From: Candidatus Staskawiczbacteria bacterium | Lineage (GTDB): Bacteria > Patescibacteriota > Minisyncoccia > Minisyncoccales > Staskawiczbacteraceae | NCBI GenBank assembly: GCA_026395295.1 | Contig: JAPLYZ010000006.1 | Location: forward strand, 21,836 to 85,835 | DNA: 64,000 nucleotides | Direction: 5' to 3' | Shown: positions 1-64,000 of the stretch, piece by piece | How the letters are laid out: each line of letters starts with the position of its first letter | Position numbering within the stretch: the first letter of the stretch is position 1 | The notes under the pieces: generated by a model | Told to the model about the DNA's origin: nothing | The model's input: only the letters and a program-made list of their open reading frames with translations | Database searches by the model: none | Translations under genes and position numbers: made by a program

Positions 1-415
1 TTGCATTAAATGGCACCGGGTCTGGTTTTTGCCAAACCAAGGCATCAACGGCTATAAAGCCATTTTTTTCTAAAGCATTCCAAAAAATACCTATATCCTT
101 TTTCGCACAAAATGATATAAACCAGCCATTTGTTTTCTGGGTTGCCAACTCCAGCCATTCATTATTGAGTTTATCCCATTCCCCAAAATTAAAATTTAGT
201 TTAGCAGTTGTTCCAAGTCTTTCATTCTTACAATTTAAATCCTTACTTATACCATAAGGAGGGTCTGTAATTATCGAGCTAACGGCTCTGTCTGGTAATT
301 TTTTTAATTCTTCAATTGCATCACCACAAATAATTTGGTTAATTGGCAAAACAAAAGTTTGTTCTTTCTTATCATCAATCAGAATTTTCGATTTTTTTGC
401 TATTTGTAATGACAT
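1..415 (-). CDS. DNA methyltransferase (N6A/N4C amino-MTase), N-terminal part; gene runs off the left window edge
   Basis: Absent from the ORF track because it is truncated. Manual minus-strand translation from the ATG (complement of 413-415) gives MSLQIAKKSKILIDDKKEQTFVLPINQIICGDAIEELKKLPDRAVSSIITDPPYGISK... The DPPY catalytic motif IV lies near the N-terminus. Confidence 0.75.
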   Translation of the reverse strand, partial: MSLQIAKKSKILIDDKKEQTFVLPINQIICGDAIEELKKLPDRAVSSIITDPPYGISKDLNCKNERLGTTAKLNFNFGEWDKLNNEWLELATQKTNGWFISFCAKKDIGIFWNALEKNGFIAVDALVWQKPDPVPFNA

Positions 416-541
416 AATATATTCGTTGATTTTATTGTATTATAGTATAAAAAATATTAAATACCAAATGCAAAGTACAAGCTTGTTTTTAGGGCTAAAA
501 AGTGGTAGTTTAGAATTGTAATAAAATAACAATTAAATATT

Positions 542-1420
542 ATGAATGATAAAATAAACCTAATTAAACCGCAAAAAATTAGTTTAGTAAACAACCCTGT
601 TTTAACTGAAAAATGGGTGCAGGAAATTATCGCAAACGATCCGACCATTTTAGGTTTGGGAGATTTAATATTAAAAGACAAAGAAAGAATGCAACCAAGA
701 GCTGGTAGGTTGGATTTATTACTGCAAGATGTCGATTCTGAAAGGAGATATGAAGTTGAATTGCAACTTGGCAAGGTGGACGAAAGCCATATTATAAGAA
801 CTATTGAATATTATGATATTGAGAAAAAAAGATACCCGCAATACGACCATTGCGCAGTTATTATTGCAGAAGATATAACTAATAGGTTTTTGAATGTAAT
901 AAATATTTTGAATGGAACCGTGCCGCTGATAGTGATAAAAATGGAGGCATACAAAAACGGCATTGACCATTGGCTTTGTTTTACAACTGTTCTTAGCGAA
1001 GTTAATTTGGGTTTAATTGAAGAAGATGAAATCGCAGAAGTTACAGACAGAAACTATTGGGAGGAACGGGCAAACACTAAAACGGTGGAATTAACAGACG
1101 AATTGTTGGCAATAATAAATGAATTTGCTGGCGGATACGAATTAAAATATAATAAATTTTATATTGGACTTGCCAAAGATGGGAAGGCAAATAATTTTAT
1201 AGTGTTTAGGCCACAAAAAATAAATGTAAGAGCGGAAATAAGGATAGACCAAAATGAAGAGCTGACTAAAGAAATAGAAGATTCGGGATTGGATTTAATG
1301 GAATATTCTAGCCAATGGGGGCGGTATAGAATAAGAATTTCAAAACAAGATTTAACGACACATAGGGACTTAATTATAAAAATATTTAAAATGGCATTTG
1401 AGCAGAACAATAGAGATTAG
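542..1420 (+). CDS. Nuclease-fold (PD-(D/E)xK-like) protein, candidate restriction endonuclease partner of the divergent methyltransferase
   Basis: 292-aa ORF. The segment GRLDLLLQD...YEVELQLGKVDESH resembles a D...ExE/Q nuclease core. It is divergently arranged from the MTase across a 126-bp shared intergenic region. The function is inferred, not proven. Confidence 0.5.
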   Translation: MNDKINLIKPQKISLVNNPVLTEKWVQEIIANDPTILGLGDLILKDKERMQPRAGRLDLLLQDVDSERRYEVELQLGKVDESHIIRTIEYYDIEKKRYPQYDHCAVIIAEDITNRFLNVINILNGTVPLIVIKMEAYKNGIDHWLCFTTVLSEVNLGLIEEDEIAEVTDRNYWEERANTKTVELTDELLAIINEFAGGYELKYNKFYIGLAKDGKANNFIVFRPQKINVRAEIRIDQNEELTKEIEDSGLDLMEYSSQWGRYRIRISKQDLTTHRDLIIKIFKMAFEQNNRD

Positions 1421-1438
1421 TTAAATTTGTCGCCTGAC

Positions 1439-1467
1439 AAAAGCCCAACTCATTATAAGGGCTTTTT
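1439..1467 (+). terminator. Intrinsic terminator after the nuclease-like gene
   Basis: Stem aaaagccc / gggctttt with a loop and a trailing T-run. Confidence 0.6.
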
Positions 1468-1485
1468 GTTTGGCTTAAAAGGGGC

Positions 1486-1513
1486 TTGACACGGATTTAT
1501 GAAATGATATACT
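1486..1513 (+). promoter_or_regulatory. Sigma70-type promoter of the mini-HTH/HEPN operon
   Basis: TTGACA (1486-1491), 16-nt spacer, TATACT (1508-1513). Confidence 0.55.
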
Positions 1514-1603
1514 GAAAACTGAATAAATAACTTTAGATAAAAAGTAATACATGTCTTAGATGTATTTTTAGCCAATTATTACTTTTTTTTCTTATTAACC
1601 ACT

Positions 1604-1846
1604 ATGGATATAAAAGAAATAGATGTAATCAGAGAGCTTAAATCAACAAATAAGCTTTTAAGGGTAATCGTTTCCCTACTTCTTAAAAGGAAGGAAAAAG
1701 ATTTGCTTCCCTTGAAGGAACAGGTTGAGATTTTGTATGATTCTGGACTAAAACCAATTGAGATTGCTGAAATAATCGGTCGAAGCAATCTCTATGTTAA
1801 TAAAGAAATCTCCGGCATTAGAAAAAACAGGGAACAAAAAAAATAA
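1604..1846 (+). CDS. Mini HTH protein, paralog 1 of 4
   Basis: 80 aa. C-terminal HTH-like segment GLKPIEIAEIIGRSNLYVNKEISGIRK. The stop lies 1 nt before the next ATG. Confidence 0.7.
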   Translation: MDIKEIDVIRELKSTNKLLRVIVSLLLKRKEKDLLPLKEQVEILYDSGLKPIEIAEIIGRSNLYVNKEISGIRKNREQKK

Positions 1847-1847
1847 T

Positions 1848-2018
1848 ATGGCAAAGAAACAAAAACAAGAGAATACAACGGATGAACTGCTTCGAGATAT
1901 CTTTATCACTCAGCTTGGTTTGGCGGGGCTTACTCAACATCAAATAAGAGAAATTGTTGGGGTGGATATGCACCGCGTAAATCGTATTGTAAAACATTTT
2001 AAAAAATTAAACAAATAA
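1848..2018 (+). CDS. Mini HTH protein, paralog 2 of 4
   Basis: In-frame ATG at 1848 (MAKKQKQ...), chosen over the track start at 1794, which overlaps paralog 1. HTH-like GLTQHQIREIVGVDMHRVNRIVKHFKK. Confidence 0.65.
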   Translation: MAKKQKQENTTDELLRDIFITQLGLAGLTQHQIREIVGVDMHRVNRIVKHFKKLNK

Positions 2019-2019
2019 C

Positions 2020-2193
2020 ATGGAAAATAGTAAATTAGAGGAAAAAGTAGAGATTTTAGTAGAGTTAACGCGTCACAACTTGGTTCTCTCATTGTTCATG
2101 AGTGGAGCCACACAAGATGATATTTGCAAAAGTTTGCATATGAGTAAAACAAAGGTTGTAGACATGTTGAAAGGAGTTAAAAGAGATAAATAA
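2020..2193 (+). CDS. Mini HTH protein, paralog 3 of 4 (57 aa, below the track cutoff)
   Basis: Manual translation gives MENSKLEEKVEILVELTRHNLVLSLFMSGATQDDICKSLHMSKTKVVDMLKGVKRDK. It fills the gap between its neighbours exactly (1-2 nt spacers). Confidence 0.6.
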   Translation: MENSKLEEKVEILVELTRHNLVLSLFMSGATQDDICKSLHMSKTKVVDMLKGVKRDK

Positions 2194-2195
2194 TT

Positions 2196-2429
2196 ATGGA
2201 GCAAGAAAAACTTTCGGAAATATCAAAAAAACTTAATGTGCTCATTGCCCTGTCAATCAAAAATTTAGGGGGAGAAAAAGATTTTGGCAACAAGGGACGA
2301 AAGCAAGGTGCTGGCGAATTAGCACGCTATCTTTCAGATTTTGACATAGATTCTAAGGATATAGCAGAGATATTGGGTGCTCCTCTACAAAGCATAAGGA
2401 CATTATTAACGCCTAAAAGAAGAAAATAA
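2196..2429 (+). CDS. Mini HTH protein, paralog 4 of 4
   Basis: 77 aa. HTH-like DIDSKDIAEILGAPLQSIRTLLTPKRRK. Confidence 0.7.
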   Translation: MEQEKLSEISKKLNVLIALSIKNLGGEKDFGNKGRKQGAGELARYLSDFDIDSKDIAEILGAPLQSIRTLLTPKRRK

Positions 2430-2430
2430 T

Positions 2431-3147
2431 ATGGCTCGTCCTTGTATTCTTGACCCGAAAATAATGTCAAAAATTGCCAAAAAAATTGGCAAAAAAGATA
2501 TTACTGCCATCAATGTAATGGTAAGTAAAAAAGCATCAAAGCTTGGCATATCTGCTGAGGCGGCTTTTGTAATTTTGGCTAATAGCTACGGCATAGGGAC
2601 TTCTACATATCAAAAAAACTTAGACGATTCGAAACGTGCAGAAATTAGAGATTCAATACCTATCATTTTGAATGGTGCTAATCACACAAATTCTAAAAAA
2701 CAGAACAAGAATTATAGAAGAATAACCAATAATAAGCTGGCTTTGAAAATAGTAATCAATAATTTAATAAAAGATAAAGAATTATTGAGCAGATGTGGGG
2801 ATATTTTAATGGCACATAAGCATTTTGATAGACCTATAAATCAAGCAACGCAAGTGCTTGAGGACAGGGTAAGAGATAAATCAAAACCAACGAGCAAATT
2901 AACTGGAGAAAGTTTGGTCGGGTATGCTTTTAATGAAGATTCGGCTAAAACCGTTCTACAAGTTTTTAGTAAAGACGCTGATGACCAAAGAGGTTTTACT
3001 CAAATTATGAGAGGAATTGTTCCTGCATTTAGAAATAAAACCCATCATCATCTTGTAAATAGTTTTACTCAAGAAGAGGCATTGTCGGTTTGTGGGTTTA
3101 TAGATGTTTTGTTAAGAGTAGTTGATAATTCAACAAAAATAAAATAG
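2431..3147 (+). CDS. TIGR02391 (Hypoth_Ymh)-like protein with a HEPN-type Rx4H motif; putative RNase toxin/abortive-infection component
   Basis: 238 aa. The C-terminal GFTQIMRGIVPAFRNKTHHHLVNSFTQEEAL matches the family pattern as I recall it (R-N-x-x-H-H). The gene starts 1 nt after the stop of HTH paralog 4. Confidence 0.6.
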   Translation: MARPCILDPKIMSKIAKKIGKKDITAINVMVSKKASKLGISAEAAFVILANSYGIGTSTYQKNLDDSKRAEIRDSIPIILNGANHTNSKKQNKNYRRITNNKLALKIVINNLIKDKELLSRCGDILMAHKHFDRPINQATQVLEDRVRDKSKPTSKLTGESLVGYAFNEDSAKTVLQVFSKDADDQRGFTQIMRGIVPAFRNKTHHHLVNSFTQEEALSVCGFIDVLLRVVDNSTKIK

Positions 3148-3324
3148 ATTTTTTAAATTTGAAACAATTCCTTAAATAAGAATTAAATTATCCATTTCAA
3201 CCTTCATCAAACTCCAATCAATACTTCTGAACGCATCCAGTAGGGGGCGCACGAAGCACTTGGTATCACGCGATGCCGAGACCATAAAAAAGCTCATTCC
3301 CTAAAAAGTGAGCTTTTTGCTTGT

Positions 3325-3369
3325 TTGACATGGGTTTTGTTAAATAGTATACTAATAAAAATTAGTATA
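3325..3369 (+). promoter_or_regulatory. arsR-operon promoter with an overlapping inverted-repeat operator
   Basis: TTGACA (3325-3330), 17-nt spacer, TATACT (3348-3353). The inverted repeat tatactaat-aaaa-attagtata (3348-3369) covers the -10 box, as is typical for ArsR/SmtB operators. Confidence 0.6.
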
Positions 3370-3377
3370 GCTTTTTT

Positions 3378-3656
3378 ATGGAAAAGAAAATAGATAAAAT
3401 AAACGAATTTCTCAAAATAATAGCCGACCCAAATCGGCTTAAAATTTTAGTTTTCTTAAAAAATAAACCTCAATGCGTTTGTAAGATTTACCCAATGCTT
3501 AAAATCTCTCAAAAATTGGCTTCACACCACTTGTCCCAATTAAGAAAGTTAGATCTGGTTAAGCAGGAGAGAAACGGAAATTTTATATATTACAGCATAA
3601 ATAAAAAAGTTTTTAAAAAATATATGCATATTCTTAATTCAACAATAAAAATATGA
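3378..3656 (+). CDS. ArsR/SmtB family transcriptional repressor
   Basis: 92 aa. Contains ADPNRLKILVFL...CVCKI...SQKLASHHLSQLRKLDLV, a wHTH with a CxC metal/metalloid site. Confidence 0.85.
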   Translation: MEKKIDKINEFLKIIADPNRLKILVFLKNKPQCVCKIYPMLKISQKLASHHLSQLRKLDLVKQERNGNFIYYSINKKVFKKYMHILNSTIKI

Positions 3657-3940
3657 TAAAAATTTTAGGTATGGGTTGCCCAAGCTGTGCAACATTAGAG
3701 AAAAACGTAAAAGAGGCGTTAAAACAATTAAATAAAACCGACGAGGTTGTTAAAATAACCGATATTAAAGAAATTATGGGCTATGGAATAATGAGTGTGC
3801 CTGCTTTGGTTATTGACGAAAAAGTTTTAAGTTCCGGCACGGTTTTATCTGTTGATGAGGTAAAAGGTCTTCTTACAAATAATAAAGCCAGTGAAAACAC
3901 GCAAAAGCAGGGCGGTTGTTCGTGTGGCGGTAATTGTTAA
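3653..3940 (+). CDS. Small thioredoxin-fold protein (redox-active disulfide protein 2 type)
   Basis: N-terminal GMGCPSCATLEKN with a CxxC motif, and a Cys-rich tail CSCGGNC. It overlaps arsR by 4 nt. Confidence 0.75.
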   Translation: MIKILGMGCPSCATLEKNVKEALKQLNKTDEVVKITDIKEIMGYGIMSVPALVIDEKVLSSGTVLSVDEVKGLLTNNKASENTQKQGGCSCGGNC

Positions 3941-3948
3941 TTAAAATT

Positions 3949-4914
3949 ATGAGTATTTTTTATCCAGTTCAGTTATTAGCAGATTGGTTAACATATAGTG
4001 TTTTTCATATTGCTACCGAAACAACACTGGCAGGAGCAGTCAATTTTTTTATTTTTGACACAATAAAGATTTTGATTTTATTGATTGTAATTATCTTTAT
4101 CGTTTCAATTATCCGTTCTTTTCTGCCTCCTGAAAAAATCAAAAAGATACTTTCTCGTAAAAATAAATATGTTGGTAATGTTTTAGCTTCGTTGCTTGGC
4201 ATAATAACGCCATTCTGTACCTGTTCTGCCATCCCCTTGTTCCTGGGCTTTGTTGAGGCAGGAGTTCCTCTTGGAACGACTTTTTCTTTCCTTGTTGCTT
4301 CTCCAATGATAAACGAAGTGGCACTGGTGTTATTATTTGGATTGTTCGGCTTAAAAGTAGCCAGCATTTACGTCGTAAGCGGTTTAATTATAGCGATTTT
4401 GTCGGGTATTATTATAGGTCATTTTAAAGTTGAAAACCTTGTAGAGGACTTTTCAAATGGTAAAAAAATAAATGAACTGGATTTGCCTTCTCTTTCGTGG
4501 AAACAAAGATTTATCTACGCCAGAAATTATACTTTTGATATTGTAAAAAAGGTTTGGTTATATGTCATTATTGGAATTGGAGTTGGGGCTTGGATACACG
4601 GCTATGTTCCAGCCGACCTAATAGCAAAATACGCAAACGGAAATAATTGGTATGCCGTTCCTTTGGCTGTGCTTATCGGAATACCTCTTTATTCAAATGC
4701 GGCGGGAGTAATACCGCTAATTGGAGTTTTAACTGAAAAGGGGGTATCAATGGGAACTGCACTTGCTTTGATGATGGCTGTAACGGGTTTGTCTCTCCCA
4801 GAGTTCCTTATTTTAAGGAAAGTAATGAAAACAAAGCTTATACTTATATTCGCTGGTATAGTGGGAGTTGGGATTATTTTTACAGGTTATTTATTTAATT
4901 CTTTAATGAAATAA
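3949..4914 (+). CDS. Multi-pass permease (DUF318/ArsP-like, CTC motif)
   Basis: Highly hydrophobic, with the TPFCTCSAIPLF motif. The ATG at 3949 is preferred over the TTG at 3934. Confidence 0.7.
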   Translation: MSIFYPVQLLADWLTYSVFHIATETTLAGAVNFFIFDTIKILILLIVIIFIVSIIRSFLPPEKIKKILSRKNKYVGNVLASLLGIITPFCTCSAIPLFLGFVEAGVPLGTTFSFLVASPMINEVALVLLFGLFGLKVASIYVVSGLIIAILSGIIIGHFKVENLVEDFSNGKKINELDLPSLSWKQRFIYARNYTFDIVKKVWLYVIIGIGVGAWIHGYVPADLIAKYANGNNWYAVPLAVLIGIPLYSNAAGVIPLIGVLTEKGVSMGTALALMMAVTGLSLPEFLILRKVMKTKLILIFAGIVGVGIIFTGYLFNSLMK

Positions 4915-4915
4915 T

Positions 4916-5359
4916 ATGGGGAAAAAAATAATTATAGGAATAGGAGTAATAGCTTTAATTTTGTTAGCCGTTTTCGTTGTTAAGCCAAAAAATAACCTCA
5001 TAAATAGCACAAATCAAACAGGAGCTACAAAGGTTCAAGTTTTTCTTTTCCACGCAACCCAACGATGCCCGACCTGTATTAGTATCGGAAGATTAGCAAG
5101 GGCTACGGTAGAGGAAAGGTTTGCAGAGCAACTTAAATCTGGCACGATAGAATTTAGAGAGGTTAACATTGATCTCCCAGAAAATAAAGCTCTTGCAGAA
5201 AAATTCCAAGCTACTGGTTCGGCTCTCTATATTAACGCAATTAAAGATGGGCAAGATAATATAGCAGAGGATACTATGGTCTGGCAACTTGCGTCTGGTT
5301 ACGAGATCAAGTTTAAGGATTATTTATCGGAGAAGTTAAACACCATATTGGAAATATAA
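4916..5359 (+). CDS. Membrane-anchored thioredoxin-like protein (CPTC)
   Basis: N-terminal TM helix, then FHATQRCPTCISIG. Its size and context resemble the ArsF-like partners of DsbD-like transporters (low confidence). Confidence 0.6.
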   Translation: MGKKIIIGIGVIALILLAVFVVKPKNNLINSTNQTGATKVQVFLFHATQRCPTCISIGRLARATVEERFAEQLKSGTIEFREVNIDLPENKALAEKFQATGSALYINAIKDGQDNIAEDTMVWQLASGYEIKFKDYLSEKLNTILEI

Positions 5360-6078
5360 TGGAATTTATCAATACTATAATCGCTAACTATAACATACCT
5401 GTTTTATCAGCTTTTCTGTTGGGCATATTAACCTCTATAAGCCCCTGCCCGTTAGCCACCAACGTAACAGCTATCGCCTATATCTCCAAAGACATTAAAA
5501 CTCCAAAGCACACGATTTTATCAGGTCTTTTTTATACTTTGGGGAGGGGAATAAGTTACACATTATTGGCGACTTTAATCTATTTTGGTTTCTCCACTTT
5601 TCAGATTTCCCGAATTTTTCAAGGGTGGGGAGATAAAGTTCTGGGGATTGTTTTGATTTTAATAGGTTTAGTTATGTTCGGGGTAATTAAGATAAATATA
5701 AAAAATAATAGCCAAATTATTGAAAAGGCAAAACTATGGCTGGCAGATAAGGGTTATTTTGGGTCGTTGTTATTAGGTATGCTATTCGCCCTTGCTTTCT
5801 GTCCTTATAGTGGGGCTTTATTCTTTGGGGTAGTAATCCCATTGATAGTAAATTCGGTCGGCGGTTTGTTGCTCCCTGCTTTTTTCGCTTTGGGAACTGG
5901 TTTGCCAGTAATCATCTTCGCTTTTCTTATTGCTTTTAGCGTGAATACTGCGAGCAAAGCATTCCAATCGGTGCAAAAAATAGAGAAATATGTTCGTTAT
6001 GGGGTAGCGTCTGTATTTGTCTTGACGGGAATTTATTATATGCAGTTTTTAATTAAATTTATTTTGGGTTATTTTTAA
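5359..6078 (+). CDS. CcdA/DsbD-family thiol-disulfide transmembrane electron transporter (ArsG-like)
   Basis: 239 aa, about 6 TM helices. SPCPLATN and FCPYSG motifs sit in separate helices. Confidence 0.65.
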   Translation: MEFINTIIANYNIPVLSAFLLGILTSISPCPLATNVTAIAYISKDIKTPKHTILSGLFYTLGRGISYTLLATLIYFGFSTFQISRIFQGWGDKVLGIVLILIGLVMFGVIKINIKNNSQIIEKAKLWLADKGYFGSLLLGMLFALAFCPYSGALFFGVVIPLIVNSVGGLLLPAFFALGTGLPVIIFAFLIAFSVNTASKAFQSVQKIEKYVRYGVASVFVLTGIYYMQFLIKFILGYF

Positions 6079-6281
6079 GTCGTTGGCTTCAAGCCCGGGA
6101 TATAAGTATATTCTTTATTCTCCTGTATGGCGGTTCTAACGTCGTCCAACTAGCCCGCGCTTTCGTGAAAGCTGTTTCGAAGACGGCTTTTTTGTTGTAT
6201 AATGGAGTAAACATTCATTCAGCGAAGATAATAAAGGTCGAAAAAATAATTAGCAGAGCTAAAAAATTAAATCATTTTTTT

Positions 6282-6755
6282 ATGAATATAGCATCTTATT
6301 TATTAGCCAGTCTTTACTCGGGCGTTTCTCCGTCATTCAATGTTGCGGCTTTGTCTTGCACAGTGAATGGACAGGAGGTGGCGTGCCCGGGGTGGGCAGG
6401 GCCTTTAATGGCGTTCTTCCCGATTGTGATGTTGCTTTTTGTTGCTTTCATTTTTGTTACAATGTGGATAATCTTCAAAAAAGCAAATCAGCCGGGCTGG
6501 GCAGCCATCATTCCTGTTTATAACATTGTTGTAATGTTGCAAATTGTGCGAAAGCCTACTTGGTGGGTTATTCTGTCTTTTGTTCCATTAGTCAACATAA
6601 TTATAGGGTTGATTGTCATGTACGAATTTGCCAAAGTTTTTGGCAAAGGGTTCGGGTTCTTTTTGGGAATGCTTTTCTTGCCTATAATTTTTTATCCTAT
6701 TCTGGCTTTCGGAAAGTCTGTCTATATGCCGGGCAGTCAAGCTAAAATCGCATAA
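6282..6755 (+). CDS. Small membrane protein (DUF5684-like)
   Basis: IFKKANQPGWAAIIPVYNIVVMLQIVRKPTWW is the motif typical of this family. The ATG at 6282 is preferred, because the track start at 6165 reads through a terminator-like region. Confidence 0.6.
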   Translation: MNIASYLLASLYSGVSPSFNVAALSCTVNGQEVACPGWAGPLMAFFPIVMLLFVAFIFVTMWIIFKKANQPGWAAIIPVYNIVVMLQIVRKPTWWVILSFVPLVNIIIGLIVMYEFAKVFGKGFGFFLGMLFLPIIFYPILAFGKSVYMPGSQAKIA

Positions 6756-6786
6756 CTTTCTCTGGACGTTTATCCTTTATTGACCA

Positions 6787-6818
6787 AAAAACCACCTTTT
6801 TACAAATAGGTGGTTTTT
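6787..6818 (+). terminator. Intrinsic terminator
   Basis: aaaaaccacct / aggtggttttt stem with a T-run. Confidence 0.7.
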
Positions 6819-6838
6819 GTTTTAGTAAGTATATTTAC

Positions 6839-6867
6839 TTGACACGGCTGGTTTTTTAAAATATAAT
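6839..6867 (+). promoter_or_regulatory. Promoter of GC-rich cassette A
   Basis: TTGACA (6839-6844), 17-nt spacer, TATAAT (6862-6867). Confidence 0.65.
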
Positions 6868-6969
6868 CGCAAGTGCACCTTGACAAAAGCAAAACCATAT
6901 ATGTTTTATCCCGCTATTGTGGCGGGAGCAGATGTGGGCTTTATAGTCTGGGAGAAAGGATTGGTTATT

Positions 6970-7725
6970 ATGAAGAGCATTGTATTGATAGTATCAGCAT
7001 TGTTTTGGTCGGCAACTGCCGTATTCTCCGCTGGTCCGGCAACGACCAGTGGCGACTGGAGGTTCAGCTTCGCGTTCGCCCCAAATTACTACGACACGTC
7101 CGGGGTGGAGTCGAAGTCAATTCCGGTCAACCCTGCGGATGCAGGATTCTTGCACGGCAACACCGAGGCGCGCGCACGCAGCGGCGTGGACTGGGCGTGC
7201 TTCGAGCTGGGCCTGGCGAAAAGTTTTCGCATCAGAAGCTGGGAAGGGCAACGCTGGTCATTACGACCAATAGTTGGGATTAACGCGCAGTTCAGTTTCC
7301 TTTCCTTGGGGTCAGACAGCTCGGATAATACGGACAGGGCCCTTTTCAATGTTAAGCAACAGTCTTCAGACACGCGGCCACCCTCGAGCGGATCGTTCGT
7401 GTATGACAAACTGAATCCCGGAATTGTAACCCCAATTCCATTTCTGGGCGTGGAAATCAACTGCGGAAACCTGATCCTGAGTCCCGAGATCGGATTTGCG
7501 TGCAAGCAGTTCTCCCGGGAATTTGGCGATTACAGGTGGGCAGTTTTTTCAGCCATCGGGAAGTCTTCTGAATGGGTATTCAGCCCCAGACCAGCGCTGA
7601 AAATCGGCTACAAATTTGATGAGAACATCGAAGTAGGCGTGTCCTGCGCGTACGAGTCCTACAAGTGTAGCTTCGGCACCGTGAAGGAGTTTTCGGCCGG
7701 CATCTACGGGCGAATCAGCTTCTAG
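6970..7725 (+). CDS. GC-rich cassette A: secreted protein with outer-membrane beta-barrel-like features
   Basis: Signal peptide MKSIVLIVSALFWSATAVFSAGP. Alternating hydrophobic/polar strands and aromatic girdle residues. The C-terminal ...AGIYGRISF ends in Phe. gaaagga lies upstream of the ATG at 6970. The region is much more GC-rich than its flanks. Confidence 0.6.
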   Translation: MKSIVLIVSALFWSATAVFSAGPATTSGDWRFSFAFAPNYYDTSGVESKSIPVNPADAGFLHGNTEARARSGVDWACFELGLAKSFRIRSWEGQRWSLRPIVGINAQFSFLSLGSDSSDNTDRALFNVKQQSSDTRPPSSGSFVYDKLNPGIVTPIPFLGVEINCGNLILSPEIGFACKQFSREFGDYRWAVFSAIGKSSEWVFSPRPALKIGYKFDENIEVGVSCAYESYKCSFGTVKEFSAGIYGRISF

Positions 7726-7750
7726 CCCCTCTGCCTGGTCAGCGGTTTAT

Positions 7751-7786
7751 GCGGTTTCGTTCACTAAGCGAAACCGCCTTTTTTAT
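7751..7786 (+). terminator. Terminator of cassette A
   Basis: Stem gcggtttcg / cgaaaccgc, loop ttcactaag, then ctttttt. Confidence 0.75.
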
Positions 7787-7801
7787 TCGGTGTCATAAAC
7801 C

Positions 7802-7830
7802 TTGACAGGATTGCAATTATGATATAAAGT
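7802..7830 (+). promoter_or_regulatory. Promoter of GC-rich cassette B
   Basis: TTGACA (7802-7807), 17-nt spacer, TAAAGT (7825-7830). Confidence 0.5.
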
Positions 7831-7913
7831 ATTTGTAGCACTTAAAATCGGCGAATCCGAGCCTTGCATGGCTGCAAGGCAAGGACAAGCCAAAATATGG
7901 AAAGAAGACACCG

Positions 7914-8444
7914 ATGAAGAAAACAATCACAATTAAAACAGGTGATAAGCCGAAGCAGAAGAATGGAAAAACCGAAATGCAGAAGTTCCTGCTGGATCTC
8001 AGCCGCCAGATCGGCGCCGTGAAGCTGGGTGACGATGCTACTGGACCGAAGGAGGAAGTCGGACCAGGGGAAAGGGTTATCGGCACTTTGCCCGAAGACG
8101 TCAGGAAGCTCTTTGTTGTACACTCCAATCACATCGATGCGATGAATGGGCTGTGCAAGGGTTTCCACGCCTCATCATTGGAATTCCTTCTTGGCAAACC
8201 GCCTGAGCCCGAAGATGCGGTCGCTGCGGATCAACATGTCGTGTTGCACAGGCAGGTTGAACTCGTCAGCAATATCTTCTGGCACAGCGTCAGGAGAGCC
8301 TTTCCCGGAATTGCCTGCGAGGATCATATCGGGATCCGCAAGGACTGGCAGGTGGTCGTCATCCGCGAGCCCGAGTTGCCTAGTTCGGCGGTTGGTCTGG
8401 CTACTCTGCTGTCGCTATTGGGACGACAGCCTCATCGGGGTTAA
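7914..8444 (+). CDS. GC-rich cassette B: hypothetical protein (176 aa)
   Basis: Longest ORF of the GC-rich block, with overlapping shadow ORFs in other frames. I recognise no motif. Confidence 0.45.
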   Translation: MKKTITIKTGDKPKQKNGKTEMQKFLLDLSRQIGAVKLGDDATGPKEEVGPGERVIGTLPEDVRKLFVVHSNHIDAMNGLCKGFHASSLEFLLGKPPEPEDAVAADQHVVLHRQVELVSNIFWHSVRRAFPGIACEDHIGIRKDWQVVVIREPELPSSAVGLATLLSLLGRQPHRG

Positions 8445-8476
8445 CGCCCCGCCCTAATTTCGGGAAACTAGTTTAT

Positions 8477-8512
8477 GCCCCCTTTCGTTCACGCGAATCG
8501 GGGTCTTTTTTT
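8477..8512 (+). terminator. Terminator of cassette B
   Basis: ccccctttcg-ttcac-gcgaatcgggg followed by tcttttttt. It shares the 10-mer tttcgttcac with the terminator of cassette A. Confidence 0.6.
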
Positions 8513-8540
8513 ATAGCTACCGTAGTATACGGATACTTTT

Positions 8541-8560
8541 AATTCTGCGACCGCAGAATT
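8541..8560. repeat. Near-perfect 20-bp palindrome aattctgcg-ac-cgcagaatt
   Basis: 9-bp arms read directly from the sequence. It lies between the cassette B terminator and the helicase promoter. Confidence 0.5.
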
Positions 8561-8589
8561 CAGCGTATTAGCTGGGTGGGCAGTTTAAT

Positions 8590-8618
8590 TTGACATTAGG
8601 GATTTTTTGGTGTATAAT
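8590..8618 (+). promoter_or_regulatory. Helicase promoter (extended -10), leaderless-looking
   Basis: TTGACA, 17-nt spacer, tgTATAAT. Only 5 nt separate the -10 box from the ATG at 8624. Confidence 0.65.
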
Positions 8619-8623
8619 TAAGT

Positions 8624-9892
8624 ATGATACATAAACAAGCAGAAAAACCTTTATTAAATGAAACCGAAATGACTTTCGGCGGACTTGGCATTGCTCCAAA
8701 AATTCTTGATGTAATTTCAAAATTAGGATTTAGCGTCCCAACTTCCATACAACACAAGGCAATTACGCCTGCCATTGAAGGCAAAGATATTATTGGAATA
8801 GCTCAAACCGGCACAGGAAAAACTTTGGCATTTGGAATTCCCCTGATTCAGCAAATTTTGAAGGTTGGAGGACGAAAGGGTAAAGGCTTAATTATTTTGC
8901 CGACTCGCGAACTGGCCCTGCAGGTTGACGAAGTTATGCAAAAAATTGGCAGGTCATTTGGCATAAAAACAGTGGTTTTAATTGGAGGCGCTTCAATGTA
9001 TAACCAAGTGTGCTTAATAAGAAATAATCCTCATATTGTCATTGGAACCCCGGGAAGAATTATTGATCACATAGCTCAAAGAACCCTGAGTTTGAGCGAT
9101 GTCTCGGTGCTAATTTTAGACGAAGCCGACAGAATGTTTGACATGGGTTTTGCTCCACAAATAGCCAAAATACTTCAAGTTGTTCCAAAAGAAAGACAAA
9201 CAATGCTGTTTTCAGCAACCATGCCCGATGGCATTGTAAAAATTGCCAGCCATCATATGAAACTTCCGGTAAGGGTGGAAATAGCCAGGGCCGGAACCAC
9301 TGCTGAAAACATTGAGCACGAACTTTTTGTTGTTAAAAGGGACCAGAAATTTCCGTTGCTGAAAAAATTGCTTGAAGAGTACAAAGGAAGCGTGCTAATT
9401 TTTTTAAGAGTTAAGCATAACGCCAGAAAAATTTGCGATGGTTTGCGAGGCGTTGGAATTTCTTCAGCTGAAATACATTCAAACAGGTCTCTGGGCCAGA
9501 GAAAAGAAGCCTTAGAAGGCTTTAAGTTGGGCAGGTACAGGGTGCTTGTTGCAACTGACATTGCCTCGCGCGGGATAGATGTGAAGGGCATTGAGCTGGT
9601 TATCAATTATGACCTGCCGGAAAATCCTGAAGATTATGTTCACAGAATTGGAAGAACCGGCAGGGCCGGCATGACAGGCAAAGCAATTTCTTTTTGTTTG
9701 CCTGACCAAGGAGATAAAGTAAGGGAGATAGAAAGATTAACGCGGCTTTATTTGCCCATTGTAAAATTGCCGGACCTTTCGGCTCACATGGGTAAGCCCA
9801 TTAGCGCTTCAAATAGTTTTGAGAGAAATAATTATCCTCCGCGCAGGTCTAGGCAAACTAACCGTTTTAGTTATGCAAAAAAAAGATACTAA
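8624..9892 (+). CDS. DEAD-box ATP-dependent RNA helicase
   Basis: Q-motif, AQTGTGKT, PTRELA, DEAD (LILDEADRM), SAT, HRIGRTGRAG. Confidence 0.95.
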   Translation: MIHKQAEKPLLNETEMTFGGLGIAPKILDVISKLGFSVPTSIQHKAITPAIEGKDIIGIAQTGTGKTLAFGIPLIQQILKVGGRKGKGLIILPTRELALQVDEVMQKIGRSFGIKTVVLIGGASMYNQVCLIRNNPHIVIGTPGRIIDHIAQRTLSLSDVSVLILDEADRMFDMGFAPQIAKILQVVPKERQTMLFSATMPDGIVKIASHHMKLPVRVEIARAGTTAENIEHELFVVKRDQKFPLLKKLLEEYKGSVLIFLRVKHNARKICDGLRGVGISSAEIHSNRSLGQRKEALEGFKLGRYRVLVATDIASRGIDVKGIELVINYDLPENPEDYVHRIGRTGRAGMTGKAISFCLPDQGDKVREIERLTRLYLPIVKLPDLSAHMGKPISASNSFERNNYPPRRSRQTNRFSYAKKRY

Positions 9893-11150
9893 ATTAAAAA
9901 AAGAAATTAAATATGACGTTGCTGTTGTTGGAGGAGGCCCGGCTGGTATAATGGTGGCTGCCACAGCTGCAGAATTAGGGGCCAAAGTTGTGTTAATAGA
10001 AAAAAATAAACAGCTTGGCAACAAGCTTCTTTTGACCGGCAAGGGCAGGTGTAATTTAACTAACGCAGAGTTCAACCTGAGAGAGCTGGTGAAGAGCTAT
10101 AATAATGGTGAATTTTTATTTCACGCTTTTTCTGTTTTTGGTCCGAAAGAAACAATTGAATTTTTCGAAAAGCTGGGGGTAAAAACTAAGATTGAAAATG
10201 GCAAAAGAGTCTTCCCCGCAAGTAATGACGCAGAAGAAGTTTTAGAAGCGCTAAATAAATTTTTAGTTAAAAATAAGGTAGAAGTGCTTTTTAATTGCGA
10301 GGTCAAGGATGTTGTTAAAAAAGGGAATAGAATTGGAAAAATAATTTTAAACACGGGAGAGGTAACAGCTAAAAAATATATTTTTTGTAGTGGAGGAAAA
10401 TCTTATTCTTTGACCGGTTCTGATGGCTCGGGATATAAATTGGTTGAAAAATTAGGGCATACAATTATAAACCCAAAACCTGCTTTAACTCCCATAAAAC
10501 TGAAAGATAACTTAAAGGGCGGAGGCATTAAAAACTTGCAGGGTATAAATTTAGAAAATATAAGGTTAAGCGTTTTCCAAAACAATAAAAAGCAATTTTC
10601 AGAACCCGGAGAAATCTTGTTTACTCATTTTGGAATAAGCGGGCCGGCTGTTTTAAACATCAGCGGAAAAGTTGGCGACTTGCTGGAATTGGGAGAGGTA
10701 AAAATAATTGTTGATTTGTTTCCAGAGTTGAATCAAGAAGAAGTTTCTGAAAGTTTTGAAGAGATGTTAAAAAAATATCCGAAGAAGACTTCAAAAAATG
10801 TTTTATCGGAATTTTTGCAAGAGAGGCTGGCAGAATTTATATTGGGCATTTCCGGCATAGATAAAGATAAAACAGCTAACAACATGTCTAAGATTGAAAA
10901 AGCAATGTTGGTGAAAATTCTCAAAAATTTTGAATTGACGCCGGAAGCTGTTTTAGGTTTTGAAGGAGCCATGGTTACAAGAGGAGGCGTATCTTTAAAA
11001 GAAATAGATCACAAAACAATGCAGTCAAAGATAATAGATAATTTATTTTTTGCAGGAGAAATTATTGATGTCGACGGAAGAACAGGAGGATTTAATTTGC
11101 AATCCTGCTGGAGCACGGGTTATTTGGCCGGTAAAAGTGTTATAGATTAA
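9873..11150 (+). CDS. HI0933/BaiN-like FAD-dependent oxidoreductase (aminoacetone oxidase family)
   Basis: DVAVVGGGPAGIM dinucleotide fold, GKGRCNLTN, and C-terminal FFAGEIIDVDGRTGGFNLQ. The internal ATG at 9873 is preferred. Confidence 0.85.
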   Translation: MQKKDTKLKKEIKYDVAVVGGGPAGIMVAATAAELGAKVVLIEKNKQLGNKLLLTGKGRCNLTNAEFNLRELVKSYNNGEFLFHAFSVFGPKETIEFFEKLGVKTKIENGKRVFPASNDAEEVLEALNKFLVKNKVEVLFNCEVKDVVKKGNRIGKIILNTGEVTAKKYIFCSGGKSYSLTGSDGSGYKLVEKLGHTIINPKPALTPIKLKDNLKGGGIKNLQGINLENIRLSVFQNNKKQFSEPGEILFTHFGISGPAVLNISGKVGDLLELGEVKIIVDLFPELNQEEVSESFEEMLKKYPKKTSKNVLSEFLQERLAEFILGISGIDKDKTANNMSKIEKAMLVKILKNFELTPEAVLGFEGAMVTRGGVSLKEIDHKTMQSKIIDNLFFAGEIIDVDGRTGGFNLQSCWSTGYLAGKSVID

Positions 11151-11180
11151 AAAATATTTGATACTGTCAAGCATACTTTT

Positions 11181-11202
11181 CCGAGGCATTCCTCGGCTTT
11201 TT
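11181..11202 (+). terminator. Intrinsic terminator
   Basis: ccgagg-catt-cctcgg followed by cttttt. Confidence 0.7.
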
Positions 11203-11257
11203 AATTTGCTTTGAAGGTCTTTCATTTTGATAGTTTAGTTATCCACAGGTATGCATA

Positions 11258-11287
11258 TTGACACCCGACTTTTTGGTCAGTTATAAT
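11258..11287 (+). promoter_or_regulatory. lexA promoter, leaderless-looking
   Basis: TTGACA (11258-11263), 18-nt spacer, TATAAT (11282-11287). The ATG at 11294 is 6 nt after the -10 box. Confidence 0.6.
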
Positions 11288-11293
11288 GATTTA

Positions 11294-11929
11294 ATGACCA
11301 AGATTACAAAAAGACAGAAACAATTATTAGAGATTATTTATGATTATATTAGGGACACGGGTTATCCTCCGACATTTGAAGAAATGCGGGAAAGTTTAGG
11401 TGTGGTTTCAAACCAGTCCATTATTGACCTCTTGGCAAAATTAGAAAAGCAAAAATTGTTGAAAAGAAACGAGGCTTCTGCAAGGAGTTTAACCATTTTA
11501 CCTTTTGGTGACAAAATTTTGGAGCGACCGGCGTTAATCCCATTTTTGGGTGCCACAACAGCCGGTTCGCCTATGGAGGCAATGGAAATAGCGGGTGAAT
11601 GGAAGCAGATTTCTCCAGAAATTAAAGAATTAAAAAATAATGTTTTTATTTTGAAAGTTTTTGGTGATTCAATGATAAATGCCGGTATAGAAAATGAGGA
11701 TATAGTTTTAGTGAAAGAGCAGAAGGAATTTATTTCAGGTGACATAGTCTTAGCTCAGACAGAGGACGGCTCAACAATAAAAAGATTTATTTCAGACGAT
11801 AAACCGCCATATATTTATTTAAAACCGGAAAATCCAAAGTATAAAAATATTCCTTTTTCAGAAAACATGGAGTTAAAAGGCAAGATAATTTCAATATTAA
11901 AAAACGGATATTGGGGACCAGTAAAATAA
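11294..11929 (+). CDS. lexA: LexA repressor
   Basis: N-terminal wHTH (KRQKQLLEIIYDYIRDTGYPPTFEEM), an A-G cleavage site (TTAGSP), and S24 peptidase motifs GDSM and K (IKRF). Confidence 0.9.
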   Translation: MTKITKRQKQLLEIIYDYIRDTGYPPTFEEMRESLGVVSNQSIIDLLAKLEKQKLLKRNEASARSLTILPFGDKILERPALIPFLGATTAGSPMEAMEIAGEWKQISPEIKELKNNVFILKVFGDSMINAGIENEDIVLVKEQKEFISGDIVLAQTEDGSTIKRFISDDKPPYIYLKPENPKYKNIPFSENMELKGKIISILKNGYWGPVK

Positions 11930-11945
11930 CTGGTATAATAAGTTT

Positions 11946-14372
11946 ATGAAAAAAATAAAAGATATAAACTTTGCTCTTGTTGAGGAAACTCGACCACCAA
12001 TTTATACCGCTATGAAATATTGGGGGAAAAAACCTCATAATATTTGGCGGGAGTATATTAAGAACTACACTCCTGAAGATGGTTTATATTTAGATCCGTT
12101 TGCTGGTAGCGCAATAAGTGCTTTTGAGGCGATAAAAGCTGGCAGAAAAGCTATCGCGTTTGATTTGAATCCATTAACCTCTTTTTTGATAGAGACTTTT
12201 TGTAGTGAGTTTAAAAGAGAAAAATTTTTAGACGAAGTAAACAAAATAGTTGATGAAGTCAAAAATGATAAAGTTTATCAGGAATATTTTTATACCACTT
12301 GCAGAAAATGTGGGAGCAATTCAGCTGTGGCACAAAGCTTTAAATGGGAAAACGGAGAACTCTATGAGGTCGGAATTGAGTGTTTAAAATGTCAAAAAAA
12401 TAAAAAATCTCGATATCTTGAAAAACCGACATCAGCAGAAATAGCTAAAGTAAAAGAATTAAATAAGATAAAGATAAACACATGGTATCCTGAGGATGAA
12501 TTCTATAATTCGCCGTCTTTTTCTGCAAATTTTATAGAATGTATTGGAGGCAATCATTTTTCTGATTTATGGACCAGAAGAAATTTATATGTAATTTCCA
12601 GAATTTTTAACAAAATACTTGAAGTTGATGATATTACTCTAAAAAATCAGCTTTTGTTAGGTTTTATTAAAACAATCCATTTATGTACAAAAATGAGTGT
12701 CCCAAGAAGAGAAAAAGCGAATAGGGCTTTTTCTACGAGCTGGGGAAGATCAGCGTATATTTGTGCGGCGAGACAAATGGAAATGAACCCTTTAATGGTT
12801 TTTTATGGAAGTTGTTTCGGAAAGCAATCAGTCGAAAGCTCGCTTATTGATATAAAAAAATATTTAGGGAAAATTCCAAAAATATTATATGTTGATAAAA
12901 GCAATAAAAGTAATAAATCAAAAAATTTCGATATAAAATATGGCATTATTGATATAAATACAATTACCGATTTTATTGAAGAGGATTCAATAGATTTTAT
13001 TATGACAGATCCTCCATATGGTGGCCTTGTCCAGTATTTGGATTTGAGCACAATATGGCTGATTTGGTTAAAGAAATTCGATCAGAGATTTACTCCAAAC
13101 TATGAAAGTGAGATAACTGTAAAAAATAATATCCAGGATATTAATACCTATAAGATAAAGTTTCAAAATGGTATTAAAAATCTTTTTAAAGTATTAAAAA
13201 ATGACGGAAAAATAGTCTTTACATTTCATAATAAGGACATTAAAATTTGGAATGCCTTTTTAAATGCGATTTCAATGTCTGGTTTTAAAATAGAGAAAGT
13301 TATTCATCAACAAAATAGACGAACGGGAGAATCAAATGTTGCAAATCCTTACGGGACATCAGCTACCGATTTTTATATCCGTTGTATAAAAAAACCGACT
13401 GCAAGTTTCAAAACGGACGAACAAGAGTTTGAGCATTATGTCGTTGAAAAAACCATAAATCTTATAGCCCAAAGAAACGAACCAACCCCATATCAGATAT
13501 TATTTAATGGTATTTTGGCTGAAATTTCATCTGCTGGATTTAATATTGAGAATTTTGATAAGAATATTGAGCAAATTTTGTCTGCTCATGTCGGAACTAT
13601 TTTTGCGCTCAAAGACAATAATAGTAAGGCAGGAAAATATTGGTGGTTTAAAAATCCAACAGAATATATTAAATATCCCGATAAAAAACTAACCGATAGA
13701 GTTGAGGAAACAATAGCCTCTCTTTTAAGGCGAAAAGTGTCCGTGACACTTGATGAAGTTTTGGGTGAAATATTTGTTAAATATCCAAATGGATTAACTC
13801 CTGATATTAAATCAATCGATCAAATATTGAAAAAATTTGCTAATAAATCAGGTGGCAAGTGGGTTTATAGGGGCGGCGAAACCGAAAAAGATTTTACGGA
13901 TCATACTGAAATGCTTTATTTTTTGTCAGAAATCGGGAGGAAAATGGGATACGAAATCTATATTGGCAAAAGAGAGCAACCAGAAAATTACAATGGAAAG
14001 AGCCTATCAGAATATGCCGATATTACAAAATTGGATAAGTTAAATTTTGATCAGGATAAAAAAGATAGAGTTGAAATGATAGACATGGTCTGGATAAATA
14101 ATGATAGTGCTGAATATGCTCTTGAGGTAGAAAACTCCACAGACTTTACATCTGGCATACAAAGAGCGTCCAATCTTGATATTTCAATAAAGAAAATCAT
14201 GGTCTTACCGAATAAGAGAAAAGCAGAATTTTTGAACATTAAAGATCCTCTGTTTACTGAGAGTTTTAAAAAATATAACTGGTGCTATCTTTTTTATGAT
14301 GACATAATAAAGTTAAAATCCCTTAGAAATATCGATAAAGAAAACATAAATACCTTTTTGAACCATTTTTAA
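11946..14372 (+). CDS. Zn-ribbon DNA methyltransferase (COG1743-like) fused to a C-terminal PD-(D/E)xK-like domain; candidate type IIG-like R-M enzyme
   Basis: SAM motif LDPFAGSAISAFEA. CxxC...CxxC ribbon (CRKCGS...CLKCQ). Catalytic MTDPPYGG. The C-terminal IDMVW...YALEVENSTDF is nuclease-like (inference). Confidence 0.7.
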   Translation: MKKIKDINFALVEETRPPIYTAMKYWGKKPHNIWREYIKNYTPEDGLYLDPFAGSAISAFEAIKAGRKAIAFDLNPLTSFLIETFCSEFKREKFLDEVNKIVDEVKNDKVYQEYFYTTCRKCGSNSAVAQSFKWENGELYEVGIECLKCQKNKKSRYLEKPTSAEIAKVKELNKIKINTWYPEDEFYNSPSFSANFIECIGGNHFSDLWTRRNLYVISRIFNKILEVDDITLKNQLLLGFIKTIHLCTKMSVPRREKANRAFSTSWGRSAYICAARQMEMNPLMVFYGSCFGKQSVESSLIDIKKYLGKIPKILYVDKSNKSNKSKNFDIKYGIIDINTITDFIEEDSIDFIMTDPPYGGLVQYLDLSTIWLIWLKKFDQRFTPNYESEITVKNNIQDINTYKIKFQNGIKNLFKVLKNDGKIVFTFHNKDIKIWNAFLNAISMSGFKIEKVIHQQNRRTGESNVANPYGTSATDFYIRCIKKPTASFKTDEQEFEHYVVEKTINLIAQRNEPTPYQILFNGILAEISSAGFNIENFDKNIEQILSAHVGTIFALKDNNSKAGKYWWFKNPTEYIKYPDKKLTDRVEETIASLLRRKVSVTLDEVLGEIFVKYPNGLTPDIKSIDQILKKFANKSGGKWVYRGGETEKDFTDHTEMLYFLSEIGRKMGYEIYIGKREQPENYNGKSLSEYADITKLDKLNFDQDKKDRVEMIDMVWINNDSAEYALEVENSTDFTSGIQRASNLDISIKKIMVLPNKRKAEFLNIKDPLFTESFKKYNWCYLFYDDIIKLKSLRNIDKENINTFLNHF

Positions 14373-14375
14373 TTT

Positions 14376-15197
14376 ATGAATGGAATATTTGATAGAAGAA
14401 ACAAATTAAACGACCTTACGGGTAAAGAATGGTTGAAATTAACCAAGAGTTTTTGGGTTAGCGAAAAATGTAAGGAAGACAAATTTGCCTTTCAGCATCC
14501 AGCCCCCTTTTTAATAAAAGATATTGAGAGATTGATATCAATGTTTACAAAAAAAGGAATGATAGTTCTTGACCCGTTTAATGGCGTTGGAACAACTTTA
14601 ATCGCGTGCAATAATCTAAAACGAAAAGGAGTCGGAATTGATTTGAGTAAAAAATATTGCAATTTGACAGAAAAAAGACTAAAGGAATTCAATATAAAAG
14701 ACGGACAAAAAATTATTTGCGGAGATTCATTAAAAGAAATTTCAAAAATAAAGGGTAGAATAGATTATTGCGTTACCTCGCCACCGTATCACAATATATT
14801 AAAAAATAACGGGCAAGGATTAAGAGCTGAAAAAGAAGGCAAACGAAATGGATCAAGAATTGGGGTTGAATATTACTCTGAAGACAAAAATGATTTAGGA
14901 AATCAAAAATCTTATGAAAATTTTTTGAATTTGTTCGGTGAAATAATGTTAGCTGTTCATAAAAAATTAAATGATAAAAAATATACAAGTATTATAATTA
15001 GTGATTTTACTGTAAATAAAAAAGAAACATGTGTCCAAAGCGATATTTTTAAAATTATGGAAAGTATCGGTTTTGAATTTTCAGGCACAACCATTTTATT
15101 GCAAGATAATAAGCCATTATATCCGTTTGGATATCCGTATGCTTATAAAATAAATCATCAACATCAAAACATTATAACTTTTAGGAAAAATAGTTAG
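14376..15197 (+). CDS. DNA methyltransferase (SPPY, N4C/N6A type)
   Basis: HPAPFLIKDIERLI, LDPFNGVGTT (motif I) and CVTSPPYHN (motif IV). Confidence 0.85.
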   Translation: MNGIFDRRNKLNDLTGKEWLKLTKSFWVSEKCKEDKFAFQHPAPFLIKDIERLISMFTKKGMIVLDPFNGVGTTLIACNNLKRKGVGIDLSKKYCNLTEKRLKEFNIKDGQKIICGDSLKEISKIKGRIDYCVTSPPYHNILKNNGQGLRAEKEGKRNGSRIGVEYYSEDKNDLGNQKSYENFLNLFGEIMLAVHKKLNDKKYTSIIISDFTVNKKETCVQSDIFKIMESIGFEFSGTTILLQDNKPLYPFGYPYAYKINHQHQNIITFRKNS

Positions 15198-15209
15198 GAA
15201 ACAAAGAAT

Positions 15210-15560
15210 ATGGCAAAAGGAAAAAATAATGTGGAAAATTTAGATAAACTCAACAATAAGGAAACAAATGTGGTTCTGGAGATGCCAGAAGAGGTAGTTA
15301 TTAAATTGGTTCAAGAAAACCTAGTAAAAGATTACGAATTGCTGATATGGCTATTCAATGCATCTATTACCATCGCCGCATCCTTGTGGACTGCTTTTTA
15401 TACTTTAAATGTTGGGATCAGGTCTTCTCCATTTTTCAGCTCGGTGGCGTTTAGTATTTTTTCTATTGTTTTAATTTATTTAATTTGGAAGAATAGGAAA
15501 AAAGTATTTTCTATTTCTACCAGAAAAATTTTAAAAATTTCTGATTTTAATAAAAACTAA
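15210..15560 (+). CDS. Small two-TM membrane protein, last gene of the R-M-like block
   Basis: 116 aa with two hydrophobic helices. No recognisable motif. Confidence 0.55.
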   Translation: MAKGKNNVENLDKLNNKETNVVLEMPEEVVIKLVQENLVKDYELLIWLFNASITIAASLWTAFYTLNVGIRSSPFFSSVAFSIFSIVLIYLIWKNRKKVFSISTRKILKISDFNKN

Positions 15561-15661
15561 AAAATAATTTTATCAATTGTGTGAAAAGGTCGCCTTTCAG
15601 CGATTTTTTTATTGGTTCGGCCGGCTGGATGTTTGGCTAAAAATGTGTTAGAGTATTTATT

Positions 15662-17119
15662 ATGGCAAGTGATGAAACAATACTAAAATTTTCAAATGTT
15701 TCTTTTGAGTGGGCCACGTCTAAACCAATTTTAAATGAGGCCAGTTTTTCTGTGCGCAGAGGTTCAAAAATTACACTTATGGGGCAAAATGGAGCCGGCA
15801 AAAGTACAATTTTCCAATTGATAACCGGCGAGTCAAAGCCAGAATCTGGCGCGGTTAATATAAACGAAAATTTAACAGTTGCTACGGCAAAACAAGTAAT
15901 TCCTCGTGAAGATTTAGAACTGACTGTTAAAGATTTTTTTGGCAATTGTTTCACAGAAAAAGTGTATGACATTGATAAGAAAATTGACGACGTTTTAAAA
16001 ATAGTGAATCTTTCTGTCCCGCACGACCGGCTGGTTGGCAATCTTTCCGGAGGACAGCAGGCAAGGGTTCTTCTGGCCGGAGCTTTAATACAAAACCCAG
16101 ATTTGCTTTTGTTAGACGAGCCTACAAATAACTTAGACAAGGCGGGCATTGAACACCTGACAAATTTTATTGTTAATTACCCGAAAACCTGCATTGTTAT
16201 TTCTCACGACGCAGATTTTTTAAACACTTTCACGCAAGGCGTATTATATTTAGACATATTTTCCAAAAAAGTTGAGCAGTACACAGGCAATTATTTTGTT
16301 GTTGTTGAAGAAATTAAACTGAGGCTGGAAAGAGAGCGCATGAAAAACGCCAGATTAGAAAAAGATATTTCTCATAGGAAAGAGCAAGCCAATTTTTTTG
16401 CCCAGAAAGGCGGGCACTTAAGAGATGTTTCTTCAAAAATGAAAAAGAAAATTGAGGAACTTGAAGGCGAGGTTGTTGAGTTGAGAAGGGAAGATAAAAC
16501 AATAAAGAATTTTAACATTCCTTCACAAAAAGATATTGGAGGAGTTATTTTGCAACTGGACTCTGTGGCAGTTTCAGTGAACCACAAGTTCGTTAATAAA
16601 AAAGTTAATGTAACTTTAAACAAGCACGAAAGATTGCTGTTGTCGGGCCCCAATGGAATTGGCAAAACCACGCTTTTGGAAAAATTAGCTTCAGGCCACG
16701 CCAAAGGAGAGCATGTTAAAGCGGGGACCAAAATTGGATATTATAGGCAAGATTTTTCAACATTGGATTTTGACGCCACTGTTTATCAGGCTCTTTCAAA
16801 GGCAATGGAGGGCGATGGCACCGAGCAAGGTTTGAGGGCTCATGCAGCAGGATTTCTTTTGGATGCCGAAATATTAAAGGCTAAAATTGGGTCTTTGTCT
16901 GAAGGTCAAAAAGGGTTGGTTGCTTTTGCTGTGATATCTTTGGAAAAACCCGGTTTGCTTATTTTAGACGAGCCGACAAACCACATTAATTTCCGCCACA
17001 TTCCGATTATTGCCAAAGCAATTAATAATTTTGACGGGGCAATGATATTGGTGAGCCACGTTCATGATTTTGTAAGCAAAATAAAAGTGGATTTTACTTT
17101 AGACCTTGCCGCGCTTTAA
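15662..17119 (+). CDS. ABC-F family ATPase (two ABC domains, no TMD)
   Basis: Two Walker A motifs (GQNGAGKST, GPNGIGKTT), two signature motifs (LSGGQQ, LSEGQK), and an interdomain charged linker. Confidence 0.9.
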   Translation: MASDETILKFSNVSFEWATSKPILNEASFSVRRGSKITLMGQNGAGKSTIFQLITGESKPESGAVNINENLTVATAKQVIPREDLELTVKDFFGNCFTEKVYDIDKKIDDVLKIVNLSVPHDRLVGNLSGGQQARVLLAGALIQNPDLLLLDEPTNNLDKAGIEHLTNFIVNYPKTCIVISHDADFLNTFTQGVLYLDIFSKKVEQYTGNYFVVVEEIKLRLERERMKNARLEKDISHRKEQANFFAQKGGHLRDVSSKMKKKIEELEGEVVELRREDKTIKNFNIPSQKDIGGVILQLDSVAVSVNHKFVNKKVNVTLNKHERLLLSGPNGIGKTTLLEKLASGHAKGEHVKAGTKIGYYRQDFSTLDFDATVYQALSKAMEGDGTEQGLRAHAAGFLLDAEILKAKIGSLSEGQKGLVAFAVISLEKPGLLILDEPTNHINFRHIPIIAKAINNFDGAMILVSHVHDFVSKIKVDFTLDLAAL

Positions 17120-17300
17120 TGTCTAGACGTTTTTCTTTGTATTTGGTATGATTAACATCGGTTCTTTGACAATCTAACGGGGAAAGATCACAGCTTATAG
17201 AAAATTTATCAAGAGTAATAGTTTTTTGCAAGCCGTGATCTGTCCCTAAGCATCTGGACAGAAGTCTGGCAAAAAAATGAAAGAATAGAAAATAAATGTT

Positions 17301-17612
17301 ATGAATGGGCTTCGCGCAGCGACACACCACAGAGAGTGCTTTCTAAGCAAGCCATTGGCGGACGGCAAGTCGCCGATGGACGTGTGGGTTCCAATAAAAT
17401 CTGGCGCAGGAAAATTCTTGCGCAAGGAGGCGCACCACATTGAGCGCCAGGACATGAAGAGGAAGTTGACAAAGCTGGACATCAGCGATTCGGACGAAGA
17501 CTTGTCGTTCGCCGTGCCATTTGTTCCGTTCGACTGGATGTATTGGAAAGCCCGTCAGAGTGCTTCTGTCCACGCGACCGCTACCCACGTCTACTTTAAC
17601 CGGAGCCGGTAA
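17301..17612 (+). CDS. GC-rich cassette C: hypothetical 103-aa ORF (coding status uncertain)
   Basis: Longest ORF in the GC-rich block. Competing ORFs exist on both strands, there is no SD, and no clean promoter was found. Confidence 0.3.
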   Translation: MNGLRAATHHRECFLSKPLADGKSPMDVWVPIKSGAGKFLRKEAHHIERQDMKRKLTKLDISDSDEDLSFAVPFVPFDWMYWKARQSASVHATATHVYFNRSR

Positions 17613-17634
17613 TTTGGTTTGCGGTACTTACAAA

Positions 17635-17679
17635 GGCTACTTATTCGCAGAAAGGCGAATAGGCAGCCTCTTTTTTTTT
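17635..17679 (+). terminator. Terminator of cassette C
   Basis: 14-bp stem ggctacttattcgc / gcgaataggcagcc with one mismatch, then a T9 run. Confidence 0.7.
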
Positions 17680-17730
17680 GTTTCGAAACATCATCTTGCT
17701 TCCTATTATGTTTTTTGGTACAATAGAAAT

Positions 17731-17946
17731 ATGAACTTTTGGAAATGGTTGCTATATTTAACTAATAATGAAAAAACGTCTCACCACGAACAGCTGTTTG
17801 ATGTGATTTTTTTGATCATAAATACAACTGCGCTTATTTTCGGAATTTTTTTGTTTATTGCTCACGACCAGCCGGAATGGGTGCCCATTTTGATAATTGA
17901 ATACACCTGGGCGTTTGATAATATGCGAAACAACAGGAATTACTAA
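17731..17946 (+). CDS. Small membrane protein (71 aa)
   Basis: The internal ATG at 17731 is preceded by TTGCTT-N17-TACAAT and a 6-nt gap. There is one clear hydrophobic helix. Confidence 0.5.
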   Translation: MNFWKWLLYLTNNEKTSHHEQLFDVIFLIINTTALIFGIFLFIAHDQPEWVPILIIEYTWAFDNMRNNRNY

Positions 17947-18020
17947 CGTCGTCTCGTCAAATAAGTTTCTAGCCGTCTCGCCGTTGAGGCGGTTTTTATT
18001 TTGTGGTAAAATAAAAACAT

Positions 18021-18569
18021 ATGTATTACGATGTCAAAATTTTTGAGGCTATTAATGGTTTGGCTAATCAGTCAAAGGTAGTGGACGCTCTGGGTGTATT
18101 TTTAGCAAATTATCTGCCATATTTATTGGTTGCGTTCTTGTTATCTTTTCTGGTTTGGCCGAAAAAAGACAAAACAAAAAACAGGCCAATGGTTTTTCTT
18201 TCTATAATAGCGGCCTGTGTTGCGCGGTTTGTGGTCAAAAATATAATGCTAATTTTTTACAACCGGCCAAGACCATTTGTAAACTTATCTTCAGCCCACA
18301 AACTTATATATGTAGATCCCTCCGAAAATTTGCAGTCTTTTCCTTCTGGCCATGTTATTTTCTTTTTTGCTTTATCAACCGTAATATATTCTTATAATAA
18401 GAAACTTGGTATTTTTTTCTTTGTTTGTTCTGCTATTGTGGGCATATCCAGAATATTTGTTGGAGTCCACTGGCCGAGTGATATTTTAACCGGGATTATT
18501 TTGGGAGTAGCAGTCGGCGTTGCCGTCAAATGGCTTTATGTAAAAGTAACCAGTCGAAAAGTTCAATAG
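18021..18569 (+). CDS. PAP2-family phosphatase (undecaprenyl-diphosphatase-like)
   Basis: KxxxxxxRP (NRPRP), PSGH and SRIFVGVHWPSD motifs, and multiple TM helices. Confidence 0.85.
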   Translation: MYYDVKIFEAINGLANQSKVVDALGVFLANYLPYLLVAFLLSFLVWPKKDKTKNRPMVFLSIIAACVARFVVKNIMLIFYNRPRPFVNLSSAHKLIYVDPSENLQSFPSGHVIFFFALSTVIYSYNKKLGIFFFVCSAIVGISRIFVGVHWPSDILTGIILGVAVGVAVKWLYVKVTSRKVQ

Positions 18570-18644
18570 CGCGTCTAATGGAATATACTGCTTGCACCAA
18601 GCGCGCCGAGCATAGCGTATTCCTTTATGTATTAAGCAATTAAA

Positions 18645-18706
18645 GAAAATTTCGGAAGCGGGGAGTGGCAAAGTCAGACTGAACTGCCCCTGCAACCGAA
18701 ATTTTC
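18645..18706 (+). promoter_or_regulatory. Nested hairpin in the 5' region of the 18714 gene
   Basis: Perfect 11-bp outer stem gaaaatttcgg / ccgaaattttc enclosing an inner gcgggg / cccctgc stem. It ends 7 nt before the ATG. Confidence 0.3.
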
Positions 18707-18713
18707 ACACACT

Positions 18714-19430
18714 ATGAAAACAAAAAAATATATTTCTTTGTTAGCGATAGTTGCGATAGCTTTAGGTCTCGTAGCTTTTGCCCCGGTTTTTGCAAAAAGT
18801 ATTCCCAATAATCCCGGGAGAGTGAACTATAATCGTGACCCGAATATTGTCGGCACTGTTTCGGTGATAAATGGTACGACGATAACTATGACTGGAAAAG
18901 CTAAAAAGACTAATGATGTCGCTGGAACTGCAACAACATATACAGTTAACGCCTCAAGCGCAAAAGTTATTAAAAATGGAGCAAGCTCTTCAATTTCAAG
19001 TATTGCAGTTGGAGACACAATAGTGGTTCAAGGAACAGTGAGCGGAACAAATATAGTTGCAAAAACTATTCGCGACGGAGCGCCTCAACCGGCAATTAAA
19101 GGCAATGGTCAGCCGGTCGTGGCTGGAAAAGTCACAAGCATCAGCGGAAGCACAATTACAATTGCCAATAACAGCAACGTTACCTATACAATAGACGCTT
19201 CAAATGCAAAGTTTATTGTTTCGGGAATAACAGGTCCGACACTTTCGAATATTGCAGTAGGAGATAGTGTGTTGGTCCAGGGAAATGTTAATGGAACATC
19301 GGTAGTAGCCTCTTCTGTAATTGACCAAAAAGCAAAGGTGAACAATACAGGAACCGGAAACAACAAAAAATCTCAACCCGGTTTTATGGGCGGTATCGCT
19401 AATTTTTTTAAGAACCTGTTTGGATTCTAA
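18714..19430 (+). CDS. Secreted protein with two DUF5666-like repeats
   Basis: Signal peptide. An internal duplication (GTVSVINGTTITMTG...SIAVGDTIVVQGTVSGTNIVAKTI versus GKVTSISGSTITIAN...NIAVGDSVLVQGNVNGTSVVASSV). Confidence 0.7.
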   Translation: MKTKKYISLLAIVAIALGLVAFAPVFAKSIPNNPGRVNYNRDPNIVGTVSVINGTTITMTGKAKKTNDVAGTATTYTVNASSAKVIKNGASSSISSIAVGDTIVVQGTVSGTNIVAKTIRDGAPQPAIKGNGQPVVAGKVTSISGSTITIANNSNVTYTIDASNAKFIVSGITGPTLSNIAVGDSVLVQGNVNGTSVVASSVIDQKAKVNNTGTGNNKKSQPGFMGGIANFFKNLFGF

Positions 19431-19503
19431 ATTCGCGTGCAACTAAAAAATCTGATATAATAGAATAACAAATAGTTATTTATAATTAATTTATATTTTT
19501 TTT

Positions 19504-21465
19504 ATGAATTATAAAAAAATTGTTATTTTATTCGTATCAGGTTTTTTGTTTATGCCGGTTTTTGCGGTTTATGCGGCGACTCCGGCGCTTTCGCTTACAA
19601 ATAACGGCGACGGAAACAACGTCCAACTGGTTGTGAACGGAGACCCAAGTGTCAGCGTGATACTATATTACACAAAAGTTGGAGCTGGCGCGCAAATATC
19701 GTCTGTAGGAAACACAAGCTCTGGCGGATATTTTTCAACAGCCATCAGCACGTCATCTTATCAAATTGTTCCAAGCAGTTCTGTTTATGTGACAACAAAT
19801 GGTATTAGCGGACCATCATCAAACAGCGTTATTTGGCCCATTTCAACCAGCAACTCTTCTTTGACCACAATTTCTTTAAGTCAAACAGGAGTGGTGTTGT
19901 CAGCAGGCCAATCTGCAACAATAACTTCAACAGGAGCAGGTTCTTTATATTTATCAAACAACTCCAATCCGCAAATTGCCAACGTCAACGTAAACGGAAG
20001 CGCGGTTACAATTTTGGCAAACGCCAACGGTTCAACTGTCTCGACGGTCTGCTCAACCAGTAATACTTCAAGTTGCGCCAGCATTTATGTAACCGTACAA
20101 AACGCCGGAGTTCAGGCTTTAACTTTCGGACAGAATAACGTTACAATTGTTTCCGGACAAAATGTGCCAATTTCAGTAAGCGGAGGAACGGGCGTTTATA
20201 TGGTCCAAAATAATCCCAATTCATCAATTGTGCAGACAAGCATAAGCGGTTCTACAATAACTTTAAGCACCACAGCCTCGTCTGGCTTTTCGTCAATAAC
20301 GGTTTGTTCAACAAACATGAGTTCGTGCGGGATTATAAACGTGACCGTTGGAACCGCAAGCTCCTCTATTATTTCTTTTAATCCCTCAAACCCGACAGTG
20401 TCTGTGGGGCTTGGAACCACTGTAACAATTTCTGGGTCGTCGGGAGGGGTATATTACATTTCCAGCAATTCAAATCCAAGCATTGCGCAAGTAACTCTTT
20501 CTTCAAGCACCTTGACTGTTGTAGGAAATACCATTGGTTCATCGGTTGTTACAGTTTGTTCTTCTTTGGGCGGTTGCGGTTCGCTTACAATAACAGTAAA
20601 CTATGTGGCTTCGGGCGGAACAATATCTTTAAGCCAGAGTTCTTTGACGCTTTTAACCGGGCAAACATTAAGTGTTGTAATTTCCGGCGGGGCATCGCCA
20701 TATAGTATCATAAATCCTTTACAAAATATTGCGCAAACAAGTCTTAACGGAAACATTTTGGCAGTTTACGGAGCCAGTGTTGGAAGTGATTCATTGAATG
20801 TCTGCTCAGCAGAGGGTGGATGCGTTTCTCTGTCTGTTTTGGTAAATGGTTCTGGGGTTAACAACTCGCAATTGGTTTTAAGCCAGAATAATTTATCTTT
20901 GACTTCCGGGCAAAACACAACAATTTCTATTTCCGGCAACGGAAGTTACTATATTTCAAGCAATTTAAATTCCAGTGTTGCATCAGCGCAAATAAACGGC
21001 AGTTCCGCAGTTATAACTGCCATAACAGCCGGCACCGACACCATTTCAATATGTCAAAGCAATGGGCAGTGCGTTAATTTATTGGTTACTGTTTCTGCGG
21101 TTGTAAGTCCGTTCAATCCGCCGGCAACTCCACCGGCCACCACTTTTTCTCGTTATTTGTTTTCCGGAGTCAATGGGGAAGACGTCTTGCAACTTCAAAA
21201 AATACTTTCTGCGAAGGGATTTCTATCTGCAACTCCAAATGGCCATTATGGCCCGGCAACTGTTGCAGGTGTCAAAAAATTACAGAAAGCCAATGGGCTT
21301 AGTCAGCTTGGAACAGTGGGCCCTTCAACCAGAAGTATTTTGAACCAAATTTTGAATTCAACCCCAAATGCTTCATCGGCCGCAATAAGAGAACAGCAAA
21401 TGGCAACAATCCAACAGCAAATACAGCAACTTATGGCTCAGATAGCTCAAATTCAAGGACAATAG
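19504..21465 (+). CDS. Large secreted S/T-rich protein: five tandem ~80-aa two-Cys Ig-like repeats plus a C-terminal peptidoglycan-binding domain
   Basis: Signal peptide. Repeats of the form LS.....L..GQ..T...SG....Y.......N..IA......GS...V....GS....VC....GC.S...TV. PG_binding_1-like GEDVLQLQKILSAKGFL...GHYGPATVAGVKKLQ. Gln-rich tail. Confidence 0.8.
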   Translation: MNYKKIVILFVSGFLFMPVFAVYAATPALSLTNNGDGNNVQLVVNGDPSVSVILYYTKVGAGAQISSVGNTSSGGYFSTAISTSSYQIVPSSSVYVTTNGISGPSSNSVIWPISTSNSSLTTISLSQTGVVLSAGQSATITSTGAGSLYLSNNSNPQIANVNVNGSAVTILANANGSTVSTVCSTSNTSSCASIYVTVQNAGVQALTFGQNNVTIVSGQNVPISVSGGTGVYMVQNNPNSSIVQTSISGSTITLSTTASSGFSSITVCSTNMSSCGIINVTVGTASSSIISFNPSNPTVSVGLGTTVTISGSSGGVYYISSNSNPSIAQVTLSSSTLTVVGNTIGSSVVTVCSSLGGCGSLTITVNYVASGGTISLSQSSLTLLTGQTLSVVISGGASPYSIINPLQNIAQTSLNGNILAVYGASVGSDSLNVCSAEGGCVSLSVLVNGSGVNNSQLVLSQNNLSLTSGQNTTISISGNGSYYISSNLNSSVASAQINGSSAVITAITAGTDTISICQSNGQCVNLLVTVSAVVSPFNPPATPPATTFSRYLFSGVNGEDVLQLQKILSAKGFLSATPNGHYGPATVAGVKKLQKANGLSQLGTVGPSTRSILNQILNSTPNASSAAIREQQMATIQQQIQQLMAQIAQIQGQ

Positions 21466-21487
21466 CTCCATTTATAAATCAAAGGTA

Positions 21488-21516
21488 TTGACAATACTGA
21501 TAATTTTTGTTAGAAT
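21488..21516 (+). promoter_or_regulatory. Promoter of GC-rich cassette D
   Basis: TTGACA (21488-21493), 17-nt spacer, TAGAAT (21511-21516). Confidence 0.65.
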
Positions 21517-21564
21517 ACAAGAAGATCGTTGAAAACGAAACGACACAGCCAAGATTGAATTAAT

Positions 21565-22149
21565 ATGAAATTGACAGAAGCAGTATATGACGCCATTTTT
21601 AATGGCACCAGCGATGGGATTTTGATCGTCAGTAGGGTGGGGATCGAAATTTGCAACAAGGCCTTCACCCTGATGACCGGGTACCAGCTGGGAGAATCAG
21701 CGAGTTTGAAAATCCCCGACTTACAGCCTCCGGGGAGCTCGCCGTCTATTTTCGATGAATTGAGGAAGACTTTCGAGGGAGGGGAAGGCGTGCAACTTGA
21801 TGTCGAATTTGCGCGGAAGAGCGGAGCCTTGTTTTTTGTGAATGCAAGTTTGTCCGCTGTTGAGTTGGACGGGCGAAGGTGTGTGCTGATGTCTCTCCGA
21901 GACATCACCGAGCGGAGAATGGCGGAAATCCAGCTCCGGCAAGCGCTTAGAGAGGCGAAAGTTTTGAGAGGCTTGCTTCCAATTTGCGCCGGTTGCAAGA
22001 AAATTCGGGATGACAAAAATCAGTGGACCCAAGTGGAGGCGTACGTTGCAAAACACACTGAAGCCACATTTACTCATGGCATGTGCCCGGATTGCATCAA
22101 GAAGTATTACCCAGACATTGAGATGGACGCCAGCGGTAACGTTGTGTAG
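21565..22149 (+). CDS. GC-rich cassette D: PAS-domain protein with a C-terminal Cys/His-rich module
   Basis: PAS-like N-terminal region (AIFNGTSDGILIV...SLRDITERRMAE), then LPICAGCKKIRDDKNQWTQVEAYVAKHTEATFTHGMCPDCIKKYYP. Confidence 0.7.
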   Translation: MKLTEAVYDAIFNGTSDGILIVSRVGIEICNKAFTLMTGYQLGESASLKIPDLQPPGSSPSIFDELRKTFEGGEGVQLDVEFARKSGALFFVNASLSAVELDGRRCVLMSLRDITERRMAEIQLRQALREAKVLRGLLPICAGCKKIRDDKNQWTQVEAYVAKHTEATFTHGMCPDCIKKYYPDIEMDASGNVV

Positions 22150-22170
22150 CCCTTTTGGGGCGGTTAGTAT

Positions 22171-22198
22171 GCGGAGCTTATTAAGCCCGCTTTTTTTT
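22171..22198 (+). terminator. Terminator of cassette D
   Basis: gcggagctt / aagcccgc stem followed by T8. Confidence 0.65.
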
Positions 22199-22266
22199 GT
22201 AAATAGTTTGCATTTTTGTTGTAAAAGGAGTATCAATAAGTAATAATAATTAAAAATTAAAAAACT

Positions 22267-23034
22267 ATGGATATTGTATTATTTTATATTTTAGTAGTTT
22301 TAGTTGTTGTTGCTCTTTCCGGCATTCGCGTGATTAAGGAATATGAAAGAGCAGTTATTTTCTTTTTGGGAAAACAAACCGTTATCAGGGGTCCTGGTCT
22401 TATATATTTGATTCCTGTCTTTGAAATAATGGTTAAAGTGAGTTTTAGGACAATAACAATGGGCATTCCGTCGCAAAAAATTATTACAAAAGATAATGTT
22501 TCCATTGATATTGCGGCCGTGGCATATTACCACATAGTTGATCCAAAAAAATCAGTTATTGCCATTGAAGATGTTTTTAGCGCGGTAAATCAAATAAGCC
22601 AAACAACTGTGAGAAATGTTGTGGGTCAATTCCAGCTTGACCAATTATTATCGCAAACTTCTGACATTAACAATCAAATAAAAAATGTCATTGACAATCA
22701 TACCGAGCCCTGGGGAGTTCAGGTAACAGCAGTGGAAATTAAAGACATTATTTTGCCTGACAACATGCAAAGAGCCATGGCAAAAGAAGCTGAGGCTGAA
22801 AGAGAGAGAAGGGCGAAAATTGTTGCCGCGCAAGGAGAGTTCCAAGCAGCTGAGAAATTGGGTCAAGCTGCAGATATCATTGTCAAACATCCTATAGCCT
22901 TGCAATTAAGAACCCTACAAACAATGTCTGAAATTGCAACAGAGAAGAATTCCACTATTATTTTTCCCGCTCAATTTATGACAACAGTTAAAGAAGTTAT
23001 AGACACCATAAAGGCTGACAACATAAGCAAGTAA
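22267..23034 (+). CDS. SPFH/band-7 (stomatin-like) protein
   Basis: N-terminal TM helix, then the SPFH core (IKEYERAVIFFLGK...), then an EAEAERERRAKI coiled coil. Confidence 0.9.
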   Translation: MDIVLFYILVVLVVVALSGIRVIKEYERAVIFFLGKQTVIRGPGLIYLIPVFEIMVKVSFRTITMGIPSQKIITKDNVSIDIAAVAYYHIVDPKKSVIAIEDVFSAVNQISQTTVRNVVGQFQLDQLLSQTSDINNQIKNVIDNHTEPWGVQVTAVEIKDIILPDNMQRAMAKEAEAERERRAKIVAAQGEFQAAEKLGQAADIIVKHPIALQLRTLQTMSEIATEKNSTIIFPAQFMTTVKEVIDTIKADNISK

Positions 23035-23049
23035 TTTTTCAAAAATAAA

Positions 23050-23084
23050 AACCGTCTTCGGGGTTGCCCCGAGGACGGTTTTTT
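23050..23084 (+). terminator. Intrinsic terminator
   Basis: 14-bp stem aaccgtcttcgggg / ccccgaggacggtt followed by a T-run. Confidence 0.8.
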
Positions 23085-23098
23085 GGTAAAGTTGATAT

Positions 23099-24229
23099 AT
23101 GAGCAAAGCCTTGGATATTCATAGAAAATTAAAGGGGAAGATAGAGATACGCCCGAAAATAAAAGTCTCAAAGAGGAACTTAGGTTTAATTTACACACCG
23201 GGTGTGGTTGAGGTGACAAGAGAGATTGCAAATAATCCTGAAAAGTCTTACGAATACACCGGTCGCGGAAATAACGTGGCAATTATTACCGATGGTTCGC
23301 GCACGCTTGGGGTTGGGAACACGGTTCCTGAAGCATCTTTGCCTGTAATGGAAGGCAAGGCAATGTTTTTGAAATTACTTGCAGGAGTTGATGCGTATCC
23401 CTTATGCTTAAACACGAAATCCAAAGAAGAGATTTTGCGAACTATTGAAATTTTATCTCCTAATTTTGGAGCTTTTAATTTGGAAGACACATTAGCTCCA
23501 AAAAGTTTAGAAATTATGGAGGAATTGAGGCAAAAAGATTTTATTGTTTTTCACGACGACGAACAAGGCGTGGCAATAGTTGTTTTGGCATCGCTATTGA
23601 ATGCCTTAAAAGTTGTCGGTAAAAAATTGGGGAAAATAAAAATTTGTGTTGCCGGAGCAGGAGCAGCAGGATATGGTATTTTTAAAATTTTAAATTATGC
23701 AGGCGTTAAGAATATGATATTTTTTGACGCTAAAGGAATTATATTCAAAGGCAGGGAAGGGGACAATAAATATTTAAAAGAAATAGCCAAAGGTACGAAC
23801 TTCGGAAACTTAAGAGGCGCGAAAATTGAGGCAATTTTAGGAGCAGATGTTTTTATTGGAGTTTCCGGAGTTGGAAATCTTTTGAAAAGTTCCGACATAA
23901 AGCTTATGGCTGAGAAACCAATAATTTTTGCCATTTCAAACCCCAATCCGGAGGTTTTGCCCGAAGAAATAGAAAAAATTGCAAAAGAATATATTTTCGC
24001 CAGCGGAAGCTCTAATTTTAAAAATCAAATTAACAACATTATTGTTTTCCCGGGAGTTTTTAGGGGGCTTTTAGATTACAGAAAAAAAATGGATCTGGCG
24101 CTGGAACTGAAAATTGCAGAATCAATAGCCTTCTTGGTCAAACAACCGAAAAAAAATAAAATTATACCAAACCCATTTGATAAAAGATTGGTTAAAACCA
24201 TAACCTTGTGCATTAAGAATTTTTGTTGA
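23099..24229 (+). CDS. NAD(P)-dependent malic enzyme (short MaeB-type)
   Basis: LIYTPGV, ITDGSRTLGVGN, PVMEGKAMFLK and GAGAAGYG Rossmann motifs. Confidence 0.9.
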   Translation: MSKALDIHRKLKGKIEIRPKIKVSKRNLGLIYTPGVVEVTREIANNPEKSYEYTGRGNNVAIITDGSRTLGVGNTVPEASLPVMEGKAMFLKLLAGVDAYPLCLNTKSKEEILRTIEILSPNFGAFNLEDTLAPKSLEIMEELRQKDFIVFHDDEQGVAIVVLASLLNALKVVGKKLGKIKICVAGAGAAGYGIFKILNYAGVKNMIFFDAKGIIFKGREGDNKYLKEIAKGTNFGNLRGAKIEAILGADVFIGVSGVGNLLKSSDIKLMAEKPIIFAISNPNPEVLPEEIEKIAKEYIFASGSSNFKNQINNIIVFPGVFRGLLDYRKKMDLALELKIAESIAFLVKQPKKNKIIPNPFDKRLVKTITLCIKNFC

Positions 24230-24254
24230 CTTTTATTATGGCGCGTTGTAATGT
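24226..24254 (+). promoter_or_regulatory. Promoter of GC-rich cassette E (overlaps the malic-enzyme stop codon)
   Basis: TTGACT (24226-24231), 17-nt spacer, TAATGT (24249-24254). Confidence 0.5.
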
Positions 24255-24300
24255 TTAATTAGTTCTTAAACAACCAAGCAAATAGAAAGAGAGAGCAGAT

Positions 24301-25353
24301 ATGAATACACCGAAATCGATAATTCCGAATGGGGCGCTTACTGCGTTAGTGACTCCGCTTTTACCCAATGGGGAAATATATTGGGGAGGGCTTGAAAAGC
24401 TTGTTGCCTTTCAGGCTTCCCAGGGAATCTCTGGTATAGTTCCAGTTGGGACAACCGGAGAATCCTCAACTTTGGCTGAGCATGAGCACAATGCGGTCAT
24501 CAGGCAAACGCTTAAGCTGGGCTTAGGTAAATTGTTGGTTATGCCCGGGTGCGGGTCAAACAACACCAAGGAAGCCATGCATTATGTGCAAGTGGCTGCC
24601 AAAAACGGCGCCAAGGCAGTTCTTTTAGTGGATTGCTACTACAACGGACCATCGTCCTTGGAACTTCGAAATGAGTACTATGGTCCGATCGCTAAAGCTT
24701 TTCCCGATGTTGCCATTGTTCCGTACATCATCCCGGGGCGGACAGGTTGCGCCTTGTGGCCCCAGGATTTGGCAGAACTCAATCGCGAATTTCCCAATGT
24801 CTGTGCGGTCAAAGAGGCGACCGGAGACTTGGCGAGAATGTCGCATACCAGGTTTTTGACCTCGCCGGAATTCCAGATTTTTTCAGGCGACGACGATAAG
24901 ACGCTTGAGATGATGTGTAGTAATCAAATCAGAGCATGCGGAGTGATTTCAGTAGTTTCAAATATCGCTCCGGCGGCAGTGCAGGTTATGTGCACAGCAG
25001 CCCTCAGGGGTGATTTCAACTCCGCCGTGGCAATGTACGAGAAGCTGGCTCCATTGTTCAATATTGTGACAGTTTTGGCGGACCGAAAAGTGGGGAATTC
25101 GTCGGCTGTTACCGACAAGTTTCGCAACCCGCTACCGATCAAGACCGCAATGAACGCGCTCGGAATGCCGGCAGGACCTTGCCGACAACCGCTTGGCAAA
25201 ATGACGCCAGCCGGCGCGCAAAAAGTTCGCGAGGCGCTCACCGAGGTCTGGCGGAAAAGTCCCGAGGTACTTTTACCCATACAAGGCTTCTTCGACGTCA
25301 ACATCGAGCAACGGCTTTCGGATGAAACTCTTTGGAGAGTTTTATGCTATTAG
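24301..25353 (+). CDS. GC-rich cassette E: DapA/N-acetylneuraminate-lyase family class I aldolase (350 aa, long C-terminal extension)
   Basis: GTTGES motif, the YYNGPS tyrosine motif, and the Schiff-base lysine context AVKEATGD. GC-rich codon usage (ccg/gcg/ggc). Confidence 0.8.
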   Translation: MNTPKSIIPNGALTALVTPLLPNGEIYWGGLEKLVAFQASQGISGIVPVGTTGESSTLAEHEHNAVIRQTLKLGLGKLLVMPGCGSNNTKEAMHYVQVAAKNGAKAVLLVDCYYNGPSSLELRNEYYGPIAKAFPDVAIVPYIIPGRTGCALWPQDLAELNREFPNVCAVKEATGDLARMSHTRFLTSPEFQIFSGDDDKTLEMMCSNQIRACGVISVVSNIAPAAVQVMCTAALRGDFNSAVAMYEKLAPLFNIVTVLADRKVGNSSAVTDKFRNPLPIKTAMNALGMPAGPCRQPLGKMTPAGAQKVREALTEVWRKSPEVLLPIQGFFDVNIEQRLSDETLWRVLCY

Positions 25354-25378
25354 GCTTTCGCGTTTGCGAGAGCAAGCA

Positions 25379-25409
25379 CCCAGTGCAGAAATGCACAGGG
25401 TCTTTTTTT
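25379..25409 (+). terminator. Terminator of cassette E
   Basis: cccagtgca-gaaa-tgcacaggg followed by tcttttttt. Confidence 0.7.
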
Positions 25410-25442
25410 GTCTGCGCGAGCATTTTCTGATATAATAAAACC

Positions 25443-27383
25443 ATGAAAGCAACAAATATATTATCAGTATTTTTATTATTTTTATTTATTCCATTGGTCG
25501 CCGGAGCTTCTTTGAATGCCAATCTATATTATGGCTTAAAAAATAATAACGACGTCAGAACGCTTCAGCAATATTTAATTAGCAAGGGATTTTTTACCGG
25601 TTCAGCAACCGGCAACTTTTTTTCTTTGACTCTCGGGGGTGTTAAAAAATATCAGACAAGCAAGAGCATAAATTCAACAGGATATGTCGGACCCTTGACT
25701 CGGCAAGCAATAAACACCGATTTGTCGGGTATTGCGCCGGCATCACCTGCGCTATCTGCATCTAATTTACCTTCGCTTACAGGCTCGTTAGATTTATCAC
25801 AAGACGCATTATATTCTAACCAAACAGTTATGGCCCCTAAAACAAAGCTAAGATTAGCCGGTTTCACTTTGAAAAACAATACAACCGAGACAATAAATCT
25901 TAAAACAATAGAGGTTGATTTTGCAATAGGCTCTAATTTGTATGTTGCCAATAATTACATAACAAATTTGTATGCGATTTGCGGAGATAAACAAACAGGT
26001 GCCTTGGGCGCAGTGTCTCATAATAATTATTTGTCGGTTGACTCTCAGCTGGCAGCCGGGAAAACAATTGACCTGTCTATTTACGGAGATATAAACTCTT
26101 CAGTCCCGACAGGTTCGGCTATTAATACTAGTGTATTGGCGTCTGGCGTGTCTGTCATTTCCGGAACCGCGGTCAGTACCAACTCAAATGTTGTTCTGGC
26201 TGGGCAAAACATATCTTTTGGAACAAGCTCGTTTGCCGTAGGGCAAGACAGTTCAACTCCTGCGTTAAAAATAGTTTCAATGGGTCAGAGAGTTGTTGCC
26301 GGTAAATTTCAATTCACTTCAACAAACGATTCTTATACAATATTGGAATTAAAGTTTATTGTCCCAAACTCTCAATTCGCTTCAGCAATATCTGGAGCAG
26401 TTCTGTCAGACACCTCATCGGCAACCCCGTCATCACCAAAGCCGACATCTACTGTTTATTACAATGGTTTTTCTATTTTAGATTTTAACTTAAGCGTTTT
26501 AGTCCCGGCCAATTCTTCAAAGTCATTAACTTTATATTACGATTTGAACGCTCTCGCGACTTCGGTCGGAACCAACTTGAACATGGCTCCCACATTAGCC
26601 TATGTTAAGGCTGCAAACGGAGAAGGAGTTTTTATTGATGGCGTTGCTAAGAATTACAACAATAATATAGTTACTCGTTACAACGGTATTACGCTTCCGG
26701 ATGTCGGGGTGCTGGTTAATGGTATTTATTTATTCAAAAGTATTCCGATTTTTACAGCAGCTGCGTCCAGTGCCAGCGTAGCAGATGGCTCAAACGCAAA
26801 TCTTTATACTTTCAATGTCGCTGCTGATCAAAACGGAGATATTTCTATAAAACAAATAATGTTTAAAATTTCAATAAGCGATCCGAAAAACAGCTACCCA
26901 AACCTTACAAACTTTACCTTTTTAAAAAATGGCTCTGATTATACCAGCTCGGTGGCTATTAGTAATGACGTGAATGATATAAGTGTAAGTATGGCCAACA
27001 TTGGCATTGGAGTCGGGGCGAATACAGTGGTGTTGACTTTTAACGAAGAAGAAACAATTTCGGCAGGAAAAAATGCAACGTATATCCTAAAAGCAAAGGT
27101 AAACAATTTTTTGTCGTCTTCTTCTGTTTCAACCTATATTCCATCGGATGGCGCTATATCAACCAACGGAAATTATTTAAGAATGACGTTTACTAATATC
27201 TACGGATTGTCACAAATTCCCTCAGACCTTTATGTGGTAAACTATAATTTGTTATGGTCTGACAGGTCAAACATTGCTTTTTTTCCTCATAGCGGCGCAA
27301 ACGGCTATTCGACAGGGGATTGGTATAACGGGTTTAAGGTCTCAGGCTTGCCCTCAACAGCTCAAACCGTTACAGCTAAATAA
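25443..27383 (+). CDS. Large secreted protein with an N-terminal peptidoglycan-binding domain
   Basis: Signal peptide. PG_binding_1-like NDVRTLQQYLISKGFF...GGVKKYQ. The long S/T/N-rich beta-type region has no other motif. Confidence 0.75.
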   Translation: MKATNILSVFLLFLFIPLVAGASLNANLYYGLKNNNDVRTLQQYLISKGFFTGSATGNFFSLTLGGVKKYQTSKSINSTGYVGPLTRQAINTDLSGIAPASPALSASNLPSLTGSLDLSQDALYSNQTVMAPKTKLRLAGFTLKNNTTETINLKTIEVDFAIGSNLYVANNYITNLYAICGDKQTGALGAVSHNNYLSVDSQLAAGKTIDLSIYGDINSSVPTGSAINTSVLASGVSVISGTAVSTNSNVVLAGQNISFGTSSFAVGQDSSTPALKIVSMGQRVVAGKFQFTSTNDSYTILELKFIVPNSQFASAISGAVLSDTSSATPSSPKPTSTVYYNGFSILDFNLSVLVPANSSKSLTLYYDLNALATSVGTNLNMAPTLAYVKAANGEGVFIDGVAKNYNNNIVTRYNGITLPDVGVLVNGIYLFKSIPIFTAAASSASVADGSNANLYTFNVAADQNGDISIKQIMFKISISDPKNSYPNLTNFTFLKNGSDYTSSVAISNDVNDISVSMANIGIGVGANTVVLTFNEEETISAGKNATYILKAKVNNFLSSSSVSTYIPSDGAISTNGNYLRMTFTNIYGLSQIPSDLYVVNYNLLWSDRSNIAFFPHSGANGYSTGDWYNGFKVSGLPSTAQTVTAK

Positions 27384-27388
27384 AAAAA

Positions 27389-28294
27389 ATGATTTACTGG
27401 TTGGTAACAATAATCTCGGCTTATCTTTTTTTTGCTTTCGCGTCATTGTGCGATAAGTTGGTTTTAGCTGGAAAACCGAAGCCCGCTTCGTACACATTTT
27501 ACGTTGGCGCCTTCAGTCTGTTTGTGGTTTTTCTTATGCCATTCACAAAATTTGGTTTTCCCAGCTCTGGGGAGCTGATTTGGGTTGTATTAGACGCTGT
27601 CGTCCATATAGCCGGTTTGTATGCGATGTTTGTTGCTATACAAAGGTTTGACGTTTCTAAGGTTGTGGCAACCATAGGAGCCACTCAGCCTATATTTATT
27701 TTGCTTCTAACGTGGTTTTTTTGGGGGCCGCAGGCTATTCCCGCGATAGATATTCTGGCTTTCGGCATATTGTTTTTGGGCAGTATTATTATTTCCGTTG
27801 AAAAAAATTCTAAAGTCACTGCCGATTATCTGAAGATTACTGTAATCTCTTCCTTGATGTTTTCTTTAGATTACATTTTTTCCAAGATTGTTTTTCTAGA
27901 CCAGCCCTTTTTACAGGGAATTATCTGGATAAGGATATTCGTGTTCCTGCTCGTTTTGCTTTTTCTTTTATCAAGAAAGTCCAGAAAAGAAATTCTTTCA
28001 AGACAGACCCTCTCTAATAAAAAAACGCAGATAGCTTTTTTTGCTGCGCAATTGCTGGGCGGAGCAGCCAATTTTTTACAAAGTCTTGCTATATCCTTGG
28101 CTCCGGTAGCTTTTTTGGCAACAGTAAATTCTCTTAGAGGGATCCAGTATGTCTTTCTTTTTATAGCGACTCTTATTACCTCTATTTTTTTACCGAAGAT
28201 CCTAAAGGAAACGCTATCAAAGAAGGTTGTTGCGCAAAAAGTTATTTCCATTGCGTTGATAGCAGTCGGTCTATCTATACTTGTAGTCCGCTAA
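27389..28294 (+). CDS. EamA/DMT-family transporter
   Basis: 301 aa, about 10 TM helices, with two-fold internal symmetry typical of DMT. Confidence 0.75.
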   Translation: MIYWLVTIISAYLFFAFASLCDKLVLAGKPKPASYTFYVGAFSLFVVFLMPFTKFGFPSSGELIWVVLDAVVHIAGLYAMFVAIQRFDVSKVVATIGATQPIFILLLTWFFWGPQAIPAIDILAFGILFLGSIIISVEKNSKVTADYLKITVISSLMFSLDYIFSKIVFLDQPFLQGIIWIRIFVFLLVLLFLLSRKSRKEILSRQTLSNKKTQIAFFAAQLLGGAANFLQSLAISLAPVAFLATVNSLRGIQYVFLFIATLITSIFLPKILKETLSKKVVAQKVISIALIAVGLSILVVR

Positions 28295-28301
28295 GCAAAA
28301 T

Positions 28302-28331
28302 AAAAACTCCTGAAATTAATCAGGAGTTTTT
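28302..28331. terminator. Bidirectional intrinsic terminator
   Basis: A-run, then actcctga-aattaa-tcaggagt, then T-run, between convergent genes. Confidence 0.75.
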
Positions 28332-28345
28332 ATTTTGCTGTCCAG

Positions 28346-28606
28346 TTAGGACAAATGCTTTGAAACTAATTTTGTCATCTCAAACATATCAACTACGGCT
28401 TTTCCGCCAAAAACCACTTTTAACTTGGCGTCAGCGATTATGTTTCTCTTTGCTTTTGGGTCCTGTAAATTGTTTTTTTTGATGTATGCCCAAAGTTTTT
28501 TTACAACTTCAGACCTTGGCATCGGGCCCTTTCCTACAACTGCCTCTAAATCAGCGGACAGTTTTAACGGCTTCATGAAAGCCGAGTTTGCCTTTTTTGC
28601 TGGCAT
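28346..28606 (-). CDS. SWIB/MDM2-domain protein
   Basis: PLKLSADLEAVVGKGPMPRSEVVKKLWAYIKKNNLQDPKAKRNIIADAKLKVVFG is a classic SWIB pattern. The internal ATG (MPAKKANS) is preferred. Confidence 0.85.
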   Translation of the reverse strand: MPAKKANSAFMKPLKLSADLEAVVGKGPMPRSEVVKKLWAYIKKNNLQDPKAKRNIIADAKLKVVFGGKAVVDMFEMTKLVSKHLS

Positions 28607-28850
28607 TATTTTAACCGCTCGTTTAGTGATTTTTCTGCCTCGTTCAGTCCATTGCAATAAAGACTGAACAAATTGAAAAAATTACTTATCGCCCGGTTTT
28701 TAATTAATTACCTTAATAATATTACCTCTATACTCTTATATTGGCATATATCCCCCTGTAAAGCAAGGTTGTCAACCATTTTTCAATGGATTTTATCCAC
28801 ATATGGGGGCTTGTATTCGTCTTTATTCTGGGGTAAAATAATAGAATAAC

Positions 28851-30014
28851 ATGAGTAATAAAATTGTCATACAAGACCTGCCTACCGGTCAGGCAGGCAA
28901 AAAGGAGAAAGAATTGATTAAGGAATTAGAGAAAAGGACCGACATAAAAGCAGAGAGAATAAAAAGGCTTTTAAAACTCCCAGACCTGACAAAAAAGGAA
29001 AACTCTCCTGTAAAAATTTTGTTTGACCAAATTTTAAAACTTCCAAGGTTTAAGGACTTTGATTTGATTGACTTCCCAAAAATAATAAGTGTTGAGGACG
29101 ACTTCGACCTCTTGAACACGCCGAAAGACCACCCCAGCAGAAGGGAAACAGATACCTATTATGTGAACGACAAATACGTTTTGCGGACGCAAATGACAGC
29201 TATGTGGTCTTTTTATTTGAAAGACCAGGAAGTTTTGAAACGGCTGGAAAAGAGCGGGCAGATTGCAGTGTTGGCTCCTGGAATTGTTTACAGAAAAGAT
29301 GAAATTGATAAGCATCATTTTCCGGCTTTTCACCAAATTGACGGATTGTTAATTTGCAAAAAATCCCAGAAAATTATTACTCAGCAGGATTTGAAAGATG
29401 TGCAGGTTGACTTGGCTCAGGGTATTTTTGGCAAAGACATAGAATATAAATTTTTGGATGATGAATTTCCTTACACGGTTGAAAGTTTGGAAATGGATAT
29501 TATGTTTAACGGAGATTGGATGGAAGTTAACGGAGCCGGGCTTGTGAATCCCGTGGTTATGAAAAATTTCGGTATTGATCCGGAAGTTTATAATGGCTGG
29601 GCGTTTGGTTTTGGTGAAAGGCTGGCTATGATAAAAATGGGAATTCCCGACATCAGAATTTTGTGGTCAGAGGACCCGAGAATTACCAGTCAGTTCAAGG
29701 ACATAAACAGTAAATTTAAAGAAGTCAGTAAATATCCGCCGATTTCACGGGACATTTCTTTTATAATTGATAAAAATATAAACCTGAACAATTATTACGA
29801 GATTGTTCGCGACTTTGCCGAAAATTTAATTGAGGAGGTGAAACTCTTAGACAGCTACGAAAACGAGGAAAAGTTTGGAAAAGACAAAAAAAGTTATACA
29901 TTCAGAATTATTTATCGTTCGCCGGAAAAAACTTTAACCAATGAGGAGATAAATGTTATTCAAGAAAAAATCCGCGCCAAAACTGCCCAGGACCTAAGTG
30001 CAGTTTTACGCTAA
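28851..30014 (+). CDS. pheS: Phenylalanine--tRNA ligase, monomeric (mitochondrial-like) architecture: alpha-type catalytic core fused to an FDX-ACB domain
   Basis: Class II motifs (DHPSRRETDTYY, FPAFHQIDG, GFGERLAM). A ~100-aa C-terminal KYPPISRDISFIID...KKSYTFRIIYRSPEKTLTNEEIN is the FDX-ACB domain normally found in PheT. No pheT is adjacent. Confidence 0.8.
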   Translation: MSNKIVIQDLPTGQAGKKEKELIKELEKRTDIKAERIKRLLKLPDLTKKENSPVKILFDQILKLPRFKDFDLIDFPKIISVEDDFDLLNTPKDHPSRRETDTYYVNDKYVLRTQMTAMWSFYLKDQEVLKRLEKSGQIAVLAPGIVYRKDEIDKHHFPAFHQIDGLLICKKSQKIITQQDLKDVQVDLAQGIFGKDIEYKFLDDEFPYTVESLEMDIMFNGDWMEVNGAGLVNPVVMKNFGIDPEVYNGWAFGFGERLAMIKMGIPDIRILWSEDPRITSQFKDINSKFKEVSKYPPISRDISFIIDKNINLNNYYEIVRDFAENLIEEVKLLDSYENEEKFGKDKKSYTFRIIYRSPEKTLTNEEINVIQEKIRAKTAQDLSAVLR

Positions 30015-30024
30015 AATAAAAGTT

Positions 30025-32166
30025 ATGAAATTAAATATAAAATCTAAAGACGAGCCCGACAAAAACGTAAAACGCATTTTGACGGGCAGGGAGGTCGAGA
30101 AAAAGGAAGTTCCAAAGCCAGAAAAGAAAGTGGTAGAGAATTTGTCGAACGACAAAAAACCAACCACTTTGAAAAAGGAGGAGCGAAAAGCTGAAATCAT
30201 AAAAGAGCCGGTGAAGTCAGAGATTGAGCCGCCAACCGGGTCGGAACCCAAGAAAAAAAGGAAAGAAGGGGAGTATACTGCAAAAGACATCTATGTCTTG
30301 AAAGGTTTAGAGCCTGTCAGATTAAGGCCGGGAATGTATATTGGTTCTACCGGAGTAGATGGTCTGCACCACTTGATTTGGGAGGTTGTGGACAATTGTT
30401 TAGACGAAGCCATGGCCGGTTACGCCAAAAATATTGAAGTTACCTTGTTGCCAAACAGCAGAGTAAAAATTTCTGATGATGGCAGGGGAATTCCGGTTGA
30501 AAAACATCCTGACACCGGTAAATCAACGCTGGAAACGGTTTTGACAACATTGCATGCCGGAGGAAAATTCGGCGGGGAAGCCTATAAGGTCTCCGGCGGA
30601 TTACACGGAGTTGGAATTTCTGTTGTCTGCGCACTGTCAACTTATATGCTTTCTCACGTTGAGCGCGATGGAGGAATCTATGAGCAGGAATATTTCAGAG
30701 GAAAGCCAAAAGCCAATGTAAAGAAAATTGGCGATTCAAAGAGAACAGGGACTACTCAAACCTTTGATGCCGACCCTCAGATTTTTTCAAAAATAGAATA
30801 CGACCCAAAAAGAATTCTAAGTCATTTGCGCCAACAGGCATATTTAACCAAAGGCGTAAGGATAACTTTTAAAGACGAAAGAATAAAAGGCCAGGAAACC
30901 AGTTATGATTTTTATTTTGAAGGAGGAGTTGGTTCGTATGTAAAATATCTGGTTCAAGGAAACACCCCAAGGCATCCGAATATTTTCTCCATTGCCGCGG
31001 AGAAAGAGGGAATTTGGGTTGAAGCGGCTTTTCAGTATACGCAGGAAATGGAATGCACCGAGGAATCTTTTGCCAACAACATTTATACAGTTGAGGGCGG
31101 AACTCACATTTCCGGTTTCCGCACATCTTTAACAAGGTCATTGAATGATTACGCCAGGCGCGAAGGGTTTTTGAAGGAAAAAGATGAAAATTTTTCCGGA
31201 GACGATGTCAGGGAAGGTTTAACTGCTGTTGTTTCTGTAAAAATTAGAACTCCGCAATTTGAAGGTCAGACAAAAGCAAAGCTGGGGAATCCGGAAGCTA
31301 AAAATGCCGTTGAAGCGGCAACCTCCGAAGGGTTGTCAGATTATTTGGAAAGAAATCCTTCAGACGCCAGATCAATCATAGAAAACTGTTTACTGGCGAC
31401 CAAGGCCAGGTTAGCTGCAAAGGCAGCAAGACAAACGGTTTTGAGAAAGGGCGCTCTAGAGGGGTTAGCTCTGCCGGGAAAGCTGGCCGATTGCTTGTCG
31501 CGCAAACCGGAAGAGTCGGAAATTTATATCGTTGAGGGAGATTCTGCCGGCGGTTCCAGCAAAATGGCTCGAGACAGAAGATTTCAGGCAATTCTGCCTT
31601 TGCGCGGGAAAATTTTGAATGTGGAAAGAGCAAGATTAGACAAAATGCTGGTATCAAAAGAAATCAAAGCGTTAATTATTGCCATGGGAACCGGCATTGG
31701 AGAAGATTTTGATATTACGAAATTAAGATATCATAGAATTGTAATTATGACCGATGCCGACGTTGATGGGGCTCATATCCGCACATTGCTTTTGACGTTT
31801 TTTTACAGGCACTTCAAACCGGTTGTTGATGCTGGCCATATTTACATTGCTCAACCGCCTCTTTATAAAATTCAGTCTGGTAAAAATGTTCAGTATGCTT
31901 ATACAGATGAGCAAAGAGACAAAATTTTGAAAGATATTGGCAAAGTTTCTGTGTCTATACAGCGCTATAAGGGCTTGGGAGAAATGAATCCCGAACAGCT
32001 TTGGGAAACAACAATGAATCCGGAAAACAGAACTTTGTTGCAGGTTGCAGTTGAAGAAGCCCACGTGGCAGACAAAACTTTGGATATTTTAATGGGCGAG
32101 GAAGTTGAACCTCGAAAGAAATTTATTCAAACTCACGCTAAAGCCGCAAGAAATATAGATATATAA
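30025..32166 (+). CDS. gyrB: DNA gyrase subunit B with a ~80-aa Lys/Glu-rich N-terminal extension
   Basis: VLKGLEPVRLRPGMYIGST, GHKL ATPase, Toprim EGDSAGG, PLRGKILNVE, and C-terminal QRYKGLGEMNPEQLWETTM. Confidence 0.95.
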   Translation: MKLNIKSKDEPDKNVKRILTGREVEKKEVPKPEKKVVENLSNDKKPTTLKKEERKAEIIKEPVKSEIEPPTGSEPKKKRKEGEYTAKDIYVLKGLEPVRLRPGMYIGSTGVDGLHHLIWEVVDNCLDEAMAGYAKNIEVTLLPNSRVKISDDGRGIPVEKHPDTGKSTLETVLTTLHAGGKFGGEAYKVSGGLHGVGISVVCALSTYMLSHVERDGGIYEQEYFRGKPKANVKKIGDSKRTGTTQTFDADPQIFSKIEYDPKRILSHLRQQAYLTKGVRITFKDERIKGQETSYDFYFEGGVGSYVKYLVQGNTPRHPNIFSIAAEKEGIWVEAAFQYTQEMECTEESFANNIYTVEGGTHISGFRTSLTRSLNDYARREGFLKEKDENFSGDDVREGLTAVVSVKIRTPQFEGQTKAKLGNPEAKNAVEAATSEGLSDYLERNPSDARSIIENCLLATKARLAAKAARQTVLRKGALEGLALPGKLADCLSRKPEESEIYIVEGDSAGGSSKMARDRRFQAILPLRGKILNVERARLDKMLVSKEIKALIIAMGTGIGEDFDITKLRYHRIVIMTDADVDGAHIRTLLLTFFYRHFKPVVDAGHIYIAQPPLYKIQSGKNVQYAYTDEQRDKILKDIGKVSVSIQRYKGLGEMNPEQLWETTMNPENRTLLQVAVEEAHVADKTLDILMGEEVEPRKKFIQTHAKAARNIDI

Positions 32167-32172
32167 AAAATT

Positions 32173-33744
32173 ATGGATTTGCATCTTCTCATACATAACA
32201 TTGGTTTTATCGTCGGAGCAGCCATAGGCTTATCAATGGGTATTTTTGTATTATCCAGAAACCCGCGTCGCCCTTTGAATATTTTGTTTTTCCTCACCGC
32301 CTTTTCCACTGTTGTATTCCAGGTGTCCCATATAATCGGCACTAATATCACCGACCCATATCTTTCTCGAAATGTTTTAATGTTTAACGCCGTAAACTTG
32401 TTTATTGTTGTTTTTCTTTTTCACTTCACAGCCGTTTATACGAATCGCAGTCATGAACTTCGTTGGCAAATAACTTGCTCGTATGCTTTCGGAGCCATTC
32501 TGCTCGCTATATATCTCATATTTCCAGATACATTTCTTCTTCCATCTGTGTCGAAAATGTATCTTCCAAACTATTATGTTCCTGGTAGCCTGCATTTTGT
32601 TATGAGGATTTTTTCTAACATCCTTATGCCCGCTTACATTGCATATTTTTGTCTCAGAGAAATCTTCACAACCAACGATCCCATCTTGCGAGTCCGCCTC
32701 AAATATTTTCTTTTTATCCACTCTTATGCATTCGTGCTTGGTTCTCTTGCGGTCTTGCTTGTATACAATATTCAATTTGACCCTGCATGGGCGGCATTAT
32801 GCGGTCTTTATCCTATACCATTTGCCTATGTTATTTTCAAATATGAATTTTTAGATATAAAAATTTATTCTAAAAGAGCCATTGGCTATGCATTTGCCGT
32901 CGGTTTGCTGGCCTTTCTAATTGGTTCAGTCCAGATTGCCAATAAGTATCTTTCTACCCGTTACTCAGATTTTTCCCCCCTCTTTGTATATTTAATTTCT
33001 GCAGTGATAGCTGTAACTATAGGCGTTTTAGTTTGGAAAAGGGCCCGCGAGTCAGATCTCGCAAAGTTTGAGTTCGTAGATATTGTCACTCATAAGTTTA
33101 GAACGCCTCTTACCAGGATTAACTGGTCAATAGAGACATTACGCCAGCGAGAAAAATTTTTTAACGATGACGAAAGGCATGCTATTGAAGCCATTATGCG
33201 TTCGACCACTCAGCTTGTTGAATTGACTAATATGCTTGTGGCCTTAGATGAGTCTGAAAAAAATCCCCTTTTCCACAATGAGAAAATATCTATGCCAAAA
33301 ATAGCAGAAGACATAGTTTTATCCTGTCAGTCAGAAGCGCAGAAAAAAGGCGTGAAGTTGTCCATCAAGGAAGACGTGACTCCACCGGACATATTCATAG
33401 ATAAAAAGCAGATCCACTTTATACTTGGAGTGCTGATAGATAATGCTTTAATATACACGCCGTCGGGAAGAGAGATAACCATTACAATCAAAAAAGAGGG
33501 TAGGACTGTTGCCTGCAATGTGAAAGACGAAGGCATAGGCATTTCTAAAGACGACCAAAATCATATATTCTCTAAATTTTATAGGGCAAAGAACGCTCGG
33601 CACACTTATACCGAAGGGTCTGGTGTTGGATTGTACGTGGCAAGGGCCTTGGCTAAGAGAAATGGCGGCAATATTTTTTTCAAATCAGAGGGAGAAGGCA
33701 AGGGAACCACTTTTACTTTAAAACTGCCAGCGGCAAAAGGCTAG
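32173..33744 (+). CDS. Membrane sensor histidine kinase (orphan)
   Basis: About 8 N-terminal TM helices, H-box THKFRTPLT, and N/G1/G2 boxes (DNALIYTP, DEGIGI, GSGVGL). Confidence 0.9.
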   Translation: MDLHLLIHNIGFIVGAAIGLSMGIFVLSRNPRRPLNILFFLTAFSTVVFQVSHIIGTNITDPYLSRNVLMFNAVNLFIVVFLFHFTAVYTNRSHELRWQITCSYAFGAILLAIYLIFPDTFLLPSVSKMYLPNYYVPGSLHFVMRIFSNILMPAYIAYFCLREIFTTNDPILRVRLKYFLFIHSYAFVLGSLAVLLVYNIQFDPAWAALCGLYPIPFAYVIFKYEFLDIKIYSKRAIGYAFAVGLLAFLIGSVQIANKYLSTRYSDFSPLFVYLISAVIAVTIGVLVWKRARESDLAKFEFVDIVTHKFRTPLTRINWSIETLRQREKFFNDDERHAIEAIMRSTTQLVELTNMLVALDESEKNPLFHNEKISMPKIAEDIVLSCQSEAQKKGVKLSIKEDVTPPDIFIDKKQIHFILGVLIDNALIYTPSGREITITIKKEGRTVACNVKDEGIGISKDDQNHIFSKFYRAKNARHTYTEGSGVGLYVARALAKRNGGNIFFKSEGEGKGTTFTLKLPAAKG

Positions 33745-33776
33745 CTTGCTGAAAGGCTATTGGGGCTTGACAAGGC

Positions 33777-33805
33777 TTGCTTTAAGAGGTAATATATAAA
33801 ACAAT
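33777..33805 (+). promoter_or_regulatory. Promoter of GC-rich cassette F
   Basis: TTGACA (33777-33782), 17-nt spacer, TAATAT (33800-33805). Confidence 0.6.
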
Positions 33806-33858
33806 AGGAGTAGCACTTTGTCAAATCAACAAAACTCCTAAACCCAGAAAGGCCAATT

Positions 33859-34161
33859 ATGAATAAAGTGGAAGCGTTAGTCAGCAGTCAAGGACTATAC
33901 ATTGTGGTCGTGCTGGTCGAGATGGTGTCGGTTTTCCGTCGATCACGCGACAACGCAAAAGAGTTTTTTGTGGTGACCGTAGTCGGTCAAGGTAGTGTTG
34001 GCGCCAACCTGATTGCGGCTGGCAAGGATGCAGGGCTCACGCCCACGGATATTGGCTTTGTTGCCCATAAGCTTCAAATTCCTTTACCCGAAGACGCCGG
34101 CATCCCCGACATGCACGAGCCCCGTGGCAAGGCTAACAGGTTCACCTTCGCCCTTCCGTAA
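33859..34161 (+). CDS. GC-rich cassette F: hypothetical 100-aa protein
   Basis: ORF in a GC-rich block bracketed by its own promoter and terminator, with a weak SD (gaaagg). No motif recognised. Confidence 0.45.
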   Translation: MNKVEALVSSQGLYIVVVLVEMVSVFRRSRDNAKEFFVVTVVGQGSVGANLIAAGKDAGLTPTDIGFVAHKLQIPLPEDAGIPDMHEPRGKANRFTFALP

Positions 34162-34180
34162 GGGTGAACAAAACAGCAAG

Positions 34181-34210
34181 AGCGTTCCACTTGGAGCGCT
34201 TCTTTTTTTT
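34181..34210 (+). terminator. Terminator of cassette F
   Basis: agcgttcca-ct-tggagcgct followed by tctttttttt. Confidence 0.65.
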
Positions 34211-34217
34211 ACAGGTA

Positions 34218-34246
34218 TTGACTTATTGCTTGGCTTAATATAACAT
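34218..34246 (+). promoter_or_regulatory. secE-nusG-rplK promoter
   Basis: TTGACT (34218-34223), 17-nt spacer, TAACAT (34241-34246). Confidence 0.5.
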
Positions 34247-34308
34247 TAAATATAGATGGCCTTCGGGCCTTTTTAAGAACCATAGAAAGTGCTAAAATTT
34301 ATTTAATT

Positions 34309-34503
34309 ATGACAATTACACAAAAAATTAATTTGTTTTTTAAAGAAGTCTGGGTAGAAATGAAGAGGGTGAGCTGGCTTTCGAAAAAGGATATTTGGAG
34401 ATATACGTTGATTGTTCTGGGAGTCACTATTGCGGCAGCAGCCTTTTTGGGCGGGTTAGATTACATTTTTACAGAAATAATTAAAAGGTTTGTTCTAAAA
34501 TAA
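34309..34503 (+). CDS. secE: Preprotein translocase subunit SecE
   Basis: 64 aa, FFKEVWVEMKRVSWLSKKD followed by a single TM helix. It sits immediately upstream of nusG. Confidence 0.9.
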   Translation: MTITQKINLFFKEVWVEMKRVSWLSKKDIWRYTLIVLGVTIAAAAFLGGLDYIFTEIIKRFVLK

Positions 34504-34504
34504 T

Positions 34505-35053
34505 ATGCCAAAACAAGTTATAGAACAGGAAAAAAATTGGTATGTGATTCACACATACTCGGGATACGAGGATGCCGTTGCTAAAAACCTCAAACAAAGG
34601 ATTGAGAGTTTGGGCATGGAAGACAAAATTTTTAATGTTATAGTTCCGAAGGAAAAAAAAATAAAAATTAAAAACGGAAAAAGAAAAGCATACGAGGAGA
34701 AAATTTATCCGGGTTATGTTTTGGTCCAAATGCTGGTAACCGACGAATCGTGGTATGTGGTCAGAAACACCCCCAGAGTTACAGGATTTTTAGGGGCGGG
34801 AACTACTCCAATACCGGTTTCTGCGCCTGATATGGCAGACCTGATGAAGAGAATGGAGGTATCTGAGCCCGAGTTTACAATTGATTTTGAGATTGGAGCT
34901 ACAGTCAAGGTGGTTGACGGGCCGTTTAAGGGTTTTGAAGGAAAAGTTTCAGAGATTGATAAAGAAAGAGGAAAAATTAAAGTTTTAGTTAATATGTTTG
35001 GAAGAGACACTCCGGTTGAACTGGATTCATTACAAATTAAAAAAGTAGAGTAA
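34505..35053 (+). CDS. nusG: Transcription termination/antitermination factor NusG
   Basis: [14 protein letters not shown] domain and a KOW motif ([19 protein letters not shown]). Confidence 0.95.
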
Positions 35054-35084
35054 ATTATGCTCGGCAACAAACTTTTTTCCGTTG

Positions 35085-35124
35085 CTGGTAACCCCCTTTG
35101 TCGCTGTGGCGACAAGTGGACCAG
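35085..35124 (+). promoter_or_regulatory. GC-rich structured element in the nusG-rplK spacer (possible r-protein leader)
   Basis: Perfect hairpin ttgtcgc-tgtg-gcgacaa nested inside a ctggt...accag stem. Confidence 0.3.
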
Positions 35125-35165
35125 GGACTACAAAAAGTTTATTGCCTCGCTTACACGATAATTTT

Positions 35166-35591
35166 ATGGCAAAAGAATTAAAAGCAGTAGTAAAAATACA
35201 AATTCCGGCAGGGAAAGCAACACCGGCTCCTCCAATAGGGCCTGCGTTGGCTCAGCATGGTTTGAACATTGCTGAGTTCTGTCAGAAGTTTAATGCCGCC
35301 ACTCAGCAGATGGTTGGTTTTACAATCCCGGCAGAGGTTACAATTTACAAAGACAGGTCTTACACCTTTAAACTAAAAACACCTTTGGCGTCTGAGTTGA
35401 TTAAAAAAGCCATAGGAATTGAAAAGGGGTCCGGCGCGCCCAACAAAACAAAGGTGGGTAAGATAACCAAGTCGCAGTTGAAAGAAATTGCGGTAAAGAA
35501 AATGCCCGACTTGAACACCACAGACATTGAGCAGGCGATTAAAATAATTGCCGGCACCGCCAAAAACATGGGAGTGGAGGTAAAAGACTAA
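35166..35591 (+). CDS. rplK: 50S ribosomal protein L11
   Basis: [35 protein letters not shown]... The internal ATG at 35166 is preferred. Confidence 0.95.
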
Positions 35592-35600
35592 ATGTAAATT

Positions 35601-35630
35601 AAAAGCCACTGGCAACAACCAGTGGTTTTT
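35601..35630. terminator. Bidirectional terminator directly after rplK
   Basis: aaaa, then gccactgg-caacaa-ccagtgg, then ttttt. Confidence 0.75.
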
Positions 35631-35636
35631 GTATTG

Positions 35637-36311
35637 CTATCTGGTGATGAATGACAATTGCTGGGTTACTGATACATTCCCGGAAGCATCTGTTGCTCGG
35701 ATAATGTAATAGTATGTTGTGTTGGTTTGCAGATTACCAAGGGTGACACTTTGGGCATTTGCCGCATATGCTGTTGAAACGTTCAAACCTCCTAATATCG
35801 TCGGATTAGAGAAGTTTCCAACTGCTTCTGTAACACTAAATGGGTATGTGCTGTAGAATACCACTCCTGAAGCATATCCTGTGGCAGTCCAATTAATTGT
35901 GGCGCTATTGGAGAATGTTTGTACAGATGTATCGTATATTGTTGGTCCATATACATCTATGCCATATTGTCTTGCCATGGTGTTGTTAATTGACGCAAAA
36001 GTTGCCGGTCCTACATTTCCTAACGTTTGGATTCCATAGCTCAATTGGTATTGCTGAACCGCGGCTTCTGTTAATGGTCCATAATATCCTGTAACTCTTC
36101 CCGAAGGATAAATGTCGGAATTTGATGCCAAGAATATTTGTAATTTGGAAACATCGCTTCCTGTAGATCCTACTCCCATGTGCACGATAAGGGGTGTATT
36201 GGCAGATACTGTGAAATATCCATTGCTGGCTGATACAAGTCCTGCTGACATTAACAATGATGCTACTGCTATAGCCGATGTGACGACTATTGTTTTAATT
36301 TTTGTGTTCAT
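35637..36311 (-). CDS. Secreted protein: peptidoglycan-binding domain plus a fibronectin-III-like domain
   Basis: Signal peptide. GSDVSKLQIFLASN...GYYGPLTEAAVQQYQ is PG_binding_1-like. The C-terminal TINWTATGYASGVVFYS...TTYYYIIRATDASGN is FN3-like. Confidence 0.75.
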   Translation of the reverse strand: MNTKIKTIVVTSAIAVASLLMSAGLVSASNGYFTVSANTPLIVHMGVGSTGSDVSKLQIFLASNSDIYPSGRVTGYYGPLTEAAVQQYQLSYGIQTLGNVGPATFASINNTMARQYGIDVYGPTIYDTSVQTFSNSATINWTATGYASGVVFYSTYPFSVTEAVGNFSNPTILGGLNVSTAYAANAQSVTLGNLQTNTTYYYIIRATDASGNVSVTQQLSFITR

Positions 36312-36443
36312 ATGTTTTTTTCACTATTTATATGTGTAAAGAATTTATTAGTGAAATTTTTATTGTGTTCTGTATCGGCACAAACTCGACTTTACTGCTT
36401 ATCTGTGCCTTACATAAATGATGCCGTTCGCATAACTGGTATA

Positions 36444-36776
36444 TTACAGCCCTATTTCTTTGGCGATATTTTTCCAATGGCCCTTCAGCTCGTCTGAAAA
36501 TTCTGCGACATCTTTTTTGTTTATATTTTTTAATACCTGGTATTTTCCAGAAACTTCTTTTATAATTTTTTTATAAGCGCTCTCGCTGATCTCGGAAAGA
36601 TTCTCCAATTGTTCTAATACTTCGCCTTTTGCCTTAAGCATCCATGCTTTTATTTTCTTGCGGTTCTTTGCAGAGTCTTTTGCGCCGTAAAGAAAATAAG
36701 TCCCGGCTATTGCGGCGGCCACTGTCGCAACGCCCGCTCCCACAGCCGCGCCTTTAATTATTTGATGGTTTTTCAT
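36444..36776 (-). CDS. YtxH-like small membrane-associated protein
   Basis: Gly/Ala-rich N-terminal helix (GAAVGAGVATVAAAIAG) followed by a charged helical region. Confidence 0.55.
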   Translation of the reverse strand: MKNHQIIKGAAVGAGVATVAAAIAGTYFLYGAKDSAKNRKKIKAWMLKAKGEVLEQLENLSEISESAYKKIIKEVSGKYQVLKNINKKDVAEFSDELKGHWKNIAKEIGL

Positions 36777-36788
36777 ATTTTTTAGTTT

Positions 36789-37070
36789 TTAATTATTTTT
36801 TTTCGACCTTTTACCACGATTTTTTAGAAACGATATTATGCTGGAAACAAAAGAAATAATTATAGCTTCTCCGCCCTTAATTTTGTCACGCGCGCTTTCT
36901 AGGTCATCTGCAATTTTTTTCGATTCATTTTTGATTATCTCCAGAAAATAAAGCACATTTTTTAAAATTGAGATAGTATAAGCTATCAAGATTACAAAAA
37001 TTGCTAAAATAAAGATTAGAAAAATGCTAATGACAGAGAATAAAATGTTTGTAATAATTGTTGTGTCCAT
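36789..37070 (-). CDS. DUF948-like small membrane protein
   Basis: N-terminal TM helix followed by a charged helix. It pairs with the YtxH-like gene, as is often seen. Confidence 0.5.
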   Translation of the reverse strand: MDTTIITNILFSVISIFLIFILAIFVILIAYTISILKNVLYFLEIIKNESKKIADDLESARDKIKGGEAIIISFVSSIISFLKNRGKRSKKNN

Positions 37071-37103
37071 AGTCCTATGTTTTTAAATAGTCGAAAATAA
37101 AGT

Positions 37104-37697
37104 CTATTTAGACTTTTTGAGACCATTGACCTCTCTTTCCAATTTTTTAACATACTCTTCCAGTTTTAGGGTTCTTTCTGAAAATTTTTCTTCAAGGTTT
37201 TTCGTGTGTCCTACAAGGGTTTCGGCAATGATCATCATATCGGTAATGTCTTCAATCGCGAGAAGTATAATGGGGGGAAAAGCCTTCGAAGTGGCCCCGT
37301 CATCTTTGGCAAAATGAATTTGGCGGGCATTCAGAACCATTACCTTATGTCCTATAAAAGGAAAGTCGTGGATAACTTCAAAACCCTTAAAAAATGTATT
37401 TTTAGGCAGAATATCTTCAAGAAGTTTTTTCAAAGCGGGAATATTCCATTGACCATCTCCAAGTTCGTATACAACCTTGCTTTCCGTATCTGCCGGCTCT
37501 ACGTGAAATGTCCTGTAAAAAGGTTCATTGGCAACCAGCACTCGAAAATCCTTGTCAAGAACCAAAACAGGTTCTCGCACAACGTCTACTACGGTTTTAA
37601 TATATGACCATGATCTTTCCCACAGTTTTTCGAAAAAATCAGCGCTTATAACTGTTTGATTTATTTGGGTATCTATTTTCATGTTTTTTATTTTCAT
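37104..37697 (-). CDS. Stand-alone PAS-domain protein with a C-terminal coiled coil
   Basis: REPVLVLDKDFRVLVANEPFYRTFHV...VMVLNARQI...ILLAIEDITD. No output domain. Confidence 0.7.
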   Translation of the reverse strand: MKIKNMKIDTQINQTVISADFFEKLWERSWSYIKTVVDVVREPVLVLDKDFRVLVANEPFYRTFHVEPADTESKVVYELGDGQWNIPALKKLLEDILPKNTFFKGFEVIHDFPFIGHKVMVLNARQIHFAKDDGATSKAFPPIILLAIEDITDMMIIAETLVGHTKNLEEKFSERTLKLEEYVKKLEREVNGLKKSK

Positions 37698-37957
37698 AAC
37701 ATTACGCCGAAAGAGAGTTTAAATTATTACAAGCTAAAAAACGGCGTGTGTCCGTATCTATCATATTGATAGTGTGCTATGCTTAGCTCCCCCGGCACCT
37801 TACAGTAATATTGTAATGTAAACGTAACTAAATATTCGTGAAATCATGCTTATTATTTATAATTTGTAATATTAGTGTAATATAATCTCAGTTTGTACGG
37901 CGTAATTTATCTGACCTAAAAAGGTCTAAAAAATATATCGCTACGCTATGTAAACTT

Positions 37958-38475
37958 ATGACAGAAACACAAGAAACACAATTAAGAGCAATATTGACTT
38001 CGGCTCACCTCAACTACGAGAAGAAGCTTAATTTACATGCCTGTTTTAAGCTGAGCGACTGTTCTCTTGGAGAAGATTTGGTGCAGGATACTTTTTTGAA
38101 AACATGGATTTACCTTGTTAGGGGGGGAAGATCGATATAATGAGATCCTTTCTCTACCATATATTAAATGACCTCATTATTGACGAATATAGAAAACACA
38201 AGACACATTCTTCTTTAAACAATCTTATGGAAAAAGGTTTTGAGCCAACAAGCGCCGGTAGCCCCGAGCGTTTTTTTAACTTTCTGGACGGCAAGGCCTC
38301 ACTTCTTTTGATCAGTCGGTTGCCAGAAACATATCAGAAGGTTATGCATATGCGATATATCCAGGAACTATCAATAAAAGAAATGTCGCTGATTACAGGA
38401 CAATCAAAAAATAGTATTACTGTGAAGGCTCATAGGGGGTTAAAAAAATTAAAAAAATTATATGAAAATCAATAA
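37958..38475 (+). CDS. ECF-type sigma-70 factor split into two frames at a G7 run (needs a -1 frameshift or one extra G)
   Basis: Part 1 (37958-38140) ends ...DLVQDTFLKTWIYLVRGGRSI*. Part 2 (38140-38475) starts MRSFLYHILNDLIIDEYRK (region 2) and ends with a region-4 HTH (LSIKEMSLITGQSKNSITVKAHRGLKKL). The G run is at 38121-38127. Confidence 0.75.
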
Positions 38476-39661
38476 AATAGTAAAATTTTATTTTGGAATA
38501 GGTATATTATTATTTTTATCTGTGTTATGGACGACCCCCATTTTCGCTGATAAAAGTCCGGCTGGTTGTACGGGTAGTGGTTTAGGAATTAACCTATATG
38601 CAGACGTGCAGGAGGTTCACATTGGCGATACTATTTTTTACAGCATAGATGTTTTTAATGGCGCTAACAGCGGGCCTGTTGTTTGCGATGCTTCTGAAAT
38701 TCAAGCCTCTATTGTCACCCCTGATGGCATAACTCATCCCATTGCACTGCTACGAACATTACTATTAAGCGGCCAAACTGATTCTTATCCAAATGTCATA
38801 CCCTATACTGCGATGGCACAAGATGTCAAAACTGATGGAACATTAGCAGCTACCGCGAGTGATACGGGAAACATTCATCAAAACGACACTAACAGCCAAG
38901 GAGGTGGCAATCAGGGAGTAAATGTGAGAGTTATTGGCGTTCTCGTTGCGCCTCCTTTGAACCAGCCGAGTGGAGGGGGAGGTGGTGGCGGAAGCGAAGT
39001 TAGTTATAACCCCATCCCGCCCGTTGCAGCTGTTGCTCCGCCAGTAACGTCCACTTTGATACCTGTAATACCGGTAAATCCGTTGCCTCCACCCATTGTT
39101 AAAGAAGAGATTGTTGCGGTTCCGGTGAAATTGCCGAACACAGGATTCTCTCCAGAGAATAAGGATATTTTATGGAATAAGGCTAACGAAATTATCCCAC
39201 AGAAGCAAGCTGGCACAGATAATTCGAGCCGCCTTAAAATTCCAAAAATAAATGTTAATGCGGTAGTTGGCAATGCGGGTCTTACTAATAAAGGGTCAGT
39301 AGGTGTACCCAACAACGGGACAGATGTGGCATGGTTTGATGCTGGTCCGCGCCCCGGAGAAACAGGTACGGCAATTATTGTTGGGCATTACGGTCCGTGG
39401 AAAAATGGACAAGGCTCGGTGTTTGATAACTTGAATAAATTGAAAAAAGGGGACAAATTGTATGTAGAAGACAGAAAAAGCGCGACTATTGTTTTTATAG
39501 TGCGCGAAATTAAAAGTTACGACCAAAATGCAACCACCCCGGAAGTGTTCAATTCAAGCGATGGAAAAGCTCATCTTAACTTAATAACTTGCCAAGGAAT
39601 TTGGAATCAAGCGCAAAAAACTTACTCCAATCGACTTGTTGTGTTTGCTGATAAAGAATAG
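38462..39661 (+). CDS. Secreted DUF11-like domain / Pro-Gly linker / LPNTG motif / class F-like sortase fusion
   Basis: Signal/TM peptide. The sortase core has IVGHYG (His), LNLITCQG (Cys) and NRLVVFA (Arg). An internal VKLPNTGFS precedes the catalytic domain. The gene overlaps the end of the sigma gene by 14 nt. Confidence 0.75.
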   Translation: MKINKIVKFYFGIGILLFLSVLWTTPIFADKSPAGCTGSGLGINLYADVQEVHIGDTIFYSIDVFNGANSGPVVCDASEIQASIVTPDGITHPIALLRTLLLSGQTDSYPNVIPYTAMAQDVKTDGTLAATASDTGNIHQNDTNSQGGGNQGVNVRVIGVLVAPPLNQPSGGGGGGGSEVSYNPIPPVAAVAPPVTSTLIPVIPVNPLPPPIVKEEIVAVPVKLPNTGFSPENKDILWNKANEIIPQKQAGTDNSSRLKIPKINVNAVVGNAGLTNKGSVGVPNNGTDVAWFDAGPRPGETGTAIIVGHYGPWKNGQGSVFDNLNKLKKGDKLYVEDRKSATIVFIVREIKSYDQNATTPEVFNSSDGKAHLNLITCQGIWNQAQKTYSNRLVVFADKE

Positions 39662-39689
39662 AAATTATGGCACAGATGTAATTTAAAAA

Positions 39690-39715
39690 TCAAGCGCGAA
39701 AAACGCTTGATTTTT
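39690..39715 (+). terminator. Intrinsic terminator
   Basis: tcaagcg-cgaaaaa-cgcttga followed by ttttt. Confidence 0.75.
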
Positions 39716-39776
39716 GTTTTACGAAAATGGTAGAATTACAATAGTCAATTTAATGAATTAATTTAACGTAAAAAAT

Positions 39777-40277
39777 ATGGATGAAGCAAAAGAAAAATAT
39801 GTGAGACCCGGTTGGGACGAATATTTTTTGAATTTATTAGAACCAATAGCCAGAAGAGGGTCCTGTGACAGAGGAAGAAGCGGATCGGTTATTGTAGGTC
39901 CAGGTCATACAATTATAGCAACGGGATATGTTGGCGCGCCTCCTGGACAACCGCATTGTGATGATGTTGGGCACTTGATGAGAACAGTTATTGATGAAAA
40001 TGGAAATCAGTCCCAACATTGTGTTAGAACTTTGCATGCTGAAGAAAACGCAATTTTACAGTGCGCAAAAGACGGAATAAAGGTTGAAGGGGCAACTATT
40101 TATTGTAAAATGGTGCCTTGTTATAACTGCGCAATGAGAATTGTTAGAGTGGGAATTAAAAAAGTTGTAGCTCAAAAGAGATACCATGCCGACGGGTTAT
40201 CTCTAAAATTGTTTAAAGATGCCGGCGTTGAGCTGGCGGTAATTGATAATTCAGTGGAATCATATGACAAACAATAA
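39777..40277 (+). CDS. dCMP deaminase
   Basis: HAEENA and PCYNCA zinc motifs, about 166 aa. Confidence 0.9.
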   Translation: MDEAKEKYVRPGWDEYFLNLLEPIARRGSCDRGRSGSVIVGPGHTIIATGYVGAPPGQPHCDDVGHLMRTVIDENGNQSQHCVRTLHAEENAILQCAKDGIKVEGATIYCKMVPCYNCAMRIVRVGIKKVVAQKRYHADGLSLKLFKDAGVELAVIDNSVESYDKQ

Positions 40278-40878
40278 AGATGACGAGCAGGTTTTAGTTG
40301 TAAAATCTGATATAATTTTTGGCAATGGAAAATGGCAAGGGTTGAAAACTGATAATTTAGATTATTATGTTGATTTGATAAAGAAAAATTATGAGTTTCG
40401 TCGTCGGGGCGACGTGGAAGAAGATTCAACTTTTCAACAGATAATTCCGTACGTTATTTTCAATTTTAAAGAAAAATACTTTCTTTACAAATATTTGCCA
40501 AAAACCACAGAGAAAAGATTGGTTGACACATATCAGCTGGGCTTTGGCGGACACATAAACCCGATTGATGGTCAAGAAGGTAATATTTTGGAAGTTGGAA
40601 TGATGAGAGAGTGGTTTGAAGAAGTAGATTTCAAAGGGAATATCTTAGAAAAAAAGTTGATAGGCATTTTAAAAGATGATTCCATGTCGGTTGAAAAAGT
40701 TCATATAGGATTGGTTTATAATTTCATAGGCGACAGTCCAAATATCTTCGTAAAAGAAACGGAAAAGATGGAGGGAAGGTTAGTTGACTTAAAAGATATC
40801 GGAAAACACATTGAAGGCAACTCGGGAATTTGGGTCAAAATAGTCTACAACGAATACCTGAGAAAATTAACAAAATAA
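40264..40878 (+). CDS. Nudix-like hydrolase
   Basis: Degenerate Nudix box GFGGHINPIDGQEGNILEVGMMREWFEEV. The ATG at 40264 is preferred. Confidence 0.6.
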   Translation: MTNNKDDEQVLVVKSDIIFGNGKWQGLKTDNLDYYVDLIKKNYEFRRRGDVEEDSTFQQIIPYVIFNFKEKYFLYKYLPKTTEKRLVDTYQLGFGGHINPIDGQEGNILEVGMMREWFEEVDFKGNILEKKLIGILKDDSMSVEKVHIGLVYNFIGDSPNIFVKETEKMEGRLVDLKDIGKHIEGNSGIWVKIVYNEYLRKLTK

Positions 40879-40886
40879 ATAAAAAT

Positions 40887-41240
40887 ATGGATGAATTTTT
40901 AAAAAATTATCAAGAATTTTGCAAAAAGGTTGCTAAAAAGTTCGATGATCCGGAAAAAGAAATAATGACTTGGGGTTTGGGAATTTCAGGGGAAGCCGGA
41001 GATGTCGCTGGGTGCATTAAAAAGACGATTTCTCACAAAGATAGCCAAACATCCGGAATTAAAGAAAATTTGGGCGATACTTTGTGGTACATAGCAGCTA
41101 TTTGTAATTTTTATGATTGGAATTTGGAAGATATTATCAATGAGAACACGGAAAAGTTGAAAAAAAGATATTCAGAAGGCGTTTTTACAGAAAAAAGTGC
41201 CTGTAAACGCGAAAGAATTGATTGGAACGAGAAAAAATAA
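40887..41240 (+). CDS. MazG-family nucleotide pyrophosphohydrolase
   Basis: GLGISGEAGDVAGCIKK...LGDTLWYIAAICN is the MazG EExE-type helix pattern. The ATG at 40887 is preferred. Confidence 0.7.
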   Translation: MDEFLKNYQEFCKKVAKKFDDPEKEIMTWGLGISGEAGDVAGCIKKTISHKDSQTSGIKENLGDTLWYIAAICNFYDWNLEDIINENTEKLKKRYSEGVFTEKSACKRERIDWNEKK

Positions 41241-41249
41241 TTTTAAAAT

Positions 41250-41792
41250 ATGAAAAAAATAATTGGTTTAACCGGGGAAATTGGGTCGGGCAAGGATACT
41301 TTTTGCGGATATGTTAAAGAAAATTACAAAAATGTTTTTGTTTTAAGGTTTTCCGATGCGCTTACCGATGTTTTAAAGATATTTTTTGATTCGGTAAAAA
41401 GGGAGGACCAGCAGTGGTTAAGTCCGCTGTTGAAGCAGAGATTTGGCGAGGATATTTTGGTAAGAGCTCTTACCAAAAAAGCAAACAGCATTGGAGATGG
41501 AATTATTATTCTGAACGGGGTTAGGGCTGGCGCCGAGGCAAAAGCAATAAGAGACGCCGGCGGGAAAATCGTCTATGTGACAGCAGATCAGAAAACAAGA
41601 TGGGAAAGAGTTAAAACAAGGGGAGAAAAAGCAGACGACGACGTTCCTTTTGAAAAGTTTTTGGAATTAGAAAAAGCCGAAACAGAAATACAAATTTCTA
41701 AAATAGGCAAACAGGCGGATTACAAATTAGAAAACAACGGCTCTAAAGAAGATTTTTACAAAGAAATAAAAAAAGCGATAGATTTGTTATGA
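41250..41792 (+). CDS. P-loop (d)NMP kinase-like protein
   Basis: Walker A GLTGEIGSGKDT. Its size and context lie in the nucleotide-metabolism cluster. Confidence 0.6.
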   Translation: MKKIIGLTGEIGSGKDTFCGYVKENYKNVFVLRFSDALTDVLKIFFDSVKREDQQWLSPLLKQRFGEDILVRALTKKANSIGDGIIILNGVRAGAEAKAIRDAGGKIVYVTADQKTRWERVKTRGEKADDDVPFEKFLELEKAETEIQISKIGKQADYKLENNGSKEDFYKEIKKAIDLL

Positions 41793-42400
41793 TAAAAAAT
41801 AATTACCCGGGAAAATTTATTGTAATAGAGGGGTTAGATGGCTCGGGGAAGTCGGCGCAAGTTGACTTAGTAATAAATTATTTAAAAGAAAAAAACAAAG
41901 AGGTTGTTGTAACAAAAGAGCCAACAATGGATTCCGAGGCAGGAAGAAAAATAAAACAGGCATTAAGAAAAGAAGTTGTCGTAGAGCCTTTGGAGTTGCA
42001 GAAATTATATGTGCAGGATAGAAAAGAGCATTTGAAAAATAAAGTTGTTCCGGCGTTAAAGCAAGGGAAATTCGTTGTTTCTTCTCGCTATGCGTTTTCC
42101 ACTTTTGCCTACGGCTACTCCGACGGCTTAGGTGTTGATTTATTGGTGGAAATGAATAACGAATTTTTGTTGCCCGACCTGACCATAATAATTGATGTTT
42201 CGCCTGAATCTTGCGTTGAGAGAATTGAAAATAGGGGGGAGCCGAAAGAATTATTTGAGCAAAAAGAGAAATTGGCGAAGGTGAGTATTGTCTACAAAAA
42301 AATACCGGAAATGTTTAAAAACGCAGTTATAATTGACGGCGAACGTTCAATTCAGGAGGTTTTTGAAGACGTAAAAAAGCAAATAAGTAAATTATTATGA
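41789..42400 (+). CDS. tmk: Thymidylate kinase
   Basis: FIVIEGLDGSGKSAQ P-loop, a DR-type motif (YVQDRKEH), and typical length. Confidence 0.9.
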   Translation: MIKNNYPGKFIVIEGLDGSGKSAQVDLVINYLKEKNKEVVVTKEPTMDSEAGRKIKQALRKEVVVEPLELQKLYVQDRKEHLKNKVVPALKQGKFVVSSRYAFSTFAYGYSDGLGVDLLVEMNNEFLLPDLTIIIDVSPESCVERIENRGEPKELFEQKEKLAKVSIVYKKIPEMFKNAVIIDGERSIQEVFEDVKKQISKLL

Positions 42401-42441
42401 ACCCCGTTAGAAGTTTAATCTAATGGGGCAATAAATTAAAT

Positions 42442-43305
42442 ATGGGTCTGCACGAAAAAATAAGGCAGACTTCTAACGGGGTGAAGCAGTATTTAGATTT
42501 GTTAAAAAAAATAATGGAAGAGGGGACCGACAGGCCCGACAGAACAGGAGTGGGTTCGCGCGCAATTTTTGGGCAGTCTATGCGGTTTAATATGAAAGAT
42601 GGGTTTCCGGCAATGACAACGAAAAAATTAGCTTTTGAGGTGGTAAAGGCTGAATTGCTTTGGTTTTTGTCAGGGAGCTCGGACAATAAAGAACTCCAAA
42701 AAATGGGGTGTCATATTTGGGACGGAAATGCCAATGCCGATTACTGGAAGCCAAAAGCAAAATTTGAAGGAGATTTAGGCAGAGTCTACGGAGTTCAGTG
42801 GAGGAGCTGGAAATCGCCCTACACCGACGTGCCAATTGACCAAATAAGCAATGTTATAAACCAGTTGAAAAAAAATCCGGGCGACAGAAGGATTATTGTT
42901 TCTGCCTGGAATCCGGCAGAATTAGACATGATGGCTCTTCCGCCGTGCCATTTGCTTTTTCACTTTTTTTGCGTTGGCAAAAAACTTTCTTTGCTTATGT
43001 ACCAAAGAAGTTGCGACACTTTTCTAGGAGTGCCGTTTAACATTGCTTCGTACTCTTTATTATTACACATGGTGGCACAAGTCACAGGGTTAGAGGCCCA
43101 TGAGTTTGTGCATATTTTGGGTGATACGCACATTTATTTAAATCATTTTGAGCAGGTGAAAGAGCAAATGAGTCGCCAACCATATTCGTTGCCAAAATTA
43201 TGGTTAAACCCGGAAGTAAAAGACATTTTTAAATTTAAAATGGAGGATATAAAGTTGGTTGATTATAAATTCCACCCAACAATTAAAGCCCCCATGGCAG
43301 TATGA
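42442..43305 (+). CDS. thyA: Thymidylate synthase (ThyA)
   Basis: DRTGVGSRAIFG, LPPCHLLFHFF (catalytic Cys), MYQRSCDTFLGVPFNIASY. Confidence 0.95.
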   Translation: MGLHEKIRQTSNGVKQYLDLLKKIMEEGTDRPDRTGVGSRAIFGQSMRFNMKDGFPAMTTKKLAFEVVKAELLWFLSGSSDNKELQKMGCHIWDGNANADYWKPKAKFEGDLGRVYGVQWRSWKSPYTDVPIDQISNVINQLKKNPGDRRIIVSAWNPAELDMMALPPCHLLFHFFCVGKKLSLLMYQRSCDTFLGVPFNIASYSLLLHMVAQVTGLEAHEFVHILGDTHIYLNHFEQVKEQMSRQPYSLPKLWLNPEVKDIFKFKMEDIKLVDYKFHPTIKAPMAV

Positions 43306-43796
43306 TTTCAATGATAGCCGCGGTAGCAAAAAACAGAGTAATAGGAAACAAAAATACAATCCCATGGCACTTGCCTGCGGATTTTAAGTATTTTAAGGAA
43401 ACCACCTTGGGAAAAACCATTGTGATGGGTTTGAATACCTTTAACTCAATTGGAGGCAAACCTTTGCCCGGACGAAAGCACATAATTCTAACCAACGACC
43501 CAAATTTCGTGGCGCCACCGCAAGACTGTGTTGTTGCTCATTCAATTGAAGAGGTTTTGGCAATGGGAAAAGAAATTCCAGAGCTAATGATTTGCGGGGG
43601 AGCGTCGGTTTATAAACAATTTTTACCTTTGGCTCAAAAATTATATTTGACCTATGTGCACGCAAGCCCAGAGGGCGATACATATTTTCCTGAAGTTAAC
43701 CTGGCGGAATGGAAAGAAGTTAAAAGAGAAGACCACAAATCTGACGAAAAAAATAAACACGATTATTCATTTGTAATCTTAGAAAGAAAATTTTAA
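43302..43796 (+). CDS. folA: Dihydrofolate reductase
   Basis: MISMIAAVAKNRVIGNKNTIPWHLPADFKYFKETT..., GGASVY. It overlaps thyA by 4 nt. Confidence 0.95.
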   Translation: MISMIAAVAKNRVIGNKNTIPWHLPADFKYFKETTLGKTIVMGLNTFNSIGGKPLPGRKHIILTNDPNFVAPPQDCVVAHSIEEVLAMGKEIPELMICGGASVYKQFLPLAQKLYLTYVHASPEGDTYFPEVNLAEWKEVKREDHKSDEKNKHDYSFVILERKF

Positions 43797-43797
43797 A

Positions 43798-44421
43798 ATG
43801 TTTAAAAATATTATTTTTGACTGGTCTGGAGTCATTAGAGAGGTTTATGAGGCGCATATTTGGGTTGTTGAAAGAATGATTGAAAAATTTGGAGGCAAAC
43901 CCATGACACCCAAAGAAATAAGAGAAAATTGGGATGAGCCATACATGAAATTTTGGAATAAATATTTTCCGGACATGACCTTAGAACAAGAACAAAAAGC
44001 CTACGTTGAGGGCATTTTAGATAAAAATTGTCCCTTGGCAAAACCGTATCCTGAAATTGTGAAACTTATAAAAAAATTAAGAAGCAAGAATTTTTCAATG
44101 GCGGTATTAAGCGGCGATATGCCAGAGACGCTTTTACCCGAGATGAAAAGATTTGGTTTAGAGAATATTTTTGACGATGTCATTGCAAAAGTGCATGGTA
44201 AATTAGAACCGTTGGAAAAATTGATGGAAAAAAATAATTTTAAAAAAGAGGAGACAGTTTTCATTGGAGACAGCAACCATGAAATTGAGGCAGGCAAGGA
44301 AGCGGGAATAAAAACAATAGCCGTGACATGGGGTTTTCATTCGGAAGAAAAATTGAAAGGATTAAATCCTGACTATTTAGTCCACAATGTAAAAGAATTA
44401 GAAAATATTTTATTAAAATAA
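43798..44421 (+). CDS. HAD-superfamily phosphatase
   Basis: Motif I IIFDWSGV, motif II LSGD, motif IV GDSNHEIEAG. Confidence 0.8.
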   Translation: MFKNIIFDWSGVIREVYEAHIWVVERMIEKFGGKPMTPKEIRENWDEPYMKFWNKYFPDMTLEQEQKAYVEGILDKNCPLAKPYPEIVKLIKKLRSKNFSMAVLSGDMPETLLPEMKRFGLENIFDDVIAKVHGKLEPLEKLMEKNNFKKEETVFIGDSNHEIEAGKEAGIKTIAVTWGFHSEEKLKGLNPDYLVHNVKELENILLK

Positions 44422-44431
44422 TCTTAGTGAG

Positions 44432-44491
44432 TCAGGTTGTCATATGACAACCTAGAACAACTGCAATTTTCATTCGTTATCTTAGAAAGAA
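44432..44491 (+). repeat. Direct repeat copy 1 (~60 bp): 20-bp perfect palindrome aggttgtcatatgacaacct (44434-44453) plus a folA-3'-end-like tail
   Basis: tcaggttgtcatatgacaacctagaacaactgcaattttcattcgttatcttagaaagaa matches 45408-45474 with a few mismatches. The tail resembles 43762-43790. Confidence 0.85.
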
Positions 44492-45145
44492 ATGACAAAT
44501 AAAGAAATCATAAATGAAGTTATACTATATTTGGAACAGAATTTTAAGAATGAATCGACGGGTCACGATTACTGGCATTTTATCCGAGTTTGGAAACTTG
44601 CAAAATATATAGCCGAAAAAGAGGGCGGAGATTTGTTTGTTATTGAATTGGGCGCCTTGCTACACGATATTGCCGATTGGAAATTTCACGGCGGCACAAA
44701 TGAAGTGGGCATAGAAAAAGCGAAAACTCTGCTGAAAGATTTTAATGTTGATGAAAAAATTATAAACCAAGTTTGCTATATTATTGATAATATCTCTTTC
44801 AAAGGAGCAAAGGTGAAAAATGGTATGATTGGTAAAGAGGGTGAAATTGTTCAGGACGCAGATAAGTTAGATGCTATTGGCGCAATTGGAATTGCGAGAA
44901 CGTTCGCTTATGGTGGAAAAATGGACCGAGAAATGTATAATCCTGATATAAAACCGGAAATGCACACTTCGTTTGAAGGTTATAAAAACAGCAAAGGGAC
45001 ATCAATAAACCATTTCTACGAAAAACTATTGCTTTTGAAAGACAGGCTAAACACCAAAACAGCGAAAAAGATTGCACAGAAAAGGCATAAATTTACGGAA
45101 GATTATTTGAAGGAATTTTTTAAAGAATGGGAAGGAAAAGTATAA
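44492..45145 (+). CDS. HD-domain phosphohydrolase
   Basis: H...HD (LLHDIAD)...D pattern, YqeK/HD-superfamily-like, 217 aa. Confidence 0.8.
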   Translation: MTNKEIINEVILYLEQNFKNESTGHDYWHFIRVWKLAKYIAEKEGGDLFVIELGALLHDIADWKFHGGTNEVGIEKAKTLLKDFNVDEKIINQVCYIIDNISFKGAKVKNGMIGKEGEIVQDADKLDAIGAIGIARTFAYGGKMDREMYNPDIKPEMHTSFEGYKNSKGTSINHFYEKLLLLKDRLNTKTAKKIAQKRHKFTEDYLKEFFKEWEGKV

Positions 45146-45172
45146 AATATTAAAATAAATTCACCACAAGTC

Positions 45173-45192
45173 AGGTTGTCATATGACAACCT
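45173..45192. repeat. Second copy of the 20-bp perfect palindrome aggttgtcatatgacaacct
   Basis: Exact match to 44434-44453. It lies 9 nt upstream of the HTH gene ATG. Confidence 0.9.
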
Positions 45193-45201
45193 AAAATAGA
45201 T

Positions 45202-45381
45202 ATGTGGCAGAAAGATTTCTATACAACAAAGGAATTAGCTGATATACTGCAAATTAGTAGGCAATCTGTGCTAAAACGGCTTTGGAGTGGCTCAATTAAA
45301 GCACAGAAAATGGGTAGAAATTTCATAATATTTAAAAAAGATGTTGATTTGGATAAATTAAATTTCATAATTAAACATTAA
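45202..45381 (+). CDS. Excisionase/MerR-type small HTH protein (59 aa, below the track cutoff)
   Basis: Manual translation gives MWQKDFYTTKELADILQISRQSVLKRLWSGSIKAQKMGRNFIIFKKDVDLDKLNFIIKH, the pattern of excisionase-family DNA-binding domains. Confidence 0.65.
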   Translation: MWQKDFYTTKELADILQISRQSVLKRLWSGSIKAQKMGRNFIIFKKDVDLDKLNFIIKH

Positions 45382-45407
45382 ATTATTGTTGACTTCGTCG
45401 AGACGCA

Positions 45408-45474
45408 TCAGGTTGTCGTATGACAACCTAGAACAACTGCAATTATTCATTCGTAATCTTAGAAAAAAAATAAT
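45408..45474 (+). repeat. Direct repeat copy 2: palindrome variant aggttgtcgtatgacaacct (45410-45429) plus a folA-3'-end-like tail
   Basis: tcaggttgtcgtatgacaacctagaacaactgcaattattcattcgtaatcttagaaaaaaaataat. It abuts the gatB ATG. Confidence 0.85.
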
Positions 45475-46989
45475 ATGGCATATAAACCTACAATTGGGCT
45501 CGAAATACACGCCGAGCTAAAAACAAATTCAAAAATGTTTTGCGGGTGCAAAAACGACCCCGATGAAAAACGGCCGAATTTTAACATTTGTCCTGTTTGC
45601 ACGGCCCAGCCGGGAACGCTTCCGGTGGCAAACGAAGAGGCGGTTAAAAAGGTCATCAAAACCGGTTTGGCTTTGCATTGCGAAATTGCGCATGACTCAA
45701 AGTTTGACAGGAAAAATTATTTTTACCCCGATTTGCCAAAAGGTTATCAAATTTCTCAATATGATCAACCGCTATGCCTTGGCGGATATTTGGAAATTAA
45801 CGGAAGAAAAATCCGCATCACCAGGATACATTTAGAAGAAGACACGGGTAGTTTAATGCATCCCGCCCAAGAAGGGCGAGGCTCGCCCAGTGAAGATGGG
45901 CGGCCGGAGGGCGCAGACTACTCGTTGGTAAATTTAAATAGGGCAGGGGTGCCTTTAATGGAGCTGGTGACGGAGCCGGACATTACTTCAGGGAAGGAAG
46001 CCCGCGAGTTTGCGCAAGAATTGCAATTGATTTTCAAATATCTGGGAGTTTCCGATGCCGACATGGAAAAAGGTCAGATGCGCGTTGAAGTAAACATCAG
46101 CATCAGTCCTTCGACGGGCTCAGGGCAAGCAAAAAAACTTGGCACAAAAGTGGAGATTAAAAACTTGAATTCATTTAGGGTTGTTGAAAGGGCGGTTGAT
46201 TTTGAGATTAAAAGACAGGAAGAGGTTTTAGAGTCGGATAAAAAAATTATTCAGGAGACGCGTGGCTGGCACGACAAAAAAGAAATTACGTTTTCACAAA
46301 GAGAGAAAGAAGAGGCGCACGATTACAGGTATTTTCCCGAACCGGATTTACCGGCGATGCATTTTGAACAAAGTTATATTGAAGAAATAAAAAAACAAAT
46401 GCCGGAATTGCCCGAGCAGAAAAGGGAGAGATTTGCTAAGGAGTACGGGTTAGACAGCGGGGCTGTGGAGTTTTTTGTTAGCAATAAAAATTTGAGCGAG
46501 TATTATGAAAAAGTTGTTTCTGAATTTGAGGAATGGACTGAAGAGGAAGAAGAGGACGAGGCGCACAAGAAAGTTTCAAAACTTGTGGCAAATTATTTGA
46601 TATCTGACGTGCAGGGATTGTTGGGAGGTAAAGAGTTCGCGGAGAAGGAGTTCAAAATTACGCCGGAAAATTTTGCTGAGTTTGTAAAAATGATTTATAG
46701 GGGAGAAATTTCCAGCAAAGTTGCCAAGATGTTAGTTGCGGATATGTTTAACACCGGTTCTGACCCGTCTACTGTTGTTGATGAAAATAATTGGAGGCAG
46801 ATGTCCGATGATTTGGGGCTGGAAAAGGCCATAAAAGAGGCAATATCGAATAATCCCAAGGCAGTTGAGGACTATAAAAAGGGCAAGCTCGCTTCGCTCC
46901 AGTTTTTAGTCGGCAAAGTGATGGCGTCTACAAGGGGTACGGCAAAACCCGATAAAGTTCAAGAGCTGTTAAAGAAAATTCTCAACTAA
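45475..46989 (+). CDS. gatB: Asp/Glu-tRNA amidotransferase subunit B
   Basis: GLEIHAELKTNSKMFCGC, RIHLEEDTG, NLNRAGVPLMELVTEPD, and a C-terminal YqeY-like tail. It contains a short GC-rich insertion at about 45862-45918. Confidence 0.95.
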   Translation: MAYKPTIGLEIHAELKTNSKMFCGCKNDPDEKRPNFNICPVCTAQPGTLPVANEEAVKKVIKTGLALHCEIAHDSKFDRKNYFYPDLPKGYQISQYDQPLCLGGYLEINGRKIRITRIHLEEDTGSLMHPAQEGRGSPSEDGRPEGADYSLVNLNRAGVPLMELVTEPDITSGKEAREFAQELQLIFKYLGVSDADMEKGQMRVEVNISISPSTGSGQAKKLGTKVEIKNLNSFRVVERAVDFEIKRQEEVLESDKKIIQETRGWHDKKEITFSQREKEEAHDYRYFPEPDLPAMHFEQSYIEEIKKQMPELPEQKRERFAKEYGLDSGAVEFFVSNKNLSEYYEKVVSEFEEWTEEEEEDEAHKKVSKLVANYLISDVQGLLGGKEFAEKEFKITPENFAEFVKMIYRGEISSKVAKMLVADMFNTGSDPSTVVDENNWRQMSDDLGLEKAIKEAISNNPKAVEDYKKGKLASLQFLVGKVMASTRGTAKPDKVQELLKKILN

Positions 46990-47856
46990 TTTTTTAGCCT
47001 CAGTGTAATTTTTTATCCAGTGAGTTTTTTTATCTCGCTTAAACCAAGTCATTTGTCGTTTGGCATAGTGTTCTGATTCTTTTTGAATTTTGTCTGCCAT
47101 CTCCTGATAGGTAATTTTGTTTTGGAGGTATTGTGCGACAAAACGATATTCTAATCCAAACTCTTCCAACCTTTTCCACGAAACCCCAGACTTGTGTAAT
47201 TTTTTAACTTCTTCTATCATCCCATTGTTCAAGCGCCTTAAGAGTCTTTTTCCTATAAGTTCAACCAGATCTTCTTTAGTTTTATTTATACCCAGGGTTA
47301 ACACGTCAAAATTAGGCTTATTTTGAAAAACAGCTGGAACAGGCTGTTTTGTGCTTAAAACTATCTCTAATGCCCTTATAAGGCGTCTGGGGTTGTTTTT
47401 ATCTATTATTAAGGCTCTTCTGTTGTCTAATTTTTCAAGCATTTCAAATAGCTCTTCCACGGGTTTTTTTTCTAACCTTTTTCTCAATTTCCAGTCTGGT
47501 TTTACTTCGGGAATTACAGCGCCATCAACAATTGATTGAATATAAAAACCGGTGCCACCGACTAAGAAGGGTATTTTATTTTTTTTTTGGATTTTTTTGA
47601 TTGCTGTCAACGCCAGTTTTTGATATTGCACAACGGTGAATATTTTTTTCGGGTTTGCCACATCTAAAAGATAATGGGGGACTCCCTTCATTTCTTTTTT
47701 TGTTACTTTGCCTGTGCCGACGTCCATTCCTTTGTAGACCTGCCTTGAATCAGCTGAAATTACCTCGCCGTTAAATTTTTTGGCCAGTTTTATGGACAAA
47801 TCGGTTTTTCCTGACGCTGTTGGCCCCAAAATTACAATTAGTTTATAGTTTGCCAT
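46969..47856 (-). CDS. miaA: tRNA dimethylallyltransferase
   Basis: ILGPTASGKTDLS P-loop, ISADSRQVYKGMDVGTGK. Confidence 0.95.
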   Translation of the reverse strand: MANYKLIVILGPTASGKTDLSIKLAKKFNGEVISADSRQVYKGMDVGTGKVTKKEMKGVPHYLLDVANPKKIFTVVQYQKLALTAIKKIQKKNKIPFLVGGTGFYIQSIVDGAVIPEVKPDWKLRKRLEKKPVEELFEMLEKLDNRRALIIDKNNPRRLIRALEIVLSTKQPVPAVFQNKPNFDVLTLGINKTKEDLVELIGKRLLRRLNNGMIEEVKKLHKSGVSWKRLEEFGLEYRFVAQYLQNKITYQEMADKIQKESEHYAKRQMTWFKRDKKTHWIKNYTEAKKLVENFL

Positions 47857-49090
47857 TTAGTGTAAAAGGGTTCGCTTCTGTAATTTTTATTTTTAAAAGT
47901 TTTCCCAAAAGATTTTTAGAAGACGCCACTTTTACTGTTTTGTATTGCTCATTTTTGCCAAAATAATTGTCGCCTCTATTTTCGTTAAACAAAACAACAG
48001 TCTCTGTCCCCACCAGTTTCTTATTTTTTTCTAGCGCTGTCTTCTTTAGCATTTCCGTAAGAACTTTTTCTCTTCTCTTTTTTTCCACAACGGAAACGCT
48101 ATCTTTCAATTTTGCCGCGGCAGTGCCCACCCTTCTGGAATATTTGTTGATATAAGCCATATCGTATTTTATGTCCTTAAAGAGTTTTACCGTATTTTCA
48201 AATTGTTTTTTTGTCTCTCCGGGAAATCCTACAATTACGTCAGTTGAGATGGCAATATCCGGTATTTTCTCTCTCAACTTTTTAATTTTATTCTTATAAT
48301 CTTCAACGGTATAGTGTCTGTTCATTGCTTTTAAAACCTTGTTATCGCCCGATTGTACTGCCAAATTCAAATAAGGAGTAACTTTCTTACAATCTGCCAT
48401 GGCATCTATAATTCTTTCATCAAAATCTTTCGGATGAGATGAGGTAAAGCGTATCCAAAAATTTCCTGGGATGTTATTTATTATTTTTAAAAGTTTAGGA
48501 AAATCAGTATTCTTGTCTTTGTAACTGTTAACATTTTGCCCAAGCAACCATATTTCTTTGTAGCCAGTTTTAATCAGATGTTTTATTTCTTTAATTATCT
48601 CTACGGCAGGCCGGGAGACTTCTCTTTCCCTGACGTAAGGCACAACGCAATAGGCGCAAAAGTTATTGCATCCGGTCATTATGGGCACATTAGCAGAGAA
48701 TTTAGAAGAATATTTTGGCGTAATATCTAAATAGCTATCTTTATCAAAAGTTTTCCTTTGCCCGATGATTTTCGGCAGGTTTTTTATTTCTTTTATATCT
48801 AAAACGCAATCAAACCCGTCAGAGAATATTTTTTTATCTTTTTTTAAAACGCATCCTGTTAGAATAGTTTTTAATCCAGGGTTTGTCGCCTTAATTTTTT
48901 CAAACTTTTGCGCGAGCCCATGCACGCGATCAACGGCCGACTGTCTTACCGAGCACATTACAACCGCTATTAAATCAGCCTCGCTTATATTCAGCGTTTT
49001 TTTATATTTTAGGTTCTCTAAAACAGCGGAAACCCTTTCCGCATCGCTAATATTCATTTGGCATCCAAATACAATAATGTGATATTTCAT
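47843..49090 (-). CDS. miaB: tRNA methylthiotransferase (MiaB family, radical SAM)
   Basis: UPF0004 N-terminal domain (FGCQMN), radical-SAM CNNFCAYCVVP, and a TRAM C-terminus. The internal ATG at 49090 is preferred. Confidence 0.9.
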   Translation of the reverse strand: MKYHIIVFGCQMNISDAERVSAVLENLKYKKTLNISEADLIAVVMCSVRQSAVDRVHGLAQKFEKIKATNPGLKTILTGCVLKKDKKIFSDGFDCVLDIKEIKNLPKIIGQRKTFDKDSYLDITPKYSSKFSANVPIMTGCNNFCAYCVVPYVREREVSRPAVEIIKEIKHLIKTGYKEIWLLGQNVNSYKDKNTDFPKLLKIINNIPGNFWIRFTSSHPKDFDERIIDAMADCKKVTPYLNLAVQSGDNKVLKAMNRHYTVEDYKNKIKKLREKIPDIAISTDVIVGFPGETKKQFENTVKLFKDIKYDMAYINKYSRRVGTAAAKLKDSVSVVEKKRREKVLTEMLKKTALEKNKKLVGTETVVLFNENRGDNYFGKNEQYKTVKVASSKNLLGKLLKIKITEANPFTLNGKL

Positions 49091-49094
49091 CGCG

Positions 49095-50759
49095 CTAGCG
49101 GATTTCTTCTTTCTTGTCCTTAATAAAATATCGCCATTTTTCCAAAAATTCCACAAAAGCGGAAAAAGGCATGTCTATTAGGGCATTAAACAGCGCGGCA
49201 AGAGCATTATATCTTTTCCATTTGTTGGAAATCCACCTGCCAAGACCTTGCCCTGGCAAGAAGAACACATCGGACAAGAAACTTATAAAACCTTCTTTTT
49301 CTTCTTCCATTGTCAACTCTTGAGCCCTTTTGGAAACAGCGGTCCCGGCAAATAGAATTAAGGCAATGAATATCATATCTATAAGAATCGAGCTAATGGG
49401 GAAGTTGAAGTAGTGCAGGATATAATATATCACTCCAAAAGTTACAAAAGCCGATAAAACATAAATAAGAGACAAGAAAACTTTCATAACCACTCCTTTT
49501 TTTCTGCTCATCTTTATTTCGTATGTGTCGATACCTTCTTTTCTGTAAGCTATTTTCATTGTTTCCATTGTCACAAGATTCAGATTCTTTTTAGATGGGC
49601 GTCTGGCGGTTGCCACGAGCAAAAACATAAGAAGGGTCGGTATTAAAACGTCCATTGCCAGCAACAGTATATTTATTTTGCTGCCAAGGGCTTTTTCAAT
49701 CAACACTTCCAAAAGCACCAAAGATAAAACTTTAGTTACGAAAATTGAGAGAGTGGAATAAACAGCGGCTCGGGAAATTCTGGATTTCAAGGTGGACAGT
49801 CTTTTCGAATAAGCGTCTTTGATAAGACTTTCTAAGGCAGATGGGTCTGATATTTTCTTTTCGGCTTCGGCCGTATTGTTTGCGGATAAAATATCTCCCA
49901 TTAACAGATATGGGGTGTCATATTTTTCGCATATGTAATAAAATTTATTCGCCATAGGATTTGTAAGATCTTTCTCTATGCCGTTCCAAACCCTGAATAC
50001 GCCTTCGGACATTTTTAGCAACAACTGTTGATCGGCTCTTTGCCAATTTGGATATTTGTATTTTATCAGGTTATAGCTGATTATAGGGTTGTCCAGTTTG
50101 AAAAGAGCTTGGCATACGGCAATGTAAATTTGGAGATCAACATCTTCTTTATTCAAAAGTCCTGCCTGGAAAATTTTATCAGAAACTTTAATTTTTTCTT
50201 TCATCAGACCAAACATATAATCAATCAAAGCCATTTCTTTTATGGCAGGCGCCAGCGCTTCCTCTATTTCGCAAGCCGAAACTTCTATCAACCAGTTATA
50301 AAAATTAAGTCCGGTTTCTCTCGCCTTACTTTCAGGGTTATTTTTTAATATAAAAATGTACTTGTCTATTATTTTTTGTACTTCGCCAATTTTTGTTTCC
50401 GCAATTTTGTCGTTAGGGAAGTGTCCTCCTCTTATCAGCTCTAGAACCAAGGACTCGGCAACATTTTCAGTTACTGTAAAATTGTTCAGTTCCAAGTTGA
50501 AAAATCTTCTTTTCAATTTCCTGATAATGGCCGCTCGCCTCATCAAGTGTTCTTCTTTCCAGTCAACAATGGTTCTTATTTTTTCATAAAAACCGGCAAC
50601 CTTTTTGGCGACCTCATCAACGTGTATAGTTTCAACTCCTTGTTTCGGCAGACTTAGTTGCCGGTCAAGTTTGTACTGGAAAACTAATTTTTTCGTTGCT
50701 TCAGATAATTCCTGCATATATTTATTGCTTTTTAATAATTTCTTCCTTAATTTTATCAA
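49095..50759 (-). CDS. Conserved-looking polytopic membrane protein of unknown function
   Basis: About 554 aa, with a soluble helical N-terminal half and then about 5 TM helices. An alternative start at 50717 would remove the overlap with thrS. Confidence 0.6.
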   Translation of the reverse strand: MIKLRKKLLKSNKYMQELSEATKKLVFQYKLDRQLSLPKQGVETIHVDEVAKKVAGFYEKIRTIVDWKEEHLMRRAAIIRKLKRRFFNLELNNFTVTENVAESLVLELIRGGHFPNDKIAETKIGEVQKIIDKYIFILKNNPESKARETGLNFYNWLIEVSACEIEEALAPAIKEMALIDYMFGLMKEKIKVSDKIFQAGLLNKEDVDLQIYIAVCQALFKLDNPIISYNLIKYKYPNWQRADQQLLLKMSEGVFRVWNGIEKDLTNPMANKFYYICEKYDTPYLLMGDILSANNTAEAEKKISDPSALESLIKDAYSKRLSTLKSRISRAAVYSTLSIFVTKVLSLVLLEVLIEKALGSKINILLLAMDVLIPTLLMFLLVATARRPSKKNLNLVTMETMKIAYRKEGIDTYEIKMSRKKGVVMKVFLSLIYVLSAFVTFGVIYYILHYFNFPISSILIDMIFIALILFAGTAVSKRAQELTMEEEKEGFISFLSDVFFLPGQGLGRWISNKWKRYNALAALFNALIDMPFSAFVEFLEKWRYFIKDKKEEIR

Positions 50760-52467
50760 TAAATGCGTCCAATGTCATCTGCCCCATGTCGCCTTTTCCG
50801 CGAGCTCTGACGGCTACGGCATTGGCAGAAATTTCTTTGTCTCCCAAAATTAAAAGATAGGGGATCTTTTGCATTTCCGCGGCCCTAATTTTTTTACCTA
50901 AAGTCTCATTTTCGTTTTTTATCTCTGCGCGGATATTCTTTTCTTTCAGCTCTTTCGCAATTTTTATTGCATATTCGCTGTGTTTTTCGGAAATTGGTAT
51001 CACGGCAACTTGAACCGGCGAGAGCCACAACGGAAAAGCCCCGGCATAATGCTCTATTAAGAATCCGATAAGCCTTTCGTGAGTGGAAAGAGGAGCCCGA
51101 TGTATGCATATAGGTGTTTTTTCCTTGCCGTCGGAATCTGTATATTTTAGGCCAAATCTTTCGGGCACAGCAAAATCAACCTGGTTAGTCGCTAAAGTAA
51201 ATTCGCGTCCAATGGCAGACCAAACTTCAACATCAATTTTTGGTCCATAAAACGCAGCTTCATTCTTAACCTCCACAAAAGGAATTTTTTCTTTTAGCAG
51301 CGTGGCACGCACCATGTCTTCGGTTTTTTTCCACAATTTTTCGTTGTTAATATATTTCTTTCCAAGCCCCTCTTTGCTGTGCGTGGAAAATCGCATCACA
51401 TATTTTTGTATGCCGAAGATTTTGAAATACTCTAAGTAAAGTTTTATAACCTCCAAAAATTCATTTGTGAATTGGTCCTCGGTGCAGTAAATATGAGCGT
51501 CGTTCATTTCCATAGACCGCACGCGCATCAAACCAAAAAGTTCGCCGGATTTTTCATAGCGGTAGCAAGTTCCGTATTCAGCTAAACGCAGAGGTAAATC
51601 GCGATAACTTCTTGGTTCTGCCGCAAAAATTTGGTGATGATGCGGGCAGTTCATTGCTTTCAAATAGTATTTTGTTTTTTTCCCATCCTCCTCTAAGATC
51701 ATCGGAGGGAACATTGTGTCGGCGTAATAAGGGAGATGTCCGGAAGTTTTATACATTATTTCTTTGGCAATGTGAGGAGTTTTAACTCTTAGGTATCCGG
51801 CTTTTGTTTCCATATCTTTTCCAAGTTTTTCTATCTCCTCAATTATTGCTGCTCCATTTGGAAGCCACAAAGGAAGTCCGGGCCCCACAAAATCTGAAAA
51901 GGTAAAAATTTTTAAGTCTTTGCCAAGCTTTCTGTGGTCGCGTTTTTCCGCTTCTTCCAGCATTTTCAAATGTTCTTGCAATTCTTTTTCGGTTTCAAAA
52001 GCCAGCCCATAAATTCTTGTGAGCATTTTATTTTTTTCGTTTCCTTTCCAGTAGGCGCCGGCAACCTTTGTAAGCTTAAAACTGTTTAGAGTTATCTCTT
52101 TTGTAGATTTTATATGAGGCCCTTTGCACAGATCAACAAACTCTCCGCTGGTGTATGTGGAAACAGTGTCTCCGGGCAATTCTTTTATCAGTTCTAATTT
52201 ATACGGCTGAACTGCAAACAGTTTTTTTGCTGTTCTTTTATTTATGTTTTTCTTTTCAAACTTGATTTTCTGAGAAATCAGCTCTTTCATTTTTTTTTCA
52301 ATCTCGGCCAAATCTTTTTCTTCTAAGGGTCTTTGCAGTTGAAAATCGTAATAGAATCCGTTTTCAATTGCAGGCCCAATTCCTAATTTCGCTTTAGGAA
52401 AAAGTTCCAAAACAGCCGAAGCCATAATGTGAGAGAGCGAATGCCGTATTTTTTCAATATTTTCCAT
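50722..52467 (-). CDS. thrS: Threonine--tRNA ligase (lacks the N-terminal TGS domain)
   Basis: Begins in the editing domain (RHSLSHIMASAV). Class II motifs (FRVRSMEMNDAH-type, GREFTLAT...) and a C-terminal anticodon-binding domain. Confidence 0.95.
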   Translation of the reverse strand: MENIEKIRHSLSHIMASAVLELFPKAKLGIGPAIENGFYYDFQLQRPLEEKDLAEIEKKMKELISQKIKFEKKNINKRTAKKLFAVQPYKLELIKELPGDTVSTYTSGEFVDLCKGPHIKSTKEITLNSFKLTKVAGAYWKGNEKNKMLTRIYGLAFETEKELQEHLKMLEEAEKRDHRKLGKDLKIFTFSDFVGPGLPLWLPNGAAIIEEIEKLGKDMETKAGYLRVKTPHIAKEIMYKTSGHLPYYADTMFPPMILEEDGKKTKYYLKAMNCPHHHQIFAAEPRSYRDLPLRLAEYGTCYRYEKSGELFGLMRVRSMEMNDAHIYCTEDQFTNEFLEVIKLYLEYFKIFGIQKYVMRFSTHSKEGLGKKYINNEKLWKKTEDMVRATLLKEKIPFVEVKNEAAFYGPKIDVEVWSAIGREFTLATNQVDFAVPERFGLKYTDSDGKEKTPICIHRAPLSTHERLIGFLIEHYAGAFPLWLSPVQVAVIPISEKHSEYAIKIAKELKEKNIRAEIKNENETLGKKIRAAEMQKIPYLLILGDKEISANAVAVRARGKGDMGQMTLDAFIDKIKEEIIKKQ

Positions 52468-52530
52468 TGTTTTTTAGTTAAATTTTATGTGTTCAATAAT
52501 CTTACCACCTTTCTTTCCATCTATAAAGTA

Positions 52531-52559
52531 TTGACAAGCTATTATTTATATGCTATTAT
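52531..52559 (+). promoter_or_regulatory. Promoter of GC-rich cassette G
   Basis: TTGACA (52531-52536), 17-nt spacer, TATTAT (52554-52559). Confidence 0.6.
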
Positions 52560-52634
52560 TAATACAGCACATTTAACGGGTTGGCTCTTGAAAGGAAGCC
52601 TTGGTGTCCCGAATAATACACCGCCCCAGTTCCC

Positions 52635-52925
52635 ATGAAATGTACACTGGTAATTAAAGCACCGCCTGGCATTCAGGGCGACATGCGTCTATACGAAGTA
52701 GAATTACCCTCTATCCCTCCGTTCGGCACGACTTTGTCGTTTATAACGCCAAAGTGTTCAAAGAACGGCAGGGTTTTCCACGTCAACGTTACGGGATGTG
52801 AAATAACCCTAGACTCTGAGACTCGGACAACAAACCTTGTCCTCGTCTTTGCCGAAGAGGATAAAGGACGTCCCGCGACTCTTGAAGATTGGGAGGAATT
52901 TGAGGAAACTTCGGTTGATGCATAG
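52635..52925 (+). CDS. GC-rich cassette G: hypothetical 96-aa acidic-tailed protein
   Basis: ORF in a GC-rich block, opposite in strand to the flanking thrS. No SD and no recognised motif. Confidence 0.4.
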   Translation: MKCTLVIKAPPGIQGDMRLYEVELPSIPPFGTTLSFITPKCSKNGRVFHVNVTGCEITLDSETRTTNLVLVFAEEDKGRPATLEDWEEFEETSVDA

Positions 52926-52950
52926 GGACAGAGCAGACCAACTGCTTTCA

Positions 52951-52978
52951 GGGCAATCGCAAGATTGCCTCTTTTTTT
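52951..52978 (+). terminator. Terminator of cassette G
   Basis: gggcaatc-gcaa-gattgcc followed by tcttttttt. Confidence 0.75.
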
Positions 52979-53031
52979 GCTTTAAATTGAGAATTAAGCA
53001 TGCCCCATTTGTCTTAGCGCAAGGTAGTAGA

Positions 53032-53062
53032 TATGTTTTTTCACGTGGCGTGAAAAAACATA
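53032..53062. repeat. Palindrome family 1, copy 1 (tatgttttttcacg-tgg-cgtgaaaaaacata)
   Basis: 14-bp perfect arms around a 3-nt centre. It is followed by tggTATAAT (-10 box at 53069-53074). Confidence 0.9.
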
Positions 53063-53120
53063 CTATGGTATAATGACATATTGGAAATGGGAATGGAAAT
53101 ATATTATTATATTAAAAAAT

Positions 53121-53660
53121 ATGAAAAAGATTTTAGATGAAATATTATGGAACATATATTATCAGACAGAGCAGGCTCGTGTTGGTGGCCGAAATGATGG
53201 CAGGTTTTTTATTTTGAACAGTGTGTTGAAAGATATCCATAATTTTAGTTCAAAACAATCAAACGCCGCAGTCTCTGACTTAAAAAAAGAAAAACTAATT
53301 GAGAAGAAAAATTACGAAGGCTCTGTTTTAATTTCTTTGACCGAAAGGGGAGTGTTGCGAGCGATTAATTTCAGATTTAGGAGGCTTGGCAACAAAAAAG
53401 AAAAATGGGACGGAAAGTGGCGTATGGTTTTCTTCAATATTCCAGAAAATCACAGAAAGGGGAGAGATGCATTAAGGTATCGGTTGAAAATGGCAGGGTT
53501 TCATAAACTGCAAGAAAGTATATTTATATATCCATATGAATGCGAAAAAGAAGTAAGAGATTTTATTAAGTTATTTAAATTGGAAAAATACGTCCGGTTT
53601 GGTTTATTGGATTTTATTGATGATGGTCAGCGTATTGCGGAATTCTTTAAATTAAAGTAA
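53121..53660 (+). CDS. Small wHTH + PaaX-like / Cas2-fold domain protein (paralog 1, 179 aa)
   Basis: KWDGKWRMVFFNIPENHRKGRDALRYRLKMAGFHKLQESIFIYPYE is the PaaX-family/Cas2-like pattern. The track ATG at 53073 overlaps the -10 box, so 53121 is preferred. Paralogous to 58178-58717. Confidence 0.7.
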   Translation: MKKILDEILWNIYYQTEQARVGGRNDGRFFILNSVLKDIHNFSSKQSNAAVSDLKKEKLIEKKNYEGSVLISLTERGVLRAINFRFRRLGNKKEKWDGKWRMVFFNIPENHRKGRDALRYRLKMAGFHKLQESIFIYPYECEKEVRDFIKLFKLEKYVRFGLLDFIDDGQRIAEFFKLK

Positions 53661-53662
53661 GT

Positions 53663-53683
53663 TTTTTCACGCCACGTGAAAAA
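53663..53683. repeat. Palindrome family 1, copy 2 (tttttcacg-cca-cgtgaaaaa)
   Basis: It starts 2 nt after the stop codon of the PaaX-like gene. The centre is inverted relative to copy 1. Confidence 0.9.
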
Positions 53684-53714
53684 GTAGTGTAATATGAAGC
53701 CGTTTCTGAAAGTG

Positions 53715-53743
53715 TTGACAAGGCCATTTGTGCATGCTATCAT
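53715..53743 (+). promoter_or_regulatory. Promoter of GC-rich cassette H
   Basis: TTGACA (53715-53720), 17-nt spacer, TATCAT (53738-53743). Confidence 0.6.
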
Positions 53744-53827
53744 AAATTTAGTTTTTTAACAATAAGTCGTTCTCGCCGGCTAACCCGCTCAACAGAGCAT
53801 GCGAGAGTTTGCAGAAGGAGGTAAAGT

Positions 53828-54079
53828 ATGAAAAGAGCATTTGTTTGGTTGGGCGCAATAATAATTTGCGTCATGTTCGCGTGCAGTGATTGGGGACACA
53901 GTTTTCTTTTTCCCAGCAGATTCAACGCAAAACCACAGGTTCCTTCTCTATTGCCGACGAACAGTTCTGCAACTTGGGTCCCGCCGTTTCGTGTGGCGGC
54001 GCCAAATACAAACCTCGGAGTCCGAGTGCTTAGTCGGCAGTGGATACCGAATGGTGCGGTCGCGTCGCCACGCAGGTAG
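53828..54079 (+). CDS. GC-rich cassette H: small secreted/lipoprotein-like protein (83 aa)
   Basis: Strong SD aaggaggt 6 nt before the ATG. Signal peptide MKRAFVWLGAIIICVMFAC with a lipobox-like Cys. Alternative overlapping frames exist (53886-54134). Confidence 0.5.
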   Translation: MKRAFVWLGAIIICVMFACSDWGHSFLFPSRFNAKPQVPSLLPTNSSATWVPPFRVAAPNTNLGVRVLSRQWIPNGAVASPRR

Positions 54080-54134
54080 CAGATGCATTAGGAGCTCGAG
54101 TATGTCGGCAGATGTCCAACAATTTTTGGTATAA

Positions 54135-54173
54135 GGGTAGGTCTAACGCAATGCGTCACCTGCCTCTTTTTTT
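54135..54173 (+). terminator. Terminator of cassette H
   Basis: gggtaggt...cacctgcc stem with G-U pairs, followed by tcttttttt. Confidence 0.55.
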
Positions 54174-54231
54174 GTTTGGACACCTCAATTCCACCATTCG
54201 AGGTATTTTACGCTTTGTGTTAGTTGGTATG

Positions 54232-54254
54232 TTTTTTCACGCCACGTGAAAAAA
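54232..54254. repeat. Palindrome family 1, copy 3 (ttttttcacg-cca-cgtgaaaaaa)
   Basis: 10-bp perfect arms. With its flanks (gtatgttttttcacgccacgtgaaaaaa) it is an inverted copy of copy 1. It lies 25 nt beyond the dnaE stop. Confidence 0.9.
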
Positions 54255-54278
54255 TATACTTTGAACCGCAGATTTAGT

Positions 54279-57200
54279 TTAGGCTTCTTTGGGAATGAGA
54301 ATCTCTTGAACGTCGTCGGCGACAATTTTAATTTCTCCGTTGCGGTCGTCAACTCTGCCTGCAACAAAAATAATTTTATTTTCCTGTAAGGCAACCGGGT
54401 TTCTTTCCAAAAGATTGGGGAAAATCACAACCTCGGTTTTCCCGGTTAAATCTTCGAGTTTCATAAACAGCATTGGCTGGCCCTTTTTTGTGATAATTTT
54501 TTTGACAGAAGAAACCAATCCGCCCAGGATGACTTTTTTATTTACAAAACCGGCATCAATTTTCGAAATAGCGGTTGTCCTTGTTTCAAAAAGTTTTTTA
54601 AAACCATTCAATGGATGCGAGCTTACATAAAGTCCTAAAAGTTCTTTTTCCCAGCCAAGTTTTTCAAAATTGCTTGCAGGGGTTGCTGATTCAAGCTTTA
54701 TATCGTGATTTATTTTTACACTGCTGTTGGCAAAAAGCCCCATTTGGTTTGTGTTTTGTTTTTTGTTATTTTCGCGGGCAATTTCCAGCATTTTTTCCAG
54801 GTTTTGCAAAAGCTGGTTTCTCTCGGCAAATTGGTCAAAAGCGCCGGCTTTGATTAACGCCTCCATTGATTTTTTATTCAAATCTTTTGACTTTACTCTG
54901 TGTATAAAATCTCCGATTGATTGAAATTGCCCGCCAGATTTTCTTTCCTCAACGACCGCGTCAATTATATTCACTCCAACATTTTTTACCGCCAGCAATC
55001 CAAACCTTATTTGGTTTTTTTCTGAAACCACGGTGAAGTTTTTCAAACTTTCGTTGATGTTTGGCGGTAAGACCTCAACTTCCATTTTTTTGCACTCGTC
55101 AATTAAAAATGAAATTCTTTCCACGTCGGCTCTTTCAGAAGTCAAAACAGACGCCATAAATTCAACAGGGTAGTGAGCCTTTAGGTAAGCTGTCTGGTAG
55201 GCGATTGTGGCGTAAGCTGCTGAGTGCGATTTGTTGAAACCGTAAGAAGCAAAAGGCAAAACCCACTGCCACAATTCCTCGGCAATTTTTTTTGAAACGC
55301 CGTTTTTCATGGCTCCCTGCACAAATTTTGTTTCTTGCGCGTCCAAAAGTTCTTTTATTTTTTTACCAACCGCTTTTCTTAAAACATCTGCCTCGCCCAA
55401 GGTGAATCCGCAAATTTCCTGGGCAATTTTCATCAGTTGTTCCTGATAAATGCAGATGCCCTGAGTTCCCCTTAAAATTGGTTCAAGCTTTGGATGCAGG
55501 TATTCGATCTTCTGCTTGTTGTGCTTTCTTTCAATGTAATCAGGAATAAATTGCATAGGACCCGGGCGATATAAAGCGACCATGGCAGTAATGTCTTCAA
55601 ATGTTGTAGGGTGAAGTTCTTTCAAATATCTTTTCATTCCATCAGATTCCAACTGGAACACAGAAGTAGTTAAAGCGTCCTGCAAGAGTTTATAGGTTTT
55701 CGCGTCGTCGTATGGAATTTTATCTAAATCAATTTTCAAATTATCGTGCAAAACATAAATGCGAGCCAAAGTGTCTTCAATTATGGTCAGGTTTTTCAAA
55801 CCTAAAAAGTCCATTTTCAAGAGCCCCAAGTCTTCAATGCCGTGCATTTCGTACTGGGTAATAATTCCTTCGTCGCCCTCTTTGGGCGGTCTTTGCAATG
55901 GAACAGTATTGGTTAAAGGTTCAGCCGAAATCACAACCCCGCAAGCATGAGTGGAAGCGTGTCGCGCAACTCCTTCCAACTTTTTTCCAAGGTCAATTAA
56001 GCGCTTGCACATTGGGTCTGTTTCGTATTTATCTTTAAATTCGTCAACTTTTTCCAAGGTTTCTGCCAAATCCATGCCCATGGGAATCATTTTCGCCAGT
56101 TGGTCGCAATAGGAATAGGTGTACTGCAAAGCCCTGCCAACATCGCGCACAACAGCCCTGGCGGCCATTGTTCCAAAGGTTATAATTTGCGCCACATGGT
56201 CAGAGCCATATTTTTGAGCTACATATTTTATAACTTCATCCCGCCTTCTGTCGGCAAAATCTAAGTCAATATCGGGCATGGAAATTCTCTCGGGGTTTAA
56301 AAATCTTTCAAAAAGCAGGTCGTGCTTCAACGGGTCAACGTTTGTGATGTTGGTTAAATAAGCAACCAAAGATCCGCCTGCCGAGCCTCTGCCAGGGCCC
56401 ACGATAATTCTGTTTTGCTTTGACCAATTCACAAAATCTTGGACAATCAAAAAGTACCCGGCAAAACCGGTTTTTTCGATTACCGAAAGCTCATAGTTCA
56501 TCCTGTCATTTATTTTTTTCAGAAGCTCGGCATCTGTAATTTCGCCAAATCTTGTTTTTAATCCTTGCTGGCAAAGTTCCTCTAAAAATTTTTCTGCTGT
56601 TTTTCCTTCCGGTAACGGGAATGTCGGAAGCTTTGTTTTTCCCAGTTCAATTTTTAAGTTGCAGGCATCAGCTATTTTTTGTGTGTTTTCAATGGCCTCG
56701 GGAACATCTTTAAAATGTTCGGCCATTTCTTCTGGAGAAAACATAGAAAAATTATCTTCGGTCATGGTTAGCCGTTCTGTGTCGTTGGCGTCGGCCCCCG
56801 TGTTTATCAACATTAAAACATCTTGTGCCTCGGAGTCCTCTTTTTTTAAATAATGAATATCATTCGTCGCCACCAAAGGAATGCCGGTTTTTTTTGAGAG
56901 CTCAATTAATCTTTTGTTGGCGGTTTCTTGTTCGGGTATGTGTTCGTGATGTTGCAACTCTAAATAAAAATTTCCTTTACCGAAAAACTTTTCATATTTT
57001 TTGGCTGTTTCTTCTGCTTCGTCTAATTTATTTGCCAAAAGCAATCTTGGGATTTTTCCTTGCACGCAGGCTGAAAGCCCAATCAAGCCCTCGGCATATT
57101 TTTCCAGAACCTCTTCATCAATTCTCGGCTTATAATAAAAGCCCTCCAGGTGGGCGATTGTCACAAGTTTCACTAGATTTTTATAACCTTGTTCGTTTCT

Positions 57201-57476
57201 TGCTAAAAGGATTAAGTGGTTACGTTTTGAGTCAATGTTTGGTCTTTTATCGGAAAGTTTTTCAAAAGCAGTATAAATTTCGCATCCGATTATTGGTTTT
57301 ATTCCTTTGGACTTTGCTTTTTTATAAAATTCAATGGCGCCGTACATAACTCCGTGGTCAGTTATGGCAACAGAATTCATTCCCAGTTCTTTGACGTAAT
57401 CTAAAAGCTCGTCAATTTTTGGCAAACCGTCAAGCAAAGAATAGTGGCTGTGAACGTGTAAATGTGTGAATTTCAT
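54279..57476 (-). CDS. dnaE: DNA polymerase III alpha subunit
   Basis: N-terminal PHP domain (FTHLHVHSHYSLLDG), polymerase core (PDIDLDF, GLLKMDFLGLKNL), and a C-terminal OB fold. Confidence 0.97.
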   Translation of the reverse strand: MKFTHLHVHSHYSLLDGLPKIDELLDYVKELGMNSVAITDHGVMYGAIEFYKKAKSKGIKPIIGCEIYTAFEKLSDKRPNIDSKRNHLILLARNEQGYKNLVKLVTIAHLEGFYYKPRIDEEVLEKYAEGLIGLSACVQGKIPRLLLANKLDEAEETAKKYEKFFGKGNFYLELQHHEHIPEQETANKRLIELSKKTGIPLVATNDIHYLKKEDSEAQDVLMLINTGADANDTERLTMTEDNFSMFSPEEMAEHFKDVPEAIENTQKIADACNLKIELGKTKLPTFPLPEGKTAEKFLEELCQQGLKTRFGEITDAELLKKINDRMNYELSVIEKTGFAGYFLIVQDFVNWSKQNRIIVGPGRGSAGGSLVAYLTNITNVDPLKHDLLFERFLNPERISMPDIDLDFADRRRDEVIKYVAQKYGSDHVAQIITFGTMAARAVVRDVGRALQYTYSYCDQLAKMIPMGMDLAETLEKVDEFKDKYETDPMCKRLIDLGKKLEGVARHASTHACGVVISAEPLTNTVPLQRPPKEGDEGIITQYEMHGIEDLGLLKMDFLGLKNLTIIEDTLARIYVLHDNLKIDLDKIPYDDAKTYKLLQDALTTSVFQLESDGMKRYLKELHPTTFEDITAMVALYRPGPMQFIPDYIERKHNKQKIEYLHPKLEPILRGTQGICIYQEQLMKIAQEICGFTLGEADVLRKAVGKKIKELLDAQETKFVQGAMKNGVSKKIAEELWQWVLPFASYGFNKSHSAAYATIAYQTAYLKAHYPVEFMASVLTSERADVERISFLIDECKKMEVEVLPPNINESLKNFTVVSEKNQIRFGLLAVKNVGVNIIDAVVEERKSGGQFQSIGDFIHRVKSKDLNKKSMEALIKAGAFDQFAERNQLLQNLEKMLEIARENNKKQNTNQMGLFANSSVKINHDIKLESATPASNFEKLGWEKELLGLYVSSHPLNGFKKLFETRTTAISKIDAGFVNKKVILGGLVSSVKKIITKKGQPMLFMKLEDLTGKTEVVIFPNLLERNPVALQENKIIFVAGRVDDRNGEIKIVADDVQEILIPKEA

Positions 57477-57525
57477 TGTTGTTTATTCTGTTTATTTTAC
57501 TTTTTATGCTCCTCGCGGTCAACCA

Positions 57526-57554
57526 TTGACAAGCATATCAAAGTATGCAATACT
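57526..57554 (+). promoter_or_regulatory. Promoter of cassette I (divergent from dnaE)
   Basis: TTGACA (57526-57531), 17-nt spacer, AATACT (57549-57554). Confidence 0.5.
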
Positions 57555-57583
57555 CAATGTAAGCTCATTAACAATTTGCTGAT

Positions 57584-57790
57584 ATGAAAAAAATAAAGTT
57601 GCTGACATGTGTTGGGTTGGTCTGTTTCTCTGTATTGTTGGTGTTAAGCTTTCTTTCAGACACTGACATTGTCCATGTTGTGAAATATATAATGGGTGGC
57701 ACAACAGTTATTTGTCTCGGCGTTGCCGACTTTCTCGTGACTCGGCAGAAATGTAGAGACATCAACAACAGCCGTCTTTACAAGCCCTAA
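57584..57790 (+). CDS. Cassette I gene 1: small two-TM membrane protein (68 aa)
   Basis: Two hydrophobic helices. Moderately GC-enriched. Confidence 0.5.
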   Translation: MKKIKLLTCVGLVCFSVLLVLSFLSDTDIVHVVKYIMGGTTVICLGVADFLVTRQKCRDINNSRLYKP

Positions 57791-57802
57791 GAAAGGAGCA
57801 TT

Positions 57803-58006
57803 ATGTTTTTCAAAAAATGGTTTAGACAAAGAAAGCTGGCGAAGTTGGAAAAAGACTTGGTCAGAGCAAGGTCATTGCTTGCATCATACAAAGGTATTAG
57901 TTCTTCTGCCGCAGATTCTTTCTTAACATGGCAGGCGTGGGCGCCGGAGGGTTTCTACTCAAGGGAAGTTAGTAGGCTGGAACAGGAAATCCAGTCGTTG
58001 AGATAA
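57803..58006 (+). CDS. Cassette I gene 2: small basic coiled-coil protein (67 aa)
   Basis: Good SD (aaaggag) 6 nt upstream. Heptad-like KLAKLEKDLVRARSLL...LEQEIQSL. Confidence 0.5.
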   Translation: MFFKKWFRQRKLAKLEKDLVRARSLLASYKGISSSAADSFLTWQAWAPEGFYSREVSRLEQEIQSLR

Positions 58007-58029
58007 CGGCGAAGTAATTTTCGGCTAAA

Positions 58030-58091
58030 CCTCGGATGAGAAATCTCGCAAAACAATTTTGCGTGGAATCTCATCGCGGGGTTCTTTTTTT
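58030..58091 (+). terminator. Terminator of cassette I (long compound hairpin)
   Basis: cctcggatgaga...tctcatcgcgggg outer stem, with an inner cgcaaaa-caa-ttttgcg, followed by ttcttttttt. Confidence 0.6.
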
Positions 58092-58113
58092 GTATTAATT
58101 ATTTATGTCATCC

Positions 58114-58153
58114 TCTCGGTAAAAACTACGCCATGGCGTAGTTTTTACCGAGA
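58114..58153. repeat. Palindrome family 2, copy 1: perfect 40-bp palindrome tctcggtaaaaactacgcca|tggcgtagtttttaccgaga
   Basis: Read directly from the sequence. It is followed by tggTATAAT (-10 box at 58166-58171) and the ATG at 58178, so the transcript looks leaderless. Confidence 0.95.
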
Positions 58154-58177
58154 CTGGATTTGTGGTATAATGAATAT

Positions 58178-58717
58178 ATGAGCAATACAAGAGAAAAGAT
58201 ATTATTACTTTTGTTGGGAGGGTTAGCTTTTGGTTGTAGTTATACGTCTCGAAATCAGTGGAGAATATTACGAACCGTCTCACGGGAGTGGAAAAAATTA
58301 GATCAAAAAGAATTAAGAGAGGGAATAACATATTTGTATAGATTGGGGGTTCTCGATAGAGAAGAAAATAGTGATGGAATTTTTAAAGTTTCATTAACAG
58401 AAAAGGGTAAATTAAAGGCGTTAAATTGTCGGCTTAACAGTATAAAAAATAAAGAAATAAAATGGGATAAGAAATGGAGGATGGTTTCTTTTGATGTCCC
58501 TCAAAAGTTTAAAAAAGAAAGGGATGTCTTGCGCAGAAAATTAAAAAAGATTGGATTTTGTGAATTGCAAAAGAGTGTTTTTATAACTCCTTTTGATTGC
58601 AAGGAGGAAATAGAGGATTTAGTTAAGCGCTTTGAATTGGACGAATACGTCCGTTTCGGAATTTTAGAGTATATTGACAGAGAGGGCTATTTCAGAAAAT
58701 TTTTCAAGGTAAATTAA
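58178..58717 (+). CDS. Small wHTH + PaaX-like / Cas2-fold domain protein (paralog 2, 179 aa)
   Basis: KWDKKWRMVSFDVPQKFKKERDVLRRKLKKIGFCELQKSVFITPFD. The ATG at 58178 lies 6 nt after the -10 box. Same length as paralog 1. Confidence 0.7.
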   Translation: MSNTREKILLLLLGGLAFGCSYTSRNQWRILRTVSREWKKLDQKELREGITYLYRLGVLDREENSDGIFKVSLTEKGKLKALNCRLNSIKNKEIKWDKKWRMVSFDVPQKFKKERDVLRRKLKKIGFCELQKSVFITPFDCKEEIEDLVKRFELDEYVRFGILEYIDREGYFRKFFKVN

Positions 58718-58722
58718 ATGAC

Positions 58723-58762
58723 TCTCGGTAAAAACTACGCCATGGCGTAGTTTTTACCGAGA
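58723..58762. repeat. Palindrome family 2, copy 2: identical 40-bp palindrome
   Basis: Exact repeat. The shared 45-mer is 58113-58157 = 58722-58766. It starts 5 nt after the stop codon and ends 8 nt before the rnhB ATG. Confidence 0.95.
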
Positions 58763-58770
58763 CTGGCGTT

Positions 58771-59460
58771 ATGAACTATCCGAATTTTGAAGAGGAAAAA
58801 AAATTATGGAAAAAAGGGTATAAATTTGTTGTTGGTTTAGATGAGGCAGGCAGGGGGCCTTTAGCTGGTCCGGTTGTTGCTGGCGCGGTTATCATAAATC
58901 CGAAGCACGAAATGCGAAACCCGAAACAATATCGAATTTCGAGTTTAGGTATAAGGGATTCTAAACAGTTGTCAGAAAAGCAGCGAGAACGTTTGTTCAA
59001 ATTTTTGACTCGGCACCAAGATATTAGATGGGGGATTGGCATTGTTTCGGAAAAAATAATTGATAAAATCAACATTTTGGAGGCGACAAAACTGGCAATG
59101 CAGAAAGCAGTAGAGAATTTAAAAAAAGATGGGTGGGTTCATAATTCACGCTATCGCGCGAAAAGTGAACCTGGTGTAAAAGTGGATTTTTTGTTAATTG
59201 ATGGGAATTTTAGGATAAAATCTAATGTTCCTCAGAAATCCATTATTAAAGGAGACCAAAAAGTTGTTTCAATTTCGGCGGCGAGCATAATTGCCAAAGT
59301 TACCAGGGACAGAATAATGAAAAAAATTCATAAAAAATACCCGCAGTATAATTTTGCAAAGCACAAAGGGTATCCAACAAAGTTGCACAGAGAAATGATA
59401 AAAAAATTTGGAATTTGTCCTATCCACAGAAAGTCTTTTTATCCTATATCGTCAATGTGA
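58771..59460 (+). CDS. rnhB: Ribonuclease HII
   Basis: VGLDEAGRGPLAGPVVAGAV, DSKQLS, IIAKVTRD, GYPT. Confidence 0.93.
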   Translation: MNYPNFEEEKKLWKKGYKFVVGLDEAGRGPLAGPVVAGAVIINPKHEMRNPKQYRISSLGIRDSKQLSEKQRERLFKFLTRHQDIRWGIGIVSEKIIDKINILEATKLAMQKAVENLKKDGWVHNSRYRAKSEPGVKVDFLLIDGNFRIKSNVPQKSIIKGDQKVVSISAASIIAKVTRDRIMKKIHKKYPQYNFAKHKGYPTKLHREMIKKFGICPIHRKSFYPISSM

Positions 59461-59470
59461 ATATTAACTA

Positions 59471-59499
59471 AAAAACTGCCCCGTTGCCGGGGCAGTTTT
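59471..59499. terminator. Bidirectional terminator
   Basis: aaaaa, then ctgccccg-ttgc-cggggcag, then tttt, between convergent genes. Confidence 0.8.
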
Positions 59500-59509
59500 G
59501 GTTTATTCT

Positions 59510-60187
59510 CTACTGAAACGGCGAGATCTCTTTCCACGTCGGCGTAGTCAGGTTTGTCTTCACGGTCACGTTATTGAGGTAGCTGGTGCTACAGCAGTAG
59601 GTTCCGGGACTGTCGCAAACTTGCAGGTTGGCAGTCTTTGTTCCTACGGTAGAGTAGAGATGAGTAACAGAGCTTGCCTTGCAACTGGCATCTCCTGCGC
59701 TGTCGCAAGTGGCGCCGTCTCCATAGCTCCAGAGATATGTTCGGTTGCCGTTTGTTACGCAAGACTGGGCAGTGTTGCTTGCGTCGTAGCAGATTGAAGT
59801 GTCTTTGAAGGTAACAGGACGACCCAGCAGAACATTGGCGGGGTCAAGCGTGAATGACGGGCTCGGCCATGATTTAGTTGCCGTTGCAAAGTATGTGCCG
59901 GGCATAGTTGTAGTTGTTCCTCCGTAATACCATGTGGCAGAACTACACGGATGGGTCGCGTCGCACGCTCTTACTCGCCAGTAGTATCGAAGAGTGCCTG
60001 TAGTGTTGTAGAGTAATTCATTTTTTGTCCCCGGGTTGATGCTATTGATGTGAACAGGTCCTGTAATGACCGAAGGGTTGAAAGTTCCGCTAGGATAACC
60101 CTGTGTACTGCTGGCAAAGTAGTCTATAGAAGAGAACGTACTACTTTGTGACACTTGCAAATCAAATCCTGCGCTAGAATCGCACAA
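59510..60187 (-). CDS. PKD-domain C-terminal segment, probably the frameshifted continuation of the giant surface protein
   Basis: Contains FKDTS...YLWSYGDG...HLYSTVGTKTANLQVCD (PKD). It has only a TTG start and no RBS, and overlaps the upstream ORF by 64 nt in the -1 frame. Confidence 0.55.
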   Translation of the reverse strand: MCDSSAGFDLQVSQSSTFSSIDYFASSTQGYPSGTFNPSVITGPVHINSINPGTKNELLYNTTGTLRYYWRVRACDATHPCSSATWYYGGTTTTMPGTYFATATKSWPSPSFTLDPANVLLGRPVTFKDTSICYDASNTAQSCVTNGNRTYLWSYGDGATCDSAGDASCKASSVTHLYSTVGTKTANLQVCDSPGTYCCSTSYLNNVTVKTNLTTPTWKEISPFQ

Positions 60188-63100
60188 TTAAGATTTATCC
60201 AGCCTGTTACAGCACTGCTATAAGTGTTGTCGTAAACAGAGTCGCTTCCGCCCCAACCCCATTTGCTAAGTTCGGCAGGTGATGTGCTTGGACCAATGAG
60301 GGTATTTTGTAGTTTTATCCAGCCACCCCATGCCCCTCTGTTGGAATTTAATAACGTTCCGCTACAAGCAGTTTGGTCGCTGAAGACAGAACAAGCTCTT
60401 GCCCAGCCGGTGACAGTGTAATCTCCTGCGCCATCGCAGGCTTGTCCTGCGTCAGGCAGGTCAACACAAGCTGGATAGTTTGGAACGTCCGGATAAGGAC
60501 TGACAGGAGAAAATCTTATCCAGCCAATGTTCTCTGACCAGCCATAACCGGAAAGATAGCCGTTTGGTTCAATGTTAACTCCATAGCTAACTGCTCCTCC
60601 ACCACCAGTGACACCGCCGTAAGAAGTGTTGTTAAGACTTATCCAACCAATGTTTTCTGACCACGCCCAGCCATAAACATTGTGCGATGTTCCGCCAGTG
60701 CTGTTGTTCCAGGATAGATTAAAACTGCTGGTTTTTGAATTTCCGGCGTTGTCAGTGACAGTCAGGCTTATAGAATAATTACCTTGTGCGTTCGCCGAAA
60801 TTAATGTGTCTTCCGTGTTTGGAGAGCTGAAAGTAATTGCGCCTGGTCCCGAAACCTTTGCCCAAGTATACGAAGCAATTCCGCTTTCTGCATCGCTTGT
60901 TGTAGCGTCCTCAAAGAATTGATCCATTTCGGTTCTGTCAGCCCCAACAATCACCGTTGGAGCCACGGTGTCTATTCTGATCATTCCCGAGCTGGCTGTT
61001 TCGCTATTGCCGGCATTATTTGTTGAAAAAAATCTGATGTATGAAGTGTTAAGCGTTGAAATAGCAACAGGTGTTGAGTAGGTTGTTGCTGGAGCGCACG
61101 TGTTGTTTGTGTCATTGCAGTATTTTGTTGTTGCGCAACCCGAGAGTAAATCACTGCAAGCCAGAGTAATTAGGATGTTGGTTTGATTGGTCCAGTTCCC
61201 GAAGGTATAAGCAGTTCCTCCTGCCGTGGCTGTGGCAGAAGTGGATGGACCAGAGGTTTGCCTGTTAATTGTTTTTGAATTAGTTGTCTCGTTATTTCCA
61301 GCGCTGTCTGTTGAATAGAATCTGAAGTATGAAGTTCCAAGCGTTGTAACGGTTACTGGTCCTGCATAAGGAGTTGCTGGCGTACAGCTGGAACCACTGG
61401 TGCAGTAATATGTGTTGGCGCAATTTGAGCCCGAATCATCGCTGCAAGTTAAAGTAACTACAACGCTAGATTGATTGGTCCAATTTCCGAAAGTGTAGCT
61501 GGTTCCTCCTGCCGTGGCTGTGGCAGAAGTGGAGGGAGGGGTTACGTCATAGAAAAAACTTGATGAGGCTCCAGCCCAACTAGTGCCGGAAGTATTGGTT
61601 GCTTTTGCCGAAAAATAATATCTGGTGCCAGAAATCAGGCCAGTAATGTTTTTAGAAAAAGTAGCAGCTGTTTGGGGTTGGCTTGGGCTGGTTGGAATGG
61701 AAGAATAGTCCCAATTTGCAGGAGTTTGTCCTCCATCAGTTGTTCCCCAATAGAAAGTGACAGTTGGGTTGGCCGCGCCGACTGAAGTAATACTTCCGTT
61801 CAGTGTAGCGTTGCCTGATGATATGTTAGTCGCCGGGCTTAATGTAATAGTGGGAGGCAAGGTATATTTTTTTACAATGTATTGCAAAGCAAATCCTGTA
61901 AAGTCTCCGAAAGTATAAGGCTCGGTTCCAACACTATGGGTCGGTCCTACTTTAGTTCCAGACGAATCAAGTTTTGTAACATTAGAACTGCCAAAATCAC
62001 CAGTCCAAACATTTCCCGAGGCATCAATAGCGGCTCCATAAAGAGTATATCCGACATAATACGGCGTTCCTATAGCAACTCCATTGGAGTCAATCTTTCT
62101 TATAGTGCCGTCATAATAACTGGCAATCCAAACATTTCCCGAGGCATCAACGGCAAGTCCCTGTGTATAATCTCCAGCATATGATGCCAATAGTCTAGTT
62201 CCATTGGAATCGCTAGGACTGAACTTTGCAATATTATAAGGACCATAAAAATAATTGGCAACCCATATATATCCCGACTTATCAACGGCAATTCCGTATG
62301 GATGACCTCCGGCGCTACCGGCGGGAGTTGTAAATACCTTGGTCCTATTGGGATTTAGTTTTGTTATATTATCACTGCCAGAATTAGCAACCCATATATA
62401 TCCGGATCCATCTACAGCAATTCCGTAAGGGCCGGTTCCAACAACACCGGCGGTGGTTGTTCCTAAAATAGTTCTACTGGTAGGGTTAATCTCTGTAACG
62501 GTGTTACTAGCGGAATTGGTAACCCATACATATCCATTGTTATCTATAGCAATTCCCTGAGGCTGGGTTCCAACAGCATATGGTGATCCTGTGACGGGTG
62601 TTCCATTGGAGTCAAGTTCTGTGACGGTGTTATCGCCCCAATTGGCAACCCAAACATTTCCGGAGTCATCAACTGCAACTCCAACGGGATTTAATCCGAC
62701 GGGATATGTTCCCAACGTATTTCCCATGGAATCAAGTTTTGTGACAGTGTTATCATTGTAATTAGCTATCCAAATATAAGGAGTCAAAACAGAGGTGGTG
62801 TGAATCACCAATGCTTTGTTGTAGCCCAAAGAGCCGGTGGTTCCTGGAACCGGCAATGTTAGCGTGGCAGAGTTTCCCGCAGCGTCTTTTATTGTTCCCG
62901 CAAGCGCGGTTGTGGAAGCGTAGTCCAAATCAGAAGAAGTGTTGTTGGCGCCAACAGTGTAATTGAATGTGAGATTAGCAGAGTTTGAGCCGGATGCGTA
63001 ATTTACCGCGGTGGTTACAGGATTTCCTGTTGATAAGGTGAGTTGAGGGGTTCCGGTGACAAGAACAGTTTCGCTGAAGGTTGCTTGTATAGAAATCACG

Positions 63101-64000
63101 CCCCCAGCCTTATACCAGCCGTTAGCAGTAGAGGAAGTAACGTTGGTAATTGTTGGTGCAGTGGTGTCAATGGTTATTGTAAGCGCCGAAGAAGCGGGCG
63201 AAGTAGAACTGGATAAAGTTTGTGTTGCAGTTATGGAGTAAACTCCGGAAGAAAGCGCGGAGGAGGTAATTGTAACAGTGCTTGACGTGCAAGTTCCGGT
63301 GCCCACAGAACTTGCGTTGGCATACAAAGTGACGGTGTCTCCTGTCGCGCAGGAAATAGTAAAAGCGGGGGTAGGATTGGAAGTCATATTATCGGTACTG
63401 GAAGAACCAGTATCGCTGGCGGTAGTGAGATCCGGGATTCCCGGAGCAACTGGCATGCTCTTAGGGTGTGCGCTGGGGGCTTGGCCTACGAAATTTTGCA
63501 AGGCAAATCCGGTGAAGTCTCCCAAGGAATTAGGAGTAGCTCCGACGCTAAAAGTTCCTATTGAATTTCCAGATGAGTCAAGTTCTGTGACATCATTGCT
63601 AAAATCATTAACCACCCACACGTTTCCGGAACCATCAATTGCAATTCCTATGGGGTGATCTCCAACAGGATATGTCCCCAGAATATTTCCCGAGGAATCA
63701 AATTCCGTAACACTACTGCTTAAATCATTGGCAGTCCACACATTTCCGGAACCATCAACTGCAATGCCGTAAAGCCCGGAACCGCCTGCAGGATATGTTC
63801 CCAGAACGTTTCCCGAGTTATCAAGTTCTGTAACGTCGTCGCTGCCATAATTAGCCACCCATATATTATTTAAAGCATCAACCGCTATTCCAATTGGCCA
63901 AGTTCCAACAGAGTATGTTCCTAAAATGTTTCCTAAATGGTCAAGCTTAGTAACATCACTGCTTCGGTCGTTAGCAATCCAAACATTTCCAGTGTTGTCT
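60124..64000 (-). CDS. Giant secreted surface protein (5' end beyond the window): NHL/beta-propeller repeats, Ig-like domains, GWxWSENIGWI repeats
   Basis: Many repeats of the form GNVWVAN...D.TVTELDS.G....TY.VG..P.GIAVD. The reading frame stays open to position 64000 and the same repeat continues (…NIWVANYGSDDVTELD). Confidence 0.8.
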   Translation of the reverse strand, partial: DNTGNVWIANDRSSDVTKLDHLGNILGTYSVGTWPIGIAVDALNNIWVANYGSDDVTELDNSGNVLGTYPAGGSGLYGIAVDGSGNVWTANDLSSSVTEFDSSGNILGTYPVGDHPIGIAIDGSGNVWVVNDFSNDVTELDSSGNSIGTFSVGATPNSLGDFTGFALQNFVGQAPSAHPKSMPVAPGIPDLTTASDTGSSSTDNMTSNPTPAFTISCATGDTVTLYANASSVGTGTCTSSTVTITSSALSSGVYSITATQTLSSSTSPASSALTITIDTTAPTITNVTSSTANGWYKAGGVISIQATFSETVLVTGTPQLTLSTGNPVTTAVNYASGSNSANLTFNYTVGANNTSSDLDYASTTALAGTIKDAAGNSATLTLPVPGTTGSLGYNKALVIHTTSVLTPYIWIANYNDNTVTKLDSMGNTLGTYPVGLNPVGVAVDDSGNVWVANWGDNTVTELDSNGTPVTGSPYAVGTQPQGIAIDNNGYVWVTNSASNTVTEINPTSRTILGTTTAGVVGTGPYGIAVDGSGYIWVANSGSDNITKLNPNRTKVFTTPAGSAGGHPYGIAVDKSGYIWVANYFYGPYNIAKFSPSDSNGTRLLASYAGDYTQGLAVDASGNVWIASYYDGTIRKIDSNGVAIGTPYYVGYTLYGAAIDASGNVWTGDFGSSNVTKLDSSGTKVGPTHSVGTEPYTFGDFTGFALQYIVKKYTLPPTITLSPATNISSGNATLNGSITSVGAANPTVTFYWGTTDGGQTPANWDYSSIPTSPSQPQTAATFSKNITGLISGTRYYFSAKATNTSGTSWAGASSSFFYDVTPPSTSATATAGGTSYTFGNWTNQSSVVVTLTCSDDSGSNCANTYYCTSGSSCTPATPYAGPVTVTTLGTSYFRFYSTDSAGNNETTNSKTINRQTSGPSTSATATAGGTAYTFGNWTNQTNILITLACSDLLSGCATTKYCNDTNNTCAPATTYSTPVAISTLNTSYIRFFSTNNAGNSETASSGMIRIDTVAPTVIVGADRTEMDQFFEDATTSDAESGIASYTWAKVSGPGAITFSSPNTEDTLISANAQGNYSISLTVTDNAGNSKTSSFNLSWNNSTGGTSHNVYGWAWSENIGWISLNNTSYGGVTGGGGAVSYGVNIEPNGYLSGYGWSENIGWIRFSPVSPYPDVPNYPACVDLPDAGQACDGAGDYTVTGWARACSVFSDQTACSGTLLNSNRGAWGGWIKLQNTLIGPSTSPAELSKWGWGGSDSVYDNTYSSAVTGWINLNCAILAQDLICKCHKVVRSLL

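What the first reader, a model, noticed from the sequence alone, without database searches (positions are those of the whole stretch)
6839..58091. Nine GC-rich gene cassettes, nearly all with their own promoter and terminator, embedded in an AT-rich backbone
Seen directly: nine blocks are visibly much more GC-rich than everything around them. They are at 6839-7786 (A), 7802-8512 (B), ~17160-17679 (C), 21488-22198 (D), 24226-25409 (E), 33777-34210 (F), 52531-52978 (G), 53715-54173 (H) and, more mildly, 57526-58091 (I). They are also the main places, outside the other relatively GC-rich genes (the giant surface-protein gene, parts of gyrB), where the ORF track shows long shadow ORFs piling up in several frames and on both strands.

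Eight of the nine begin with a near-consensus TTGACA/TTGACT-N17-TAnnnT promoter sitting in AT-rich DNA. Each then has a leader of tens of nt, one ORF (two in I) and its own hairpin plus T-run terminator. Several native genes, by contrast, look leaderless. All nine cassettes are on the + strand, including G, H and I, which sit next to the minus-strand genes thrS and dnaE.

The products are unrelated to each other: an OM beta-barrel-like protein, a PAS/Cys-module protein, a DapA-family aldolase, a lipoprotein-like protein and several orphans.

Inference: foreign genes from GC-rich donors have been captured repeatedly, one gene at a time, and wired to host-type expression signals. This differs from classical multi-gene islands. 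A dedicated capture mechanism is possible (see the palindrome/PaaX-like findings).
Basis: partly seen in the sequence, partly recalled or inferred. Interest (0 to 1): 0.8.

Follow-up and report, generated by a model that had tools for sequence, protein, structure and literature searches.

The report
GC-rich single-gene islets in Staskawiczbacteria
Nine GC-rich, self-contained one-gene transcription units sit between conserved core genes of an AT-rich Candidatus Staskawiczbacteria (CPR) chromosome; they are horizontally exchanged accessory genes at intergenic hot spots, resembling phage 'morons', and nothing points to a dedicated capture machine.

Summary
All nine blocks are GC-rich: GC3 is 0.57 against 0.36 for backbone genes (p = 6e-7). 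Eight have a near-consensus sigma-70 promoter, and all have a leader, an ORF and a hairpin plus T-run. Independent assemblies are 100% identical across the C, D and E junctions.

The host is a Candidatus Staskawiczbacteria (Parcubacteria/CPR) chromosome. In about 30 related genomes the core order RNase HII-dnaE-thrS is conserved, but G, H and I are absent. The same two intergenic sites are either empty (25-190 bp) or hold other, unrelated GC-rich promoter-ORF-terminator units. One relative lacks the stretches that contain C, D and E.

Cassette families A (outer-membrane beta-barrel fold) and E (DapA) recur in sister genomes at other positions. Their alleles are far more divergent than the core genes. 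For E, the promoter, leader and terminator are homologous between copies.

The units therefore behave as a horizontally exchanged accessory pool, largely within Patescibacteria, with some non-CPR affinity (D). They are swapped at hot spots and mostly arrive already equipped with expression signals.

I found no integrase, no attC-like site and no target duplication. The PaaX-like genes and palindromes adjoin only G, H and I.

This is a chromosomal, moron-like variant of known horizontal transfer: moderately interesting, not categorically new.

The parts
6839..7786 (+). Unit A: promoter TTGACA-17-TATAAT (6839-6867), leader, ORF 6970-7725 (251 aa, signal peptide, beta-barrel), terminator hairpin 7751-7777 plus T-run
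   Evidence: Promoter scores 12/12 and the terminator was called. GC 0.54, GC3 0.66. The AlphaFold model has pLDDT 82, and all top PDB matches are outer-membrane beta-barrels (OmpT, OpcA, Pla, OmpA, Ail, OmpX), E about 1e-6 to 1e-7. Only 6 homologous clusters exist in 5.8 billion proteins.
7802..8512 (+). Unit B: promoter TTGACA-17-TAAAGT (7802-7830), ORF 7914/7977-8444 (176 aa, or more likely 155 aa), hairpin about 8478-8503 plus T-run
   Evidence: GC3 0.62. It belongs to a family with 302 representatives at E<=1e-3, about 150 aa long, most aligning from Met22. There is no Pfam or PDB match. The model is confident (pLDDT 92) but has no fold match.
17124..17679 (+). Unit C: weak TG-extended -10 site (17124-17152), long leader, ORF 17301-17612 (103 aa orphan), hairpin about 17635-17668 plus T-run
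   Evidence: GC3 0.69. No family in Pfam, NCBIfam or PHROGs. The stretch that contains it is absent in relative L091. The junctions are identical in independent contig L001.
21488..22198 (+). Unit D: promoter TTGACA-17-TAGAAT with TG (21488-21516), ORF 21565-22149 (194 aa, PAS plus C-terminal Cys-rich module), terminator 22171-22198
   Evidence: PAS_9 at 5.8e-13. Promoter scores 11/12. The nearest homologues are only about 43% identical, and the two examined sit in uniformly GC-rich contigs (0.58 and 0.48). The stretch that contains it is absent in L091.
24226..25409 (+). Unit E: promoter TTGACT-17-TAATGT (24226-24254), ORF 24301-25353 (350 aa, DapA), hairpin about 25379-25400 plus T-run
   Evidence: DHDPS at 7e-63. 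The dapA equivalog scores 226 bits against a cut-off of 206. The best non-self hit is 68% identical. Promoter, leader and terminator are homologous to copies in L133 and L131. Absent in L091. Twenty-three independent contigs show the same neighbours.
33767..34210 (+). Unit F: promoter TTGACA-17-TAATAT (33767-33795), ORF 33859-34161 (100 aa orphan), hairpin about 34180-34202 plus T-run. A second promoter (34218) follows at once, towards nusG
   Evidence: GC3 0.58. No family match. The empty-site test could not be done.
52531..52978 (+). Unit G: promoter TTGACA-17-TATTAT with TG (52531-52559), back to back with the thrS promoter; ORF 52635-52925 (96 aa orphan); conserved 3' hairpin GAGCAGACCAACTGCT at 52931-52946; terminator 52951-52970 plus T-run
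   Evidence: The ORF is absent from all related dnaE-thrS loci. The promoter and first part of the leader are shared with L059, and the 3' hairpin with L015, L017, L019 and L044, around unrelated ORFs.
53715..54173 (+). Unit H: promoter TTGACA-17-TATCAT with TG (53715-53743), SD AAGGAGG, ORF 53828-54079 (83 aa, lipobox-like VMFAC), hairpin plus T-run ending at 54173
   Evidence: Absent from all relatives, including L035, which keeps the neighbouring PaaX-like gene. Bracketed by two copies of the PaaX palindrome.
57526..58091 (+). Unit I: promoter TTGACA-17-AATACT with TG (57526-57554), 3 nt from the divergent dnaE -35 element; ORFs 57584-57790 (68 aa, membrane-like) and 57803-58006 (67 aa); terminator 58062-58085 plus T-run
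   Evidence: GC excess is mildest here (0.41; GC3 0.49). Both ORFs are absent from all relatives. In relatives the RNase HII-dnaE site is empty (45-190 bp) or holds other units.

Best explanation
The window is chromosomal DNA of a Candidatus Staskawiczbacteria (Parcubacteria, CPR/Patescibacteria). The nine blocks are accessory, horizontally exchanged single-gene transcription units, each made of promoter, leader, ORF and intrinsic terminator. They are functionally equivalent to phage 'morons' but sit in a cellular chromosome, in the short spacers between conserved core genes.

Shown: relatives have the same core gene order with these spacers either empty or filled by different GC-rich units. 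The same cassette families recur in sister genomes at other positions, as alleles far more divergent than the core genes. At least the E unit moves together with its promoter, leader and terminator.

Inferred mechanism: DNA is taken up, most likely by natural transformation, which is proposed for Patescibacteria. It is integrated by ordinary recombination. Double crossover in conserved flanks (core genes, resident promoter and leader, 3' hairpin and terminator) swaps cargo between related genomes at a hot spot. Illegitimate or homology-facilitated illegitimate recombination creates new insertions. Selection keeps only inserts that are transcriptionally self-sufficient and insulated by a terminator, so that neighbouring essential genes (dnaE, thrS, nusG and others) are not disturbed.

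The GC excess reflects a shared accessory pool drawn from GC-richer lineages, both other Patescibacteria and some non-CPR bacteria. Members of that pool turn over faster than they ameliorate. No dedicated capture enzyme is needed or evident.
For: Host and synteny: dnaE relatives at 74-91% identity are nearly all labelled Staskawiczbacteria or Parcubacteria. The order RNase HII-dnaE-thrS-p49095-p47843 is conserved.

Empty against filled sites: the dnaE-thrS gap is 25-110 bp in about 12 relatives. In about 17 it is 244-2536 bp, holding at least 12 unrelated GC-rich units, all in the same orientation. The RNase HII-dnaE gap behaves the same way. In L091, p15662, the malic enzyme gene and p27389 are adjacent, so the C-to-D stretch and E are missing.

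Lineage-wide pattern: GC-rich small ORFs are enriched for full promoters in 30 relatives' loci, 15 of 41 against 24 of 312 (p = 2.7e-6).

Units travel whole: the E promoter, leader and terminator align with those of L133 and L131. The A-family promoter is shared by L135 and L138.

Intra-CPR pool: L135 and L131 are sister genomes (ABC-F protein 86% and 84% identical), yet carry A at 46% and E at 68% identity, at other positions. The four E copies with known CPR context fall in a 29-member clade that excludes the Armatimonadota-labelled DapA sequences.

Replacement at a fixed site: L141 and L144 have backbone proteins 84-100% identical (most at least 91%) and four-fold-site identity about 70-87%. 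The syntenic islet after rpsI is only 66, 31, 20 and 70% identical, with four-fold identity about 22-48%.

Foreign signature: GC3, dinucleotide signature and SD usage all differ from the backbone.

No mobility genes or sites were found.

Literature: most detected transfers into Patescibacteria come from other Patescibacteria, individually transferred genes are common, and competence and pili are proposed routes (PMC12455944). Morons are defined by their own promoter and terminator and by deviant GC (PMC3594210).
Against: No donor was found. Every cassette protein is a singleton at 90% identity, and the best relatives are 43-68% identical.

A-family copies keep GC3 of 0.62-0.70 in all four contexts seen. 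That fits repeated import from a GC-rich reservoir, but it would also fit an unknown force maintaining GC.

At dnaE-thrS, the promoter and leader and a 3' hairpin are conserved around unrelated ORFs. Plain illegitimate recombination does not obviously produce such precise ORF replacement.

Empty-site evidence is missing for A, B and F. The transformation and recombination steps are inferred, not observed. Expression of the units has not been tested.
Confidence: 0.62

Rival explanations
1. One reading: each gene was captured directly from a GC-rich non-CPR donor as a bare ORF, and only afterwards acquired host-type promoter and terminator signals.
For: D's nearest homologues lie in uniformly GC-rich (0.58 and 0.48) non-CPR-like contigs. 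A has an outer-membrane beta-barrel fold, whereas the backbone encodes a sortase. The cassette dinucleotide signature is closer to L143 and L140 than to the backbone or to GC-richer CPR loci. L026 and L036 keep an outward promoter with no ORF behind it. At dnaE-thrS the promoter and leader are conserved around different ORFs.
Against: The E and A families have their closest relatives in AT-rich Staskawiczbacteria/CPR contigs, with homologous promoters, leaders and terminators. Empty RNase HII-dnaE sites lack the TTGACA promoter, so there the promoter arrives with the unit. In L140, a GC-rich contig, A-like genes already sit in terminator-promoter-SD units. No relative above 68% identity exists in 5.8 billion proteins.
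Confidence: 0.15
2. A dedicated cassette-exchange platform. Fixed 'expression sockets' (a resident promoter and leader, plus a 3' hairpin and terminator) are loaded with ORFs by an unrecognised site-specific system. That system might involve the PaaX/Cas2-like proteins and their palindromes.
For: The promoter and leader are conserved up to the start codon with unrelated ORFs behind them (L035/L044; window/L059). The 3' hairpin GGnCnGAGCAGnCCnACTGCT is conserved around five unrelated ORFs. Sockets with a promoter only occur in L026 and L036. PaaX_M (Cas2-like) genes lie in the same two hot spots, and H is bracketed by palindrome copies.
Against: The hairpin motif is confined to one locus across 1.8 Mb of related sequence, so it looks like ancestral local sequence. 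The palindromes and PaaX genes are absent near A-F. No recombinase, attC cores or target duplications were found. Cassette 5' and 3' ends share no motif beyond promoter and terminator consensus. Flank-mediated homologous replacement between relatives explains conserved ends around different cargo.
Confidence: 0.1
3. The genes are ancestral Staskawiczbacteria genes that were lost in most relatives, and their GC-richness is maintained locally (by selection on mRNA or codons, or by GC-biased gene conversion) rather than being foreign.
For: The A and E families occur in several sister genomes near the same ABC-F gene. An E-like islet is syntenic after rpsI in three genomes and stays GC-richer than its backbone. 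The KDPRT family recurs at the same hot spot in L025, L034 and L044.
Against: Synonymous-site divergence of islet genes far exceeds that of adjacent backbone genes in L141 against L144. Most hot-spot ORFs are unrelated between species. G, H and I are absent from about 30 relatives. In this window, native translation-apparatus genes (nusG, L11, gatB, thrS) have backbone-like GC3 of 0.36-0.46, so high expression does not raise GC3 here. The dinucleotide signature and SD usage also differ from the backbone.
Confidence: 0.08
4. Artefact: the blocks result from chimeric assembly or binning, or some small blocks are GC-rich non-coding RNAs rather than genes.
For: The window comes from a metagenome-assembled genome. 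C, F, G, H and I have no detectable homologues. GC-rich DNA yields chance ORFs.
Against: Ten independent assemblies are 100% identical across C, D and E. A, B and G are also present in separate Logan contigs. The junctions lie in AT-rich promoter and terminator DNA. There are no Rfam or tRNA hits. A, B, D and E have protein families or confident folds. H, I2, A and F have SD motifs at the correct spacing.
Confidence: 0.03

Closest known systems
Phage morons (HK97/HK022-type 'more DNA' elements; Cumby, Davidson and Maxwell 2012, PMC3594210)
   Same: Each is a single gene, or very few genes, forming an independent transcription unit with its own promoter and terminator. Its GC content differs from that of its neighbours. 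It is inserted between conserved genes and is absent at that position in relatives.
   Different: The backbone here is a cellular chromosome (dnaE, thrS, gyrB, pheS, nusG, L11), not a phage or prophage. There are no PHROG matches. The deviation is upward in GC, in an AT-rich genome.
Hyperplastic regions and PeSL (promoter-early stem-loop) modular shuffling in T4-like phages (Comeau, Arbiol and Krisch 2014, PMC4122927)
   Same: Small ORFan genes are bounded by terminator stem-loop and promoter composites. They cluster at variable sites between conserved core blocks, and recombination in the regulatory flanks is proposed to swap cargo. Here: the A-to-B and F-to-next-promoter junctions, conserved promoter, leader and 3' hairpin around unrelated ORFs, a repeated junction in L028 and the L140 array.
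   Different: This is not a phage. Within the window the junction sequences are not conserved beyond consensus hexamers and T-runs. Recombination at these motifs has not been demonstrated.
Integron gene cassettes
   Same: One-gene modules of varied, often unknown function, in one orientation, with very high turnover between relatives.
   Different: There is no intI, no attC and no array at a single attI site. The units are scattered over at least 7 sites and each has its own promoter, whereas integron cassettes are mostly promoterless.
Horizontal gene transfer, genomic islands and individually transferred genes in groundwater Patescibacteria (PMC12455944)
   Same: The phylum is the same. That study reports mostly intra-phylum exchange with some outside donors, transferred copies that are not recent (3.9-34.5% divergence), and competence and pili as the proposed route.
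   Different: In the passages I searched, that study finds transfers by phylogeny and IslandViewer. A term search of the paper found no mention of promoters. It does not describe the single-gene promoter-leader-ORF-terminator architecture, the GC-rich signature, or fixed intergenic hot spots with empty and filled states.
Flank-mediated replacement at chromosomal hot spots in naturally transformable bacteria, and homology-facilitated illegitimate recombination (from my own knowledge, not checked in the library)
   Same: Conserved core flanks surround unrelated cargo. Cargo alleles are much older than the backbone. No mobility genes are needed.
   Different: The cargo here is usually a single small gene with strong autonomous expression signals. 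Competence of this organism is inferred, not shown.

Membership tests
Phage moron | Independent transcription unit with its own promoter and terminator | tested here: met
   8 of 9 units have a near-consensus promoter, and all nine have a hairpin plus T-run.
Phage moron | Nucleotide composition differs from flanking genes | tested here: met
   GC3 is 0.57 against 0.36, p = 5.6e-7. Dinucleotide delta* is 0.114.
Phage moron | Absent at the same position in related genomes ('more DNA') | tested here: met
   G, H and I. C, D and E. Not testable for A, B and F, because no related loci were obtained.
Phage moron | Resides in a phage or prophage genome | tested here: not met
   The backbone consists of cellular housekeeping genes. 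No cassette protein matches a PHROG.
Integron cassette | attC recombination site at the cassette 3' end | tested here: not met
   No RYYYAAC...GTTRRRY core pair occurs at any of the nine 3' ends. The 3' ends share only terminator features. A dedicated attC model (HattCI/IntegronFinder) was not available.
Integron cassette | Adjacent intI tyrosine recombinase with attI and a common promoter Pc; cassettes promoterless | tested here: not met
   No integrase Pfam hit in any ORF of 100 aa or more. The units are dispersed and each has its own promoter.
Classical genomic island | Multi-gene block at a tRNA gene, with an integrase and flanking direct repeats | tested here: not met
   No tRNA gene in the window. 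No integrase. No flanking repeats except the palindrome copies around H. The units are 0.45-1.2 kb with one ORF each (two in I).
T4-type PeSL hyperplastic region | Sequence-conserved composite terminator/promoter motifs between ORFs that serve as recombination points | tested here: inconclusive
   Composite junctions exist (A/B, F/next promoter, L028 repeat, L140 array), and conserved regulatory flanks surround unrelated ORFs at dnaE-thrS. Within the window, however, the junctions are not conserved beyond consensus elements.
T4-type PeSL hyperplastic region | Located in a T4-like phage genome | tested here: not met
   The sequence is a cellular chromosome.
DapA (4-hydroxy-tetrahydrodipicolinate synthase), for unit E only | Scores above the curated equivalog cut-off | tested here: met
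   TIGR00674 scores 226.1 bits against a cut-off of 206.15. Pfam DHDPS at 7e-63.

The most novel reading that the evidence does not exclude
Staskawiczbacteria and related Paceibacteria maintain fixed intergenic 'expression sockets'. Each has a resident outward promoter and leader at one end and a conserved 3' hairpin and terminator at the other. Unrelated ORFs from a GC-rich, phylum-wide cassette pool are exchanged precisely into these sockets by an unrecognised integrase-independent mechanism, possibly using the neighbouring PaaX/Cas2-like proteins and their palindromes. For ultra-small symbionts this would be a gene-sampling platform analogous to an integron.
Probability: 0.1. Interest if true: 0.8.

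Novelty: new variant of a known kind. Interest (0 to 1): 0.45.

Why it matters
CPR/Patescibacteria have tiny genomes and depend on hosts, and how they gain new functions is an open question. This window and about 30 related loci show a concrete architecture for that gain. The gained genes are single and self-expressed, mostly small secreted or membrane proteins. They turn over at a few intergenic hot spots much faster than the core genome diverges.

If this holds genome-wide, it gives three things:
- a simple compositional and architectural rule for picking out the fast-evolving, probably host-interaction gene set in uncultured CPR genomes;
- a way to trace exchange networks, and perhaps host identity, from cassette phylogenies;
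- a cellular counterpart of phage morons and hyperplastic regions.

It also warns that GC-based island finders and binning tools may mishandle these segments.

Tried and rejected
- Structured-RNA explanation: Rfam (gathering thresholds) and ARAGORN on the window found nothing. Rfam also found nothing on L019 and L021.
- Chimeric assembly: rejected, because independent contigs are 100% identical.
- Phage or defence origin: no PHROGs or PADLOC hits for the cassette proteins.
- Recent-donor search: exact-sequence and 90%-cluster look-up found only this species. A second cluster look-up gave no taxon names.
- Integron or transposon signatures: no attC cores, no target-site duplications, no recombinase.
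- PaaX/palindrome link to all cassettes: rejected, because the palindromes occur only around the two PaaX_M genes.
- Shared promoter-leader families across unrelated units: clustering of 203 promoter regions mostly recovered orthologous loci only.
- Cassette proteins in relatives' loci: tblastn found none apart from the A and E homologues already fetched.
- Function of B: no Pfam, PDB sequence or fold match.
- Empty-site test for A, B and F: no related loci cover those sites. The one metagenome scan gave only four close relatives.
- One scanner call failed because of the size limit.
- Strand bias alone is not significant.

Full report
**Observation**

The window averages 39% GC. I fixed one ORF per block, and two in I. 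These ORFs have GC3 of 0.57 +/- 0.07, against 0.36 +/- 0.06 for 52 backbone ORFs (Mann-Whitney p = 5.6e-7). The GC-normalised dinucleotide signature of the pooled cassettes is as far from the backbone (delta* 0.114) as unrelated genomes are from each other. The backbone is close to another Staskawiczbacteria locus (0.068).

The strict pattern TTGAC[AT]-N16-18-TAnnnT occurs 12 times on the + strand against 3.2 in shuffles. Seven of these head A, B, D, E, F, G and H. I has TTGACA-17-AATACT preceded by TG. C has only a TG-extended TATGAT site. The independent scanner ranks A, D, G, H and I among the best sites and calls the terminators of A, G and I. Hairpin plus T-run ends are visible for all nine.

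Small corrections:
- The F promoter starts at 33767.
- B probably starts at Met22 (7977), because nearly all of its 302 relatives align from there.
- Native genes also have promoters and terminators.

The real contrast with native genes lies in the initiation signals. Among native ATG-start genes, 10 of 35 carry a -10-like hexamer 4-10 nt before the start codon (leaderless type) and 1 of 35 an SD-like motif. Cassette ORFs have 46-102-nt leaders, no leaderless-type promoter (0 of 10) and an SD-like motif in 4 of 10.

Chimeric assembly is excluded for C, D and E. Ten contigs assembled independently from two sequencing projects are 100% identical to window 16195-29018. A, B and G also occur on separate contigs.

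**What the backbone is**

Pfam scans of every ORF of 100 aa or more show ordinary cellular genes: DEAD helicase, LexA, PheS, GyrB, NusG, L11, sortase, thymidylate synthase, DHFR, GatB, MiaA, MiaB, ThrS, DnaE and RNase HII. There is no integrase or transposase.

A dnaE scan of one genome per species returned relatives at 74-91% identity. Nearly all are labelled Candidatus Staskawiczbacteria or Parcubacteria. The cassette proteins that are in NCBI are annotated to a Staskawiczbacteria MAG.

**Empty and filled sites**

Around dnaE, the core order RNase HII-dnaE-thrS-p49095-p47843 is conserved in about 30 related genomes. None of them encodes G, H, I1 or I2.

The dnaE-thrS spacer is 25-110 bp in about 12 relatives. 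In about 17 others it is 244-2536 bp. There it holds GC-rich units of the same build (TTGACA promoter, leader, ORF, terminator), always antisense to dnaE and thrS, and encoding at least a dozen mutually unrelated small proteins.

The RNase HII-dnaE spacer behaves in the same way. It is 45-190 bp with only two back-to-back -10 elements in nine relatives. Elsewhere it is filled with species-specific GC-rich units or PaaX-like genes.

A metagenome contig whose malic enzyme is 81% identical has p15662, the malic enzyme gene and p27389 directly adjacent. The stretch holding C and D, and the stretch holding E, are therefore absent there, together with some AT-rich neighbours.

Across 30 related loci, GC-rich small ORFs are preceded by a full promoter in 15 of 41 cases, against 24 of 312 for ordinary small ORFs (p = 2.7e-6). 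The phenomenon is lineage-wide, not a peculiarity of this window. I could not obtain relatives covering the A/B and F sites.

**Where the genes come from**

No cassette protein has a relative at 90% identity or more outside this species.

- **E** is a bona fide DapA (dapA equivalog 226 bits against a cut-off of 206). Its best relatives are 68-60% identical. Those I could place sit in AT-rich CPR-type contigs at other loci: L131, L133, L141, L144 and the contig carrying P0030. The promoter (TTGACTTTTATTA...), the leader (...AGAAAGAGAG...ATG) and the terminator of window E align with those of L133 and partly L131. The whole transcription unit is therefore homologous. In an NJ tree, the four E copies with known CPR context fall in a 29-member clade that excludes the Armatimonadota-labelled sequences.
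- **A** has a confident all-beta model whose PDB matches are exclusively outer-membrane barrels. It has only six homologous clusters in 5.8 billion proteins. One copy (L135, 46% identical) is again a 0.53-GC unit with its own promoter and terminator in a 0.33-GC backbone.
- **L135 and L131** are sister Staskawiczbacteria. Their ABC-F protein is 86% and 84% identical to the window's p15662. The cassette alleles are therefore far more divergent than the core genes and sit at different positions.
- **L140** holds a more distant A homologue. It is a 0.51-GC contig made of Pfam-less lipoprotein and secreted ORFs, each bounded by a hairpin and T-run followed at once by a TTGACA promoter and AGGAGG. 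In that context the units already exist 'pre-wired'.
- **D** (PAS plus Cys-rich tail) has relatives at no more than 43% identity. The two I examined lie in uniformly GC-rich, non-CPR-like contigs.
- **B** belongs to an uncharacterised family of about 150-aa proteins.
- **C, F, G, H and I** are orphans.

**Direct evidence for replacement rather than vertical descent**

L141 and L144 are close relatives. Their IF1, S13, S11, S4, RpoA, L17, L13 and S9 proteins are 84-100% identical, most at least 91%, and four-fold third positions are about 70-87% identical. The syntenic islet after rpsI (the E-like DapA plus three hypothetical genes) is only 66, 31, 20 and 70% identical, with four-fold identity of about 22-48%. 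It remains GC-richer than the backbone. The islet alleles are therefore much older than the genomes that carry them. This is what recombinational import of divergent alleles into a fixed site produces.

**How the hot spots look in detail**

At dnaE-thrS, the thrS promoter and the outward cassette promoter are conserved between species. In some pairs so is the leader up to the start codon: L035/L044 are about 67% identical and drop to background inside the ORF, and window/L059 show the same. The ORFs behind them are unrelated.

A short 3' hairpin, GGnCnGAGCAGnCCnACTGCT, lies between the stop codon and the terminator. It is conserved around five unrelated ORFs: window G, L015, L017, L019 and L044. 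It occurs in no other context within the roughly 1.8 Mb of related sequence I hold, apart from one unrelated regex match in L118. L026 and L036 retain the outward promoter with nothing behind it.

At RNase HII-dnaE, in contrast, empty sites lack any TTGACA element, so there the promoter comes with the unit.

Both patterns fit ordinary recombination. Homologous crossover in conserved flanks swaps cargo between related genomes. Rarer illegitimate events create new inserts. Selection removes inserts that are not self-expressed and terminated.

I found no flanking duplications, no attC-like cores and no motif shared by unrelated units beyond promoter and terminator consensus.

**The PaaX/palindrome idea**

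The two PaaX_M (Cas2-like) genes, 53073-53660 and 58160-58717, are each bracketed by their own perfect palindromes. H lies between two copies. These palindromes occur nowhere else in the window, and A-F have no such neighbour. In relatives the PaaX-like genes are themselves variable cargo of the same two hot spots. Their closeness to G, H and I is best read as co-residence in hot spots, not as evidence of a capture machine. I cannot exclude a local role.

**Comparison with known systems**

By definition the units match phage morons: own promoter and terminator, deviant GC, extra DNA relative to relatives (PMC3594210). They differ in sitting in a cellular chromosome.

The hot-spot behaviour resembles the hyperplastic regions of T4-like phages, where composite promoter-terminator motifs are proposed to mediate modular shuffling (PMC4122927). 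Sequence-conserved junction motifs are not evident within this window.

They are not integron cassettes or classical islands (see the membership table).

Horizontal transfer into Patescibacteria is documented. It is mostly from other Patescibacteria, often as individual genes, with competence and pili proposed as the route (PMC12455944). A term search of that paper found no mention of promoters. I found no description of this architecture in four full-text searches.

**Verdict**

The best explanation is a horizontally exchanged pool of moron-like accessory units that turn over at intergenic hot spots of a CPR chromosome (confidence about 0.6).

Unexplained remainders:
- why the pool stays GC-rich (A-family GC3 is 0.62-0.70 in every context seen);
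- how ORFs are replaced so neatly between a conserved leader and the 3' hairpin at dnaE-thrS;
- what an outer-membrane-type barrel does in a genome that encodes a sortase.

Novelty: a new variant of a known kind. Interest: moderate.

Noticed in passing
window 53032-53683, 54227-54259 and 58114-58762: Two paralogous PaaX_M (Cas2-like domain) genes, 53073-53660 and 58160/58178-58717, are each bracketed by copies of their own perfect palindrome: TATGTTTTTTCACG...CGTGAAAAAACATA, and the 40-bp TCTCGGTAAAAACTACGCCA/TGGCGTAGTTTTTACCGAGA. The gene plus its palindromes looks like a self-contained module. Its presence varies among relatives at the same two hot spots.
   Followed up: partly
window, upstream of native genes (e.g. 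8590-8623, 11925-11945, 17712-17730, 25420-25442, 58150-58177): Many native genes appear leaderless. A TG-extended -10 element (TGGTATAAT, TGGTACAAT or TGGTAAAAT) ends 5-8 nt before the ATG. This holds for 10 of 35 ATG-start genes, and only 1 of 35 has an SD-like motif.
   Followed up: partly
L026 10990-11077; L036 13169-13278: These dnaE-thrS spacers keep the outward TTGACA-N17-TAnnAT promoter but have no ORF behind it, so the promoter points straight into the 3' end of dnaE. They are either a deletion remnant or an unoccupied expression site.
   Followed up: partly
window 52931-52946; L015 3733, L017 13294, L019 7391, L044 4710 (minus strand of the loci): A conserved 3'-UTR hairpin, GGnCnGAGCAGnCCnACTGCT, lies directly after the stop codon and before a variable terminator hairpin. 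It is shared by five units with unrelated ORFs at the dnaE-thrS site.
   Followed up: partly
L141 5001-8703 and L144 5001-8438: A four-gene GC-richer islet (E-like DapA plus three hypothetical genes) lies directly after the rpsI ribosomal-protein cluster. It is syntenic in three genomes, yet far more divergent (20-70% aa identity) than the flanking backbone genes (84-100%, most at least 91%).
   Followed up: yes
L140 1-8398 (GCA_964559275.1, contig CAZLGC010000039.1): This 0.51-GC contig consists of lipoprotein, secreted or membrane ORFs without Pfam domains. Each has a terminator hairpin followed immediately by a TTGACA promoter and a strong AGGAGG. It includes a distant homologue of cassette A. 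The organism is unknown.
   Followed up: partly
L019 about 7900-8030 and L021 about 9600-9900 (locus coordinates, minus strand): These are GC-rich (0.60-0.62), apparently non-coding stretches behind consensus promoters inside the hot spots. One looks tRNA-like by eye. Neither reaches an Rfam gathering threshold.
   Followed up: partly
L028 13684 and 14466: Two neighbouring units share a junction of about 28 nt, from terminator tail to promoter: GGTTTTTTATTTGGAATTCCnTTTGACAA. This is a direct repeat bracketing one cassette, reminiscent of PeSL motifs.
   Followed up: no
window 1486-2429: A consensus promoter at 1486 is followed by four tandem ORFs of 57-80 aa (1604-1846, 1794-2018, 2020-2193, 2196-2429). 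By eye they look related to one another (shared basic C-terminal tails).
   Followed up: no
window 38462-39661 versus 6970-7725: The backbone encodes a sortase, a feature of monoderm-type cell walls. Cassette A nevertheless folds as an outer-membrane beta-barrel with a signal peptide and a C-terminal Phe.
   Followed up: partly
L044 3556-5320; L025 13178-14163; L034 13226-13920: A small membrane-anchored protein family with a conserved KDPRTxLC(F/Y)A motif recurs at the dnaE-thrS hot spot in three species, twice in tandem in L025. The copies are about 31-42% identical over the aligned stretch.
   Followed up: partly

What the first reader, a model, noticed from the sequence alone, without database searches (positions are those of the whole stretch)
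6970..7725. Outer-membrane beta-barrel-like protein encoded in a genome type thought to lack an outer membrane
The cassette A product has a cleavable signal peptide, amphipathic beta-strand periodicity, aromatic residues at strand ends and a C-terminal ...YGRISF ending in Phe. This is the classic signature recognised by the BAM machinery.

If the backbone really is CPR, whose members are generally described as having Gram-positive-like envelopes without an OM, such a protein is out of place. It could be non-functional cargo. It could also be something deployed toward a Gram-negative host, which is speculative.
Basis: partly seen in the sequence, partly recalled or inferred. Interest (0 to 1): 0.55.

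Follow-up and report, generated by a model that had tools for sequence, protein, structure and literature searches.

The report
Outer-membrane-type barrel gene in CPR bacterium
A tiny lake bacterium of the single-membrane CPR group carries a recently imported gene for a small barrel protein of the kind that sits in Gram-negative outer membranes, yet its genome shows none of the outer-membrane assembly genes that were searched for.

Summary
ORF 6970-7725 (+) encodes a 251-aa precursor with a signal peptide and a C-terminal Phe. AlphaFold2 folds it confidently (pLDDT 81.8) as a closed beta-barrel. Its best structural matches are all small outer-membrane (OM) barrels (NspA Z 17.1, PagL, OprF-N, OmpW).

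The host genome is a 0.90-Mb, 97.6%-complete Patescibacteria (CPR) genome. Searches found no Omp85/BamA, LpxC, LptD, LolA, TolC or Skp, and no other OMP_b-brl gene.

The gene and an orphan gene B form a 52-58% GC islet (~6900-8528) in a 39% GC genome. The islet lies in a variable spot and was not found in 60 relatives. Independent DNA contigs span both junctions, so it is a real, recent import and not a chimera.

Gene A has a perfect host-style sigma-70 promoter and an intrinsic terminator. Metatranscriptome contigs lie on it.

The protein belongs to a rare unnamed family (74 clusters) that links only weakly to Pfam OMP_b-brl. Three further CPR genomes of 400 sampled carry members, including a one-contig genome, and none has Omp85.

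Function is unproven. I favour an exported barrel that folds without BAM and acts at the surface or host contact (0.5) over neutral cargo (0.3). Earlier notes of this scan report other OM-type barrels in other CPR genomes.

The parts
6787..6818 (+). Terminator-like hairpin ending the upstream DUF5684 gene. It lies in host-like AT-rich DNA.
   Evidence: Inverted repeat I1, 15-nt arms, 93% complementary. RNA fold -13.8 kcal/mol, z -2.81. DUF5684 by Pfam.
6839..6867 (+). Sigma-70-type promoter of gene A: TTGACA-17 nt-TATAAT, 12 of 12 consensus positions.
   Evidence: It is one of 31 perfect -35/-10 pairs in the genome, against a mean of 1.45 (maximum 3) in 20 block shuffles. Its spacer layout, with a T-run, resembles that of the helicase promoter at 8590.
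6950..6959 (+). Shine-Dalgarno-like GGGAGAAAGG, 10 nt before the ATG.
   Evidence: Read directly from the sequence. Not tested further.
6970..7725 (+). Gene A: 251-aa precursor of a small OM-type beta-barrel protein (P0001). Residues 1-21 are a signal peptide (6970-7032).
   Evidence: Contigs from RNA libraries lie on 6974-7124, 7143-7493 and 7490-7640 (run X9) and on 7003-7238 (run X10).
7751..7784 (+). Intrinsic terminator of gene A: 11-bp stem followed by a U-run.
   Evidence: RNA fold -16.3 kcal/mol, z -4.67, 0 of 200 shuffles fold as well.
7802..7830 (+). Promoter-like site before gene B, 10 of 12 consensus positions.
7914..8444 (+). Gene B: orphan ORF of 176 aa. The alternative start at Met22 (7977) gives the 155-aa form found in the database.
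   Evidence: The only hit in 5.8 billion proteins is itself. No Pfam or NCBIfam match. AF2 pLDDT 51.5. An RNA-library contig lies on 8100-8325.
8477..8512 (+). Intrinsic terminator of gene B: hairpin followed by U7.
   Evidence: RNA fold -14.0 kcal/mol, z -3.58, 0 of 200 shuffles fold as well.
6900..8528 (.). GC-rich islet holding genes A and B. The boundaries are approximate.
   Evidence: 400-nt windows reach 0.49-0.58 GC, against 0.26-0.40 in the surrounding 16 kb. A 30-nt profile was also made. The genome mean is 0.393, sd 0.047. Homology to relatives resumes at 8578-8606.
8529..8568 (.). Host-genome dispersed palindrome (core TTCTGCGRYCGCAGAA). It marks the return to native DNA.
   Evidence: 8 copies on contigs C10, C11, C17 and C20. 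It explains the loose-end contigs in runs X1 and X6.
8590..8618 (+). Perfect sigma-70-type promoter of the conserved DEAD-box helicase gene (8624-9892).
   Evidence: The helicase is 72-82% identical in same-genus genomes.

Best explanation
SHOWN. A two-gene, 52-58% GC islet (~6900-8528) was inserted recently into a variable spot just upstream of the DEAD-box helicase gene. The host is a 0.9-Mb Patescibacteria genome, called Staskawiczbacteria in earlier notes of this scan. Gene A is a complete transcription unit with a host-style consensus promoter, an RBS, an ORF and an intrinsic terminator. It encodes a signal-peptide precursor of a small (8-10-stranded) OM-type beta-barrel. The barrel belongs to a rare, unnamed family that touches Pfam OMP_b-brl only weakly. 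No OM or BAM/Lpt/Lol marker was found in the genome, while signal peptidase I is present.

INFERRED. The precursor is exported by Sec and cut by signal peptidase I. Without BAM, the barrel must fold unaided into whatever bilayer it meets, as small OMPs can do in thin or defect-rich bilayers in vitro. It then serves as a surface or host-contact protein: an anchor or adhesin whose two long, highly conserved inter-strand segments (PVxPxDxGFLxGxT and QQSSDTRPxxxGSFVY) carry the specificity. The bilayer would be either the bacterium's own lysolipid-rich membrane or the outer membrane of a diderm host at the attachment site.

In this lineage the gene was most likely taken from a diderm donor or from a shared mobile pool, and it is kept because it is useful.
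For: Barrel fold.

Family link: 7 of 41 relatives hit PF13505 (best E 4e-7) and 1 hits Opacity.

No decay: the copy keeps all 15 invariant or near-invariant family positions (2 invariant, 13 nearly so), which are numbered on it. R189 and E229 sit on the polar strand face.

Real insertion: DNA contigs of 17,847 nt (run X1) and 3,408 nt (run X6), from runs of two studies, span both junctions with 0 differences. Eight DNA runs hold 97-100% of the sampled words, although all may be source samples.

Recent and strain-specific: 0 of 60 relatives carry it, 25 of them in the same genus. The upstream neighbourhood differs among congeners.

Host-style expression signals.

RNA: contigs from metatranscriptome libraries lie on 6974-7640 and 8100-8325.

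Export route: signal peptidase I is present.

Recurrence in CPR: 4 of 401 sampled Patescibacteria genomes, counting this one, carry family members. One is a single-contig 1.1-Mb genome (G111). Another (G101) has a 40% GC copy beside PNPase and S15 genes in a 37% GC region. None of the three other carriers has Omp85, whereas both planctomycete carriers do. The CPR copies sit at three or more separate places in the family tree.

Literature: small OMPs fold spontaneously into thin bilayers, but poorly into native PE/PG lipids without BamA (PMC7383365, passages). CPR membranes are enriched in lysolipids (PMC7242380, title and abstract in a search listing; PMC11665869, passage).
Against: No protein-level evidence exists, and localisation is unknown.

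The gene was not found in any of the 60 relatives and its GC is far from the host's. It is therefore young, and selection has had little time to prove itself.

RNA-library contigs can contain DNA carry-over and give neither strand nor ends.

The family keeps a C-terminal aromatic residue typical of BAM clients (66 of 80 rows), which suggests it evolved for diderms.

Without BAM, folding into native-type PE/PG bilayers is kinetically unfavourable (PMC7383365).

The partner gene B is an orphan of no known fold.

The host organism of this CPR bacterium is unknown.

The nearest homologues are only 44-51% identical and of unknown taxonomy, so no donor is identified.
Confidence: 0.5

Rival explanations
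1. Neutral, transient cargo. The islet is a recent accidental import from a diderm. It is transcribed only because it carries or landed behind a strong promoter. Its product is exported, misfolds and is degraded, and the gene will be lost.
For: It was not found in 60 of 60 relatives. Its GC is 52-58% against 39% for the genome. No BAM, Skp or Lol gene was found that could handle it. Its partner gene B is an orphan. The genome holds 53 regions of at least 49% GC. One further islet gene (C17:74159-75205) is also missing from 40 of 40 relatives, so this strain takes up foreign DNA often.
Against: The ORF is intact with all conserved family positions. Its promoter, RBS and terminator are of host style and consensus quality. 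Members of the same rare family occur in 3 other CPR genomes of 400, one at host-like GC. By contrast, 0 of 400 other sampled Planctomycetota carry it, with the caveat that at most 6 candidates per genome were scored. From general knowledge, streamlined 0.9-Mb genomes rarely keep useless DNA.
Confidence: 0.3
2. It is not a membrane protein. Instead it is a secreted or lipid-anchored soluble 8-stranded barrel (avidin, YceI or lipocalin-like, or like the barrel lobes of TbpB, NHBA and HpuA) that binds a small ligand.
For: VIA-align also lists soluble barrels at Z 9-12. 30 of 80 family rows have a lipobox-like motif. An alternating pattern alone does not say which strand face is buried.
Against: OM barrels score clearly higher (Z 15-17) and fill the Foldseek list. 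7 of 41 relatives match PF13505. A terminal aromatic is present in 66 of 80 rows. Strands are very long (22-24 residues). The non-hydrophobic face is rich in Gly, Ser, Ala, Arg and Glu, as in OM-barrel lumens.
Confidence: 0.08
3. Artefact. The islet is an assembly chimera, or the contig is mis-binned from a diderm.
For: There is a sharp GC jump. All DNA runs that hold the stretch may be source samples. Only contigs were laid, not raw reads.
Against: The islet lies inside contig C10 (109,862 nt), with conserved CPR genes on both sides. Two separately assembled contigs from runs of two studies cross both junctions with 0 differences and no joints. A host-specific dispersed palindrome and host-style promoters flank it. 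Contamination is estimated at 0.46%.
Confidence: 0.03
4. The organism does have an outer membrane or an equivalent outer lipid layer, assembled by unrecognised machinery, and the barrel sits there.
For: Earlier AI notes of this scan report other OM-type barrels in other CPR genomes (unverified here). CPR envelopes have been imaged for few lineages (PMC8871954, passage).
Against: All seven OM marker families searched gave 0 matches in a 97.6%-complete genome. This gene is strain-specific, not lineage-wide. Canonical PF13505 passes its cut-off in only 1 of 401 sampled Patescibacteria.
Confidence: 0.05

Closest known systems
Small 8-stranded OM barrels NspA, Opa, OmpX, Ail and the OmpA/OprF N-domain (Pfam OMP_b-brl PF13505, Opacity PF02462)
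   Same: Signal peptide, antiparallel barrel, long protruding hairpins and a C-terminal Phe. Structural matches: NspA Z 17.1 (151 aligned residues, rmsd 3.2) and OprF-N Z 15.8. 7 of 41 relatives hit PF13505.
   Different: P0001 itself matches no Pfam or NCBIfam model and no PDB sequence. It is about 80 residues longer, probably with 10 strands. It has two strongly conserved inter-strand segments that those families lack. Its host shows no OM markers and no BamA gene.
PagL lipid A deacylase (PDB 2erv)
   Same: Second-best structural match: Z 16.3, rmsd 2.5, with the highest identity in the list at 15%.
   Different: No His or Ser is invariant or nearly invariant in the family, so there is no sign of a hydrolase dyad. 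That PagL uses a His-Ser site is recalled, not tested. No LpxC (lipid A synthesis) gene was found in the host genome.
10-stranded OM barrels OmpT, Pla and OpcA
   Same: Top Foldseek rows (E about 1e-6). pOmpT aligns over 189 residues (Z 8.5). The strand count of the model is about ten.
   Different: TM-scores are low (0.3-0.44) and rmsd values high. There is no omptin Pfam match. Catalytic residues were not examined.
OM-type barrels noted by this scan in other CPR genomes (FadL/TodX-like, 12- and 14-stranded barrels; AI notes, unverified)
   Same: OM-type barrel genes in Patescibacteria, several of them on GC-rich patches or with consensus promoters.
   Different: Those notes describe lineage-conserved genes of other barrel families. 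This one is a small barrel of a different family and is strain-specific.

Membership tests
Pfam OMP_b-brl (PF13505) / MBB-type small outer-membrane barrels | Match to the family HMM above the curated cut-off | tested here: not met
   P0001 has 0 Pfam families at E<=0.1. The six-frame genome search with PF13505 gave 0 matches. Only 7 of 41 relatives match, best E 4e-7.
Pfam OMP_b-brl (PF13505) / MBB-type small outer-membrane barrels | Closed antiparallel beta-barrel fold like that of solved OM proteins | tested here: met
   AF2 pLDDT 81.8. Foldseek gives 64 matches at E<=0.001, and the listed ones are OM barrels. VIA-align gives Z 15-17 for NspA, PagL, OprF-N and OmpW.
Pfam OMP_b-brl (PF13505) / MBB-type small outer-membrane barrels | N-terminal Sec signal peptide and a C-terminal aromatic residue (beta-signal) | tested here: met
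   The signal peptide was judged by eye. The protein ends in F. 66 of 80 family rows end in F, W or Y.
Pfam OMP_b-brl (PF13505) / MBB-type small outer-membrane barrels | Host has an outer membrane with BAM (Omp85) to assemble it | tested here: not met
   0 matches each for Omp85, LpxC, LptD, LolA, OEP and OmpH in a 97.63%-complete genome.
Pfam OMP_b-brl (PF13505) / MBB-type small outer-membrane barrels | Hydrophobic belt facing lipid; residence in a membrane | not testable with these tools
   Only the alternation of strand faces could be computed.
PagL-type OM lipid A deacylase | Conserved catalytic His/Ser on the barrel rim (recalled feature) | tested here: not met
   No His or Ser is among the invariant or nearly invariant columns of the 41-sequence alignment.
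   No integrase or transposase was found by Pfam among 16 ORFs of window 1-17,100. The only shared 3' motif is a 10-mer in the two terminators. With one mismatch allowed it occurs 5 times, against 5.68 expected. The 40-nt palindrome is a dispersed host repeat.

The most novel reading that the evidence does not exclude
Patescibacteria repeatedly recruit outer-membrane-type beta-barrels and assemble them without BAM. The barrels would go either into an unrecognised outer lipid layer or, more strikingly, into the outer membrane of the host cell at the attachment site, as self-inserting anchors or conduits for an episymbiotic life. This rare family, with its conserved loop motifs, would be one such tool that moves between CPR lineages.
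Probability: 0.2. Interest if true: 0.85.

Novelty: new variant of a known kind. Interest (0 to 1): 0.55.

Why it matters
OM beta-barrels are regarded as a hallmark of diderm cells and as obligate clients of BamA. Here such a gene is intact and carries host-style expression signals, and contigs from RNA libraries lie on it. It sits in a CPR genome where no OM assembly gene was found. Relatives occur in three other CPR genomes, one of them a single-contig genome.

This offers a concrete, small (230-residue) test object for two open questions. The first is how CPR cells contact and exploit their hosts. The second is whether OM-type barrels can work in vivo without BAM.

If the gene is only cargo, the locus still documents how readily diderm surface genes enter CPR genomes.

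Tried and rejected
1. Assembly chimera or mis-binning: rejected because contigs span both junctions and the flanks are conserved CPR DNA.

2. Integron, attC or another mobile-element cassette: no integrase or transposase was found in window 1-17,100. There is no Y1 transposase in the genome. Boundary direct repeats are only weak chance-level pairs. The 10-mer shared by the two terminators is not enriched, and the alignment of the three intergenic regions shows little else.

3. The palindrome 8529-8568 as an island end: it is a dispersed host repeat with 8 copies, most of them in ordinary-GC surroundings.

4. Phage or plasmid carriage: 0 relatives in viral contigs (62 pattern matches, none confirmed), plasmids or phages.

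5. Sequence-level links to solved structures and to NCBIfam: none.

6. Gene B: no homologue, no family, and AF2 pLDDT 51.5. No fold search was run on that model.

7. RNA-library contigs gave no cover on 5800-6870, 7676-8099 or 8346-8880.

8. Vertical inheritance of the CPR copies: searches centred on G111 or G101 only re-drew genomes already sampled and added nothing.

9. Donor identity: the nearest proteins carry no taxonomy. The tool that would fetch their contigs is closed, and the single scans of genome contigs and metagenome contigs were already spent.

10. P0071 and P0077 are translations of simple repeats, not fused forms. The 'longer' and 'shorter' searches for fused or split forms were not run.

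11. Papers: three searches listed no paper whose title or abstract describes an OM-type barrel protein in CPR. Only listings were seen, plus passages of three papers, so this is no proof that none is in print.

Full report
THE OBSERVATION

Residues 1-21 read as a Sec signal peptide. This was judged by eye, because no predictor was on hand.

AlphaFold2, run on an alignment of six family members, gives mean pLDDT 81.8 and pTM 0.75, with about ten long strands. Foldseek against the PDB returned 64 matches at E<=0.001. The listed ones are outer-membrane (OM) barrels: Pla, OmpA, OmpT, OpcA, Ail, NspA and OmpX.

An independent all-against-all structural search of 48,161 chains put small OM barrels on top:
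- NspA, Z 17.1
- PagL, Z 16.3
- Legionella porin III, Z 15.9
- OprF N-domain, Z 15.8
- OmpW, Z 15.4

Soluble barrels such as avidins, YceI and the TbpB lobes reached only Z 9-12. In the long strands a hydrophobic/aromatic face alternates with a Gly/Ser/Ala/Arg/Glu face.

THE HOST GENOME

The window is part of contig C10 of a 902,891-base, 20-contig genome rated 97.63% complete and 0.46% contaminated. The tool places it in the same phylum as G159. The gene coordinates of G159 coincide with a public record titled Candidatus Saccharibacteria. The genome is therefore Patescibacteria/CPR. The finer label Staskawiczbacteria comes from earlier notes of this scan and was not verified here.

Six-frame family searches found no Omp85/BamA, LpxC (43), LptD (44), OMP_b-brl (45), LolA (46), OEP/TolC (82) or OmpH/Skp (83). 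Each search was positive in control diderm genomes. Signal peptidase I is present. Passages in three papers describe CPR as monoderm or lacking an OM (PMC8871954, bioRxiv 10.1101/2021.05.31.446380, PMC13278184).

THE LOCUS

Gene A and a second gene B (7914-8444) form a block of 49-58% GC, measured in 400-nt windows. The surrounding 16 kb runs at 26-40%, and the genome mean is 39.3% (sd 4.7% in 600-nt windows).

Each gene is its own transcription unit.
- Gene A: a perfect TTGACA-17-TATAAT promoter (6839-6867), an RBS-like GGGAGAAAGG, and a strong intrinsic terminator (7751-7784; -16.3 kcal/mol, z -4.67).
- Gene B: a 10-of-12 promoter (7802-7830) and a terminator (8477-8512; z -3.58).

Perfect -35/-10 pairs are this organism's own promoter style. 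There are 31 in the genome, against 1.45 expected. The neighbouring helicase promoter has the same T-run spacer layout.

The right edge of the islet abuts a 40-nt palindrome that occurs 8 times in this genome. Homology to congeners resumes at 8578-8606.

The DEAD-box helicase downstream is 72-82% identical in same-genus genomes, but what lies upstream of it differs from genome to genome. In two congeners the ArsP-type permease gene, which ends at 4914 in this window, lies about 1.2 kb (G007) or 4.4 kb (G013) upstream of the helicase, with other small genes between them. The islet therefore sits in a variable spot. No integrase or transposase is nearby.

REAL OR ARTEFACT

Eight DNA runs of two studies hold 97-100% of the stretch's sampled words, although all may be source samples. 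Contigs assembled separately from two of these runs, 17,847 nt and 3,408 nt long, cross both junctions with no difference and no joint. Only contigs could be laid, not raw reads. With conserved CPR genes on both sides inside a 110-kb contig, I consider a chimera very unlikely.

Contigs from metatranscriptome libraries lie on 6974-7124, 7143-7493 and 7490-7640 (run X9, with one C>T change at 7342, which would be Leu125Phe). Further contigs lie on 7003-7238 and 8100-8325 (run X10). This fits transcription of both genes. However, contigs give no strand or ends, and RNA libraries can carry DNA.

THE FAMILY

The word-indexed search found five relatives besides the window's own protein, the best at 49% identity. 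The exhaustive search of 1.84 billion representatives found 74 at E<=0.001, of which 40 are at <=1e-10 and 5 at <=1e-30. Nearly all are 230-280 aa long. Two of the 74 are junk repeat translations.

P0001 matches no Pfam or NCBIfam model. A profile of 41 members finds no PDB sequence. Even so, 7 of the 41 members touch PF13505 OMP_b-brl (best E 4e-7) and one touches Opacity. This is an unnamed family at the edge of the small-OMP clan.

The most conserved positions fall into three groups:
- two long inter-strand segments, consensus PVHPDDxGFLxGxT and QQxSDxRPxxxGSFVY;
- a few lumen-face residues, including G103, R189 and E229;
- the terminal Phe.

No His or Ser is conserved, so a PagL-like hydrolase site is not supported.

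Of 80 rows, 66 end in F, W or Y, and 30 have a lipobox-like motif. The 80 rows were chosen as follows. I dropped P0002, P0003 and P0080 (not family members, or the window's own proteins), P0071 and P0077 (repeat junk), P0079 and P0087 (short), and P0081-P0086 (near-copies from the same clusters). Three rows duplicate others.

WHERE THE FAMILY OCCURS

- Pattern-limited scans found 3 genome contigs: one from the Saccharibacteria-titled MAG, one Pirellulales and one Planctomycetaceae.
- They found 9 metagenome contigs ranging from 30% to 71% GC.
- Nothing was found in viral contigs, plasmids or phages.
- The gene was not found in 60 relatives of the window's genome: 25 of the same genus, 11 of the same family and 24 of the same order.
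- An even sample of the phylum gave 4 of 401 genomes, counting this one. The others are G101 (1.0 Mb, 4 contigs), G111 (1.1 Mb, a single contig) and G159.
- None of these three has Omp85, whereas both planctomycete carriers do.
- A like-sized sample of the planctomycete carrier's phylum gave only the centre genome itself, 1 of 401. At most six candidates per genome were scored there.
- Canonical PF13505 passes its cut-off in just 1 of 401 sampled Patescibacteria.

In G101 the gene has 40% GC in a 37% GC region, next to ORFs that I read by eye as PNPase and ribosomal protein S15. It looks like a settled resident. In G111 it lies between an IS200-like Y1 transposase gene and a second, partial copy of that gene.

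In a quick maximum-likelihood tree the CPR copies fall in three or more separate places. The window's protein sits in a well-supported group of seven with proteins of unknown origin. The pattern is one of several independent arrivals in CPR genomes, not one inherited gene.

A FOREIGN-DNA-RICH GENOME

The genome holds 53 regions of at least 49% GC. Those I looked at encode enzymes and signal-peptide proteins. One further islet gene (C17:74159-75205, no Pfam match) is also missing from all 40 relatives searched. The OMP islet is thus one of many recent additions in this strain.

HOW IT MOST LIKELY WORKS

Shown: a recent, real import of an intact OM-type barrel gene with host-style expression signals, into a genome where no BAM, Lpt, Lol, Skp or TolC gene was found but signal peptidase I is present.

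Inferred: the precursor is exported by Sec and cleaved, and the barrel must then fold without BAM. Small OMPs do fold spontaneously into thin or defect-rich bilayers in vitro. They fold poorly into native PE/PG lipids unless BamA is present (PMC7383365, passages). CPR membranes are reported to be enriched in lysolipids (PMC7242380, title and abstract in a listing; PMC11665869, passage), which would lower that barrier.

I therefore favour (0.5) a surface or host-contact role. The barrel would sit in the cell's own membrane or in a diderm host's outer membrane, and the conserved loops would provide binding.

The main rival (0.3) is transient cargo that is expressed but useless. Youth of the insertion, the orphan partner gene and the missing machinery argue for the rival. 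Against it stand the intact conserved residues, the consensus promoter and terminator, and the recurrence of this rare family in other CPR genomes.

The other rivals score lower:
- a soluble ligand-binding barrel, 0.08;
- an unrecognised outer layer, 0.05;
- an artefact, 0.03.

COMPARISON AND NOVELTY

The protein works like the small OM barrels NspA, Opa, OmpX, Ail and OmpA-N, and it shares their fold and end signals. It fails the sequence test for PF13505, it is longer, it has its own conserved segments, and it sits in a host without the defining membrane. I file it as a new variant of a known kind.

Three literature searches listed no paper whose title or abstract describes an OM-type barrel protein in CPR. 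Only listings were seen, plus passages of three papers, so a description elsewhere cannot be excluded. Earlier AI notes of this scan report other OM-type barrels (FadL-like, 12- and 14-stranded) in other CPR genomes. I did not verify them.

VERDICT

Function remains open. Interest 0.55.

Noticed in passing
window 8529-8568; also G000 C11:83944, 84601, 91860, 95396; C17:19744, 73947; C20:15668: A dispersed 36-40-nt palindrome (core TTCTGCGRYCGCAGAA flanked by ATACG...CGTAT) has 8 copies in this 0.9-Mb genome. The two most similar copies (95%) both lie at the right end of GC-rich islets. No Y1/RAYT transposase was found in the genome. It may be a REP-like element or a regulator binding site.
   Followed up: partly
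whole genome G000 (for example C4:13301-15600, C10:94901-97800, C17:72001-74800): There are 53 regions of at least 49% GC in a 39.3% GC genome. The sampled ones encode enzymes (a PurH-like protein with AICARFT/MGS domains) and signal-peptide proteins without a Pfam family. One of them (C17:74159-75205) is absent from 40 of 40 relatives searched, so this strain seems rich in recent imports.
   Followed up: partly
window 7914-8444: Gene B is an orphan of 176 aa (or 155 aa from Met22). It has no homologue in 5.8 billion proteins, no Pfam or NCBIfam match, and AF2 pLDDT 51.5. It has its own promoter-like site and terminator, and an RNA-library contig lies on 8100-8325.
   Followed up: partly
whole genome G000; window 6839-6867, 8590-8618 and 11258-11287 (= C10:33093): There are 31 perfect TTGACA-N16-18-TATAAT promoters in 0.9 Mb, against 1.45 in shuffles. 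The three copies printed from contig C10 carry a T-run in the spacer. This suggests an unusually consensus-like promoter grammar in this CPR lineage.
   Followed up: partly
L046 (G111:C1) 8772-12072: In a single-contig 1.1-Mb Patescibacteria genome, the family member (10030-10788) lies between an IS200-like Y1 transposase gene (8772-9350) and a second ORF (11674-12072) with the same C-terminus. The arrangement resembles a composite transposon. A restriction-modification-sized gene pair lies nearby.
   Followed up: partly
L001 3517-4461 (same as L029 3304-4248): In the Saccharibacteria-titled MAG, the family member is followed directly by a 314-aa signal-peptide protein rich in aromatic residues. 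This may be a second barrel. It was not analysed.
   Followed up: no
window 3934-6755: An ArsP-type permease, a thioredoxin-like ORF, DsbD_2 and DUF5684 precede the islet. In congeners G007 and G013 the permease is followed by other genes (one of which I read by eye as rhodanese-like) before the helicase. The whole 4.9-8.6 kb stretch is a variable region of the genus.
   Followed up: partly
L027 (16.6 kb of a 166-kb metagenome contig, 41% GC): A family member sits in a run of tightly packed same-strand genes. By eye these include AbrB-like, Lrp-like, HEAT-repeat and radical-SAM-like ORFs. The organism is unidentified and no Pfam scan was run.
   Followed up: no

Follow-up and report, generated by a model that had tools for sequence, protein, structure and literature searches.

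A lineage-specific single-base frameshift in a conserved ECF-type sigma factor gene of Candidatus Staskawiczbacteria

Two short overlapping open reading frames (ORFs) in a 64-kb stretch of DNA from Candidatus Staskawiczbacteria (termed here "the window", i.e. the whole of the 64,000 nucleotides analysed) are pieces of one gene for an ECF-type sigma factor, interrupted by a frameshift that is a true feature of the population and not an assembly error. We conclude that the locus probably carries a lineage-specific, population-fixed single-base frameshift, i.e. a null or leaky (hypomorphic) allele of an otherwise intact and conserved sigma gene. The preliminary description of this locus offered programmed -1 ribosomal frameshifting, transcriptional slippage, phase variation and a homopolymer sequencing error as explanations; a plain fixed frameshift mutation, which was absent from that list, is the simplest and most likely option.

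Gene structure and family membership

The features of the sigma gene are as follows (positions are those of the window):

37958 to 38475, + strand: full span of the ECF-type sigma gene, which a 1-nt deletion interrupts; repaired product of 172 aa
37958 to 38140, + strand: ORF1, N-terminal fragment of 60 aa with the helices of sigma region 2.1-2.2, ending ...YLVRGGRSI*
38121 to 38127, + strand: G7 homopolymer, where the frame breaks, or possibly a scar that the break has left
38122 to 38128, + strand: formal X_XXY_YYZ heptamer, G_GGG_GGA in the zero frame; the pattern fits
38122 to 38137, + strand: sole interval that permits a stop-free shift from frame 0 to frame -1, by direct reading of the sequence
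38140 to 38475, + strand: ORF2, C-terminal fragment of 111 aa with sigma regions 2.3-2.4 and region 4, in the -1 frame

The + strand reads A GGGGGGG AA at 38120-38129, with the G7 run at 38121-38127 flanked by A38120 and AA38128-29, and the break is indeed found at this run, where it had been placed initially; the coordinates, peptides and frame arithmetic of the preliminary description all proved correct when we re-read the sequence. ORF1 starts with the ATG at 37958 and ends in the zero frame with TGG ATT TAC CTT GTT AGG GGG GGA AGA TCG ATA TAA, i.e. ...WIYLVRGGRSI*, with the stop codon at 38138-40, which is overlapped by the ATG of ORF2 (TAATG, 38138-38142). The heptamer G_GGG_GGA conforms to the X_XXY_YYZ pattern in the zero frame and ORF2 lies in the -1 frame, again as described before. 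The interval in which the frame can be changed is bounded by a TAG of the -1 frame directly before the G run (38119-21) and by the TAA of frame 0 (38138-40). Insertion of one base within 38122-38137 yields a 172-aa protein reading ...YLVRGGKIDIMRSFLYHILNDLIIDEYRK..., in which the junction reads ...YLVRGGKIDIMRSF..., an exact match to the family consensus. Thus, the claim that the gene regains a product of normal length (172 aa) by a -1 shift or by one extra base stands, but an extra G is not the sole repair, as three different ancestors fit that are each one deletion away from the window sequence.

At NCBI, ORF1 corresponds to NT155_00955 (MCX6723727.1), annotated as "hypothetical protein", and the region of ORF2 is represented in public records only by an 82-aa version with the start at 38227 (NT155_00960, MCX6723728.1, likewise a hypothetical protein); exact look-up found no record of the 111-aa product. 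The predicted products would differ in their Lys-C peptides: the C-terminal peptide TWIYLVRGGRSI is specific to the ORF1 stub, and TWIYLVRGGK is specific to the trans-frame or repaired protein.

Analysis of the domain content demonstrates that ORF1 and ORF2 are two pieces of one ECF-type sigma gene. In Pfam, ORF1 alone has no match to any family and ORF2 alone matches sigma-70 region 4 only, while a match to Sigma70_r2 appears exclusively in the fused protein, at residues 37-82 across the junction at residue 57/58, with a marginal score of 23.8 bits vs the gathering cut-off of 24.0. The repaired protein matches Sigma70_r4_2 with 39.7 bits (cut-off 25.7), and the NCBIfam superfamily model TIGR02937 (sigma70-ECF) spans the junction, covering residues 28-167 with 49.0 bits (cut-off 42.9). 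Its matches in the PDB are SigW, SigL and SigH/E. By its domain matches the repaired protein is therefore a member of the ECF-type (group 4) sigma-70 family; the single continuous ORF with both domains, which is typical of this family, is broken here at 38121-38129.

A search of 5.8 billion proteins revealed 2,208 homologues of the repaired protein, which aligns end to end with the intact ones. The best 120 of the 2,208 are all continuous, have 162-209 aa (mostly ~170) and come from Patescibacteria/Paceibacteria, with the closest being 82% identical; the family is highly conserved across Paceibacteria (60-80% identity, >2,200 homologues). An alignment of 26 sequences shows the repaired protein to be collinear from end to end; its junction, YLVRGGKIDIMR, equals the consensus, and G57 and M62 are invariant. 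The gain of the region 2 match upon fusion, the extent of TIGR02937 and this collinearity together corroborate the initial view that the two ORFs are halves of one gene.

According to the alignment with B. subtilis SigW (5WUQ) the break falls between the helices of region 2.2 and region 2.3. In agreement with that, the AlphaFold model of an intact orthologue (P0001), which is of low confidence (mean pLDDT 54) and was used for secondary structure only, exhibits a helix at 35-55, a loop at 56-58 and another helix at 59-81. The position of the break in a short interhelical loop is in itself compatible with a functional two-piece sigma factor, in which the 60-aa fragment and a C-terminal fragment, reinitiated at TAATG (38138-38142), would reassemble on RNA polymerase; the start of ORF2 that overlaps the stop of ORF1 is the conserved Met62, and a natural sigma factor made of two polypeptides exists in Bacillus subtilis, namely SigO-RsoA (PMC7826278). 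Here, however, the split lies inside sigma-2 and is a singleton unique to one clonal lineage, with no relative sharing it; the TAATG overlap is an automatic consequence of the conserved ATA ATG codons, and the ATG at 38140 is not called in public records, which have only the 82-aa ORF. We regard such a two-piece protein as extremely unlikely.

The deletion in the population and among relatives

Homopolymers are classic sites of indel errors, and the simplest technical explanation would be an error of sequencing or assembly, with the true sequence being in frame. The distribution of the allele refutes this idea, whose residual probability we consider negligible. The exact 60-aa truncated product is found on 16 contigs, mostly from Logan assemblies of separate runs (ERR15302169-224 and SRR20698650), of which one contig is in the 50-200 kb class, consistent with the 109,862-bp NCBI contig of the metagenome-assembled genome of Candidatus Staskawiczbacteria; 14 contigs encode a protein identical to the downstream sortase. 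For seven of these 14 (3.0-7.6 kb) we read the DNA; these are separate Logan assemblies (ERR15302169, 170, 174, 178, 187, 224 and SRR20698650), and all are 100% identical to the window and carry G7 (7/7). Among the 5.8 billion proteins, including those derived from Logan, no intact allele more than 82% identical to the repaired protein was found, and the out-of-frame (OFF) state is the only state of this allele seen as an assembly consensus. There is also no general homopolymer problem in the window: it contains 334 homopolymers of at least 6 nt, yet ORFs of 646-1,244 aa are intact, and the long ORFs are full of A/T runs. Screening of these 334 homopolymers for frame breaks returned 19 junctions; those that were checked as candidates for further split genes (27382, 38451, 41768 and 1822/1836) turned out to be ordinary gene boundaries.

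The G7 run at 38121-38127 had been described as rare in an AT-rich genome. It is the sole run of at least seven Gs or Cs in 64 kb (G+C content of the window 39.0%), but base composition alone predicts ~1.3 G7 positions in the window, so the run is statistically ordinary, and its significance is in the coincidence with the break rather than in rarity. The counts of G5 and G6 are also as expected; since the G-run counts match the expectation, the window exhibits no sign of evolved hypermutable tracts.

The comparison with orthologues proposed in the preliminary description gives a uniform picture. We analysed 166 related loci: 80 from GTDB species-representative genomes, 80 from JGI metagenomes (55-81% protein identity) and six loci of the closest orthologues. 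The sigma gene is continuous and in frame in 166/166, and neither a split gene nor a slippery two-frame arrangement was found among them. The codons used for the R/K-G-G-K motif vary freely across the relatives: of the 140 sites located by pattern, 115 have a longest G run of 2 or 3, 19 have one of 4-6, and five have one of 7, in frame (L026, L073, L123, L164 and L165), while G8 was found at none of the located sites. The codons of the motif in the closest orthologues are:

L172: AGG GGA GGA AAA
L173: AGA GGA GGA AAA
L174 and L175: AGG GGA GGG AAA
L176: AGA GGA GGG AAA
L177: AGG GGA GGG AAG

Since the relatives are in frame and their motif codons vary, there is no evolutionary conservation of the slippery site or of the two-frame layout. 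Each of the truncated products is the only member of its own 90% identity cluster. The deletion is lineage-specific and absent from all relatives examined.

Three in-frame ancestors (G8+A2, G7+A3 and G4-A-G3) can each be converted into the window sequence by one deletion: from AGG GGG GGG AAG (G8) any of the Gs is removed, from AGG GGG GGA AAG one A, and from AGG GGA GGG AAG the interrupting A. The last arrangement is seen in L177, where the flanking codons are identical. With such an ancestor, the G7 run may be a scar made by the deletion and not its cause, hence interruption at a slippery heptamer is not the sole reading of the break. As the gene of the nearest orthologue is only ~78% identical at the DNA level, the ancestral codons cannot be reconstructed and the sequence data do not rank the three routes; on general mutational grounds the most likely one is slippage in a G8 run that arose by synonymous drift. 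More generally, the case illustrates that an unstable G run can arise from synonymous codon choices at a conserved Arg-Gly-Gly-Lys motif, either directly or by mutation of these codons.

The remainder of the locus includes the following features:

37104 to 37697, - strand: divergent gene for a PAS-like / coiled-coil protein of 197 aa, a conserved neighbour of the sigma family, intact
37698 to 37957, no strand assigned: divergent intergenic region of 260 nt, with conserved blocks ATTATTACA, GTATCTAT and GTGCTATG and repeated GTAAT, including GTAATATTnGTGTAATA
38462 to 39661, + strand: sortase-fusion gene, 399 aa; its start overlaps the 3' end of the sigma gene by 14 nt

Apart from the frame, which is truly disrupted relative to the intact orthologues, the gene bears no hallmarks of a decaying pseudogene such as extra lesions or relaxed constraint. 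Of the alignment columns, 68 are conserved in at least 93% of the 121 sequences, and the repaired protein has no deviation at any of these (deviations in the family average 1.2 and reach 5 at most). Its lineage-unique substitutions (6-17) are similar in number to those in the five nearest relatives (8-13), with neither an excess nor an acceleration of the rate. The divergent 197-aa protein has a weak match to PAS_8 (19.6 bits vs the cut-off of 21.8) and a coiled-coil tail; its gene adjoins the sigma gene in 109 of 160 related loci, with up to 86% identity. In the alignment of the intergenic region with five relatives, every block conserved in these relatives is kept in the window, including a TGnTAATAT element that resembles an extended -10. 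With the gene, the partner gene and the intergenic blocks otherwise intact, the single deletion is the only lesion at the locus, and because no further decay is seen, either the deletion happened recently or selection still acts on the locus.

The preliminary description also suggested that the frameshift switches a regulon that includes the downstream sortase fusion. Co-transcription of the two genes is plausible, as they overlap by 14 nt with no terminator-like site in between. Our comparison nevertheless provides little support for the sortase fusion as a regulon member: the downstream neighbourhood is lineage-specific, and the conserved neighbour is the upstream divergent gene for the PAS-like protein. 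The genes downstream of sigma vary among the relatives (e.g. a 46-aa DUF5670 protein in L172, L174 and L177); sortase domains occur near sigma in 21 loci, mostly upstream and on the other strand, and L016 is the only locus with a homologue of the N-terminal domain of the sortase fusion directly downstream. The toggling of a regulon that includes the sortase is thus a matter of speculation.

Taken together, these observations suggest the following course of events. One base has been lost from the codons of the conserved loop motif R-G-G-K, between the helices of regions 2.2 and 2.3; A-G7-AA is left, and everything downstream in the gene is now read in the -1 frame. Standard decoding would then produce the 60-aa N-terminal stub and, at most, also a separately initiated C-terminal fragment, so full-length sigma factor would presumably not be made in meaningful amounts, which would render the allele null or strongly hypomorphic. 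The allele appears to be fixed in every sampled population, and it is probably young, since no other decay is seen in the gene or its regulatory region. This explanation has its own difficulties: the family is highly conserved and no sigma paralogue was found in the 64-kb window, hence a complete loss of function would be somewhat surprising, and the intact gene, partner and intergenic motifs would also fit with continued selection on a product of reversion or slippage.

Recoding and phase variation as possible alternatives

If such a product exists, one way to obtain it is compensatory or programmed recoding, in which a -1 slip of the ribosome on G_GGG_GGA (38122-38128), or a G added by the polymerase, would yield a low but functionally sufficient amount of full-length sigma factor. 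The heptamer in the zero frame is followed by an ORF in the -1 frame, a -1 shift would give precisely the consensus protein, and the shift interval is tightly bounded by stop codons. This layout resembles that of known programmed -1 frameshifting systems (e.g. dnaX, IS3/IS911 and the phage tail chaperone G/GT). Such systems typically also have a stimulator, either a hairpin or pseudoknot 5-9 nt downstream or an upstream Shine-Dalgarno-like sequence, and a site and two-frame layout conserved among orthologues. Here neither a downstream hairpin above background nor an upstream Shine-Dalgarno sequence is seen, the site and the layout are not conserved in the 166 related loci, the A-site codon (GGN) is a weak one, and the zero-frame product would be a 60-aa stub with no plausible role.

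The search for a downstream stimulatory structure, which had been suggested as a means to check the recoding hypothesis, revealed nothing above background in folds computed without pseudoknots. For the first 103 nt downstream of the site the folding energy is -8.2 kcal/mol (z = +0.53 vs dinucleotide shuffles), and a scan over spacers of 3-10 nt and lengths of 30-100 nt found nothing beyond a 4-bp stem or -8 kcal/mol. For the 50 nt after the site the energy is -5.9 kcal/mol vs the genome background of -6.6 +/- 3.9, with 56% of random windows being at least as stable. Some short windows gave fold z-scores of -3 to -5; we rejected these as artefacts of near-zero energies in shuffled AT-rich 30-mers, the stems concerned having 4 bp and -3.6 kcal/mol. 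No match to Rfam was found at E <=1, and a tRNA scan detected no tRNA genes in the window. Upstream of 42 long trusted genes in the window there are essentially no Shine-Dalgarno motifs, which makes a stimulator of the Shine-Dalgarno type, or reinitiation from the G run, unlikely. The G run as a Shine-Dalgarno sequence for reinitiation at the ATG at 38140, an idea taken from Sharma et al., was rejected on the same grounds.

To our knowledge, transcriptional slippage in bacteria is known for long A/T runs (9 or more) and not for G7. Documented bacterial cases involve runs of ~9 A or T (PMC5009743). As to ribosomal slippage, in a systematic study of all 64 heptamers in E. coli, GGN codons in the A site are among the less shifty ones, motifs without a stimulator reach at most ~10 times a background of ~0.05%, i.e. 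well under 1%, and G_GG.G_GG.U without a stimulator has the lowest value of all (PMC4066793). With these values, no stimulator, a heptamer that is not conserved and every relative in frame, programmed -1 frameshifting and transcriptional slippage are both disfavoured.

There are nonetheless precedents for unprogrammed rescue of homopolymer indels in otherwise intact genes. In the herpesvirus thymidine kinase, frameshifting at a very low level partly compensates for the gain or loss of one G in a 7-G run, and poly(A) indels in insect endosymbionts with small, reduced genomes (Buchnera and Blochmannia) are rescued by transcriptional slippage (PMC5009743). The endosymbionts use long poly(A) runs and the herpesvirus case involves eukaryotic ribosomes, in contrast to the G7 run of a bacterium considered here; by analogy, a trickle of spontaneously corrected product is conceivable, and the herpesvirus example to that extent weakens the case for a complete null. 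Overall we consider recoding to a functionally sufficient level very unlikely.

Another explanation is reversible phase variation, in which replication slippage would interconvert G7 (OFF) and G8 (ON), so that a minority of cells would express the sigma factor as a form of bet-hedging. Seven Gs are at the short end for hypermutable tracts, i.e. of borderline length. The tract lies within the coding region, out of frame at G7 and in frame at G8, where it encodes exactly the consensus protein, and no other damage is seen in the gene, its partner or the promoter region. Contingency loci of Neisseria, Haemophilus and Campylobacter are similar in that ±1 changes in the length of a G/C homopolymer within an ORF toggle the frame. 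In mycobacteria, tracts of seven are known to switch: for M. tuberculosis, reversible switches with 7-nt tracts (e.g. glpK) have been described (PMC13104627), and this, together with the ability of G7 to mutate to G8 at elevated rates, also counts against a permanently fixed null allele. Unlike in these systems, here we see no length heterogeneity at the consensus level (G7 in the seven contigs read, the truncated product on 16) and no intact allele in the protein database. The tract is not kept in any relative, most of which have 2-3 Gs at the motif, G/C runs are not enriched in the window, where their counts equal the expectation, and the sampled contigs are all clonal, with no evidence of switching over time. 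Hence, we consider phase variation unlikely.

A broader proposal combines these possibilities: the G7 run would keep the conserved sigma factor mostly OFF, with low-frequency escape either by reversion of G7 to G8 in a subpopulation or by trace slippage in decoding. We mention it as a minority hypothesis with some, albeit low, probability. The fixed frameshift, in the form of a null or leaky allele, accounts for the data more simply.

Related systems and implications

The mucA22 allele of P. aeruginosa arises at a run of five G:C pairs. As a single-base frameshift allele in an ECF module it is the closest analogue in kind of the deletion described here: in both cases the loss of one nucleotide within a short G/C context truncates part of an ECF sigma module, and the allele is common or fixed in natural populations (PMC6546240). 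The difference is that mucA22 affects an anti-sigma factor and turns the regulon ON, whereas here the sigma factor itself is hit and the regulon is presumably off. The event is therefore a fresh instance of a well-known kind.

We know of no description of a homopolymer-controlled switch of a core regulator in Patescibacteria. If the proposal of low-frequency escape were true, the G7 run would be such a switch or throttle, acting on a core regulator in a bacterium of the Candidate Phyla Radiation with a reduced genome, and a switchable or leaky allele would be the first case in this radiation of a conserved regulator whose expression is controlled by a homopolymer; no finding reported here requires that reading. 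Of practical value is the recognition that the two NCBI hypothetical proteins NT155_00955 and NT155_00960 represent one frameshifted gene for an ECF-type sigma factor.

Signals and small ORFs in the window

Analysis of the leaders of 42 ORFs with a length of 180 aa or more, collected across the entire window, reveals that Shine-Dalgarno motifs are nearly absent and that these leaders are A/T-rich, while several genes (e.g. those starting at 8624, 11946 and 25443) exhibit a TATAAT-like hexamer 7-13 nt 5' of the ATG. Taken together, these features suggest that initiation is leaderless or independent of the Shine-Dalgarno sequence. We also found a group of tandem small ORFs:

1604-2429, plus strand, four ORFs of about 57-80 aa each

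The C-termini of all four are alike and helix-turn-helix-like, as in ...IAEIIGRSNLYVNKEISGIRK and ...IAEILGAPLQSIRTLLTPKRR; the group is an array of paralogous mini-regulators.

The sigma gene and its downstream neighborhood

Five relatives that carry an intact sigma gene (loci L026, L073, L123, L164 and L165) possess an in-frame G7 tract at the same K/R-G-G-K codons of the ECF-type sigma gene, which read AAG GGG GGG AAG or CGG GGG GGA AAA. Synonymous G-rich codons recur at this site, with the gene unbroken in these five relatives.

The loci with the closest intact orthologs of the sigma gene contain, directly 3' of it, a DUF5670 gene of 45-46 aa:

L172, 1108-1248, DUF5670 gene
L174, 3043-3180, DUF5670 gene
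L177, 3080-3220, DUF5670 gene

In the window this position is taken by a sortase fusion, and therefore the sigma neighborhood has been rearranged in this lineage:

38462-39661, plus strand, sortase fusion, 399 aa

The protein begins with an N-terminal signal/TM segment, a beta-rich domain and a linker (Gly7 and Pro-rich). Next come the sorting motif LPNTG, which is internal (residue 224), and then a sortase domain of class F with the cysteine motif NLITC; no hydrophobic anchor is present C-terminally to LPNTG. A single polypeptide therefore holds both a substrate-like module and the enzyme, and it is conceivable that the protein processes itself. Further downstream, five of the seven independently assembled Logan contigs terminate inside a 16-nt interval (40374-40389), located within a 211-aa ORF (40243-40878), which suggests that the sequence there is strain-variable or repeated.

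The divergent PAS-like partner

37698-37957, divergent intergenic region
37104-37697, minus strand, PAS-like partner, 197 aa

Across relatives whose coding DNA is only about 75-80% identical, the intergenic region retains the blocks ATTATTACA, GTATCTAT, GTGCTATG, TGTAAT and GTAATATTnGTGTAATA, the last with two copies of GTAATA spaced by ~10 nt; these blocks resemble operator or promoter elements.

The partner is weakly PAS-like in its N-terminal region, ends in a coiled coil and showed no match in NCBIfam. In L177 (1881-2000, minus strand), where the sigma gene is intact, the partner gene is broken by one additional A (GGC TTC GAA A GTA ATT; the window counterpart is ...GFEVIHD...). The name of this contig points to a long-read assembly, and the additional A may therefore be a sequencing error. 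Loci with the partner beside the sigma gene include L088, L091, L092, L093 and L097. The sigma family is paired divergently with the PAS-like partner in 109 of the 160 related loci, at identities of at most 86%, and the partner is a candidate for a dedicated regulatory or anti-sigma role in a sigma module widespread in CPR bacteria.
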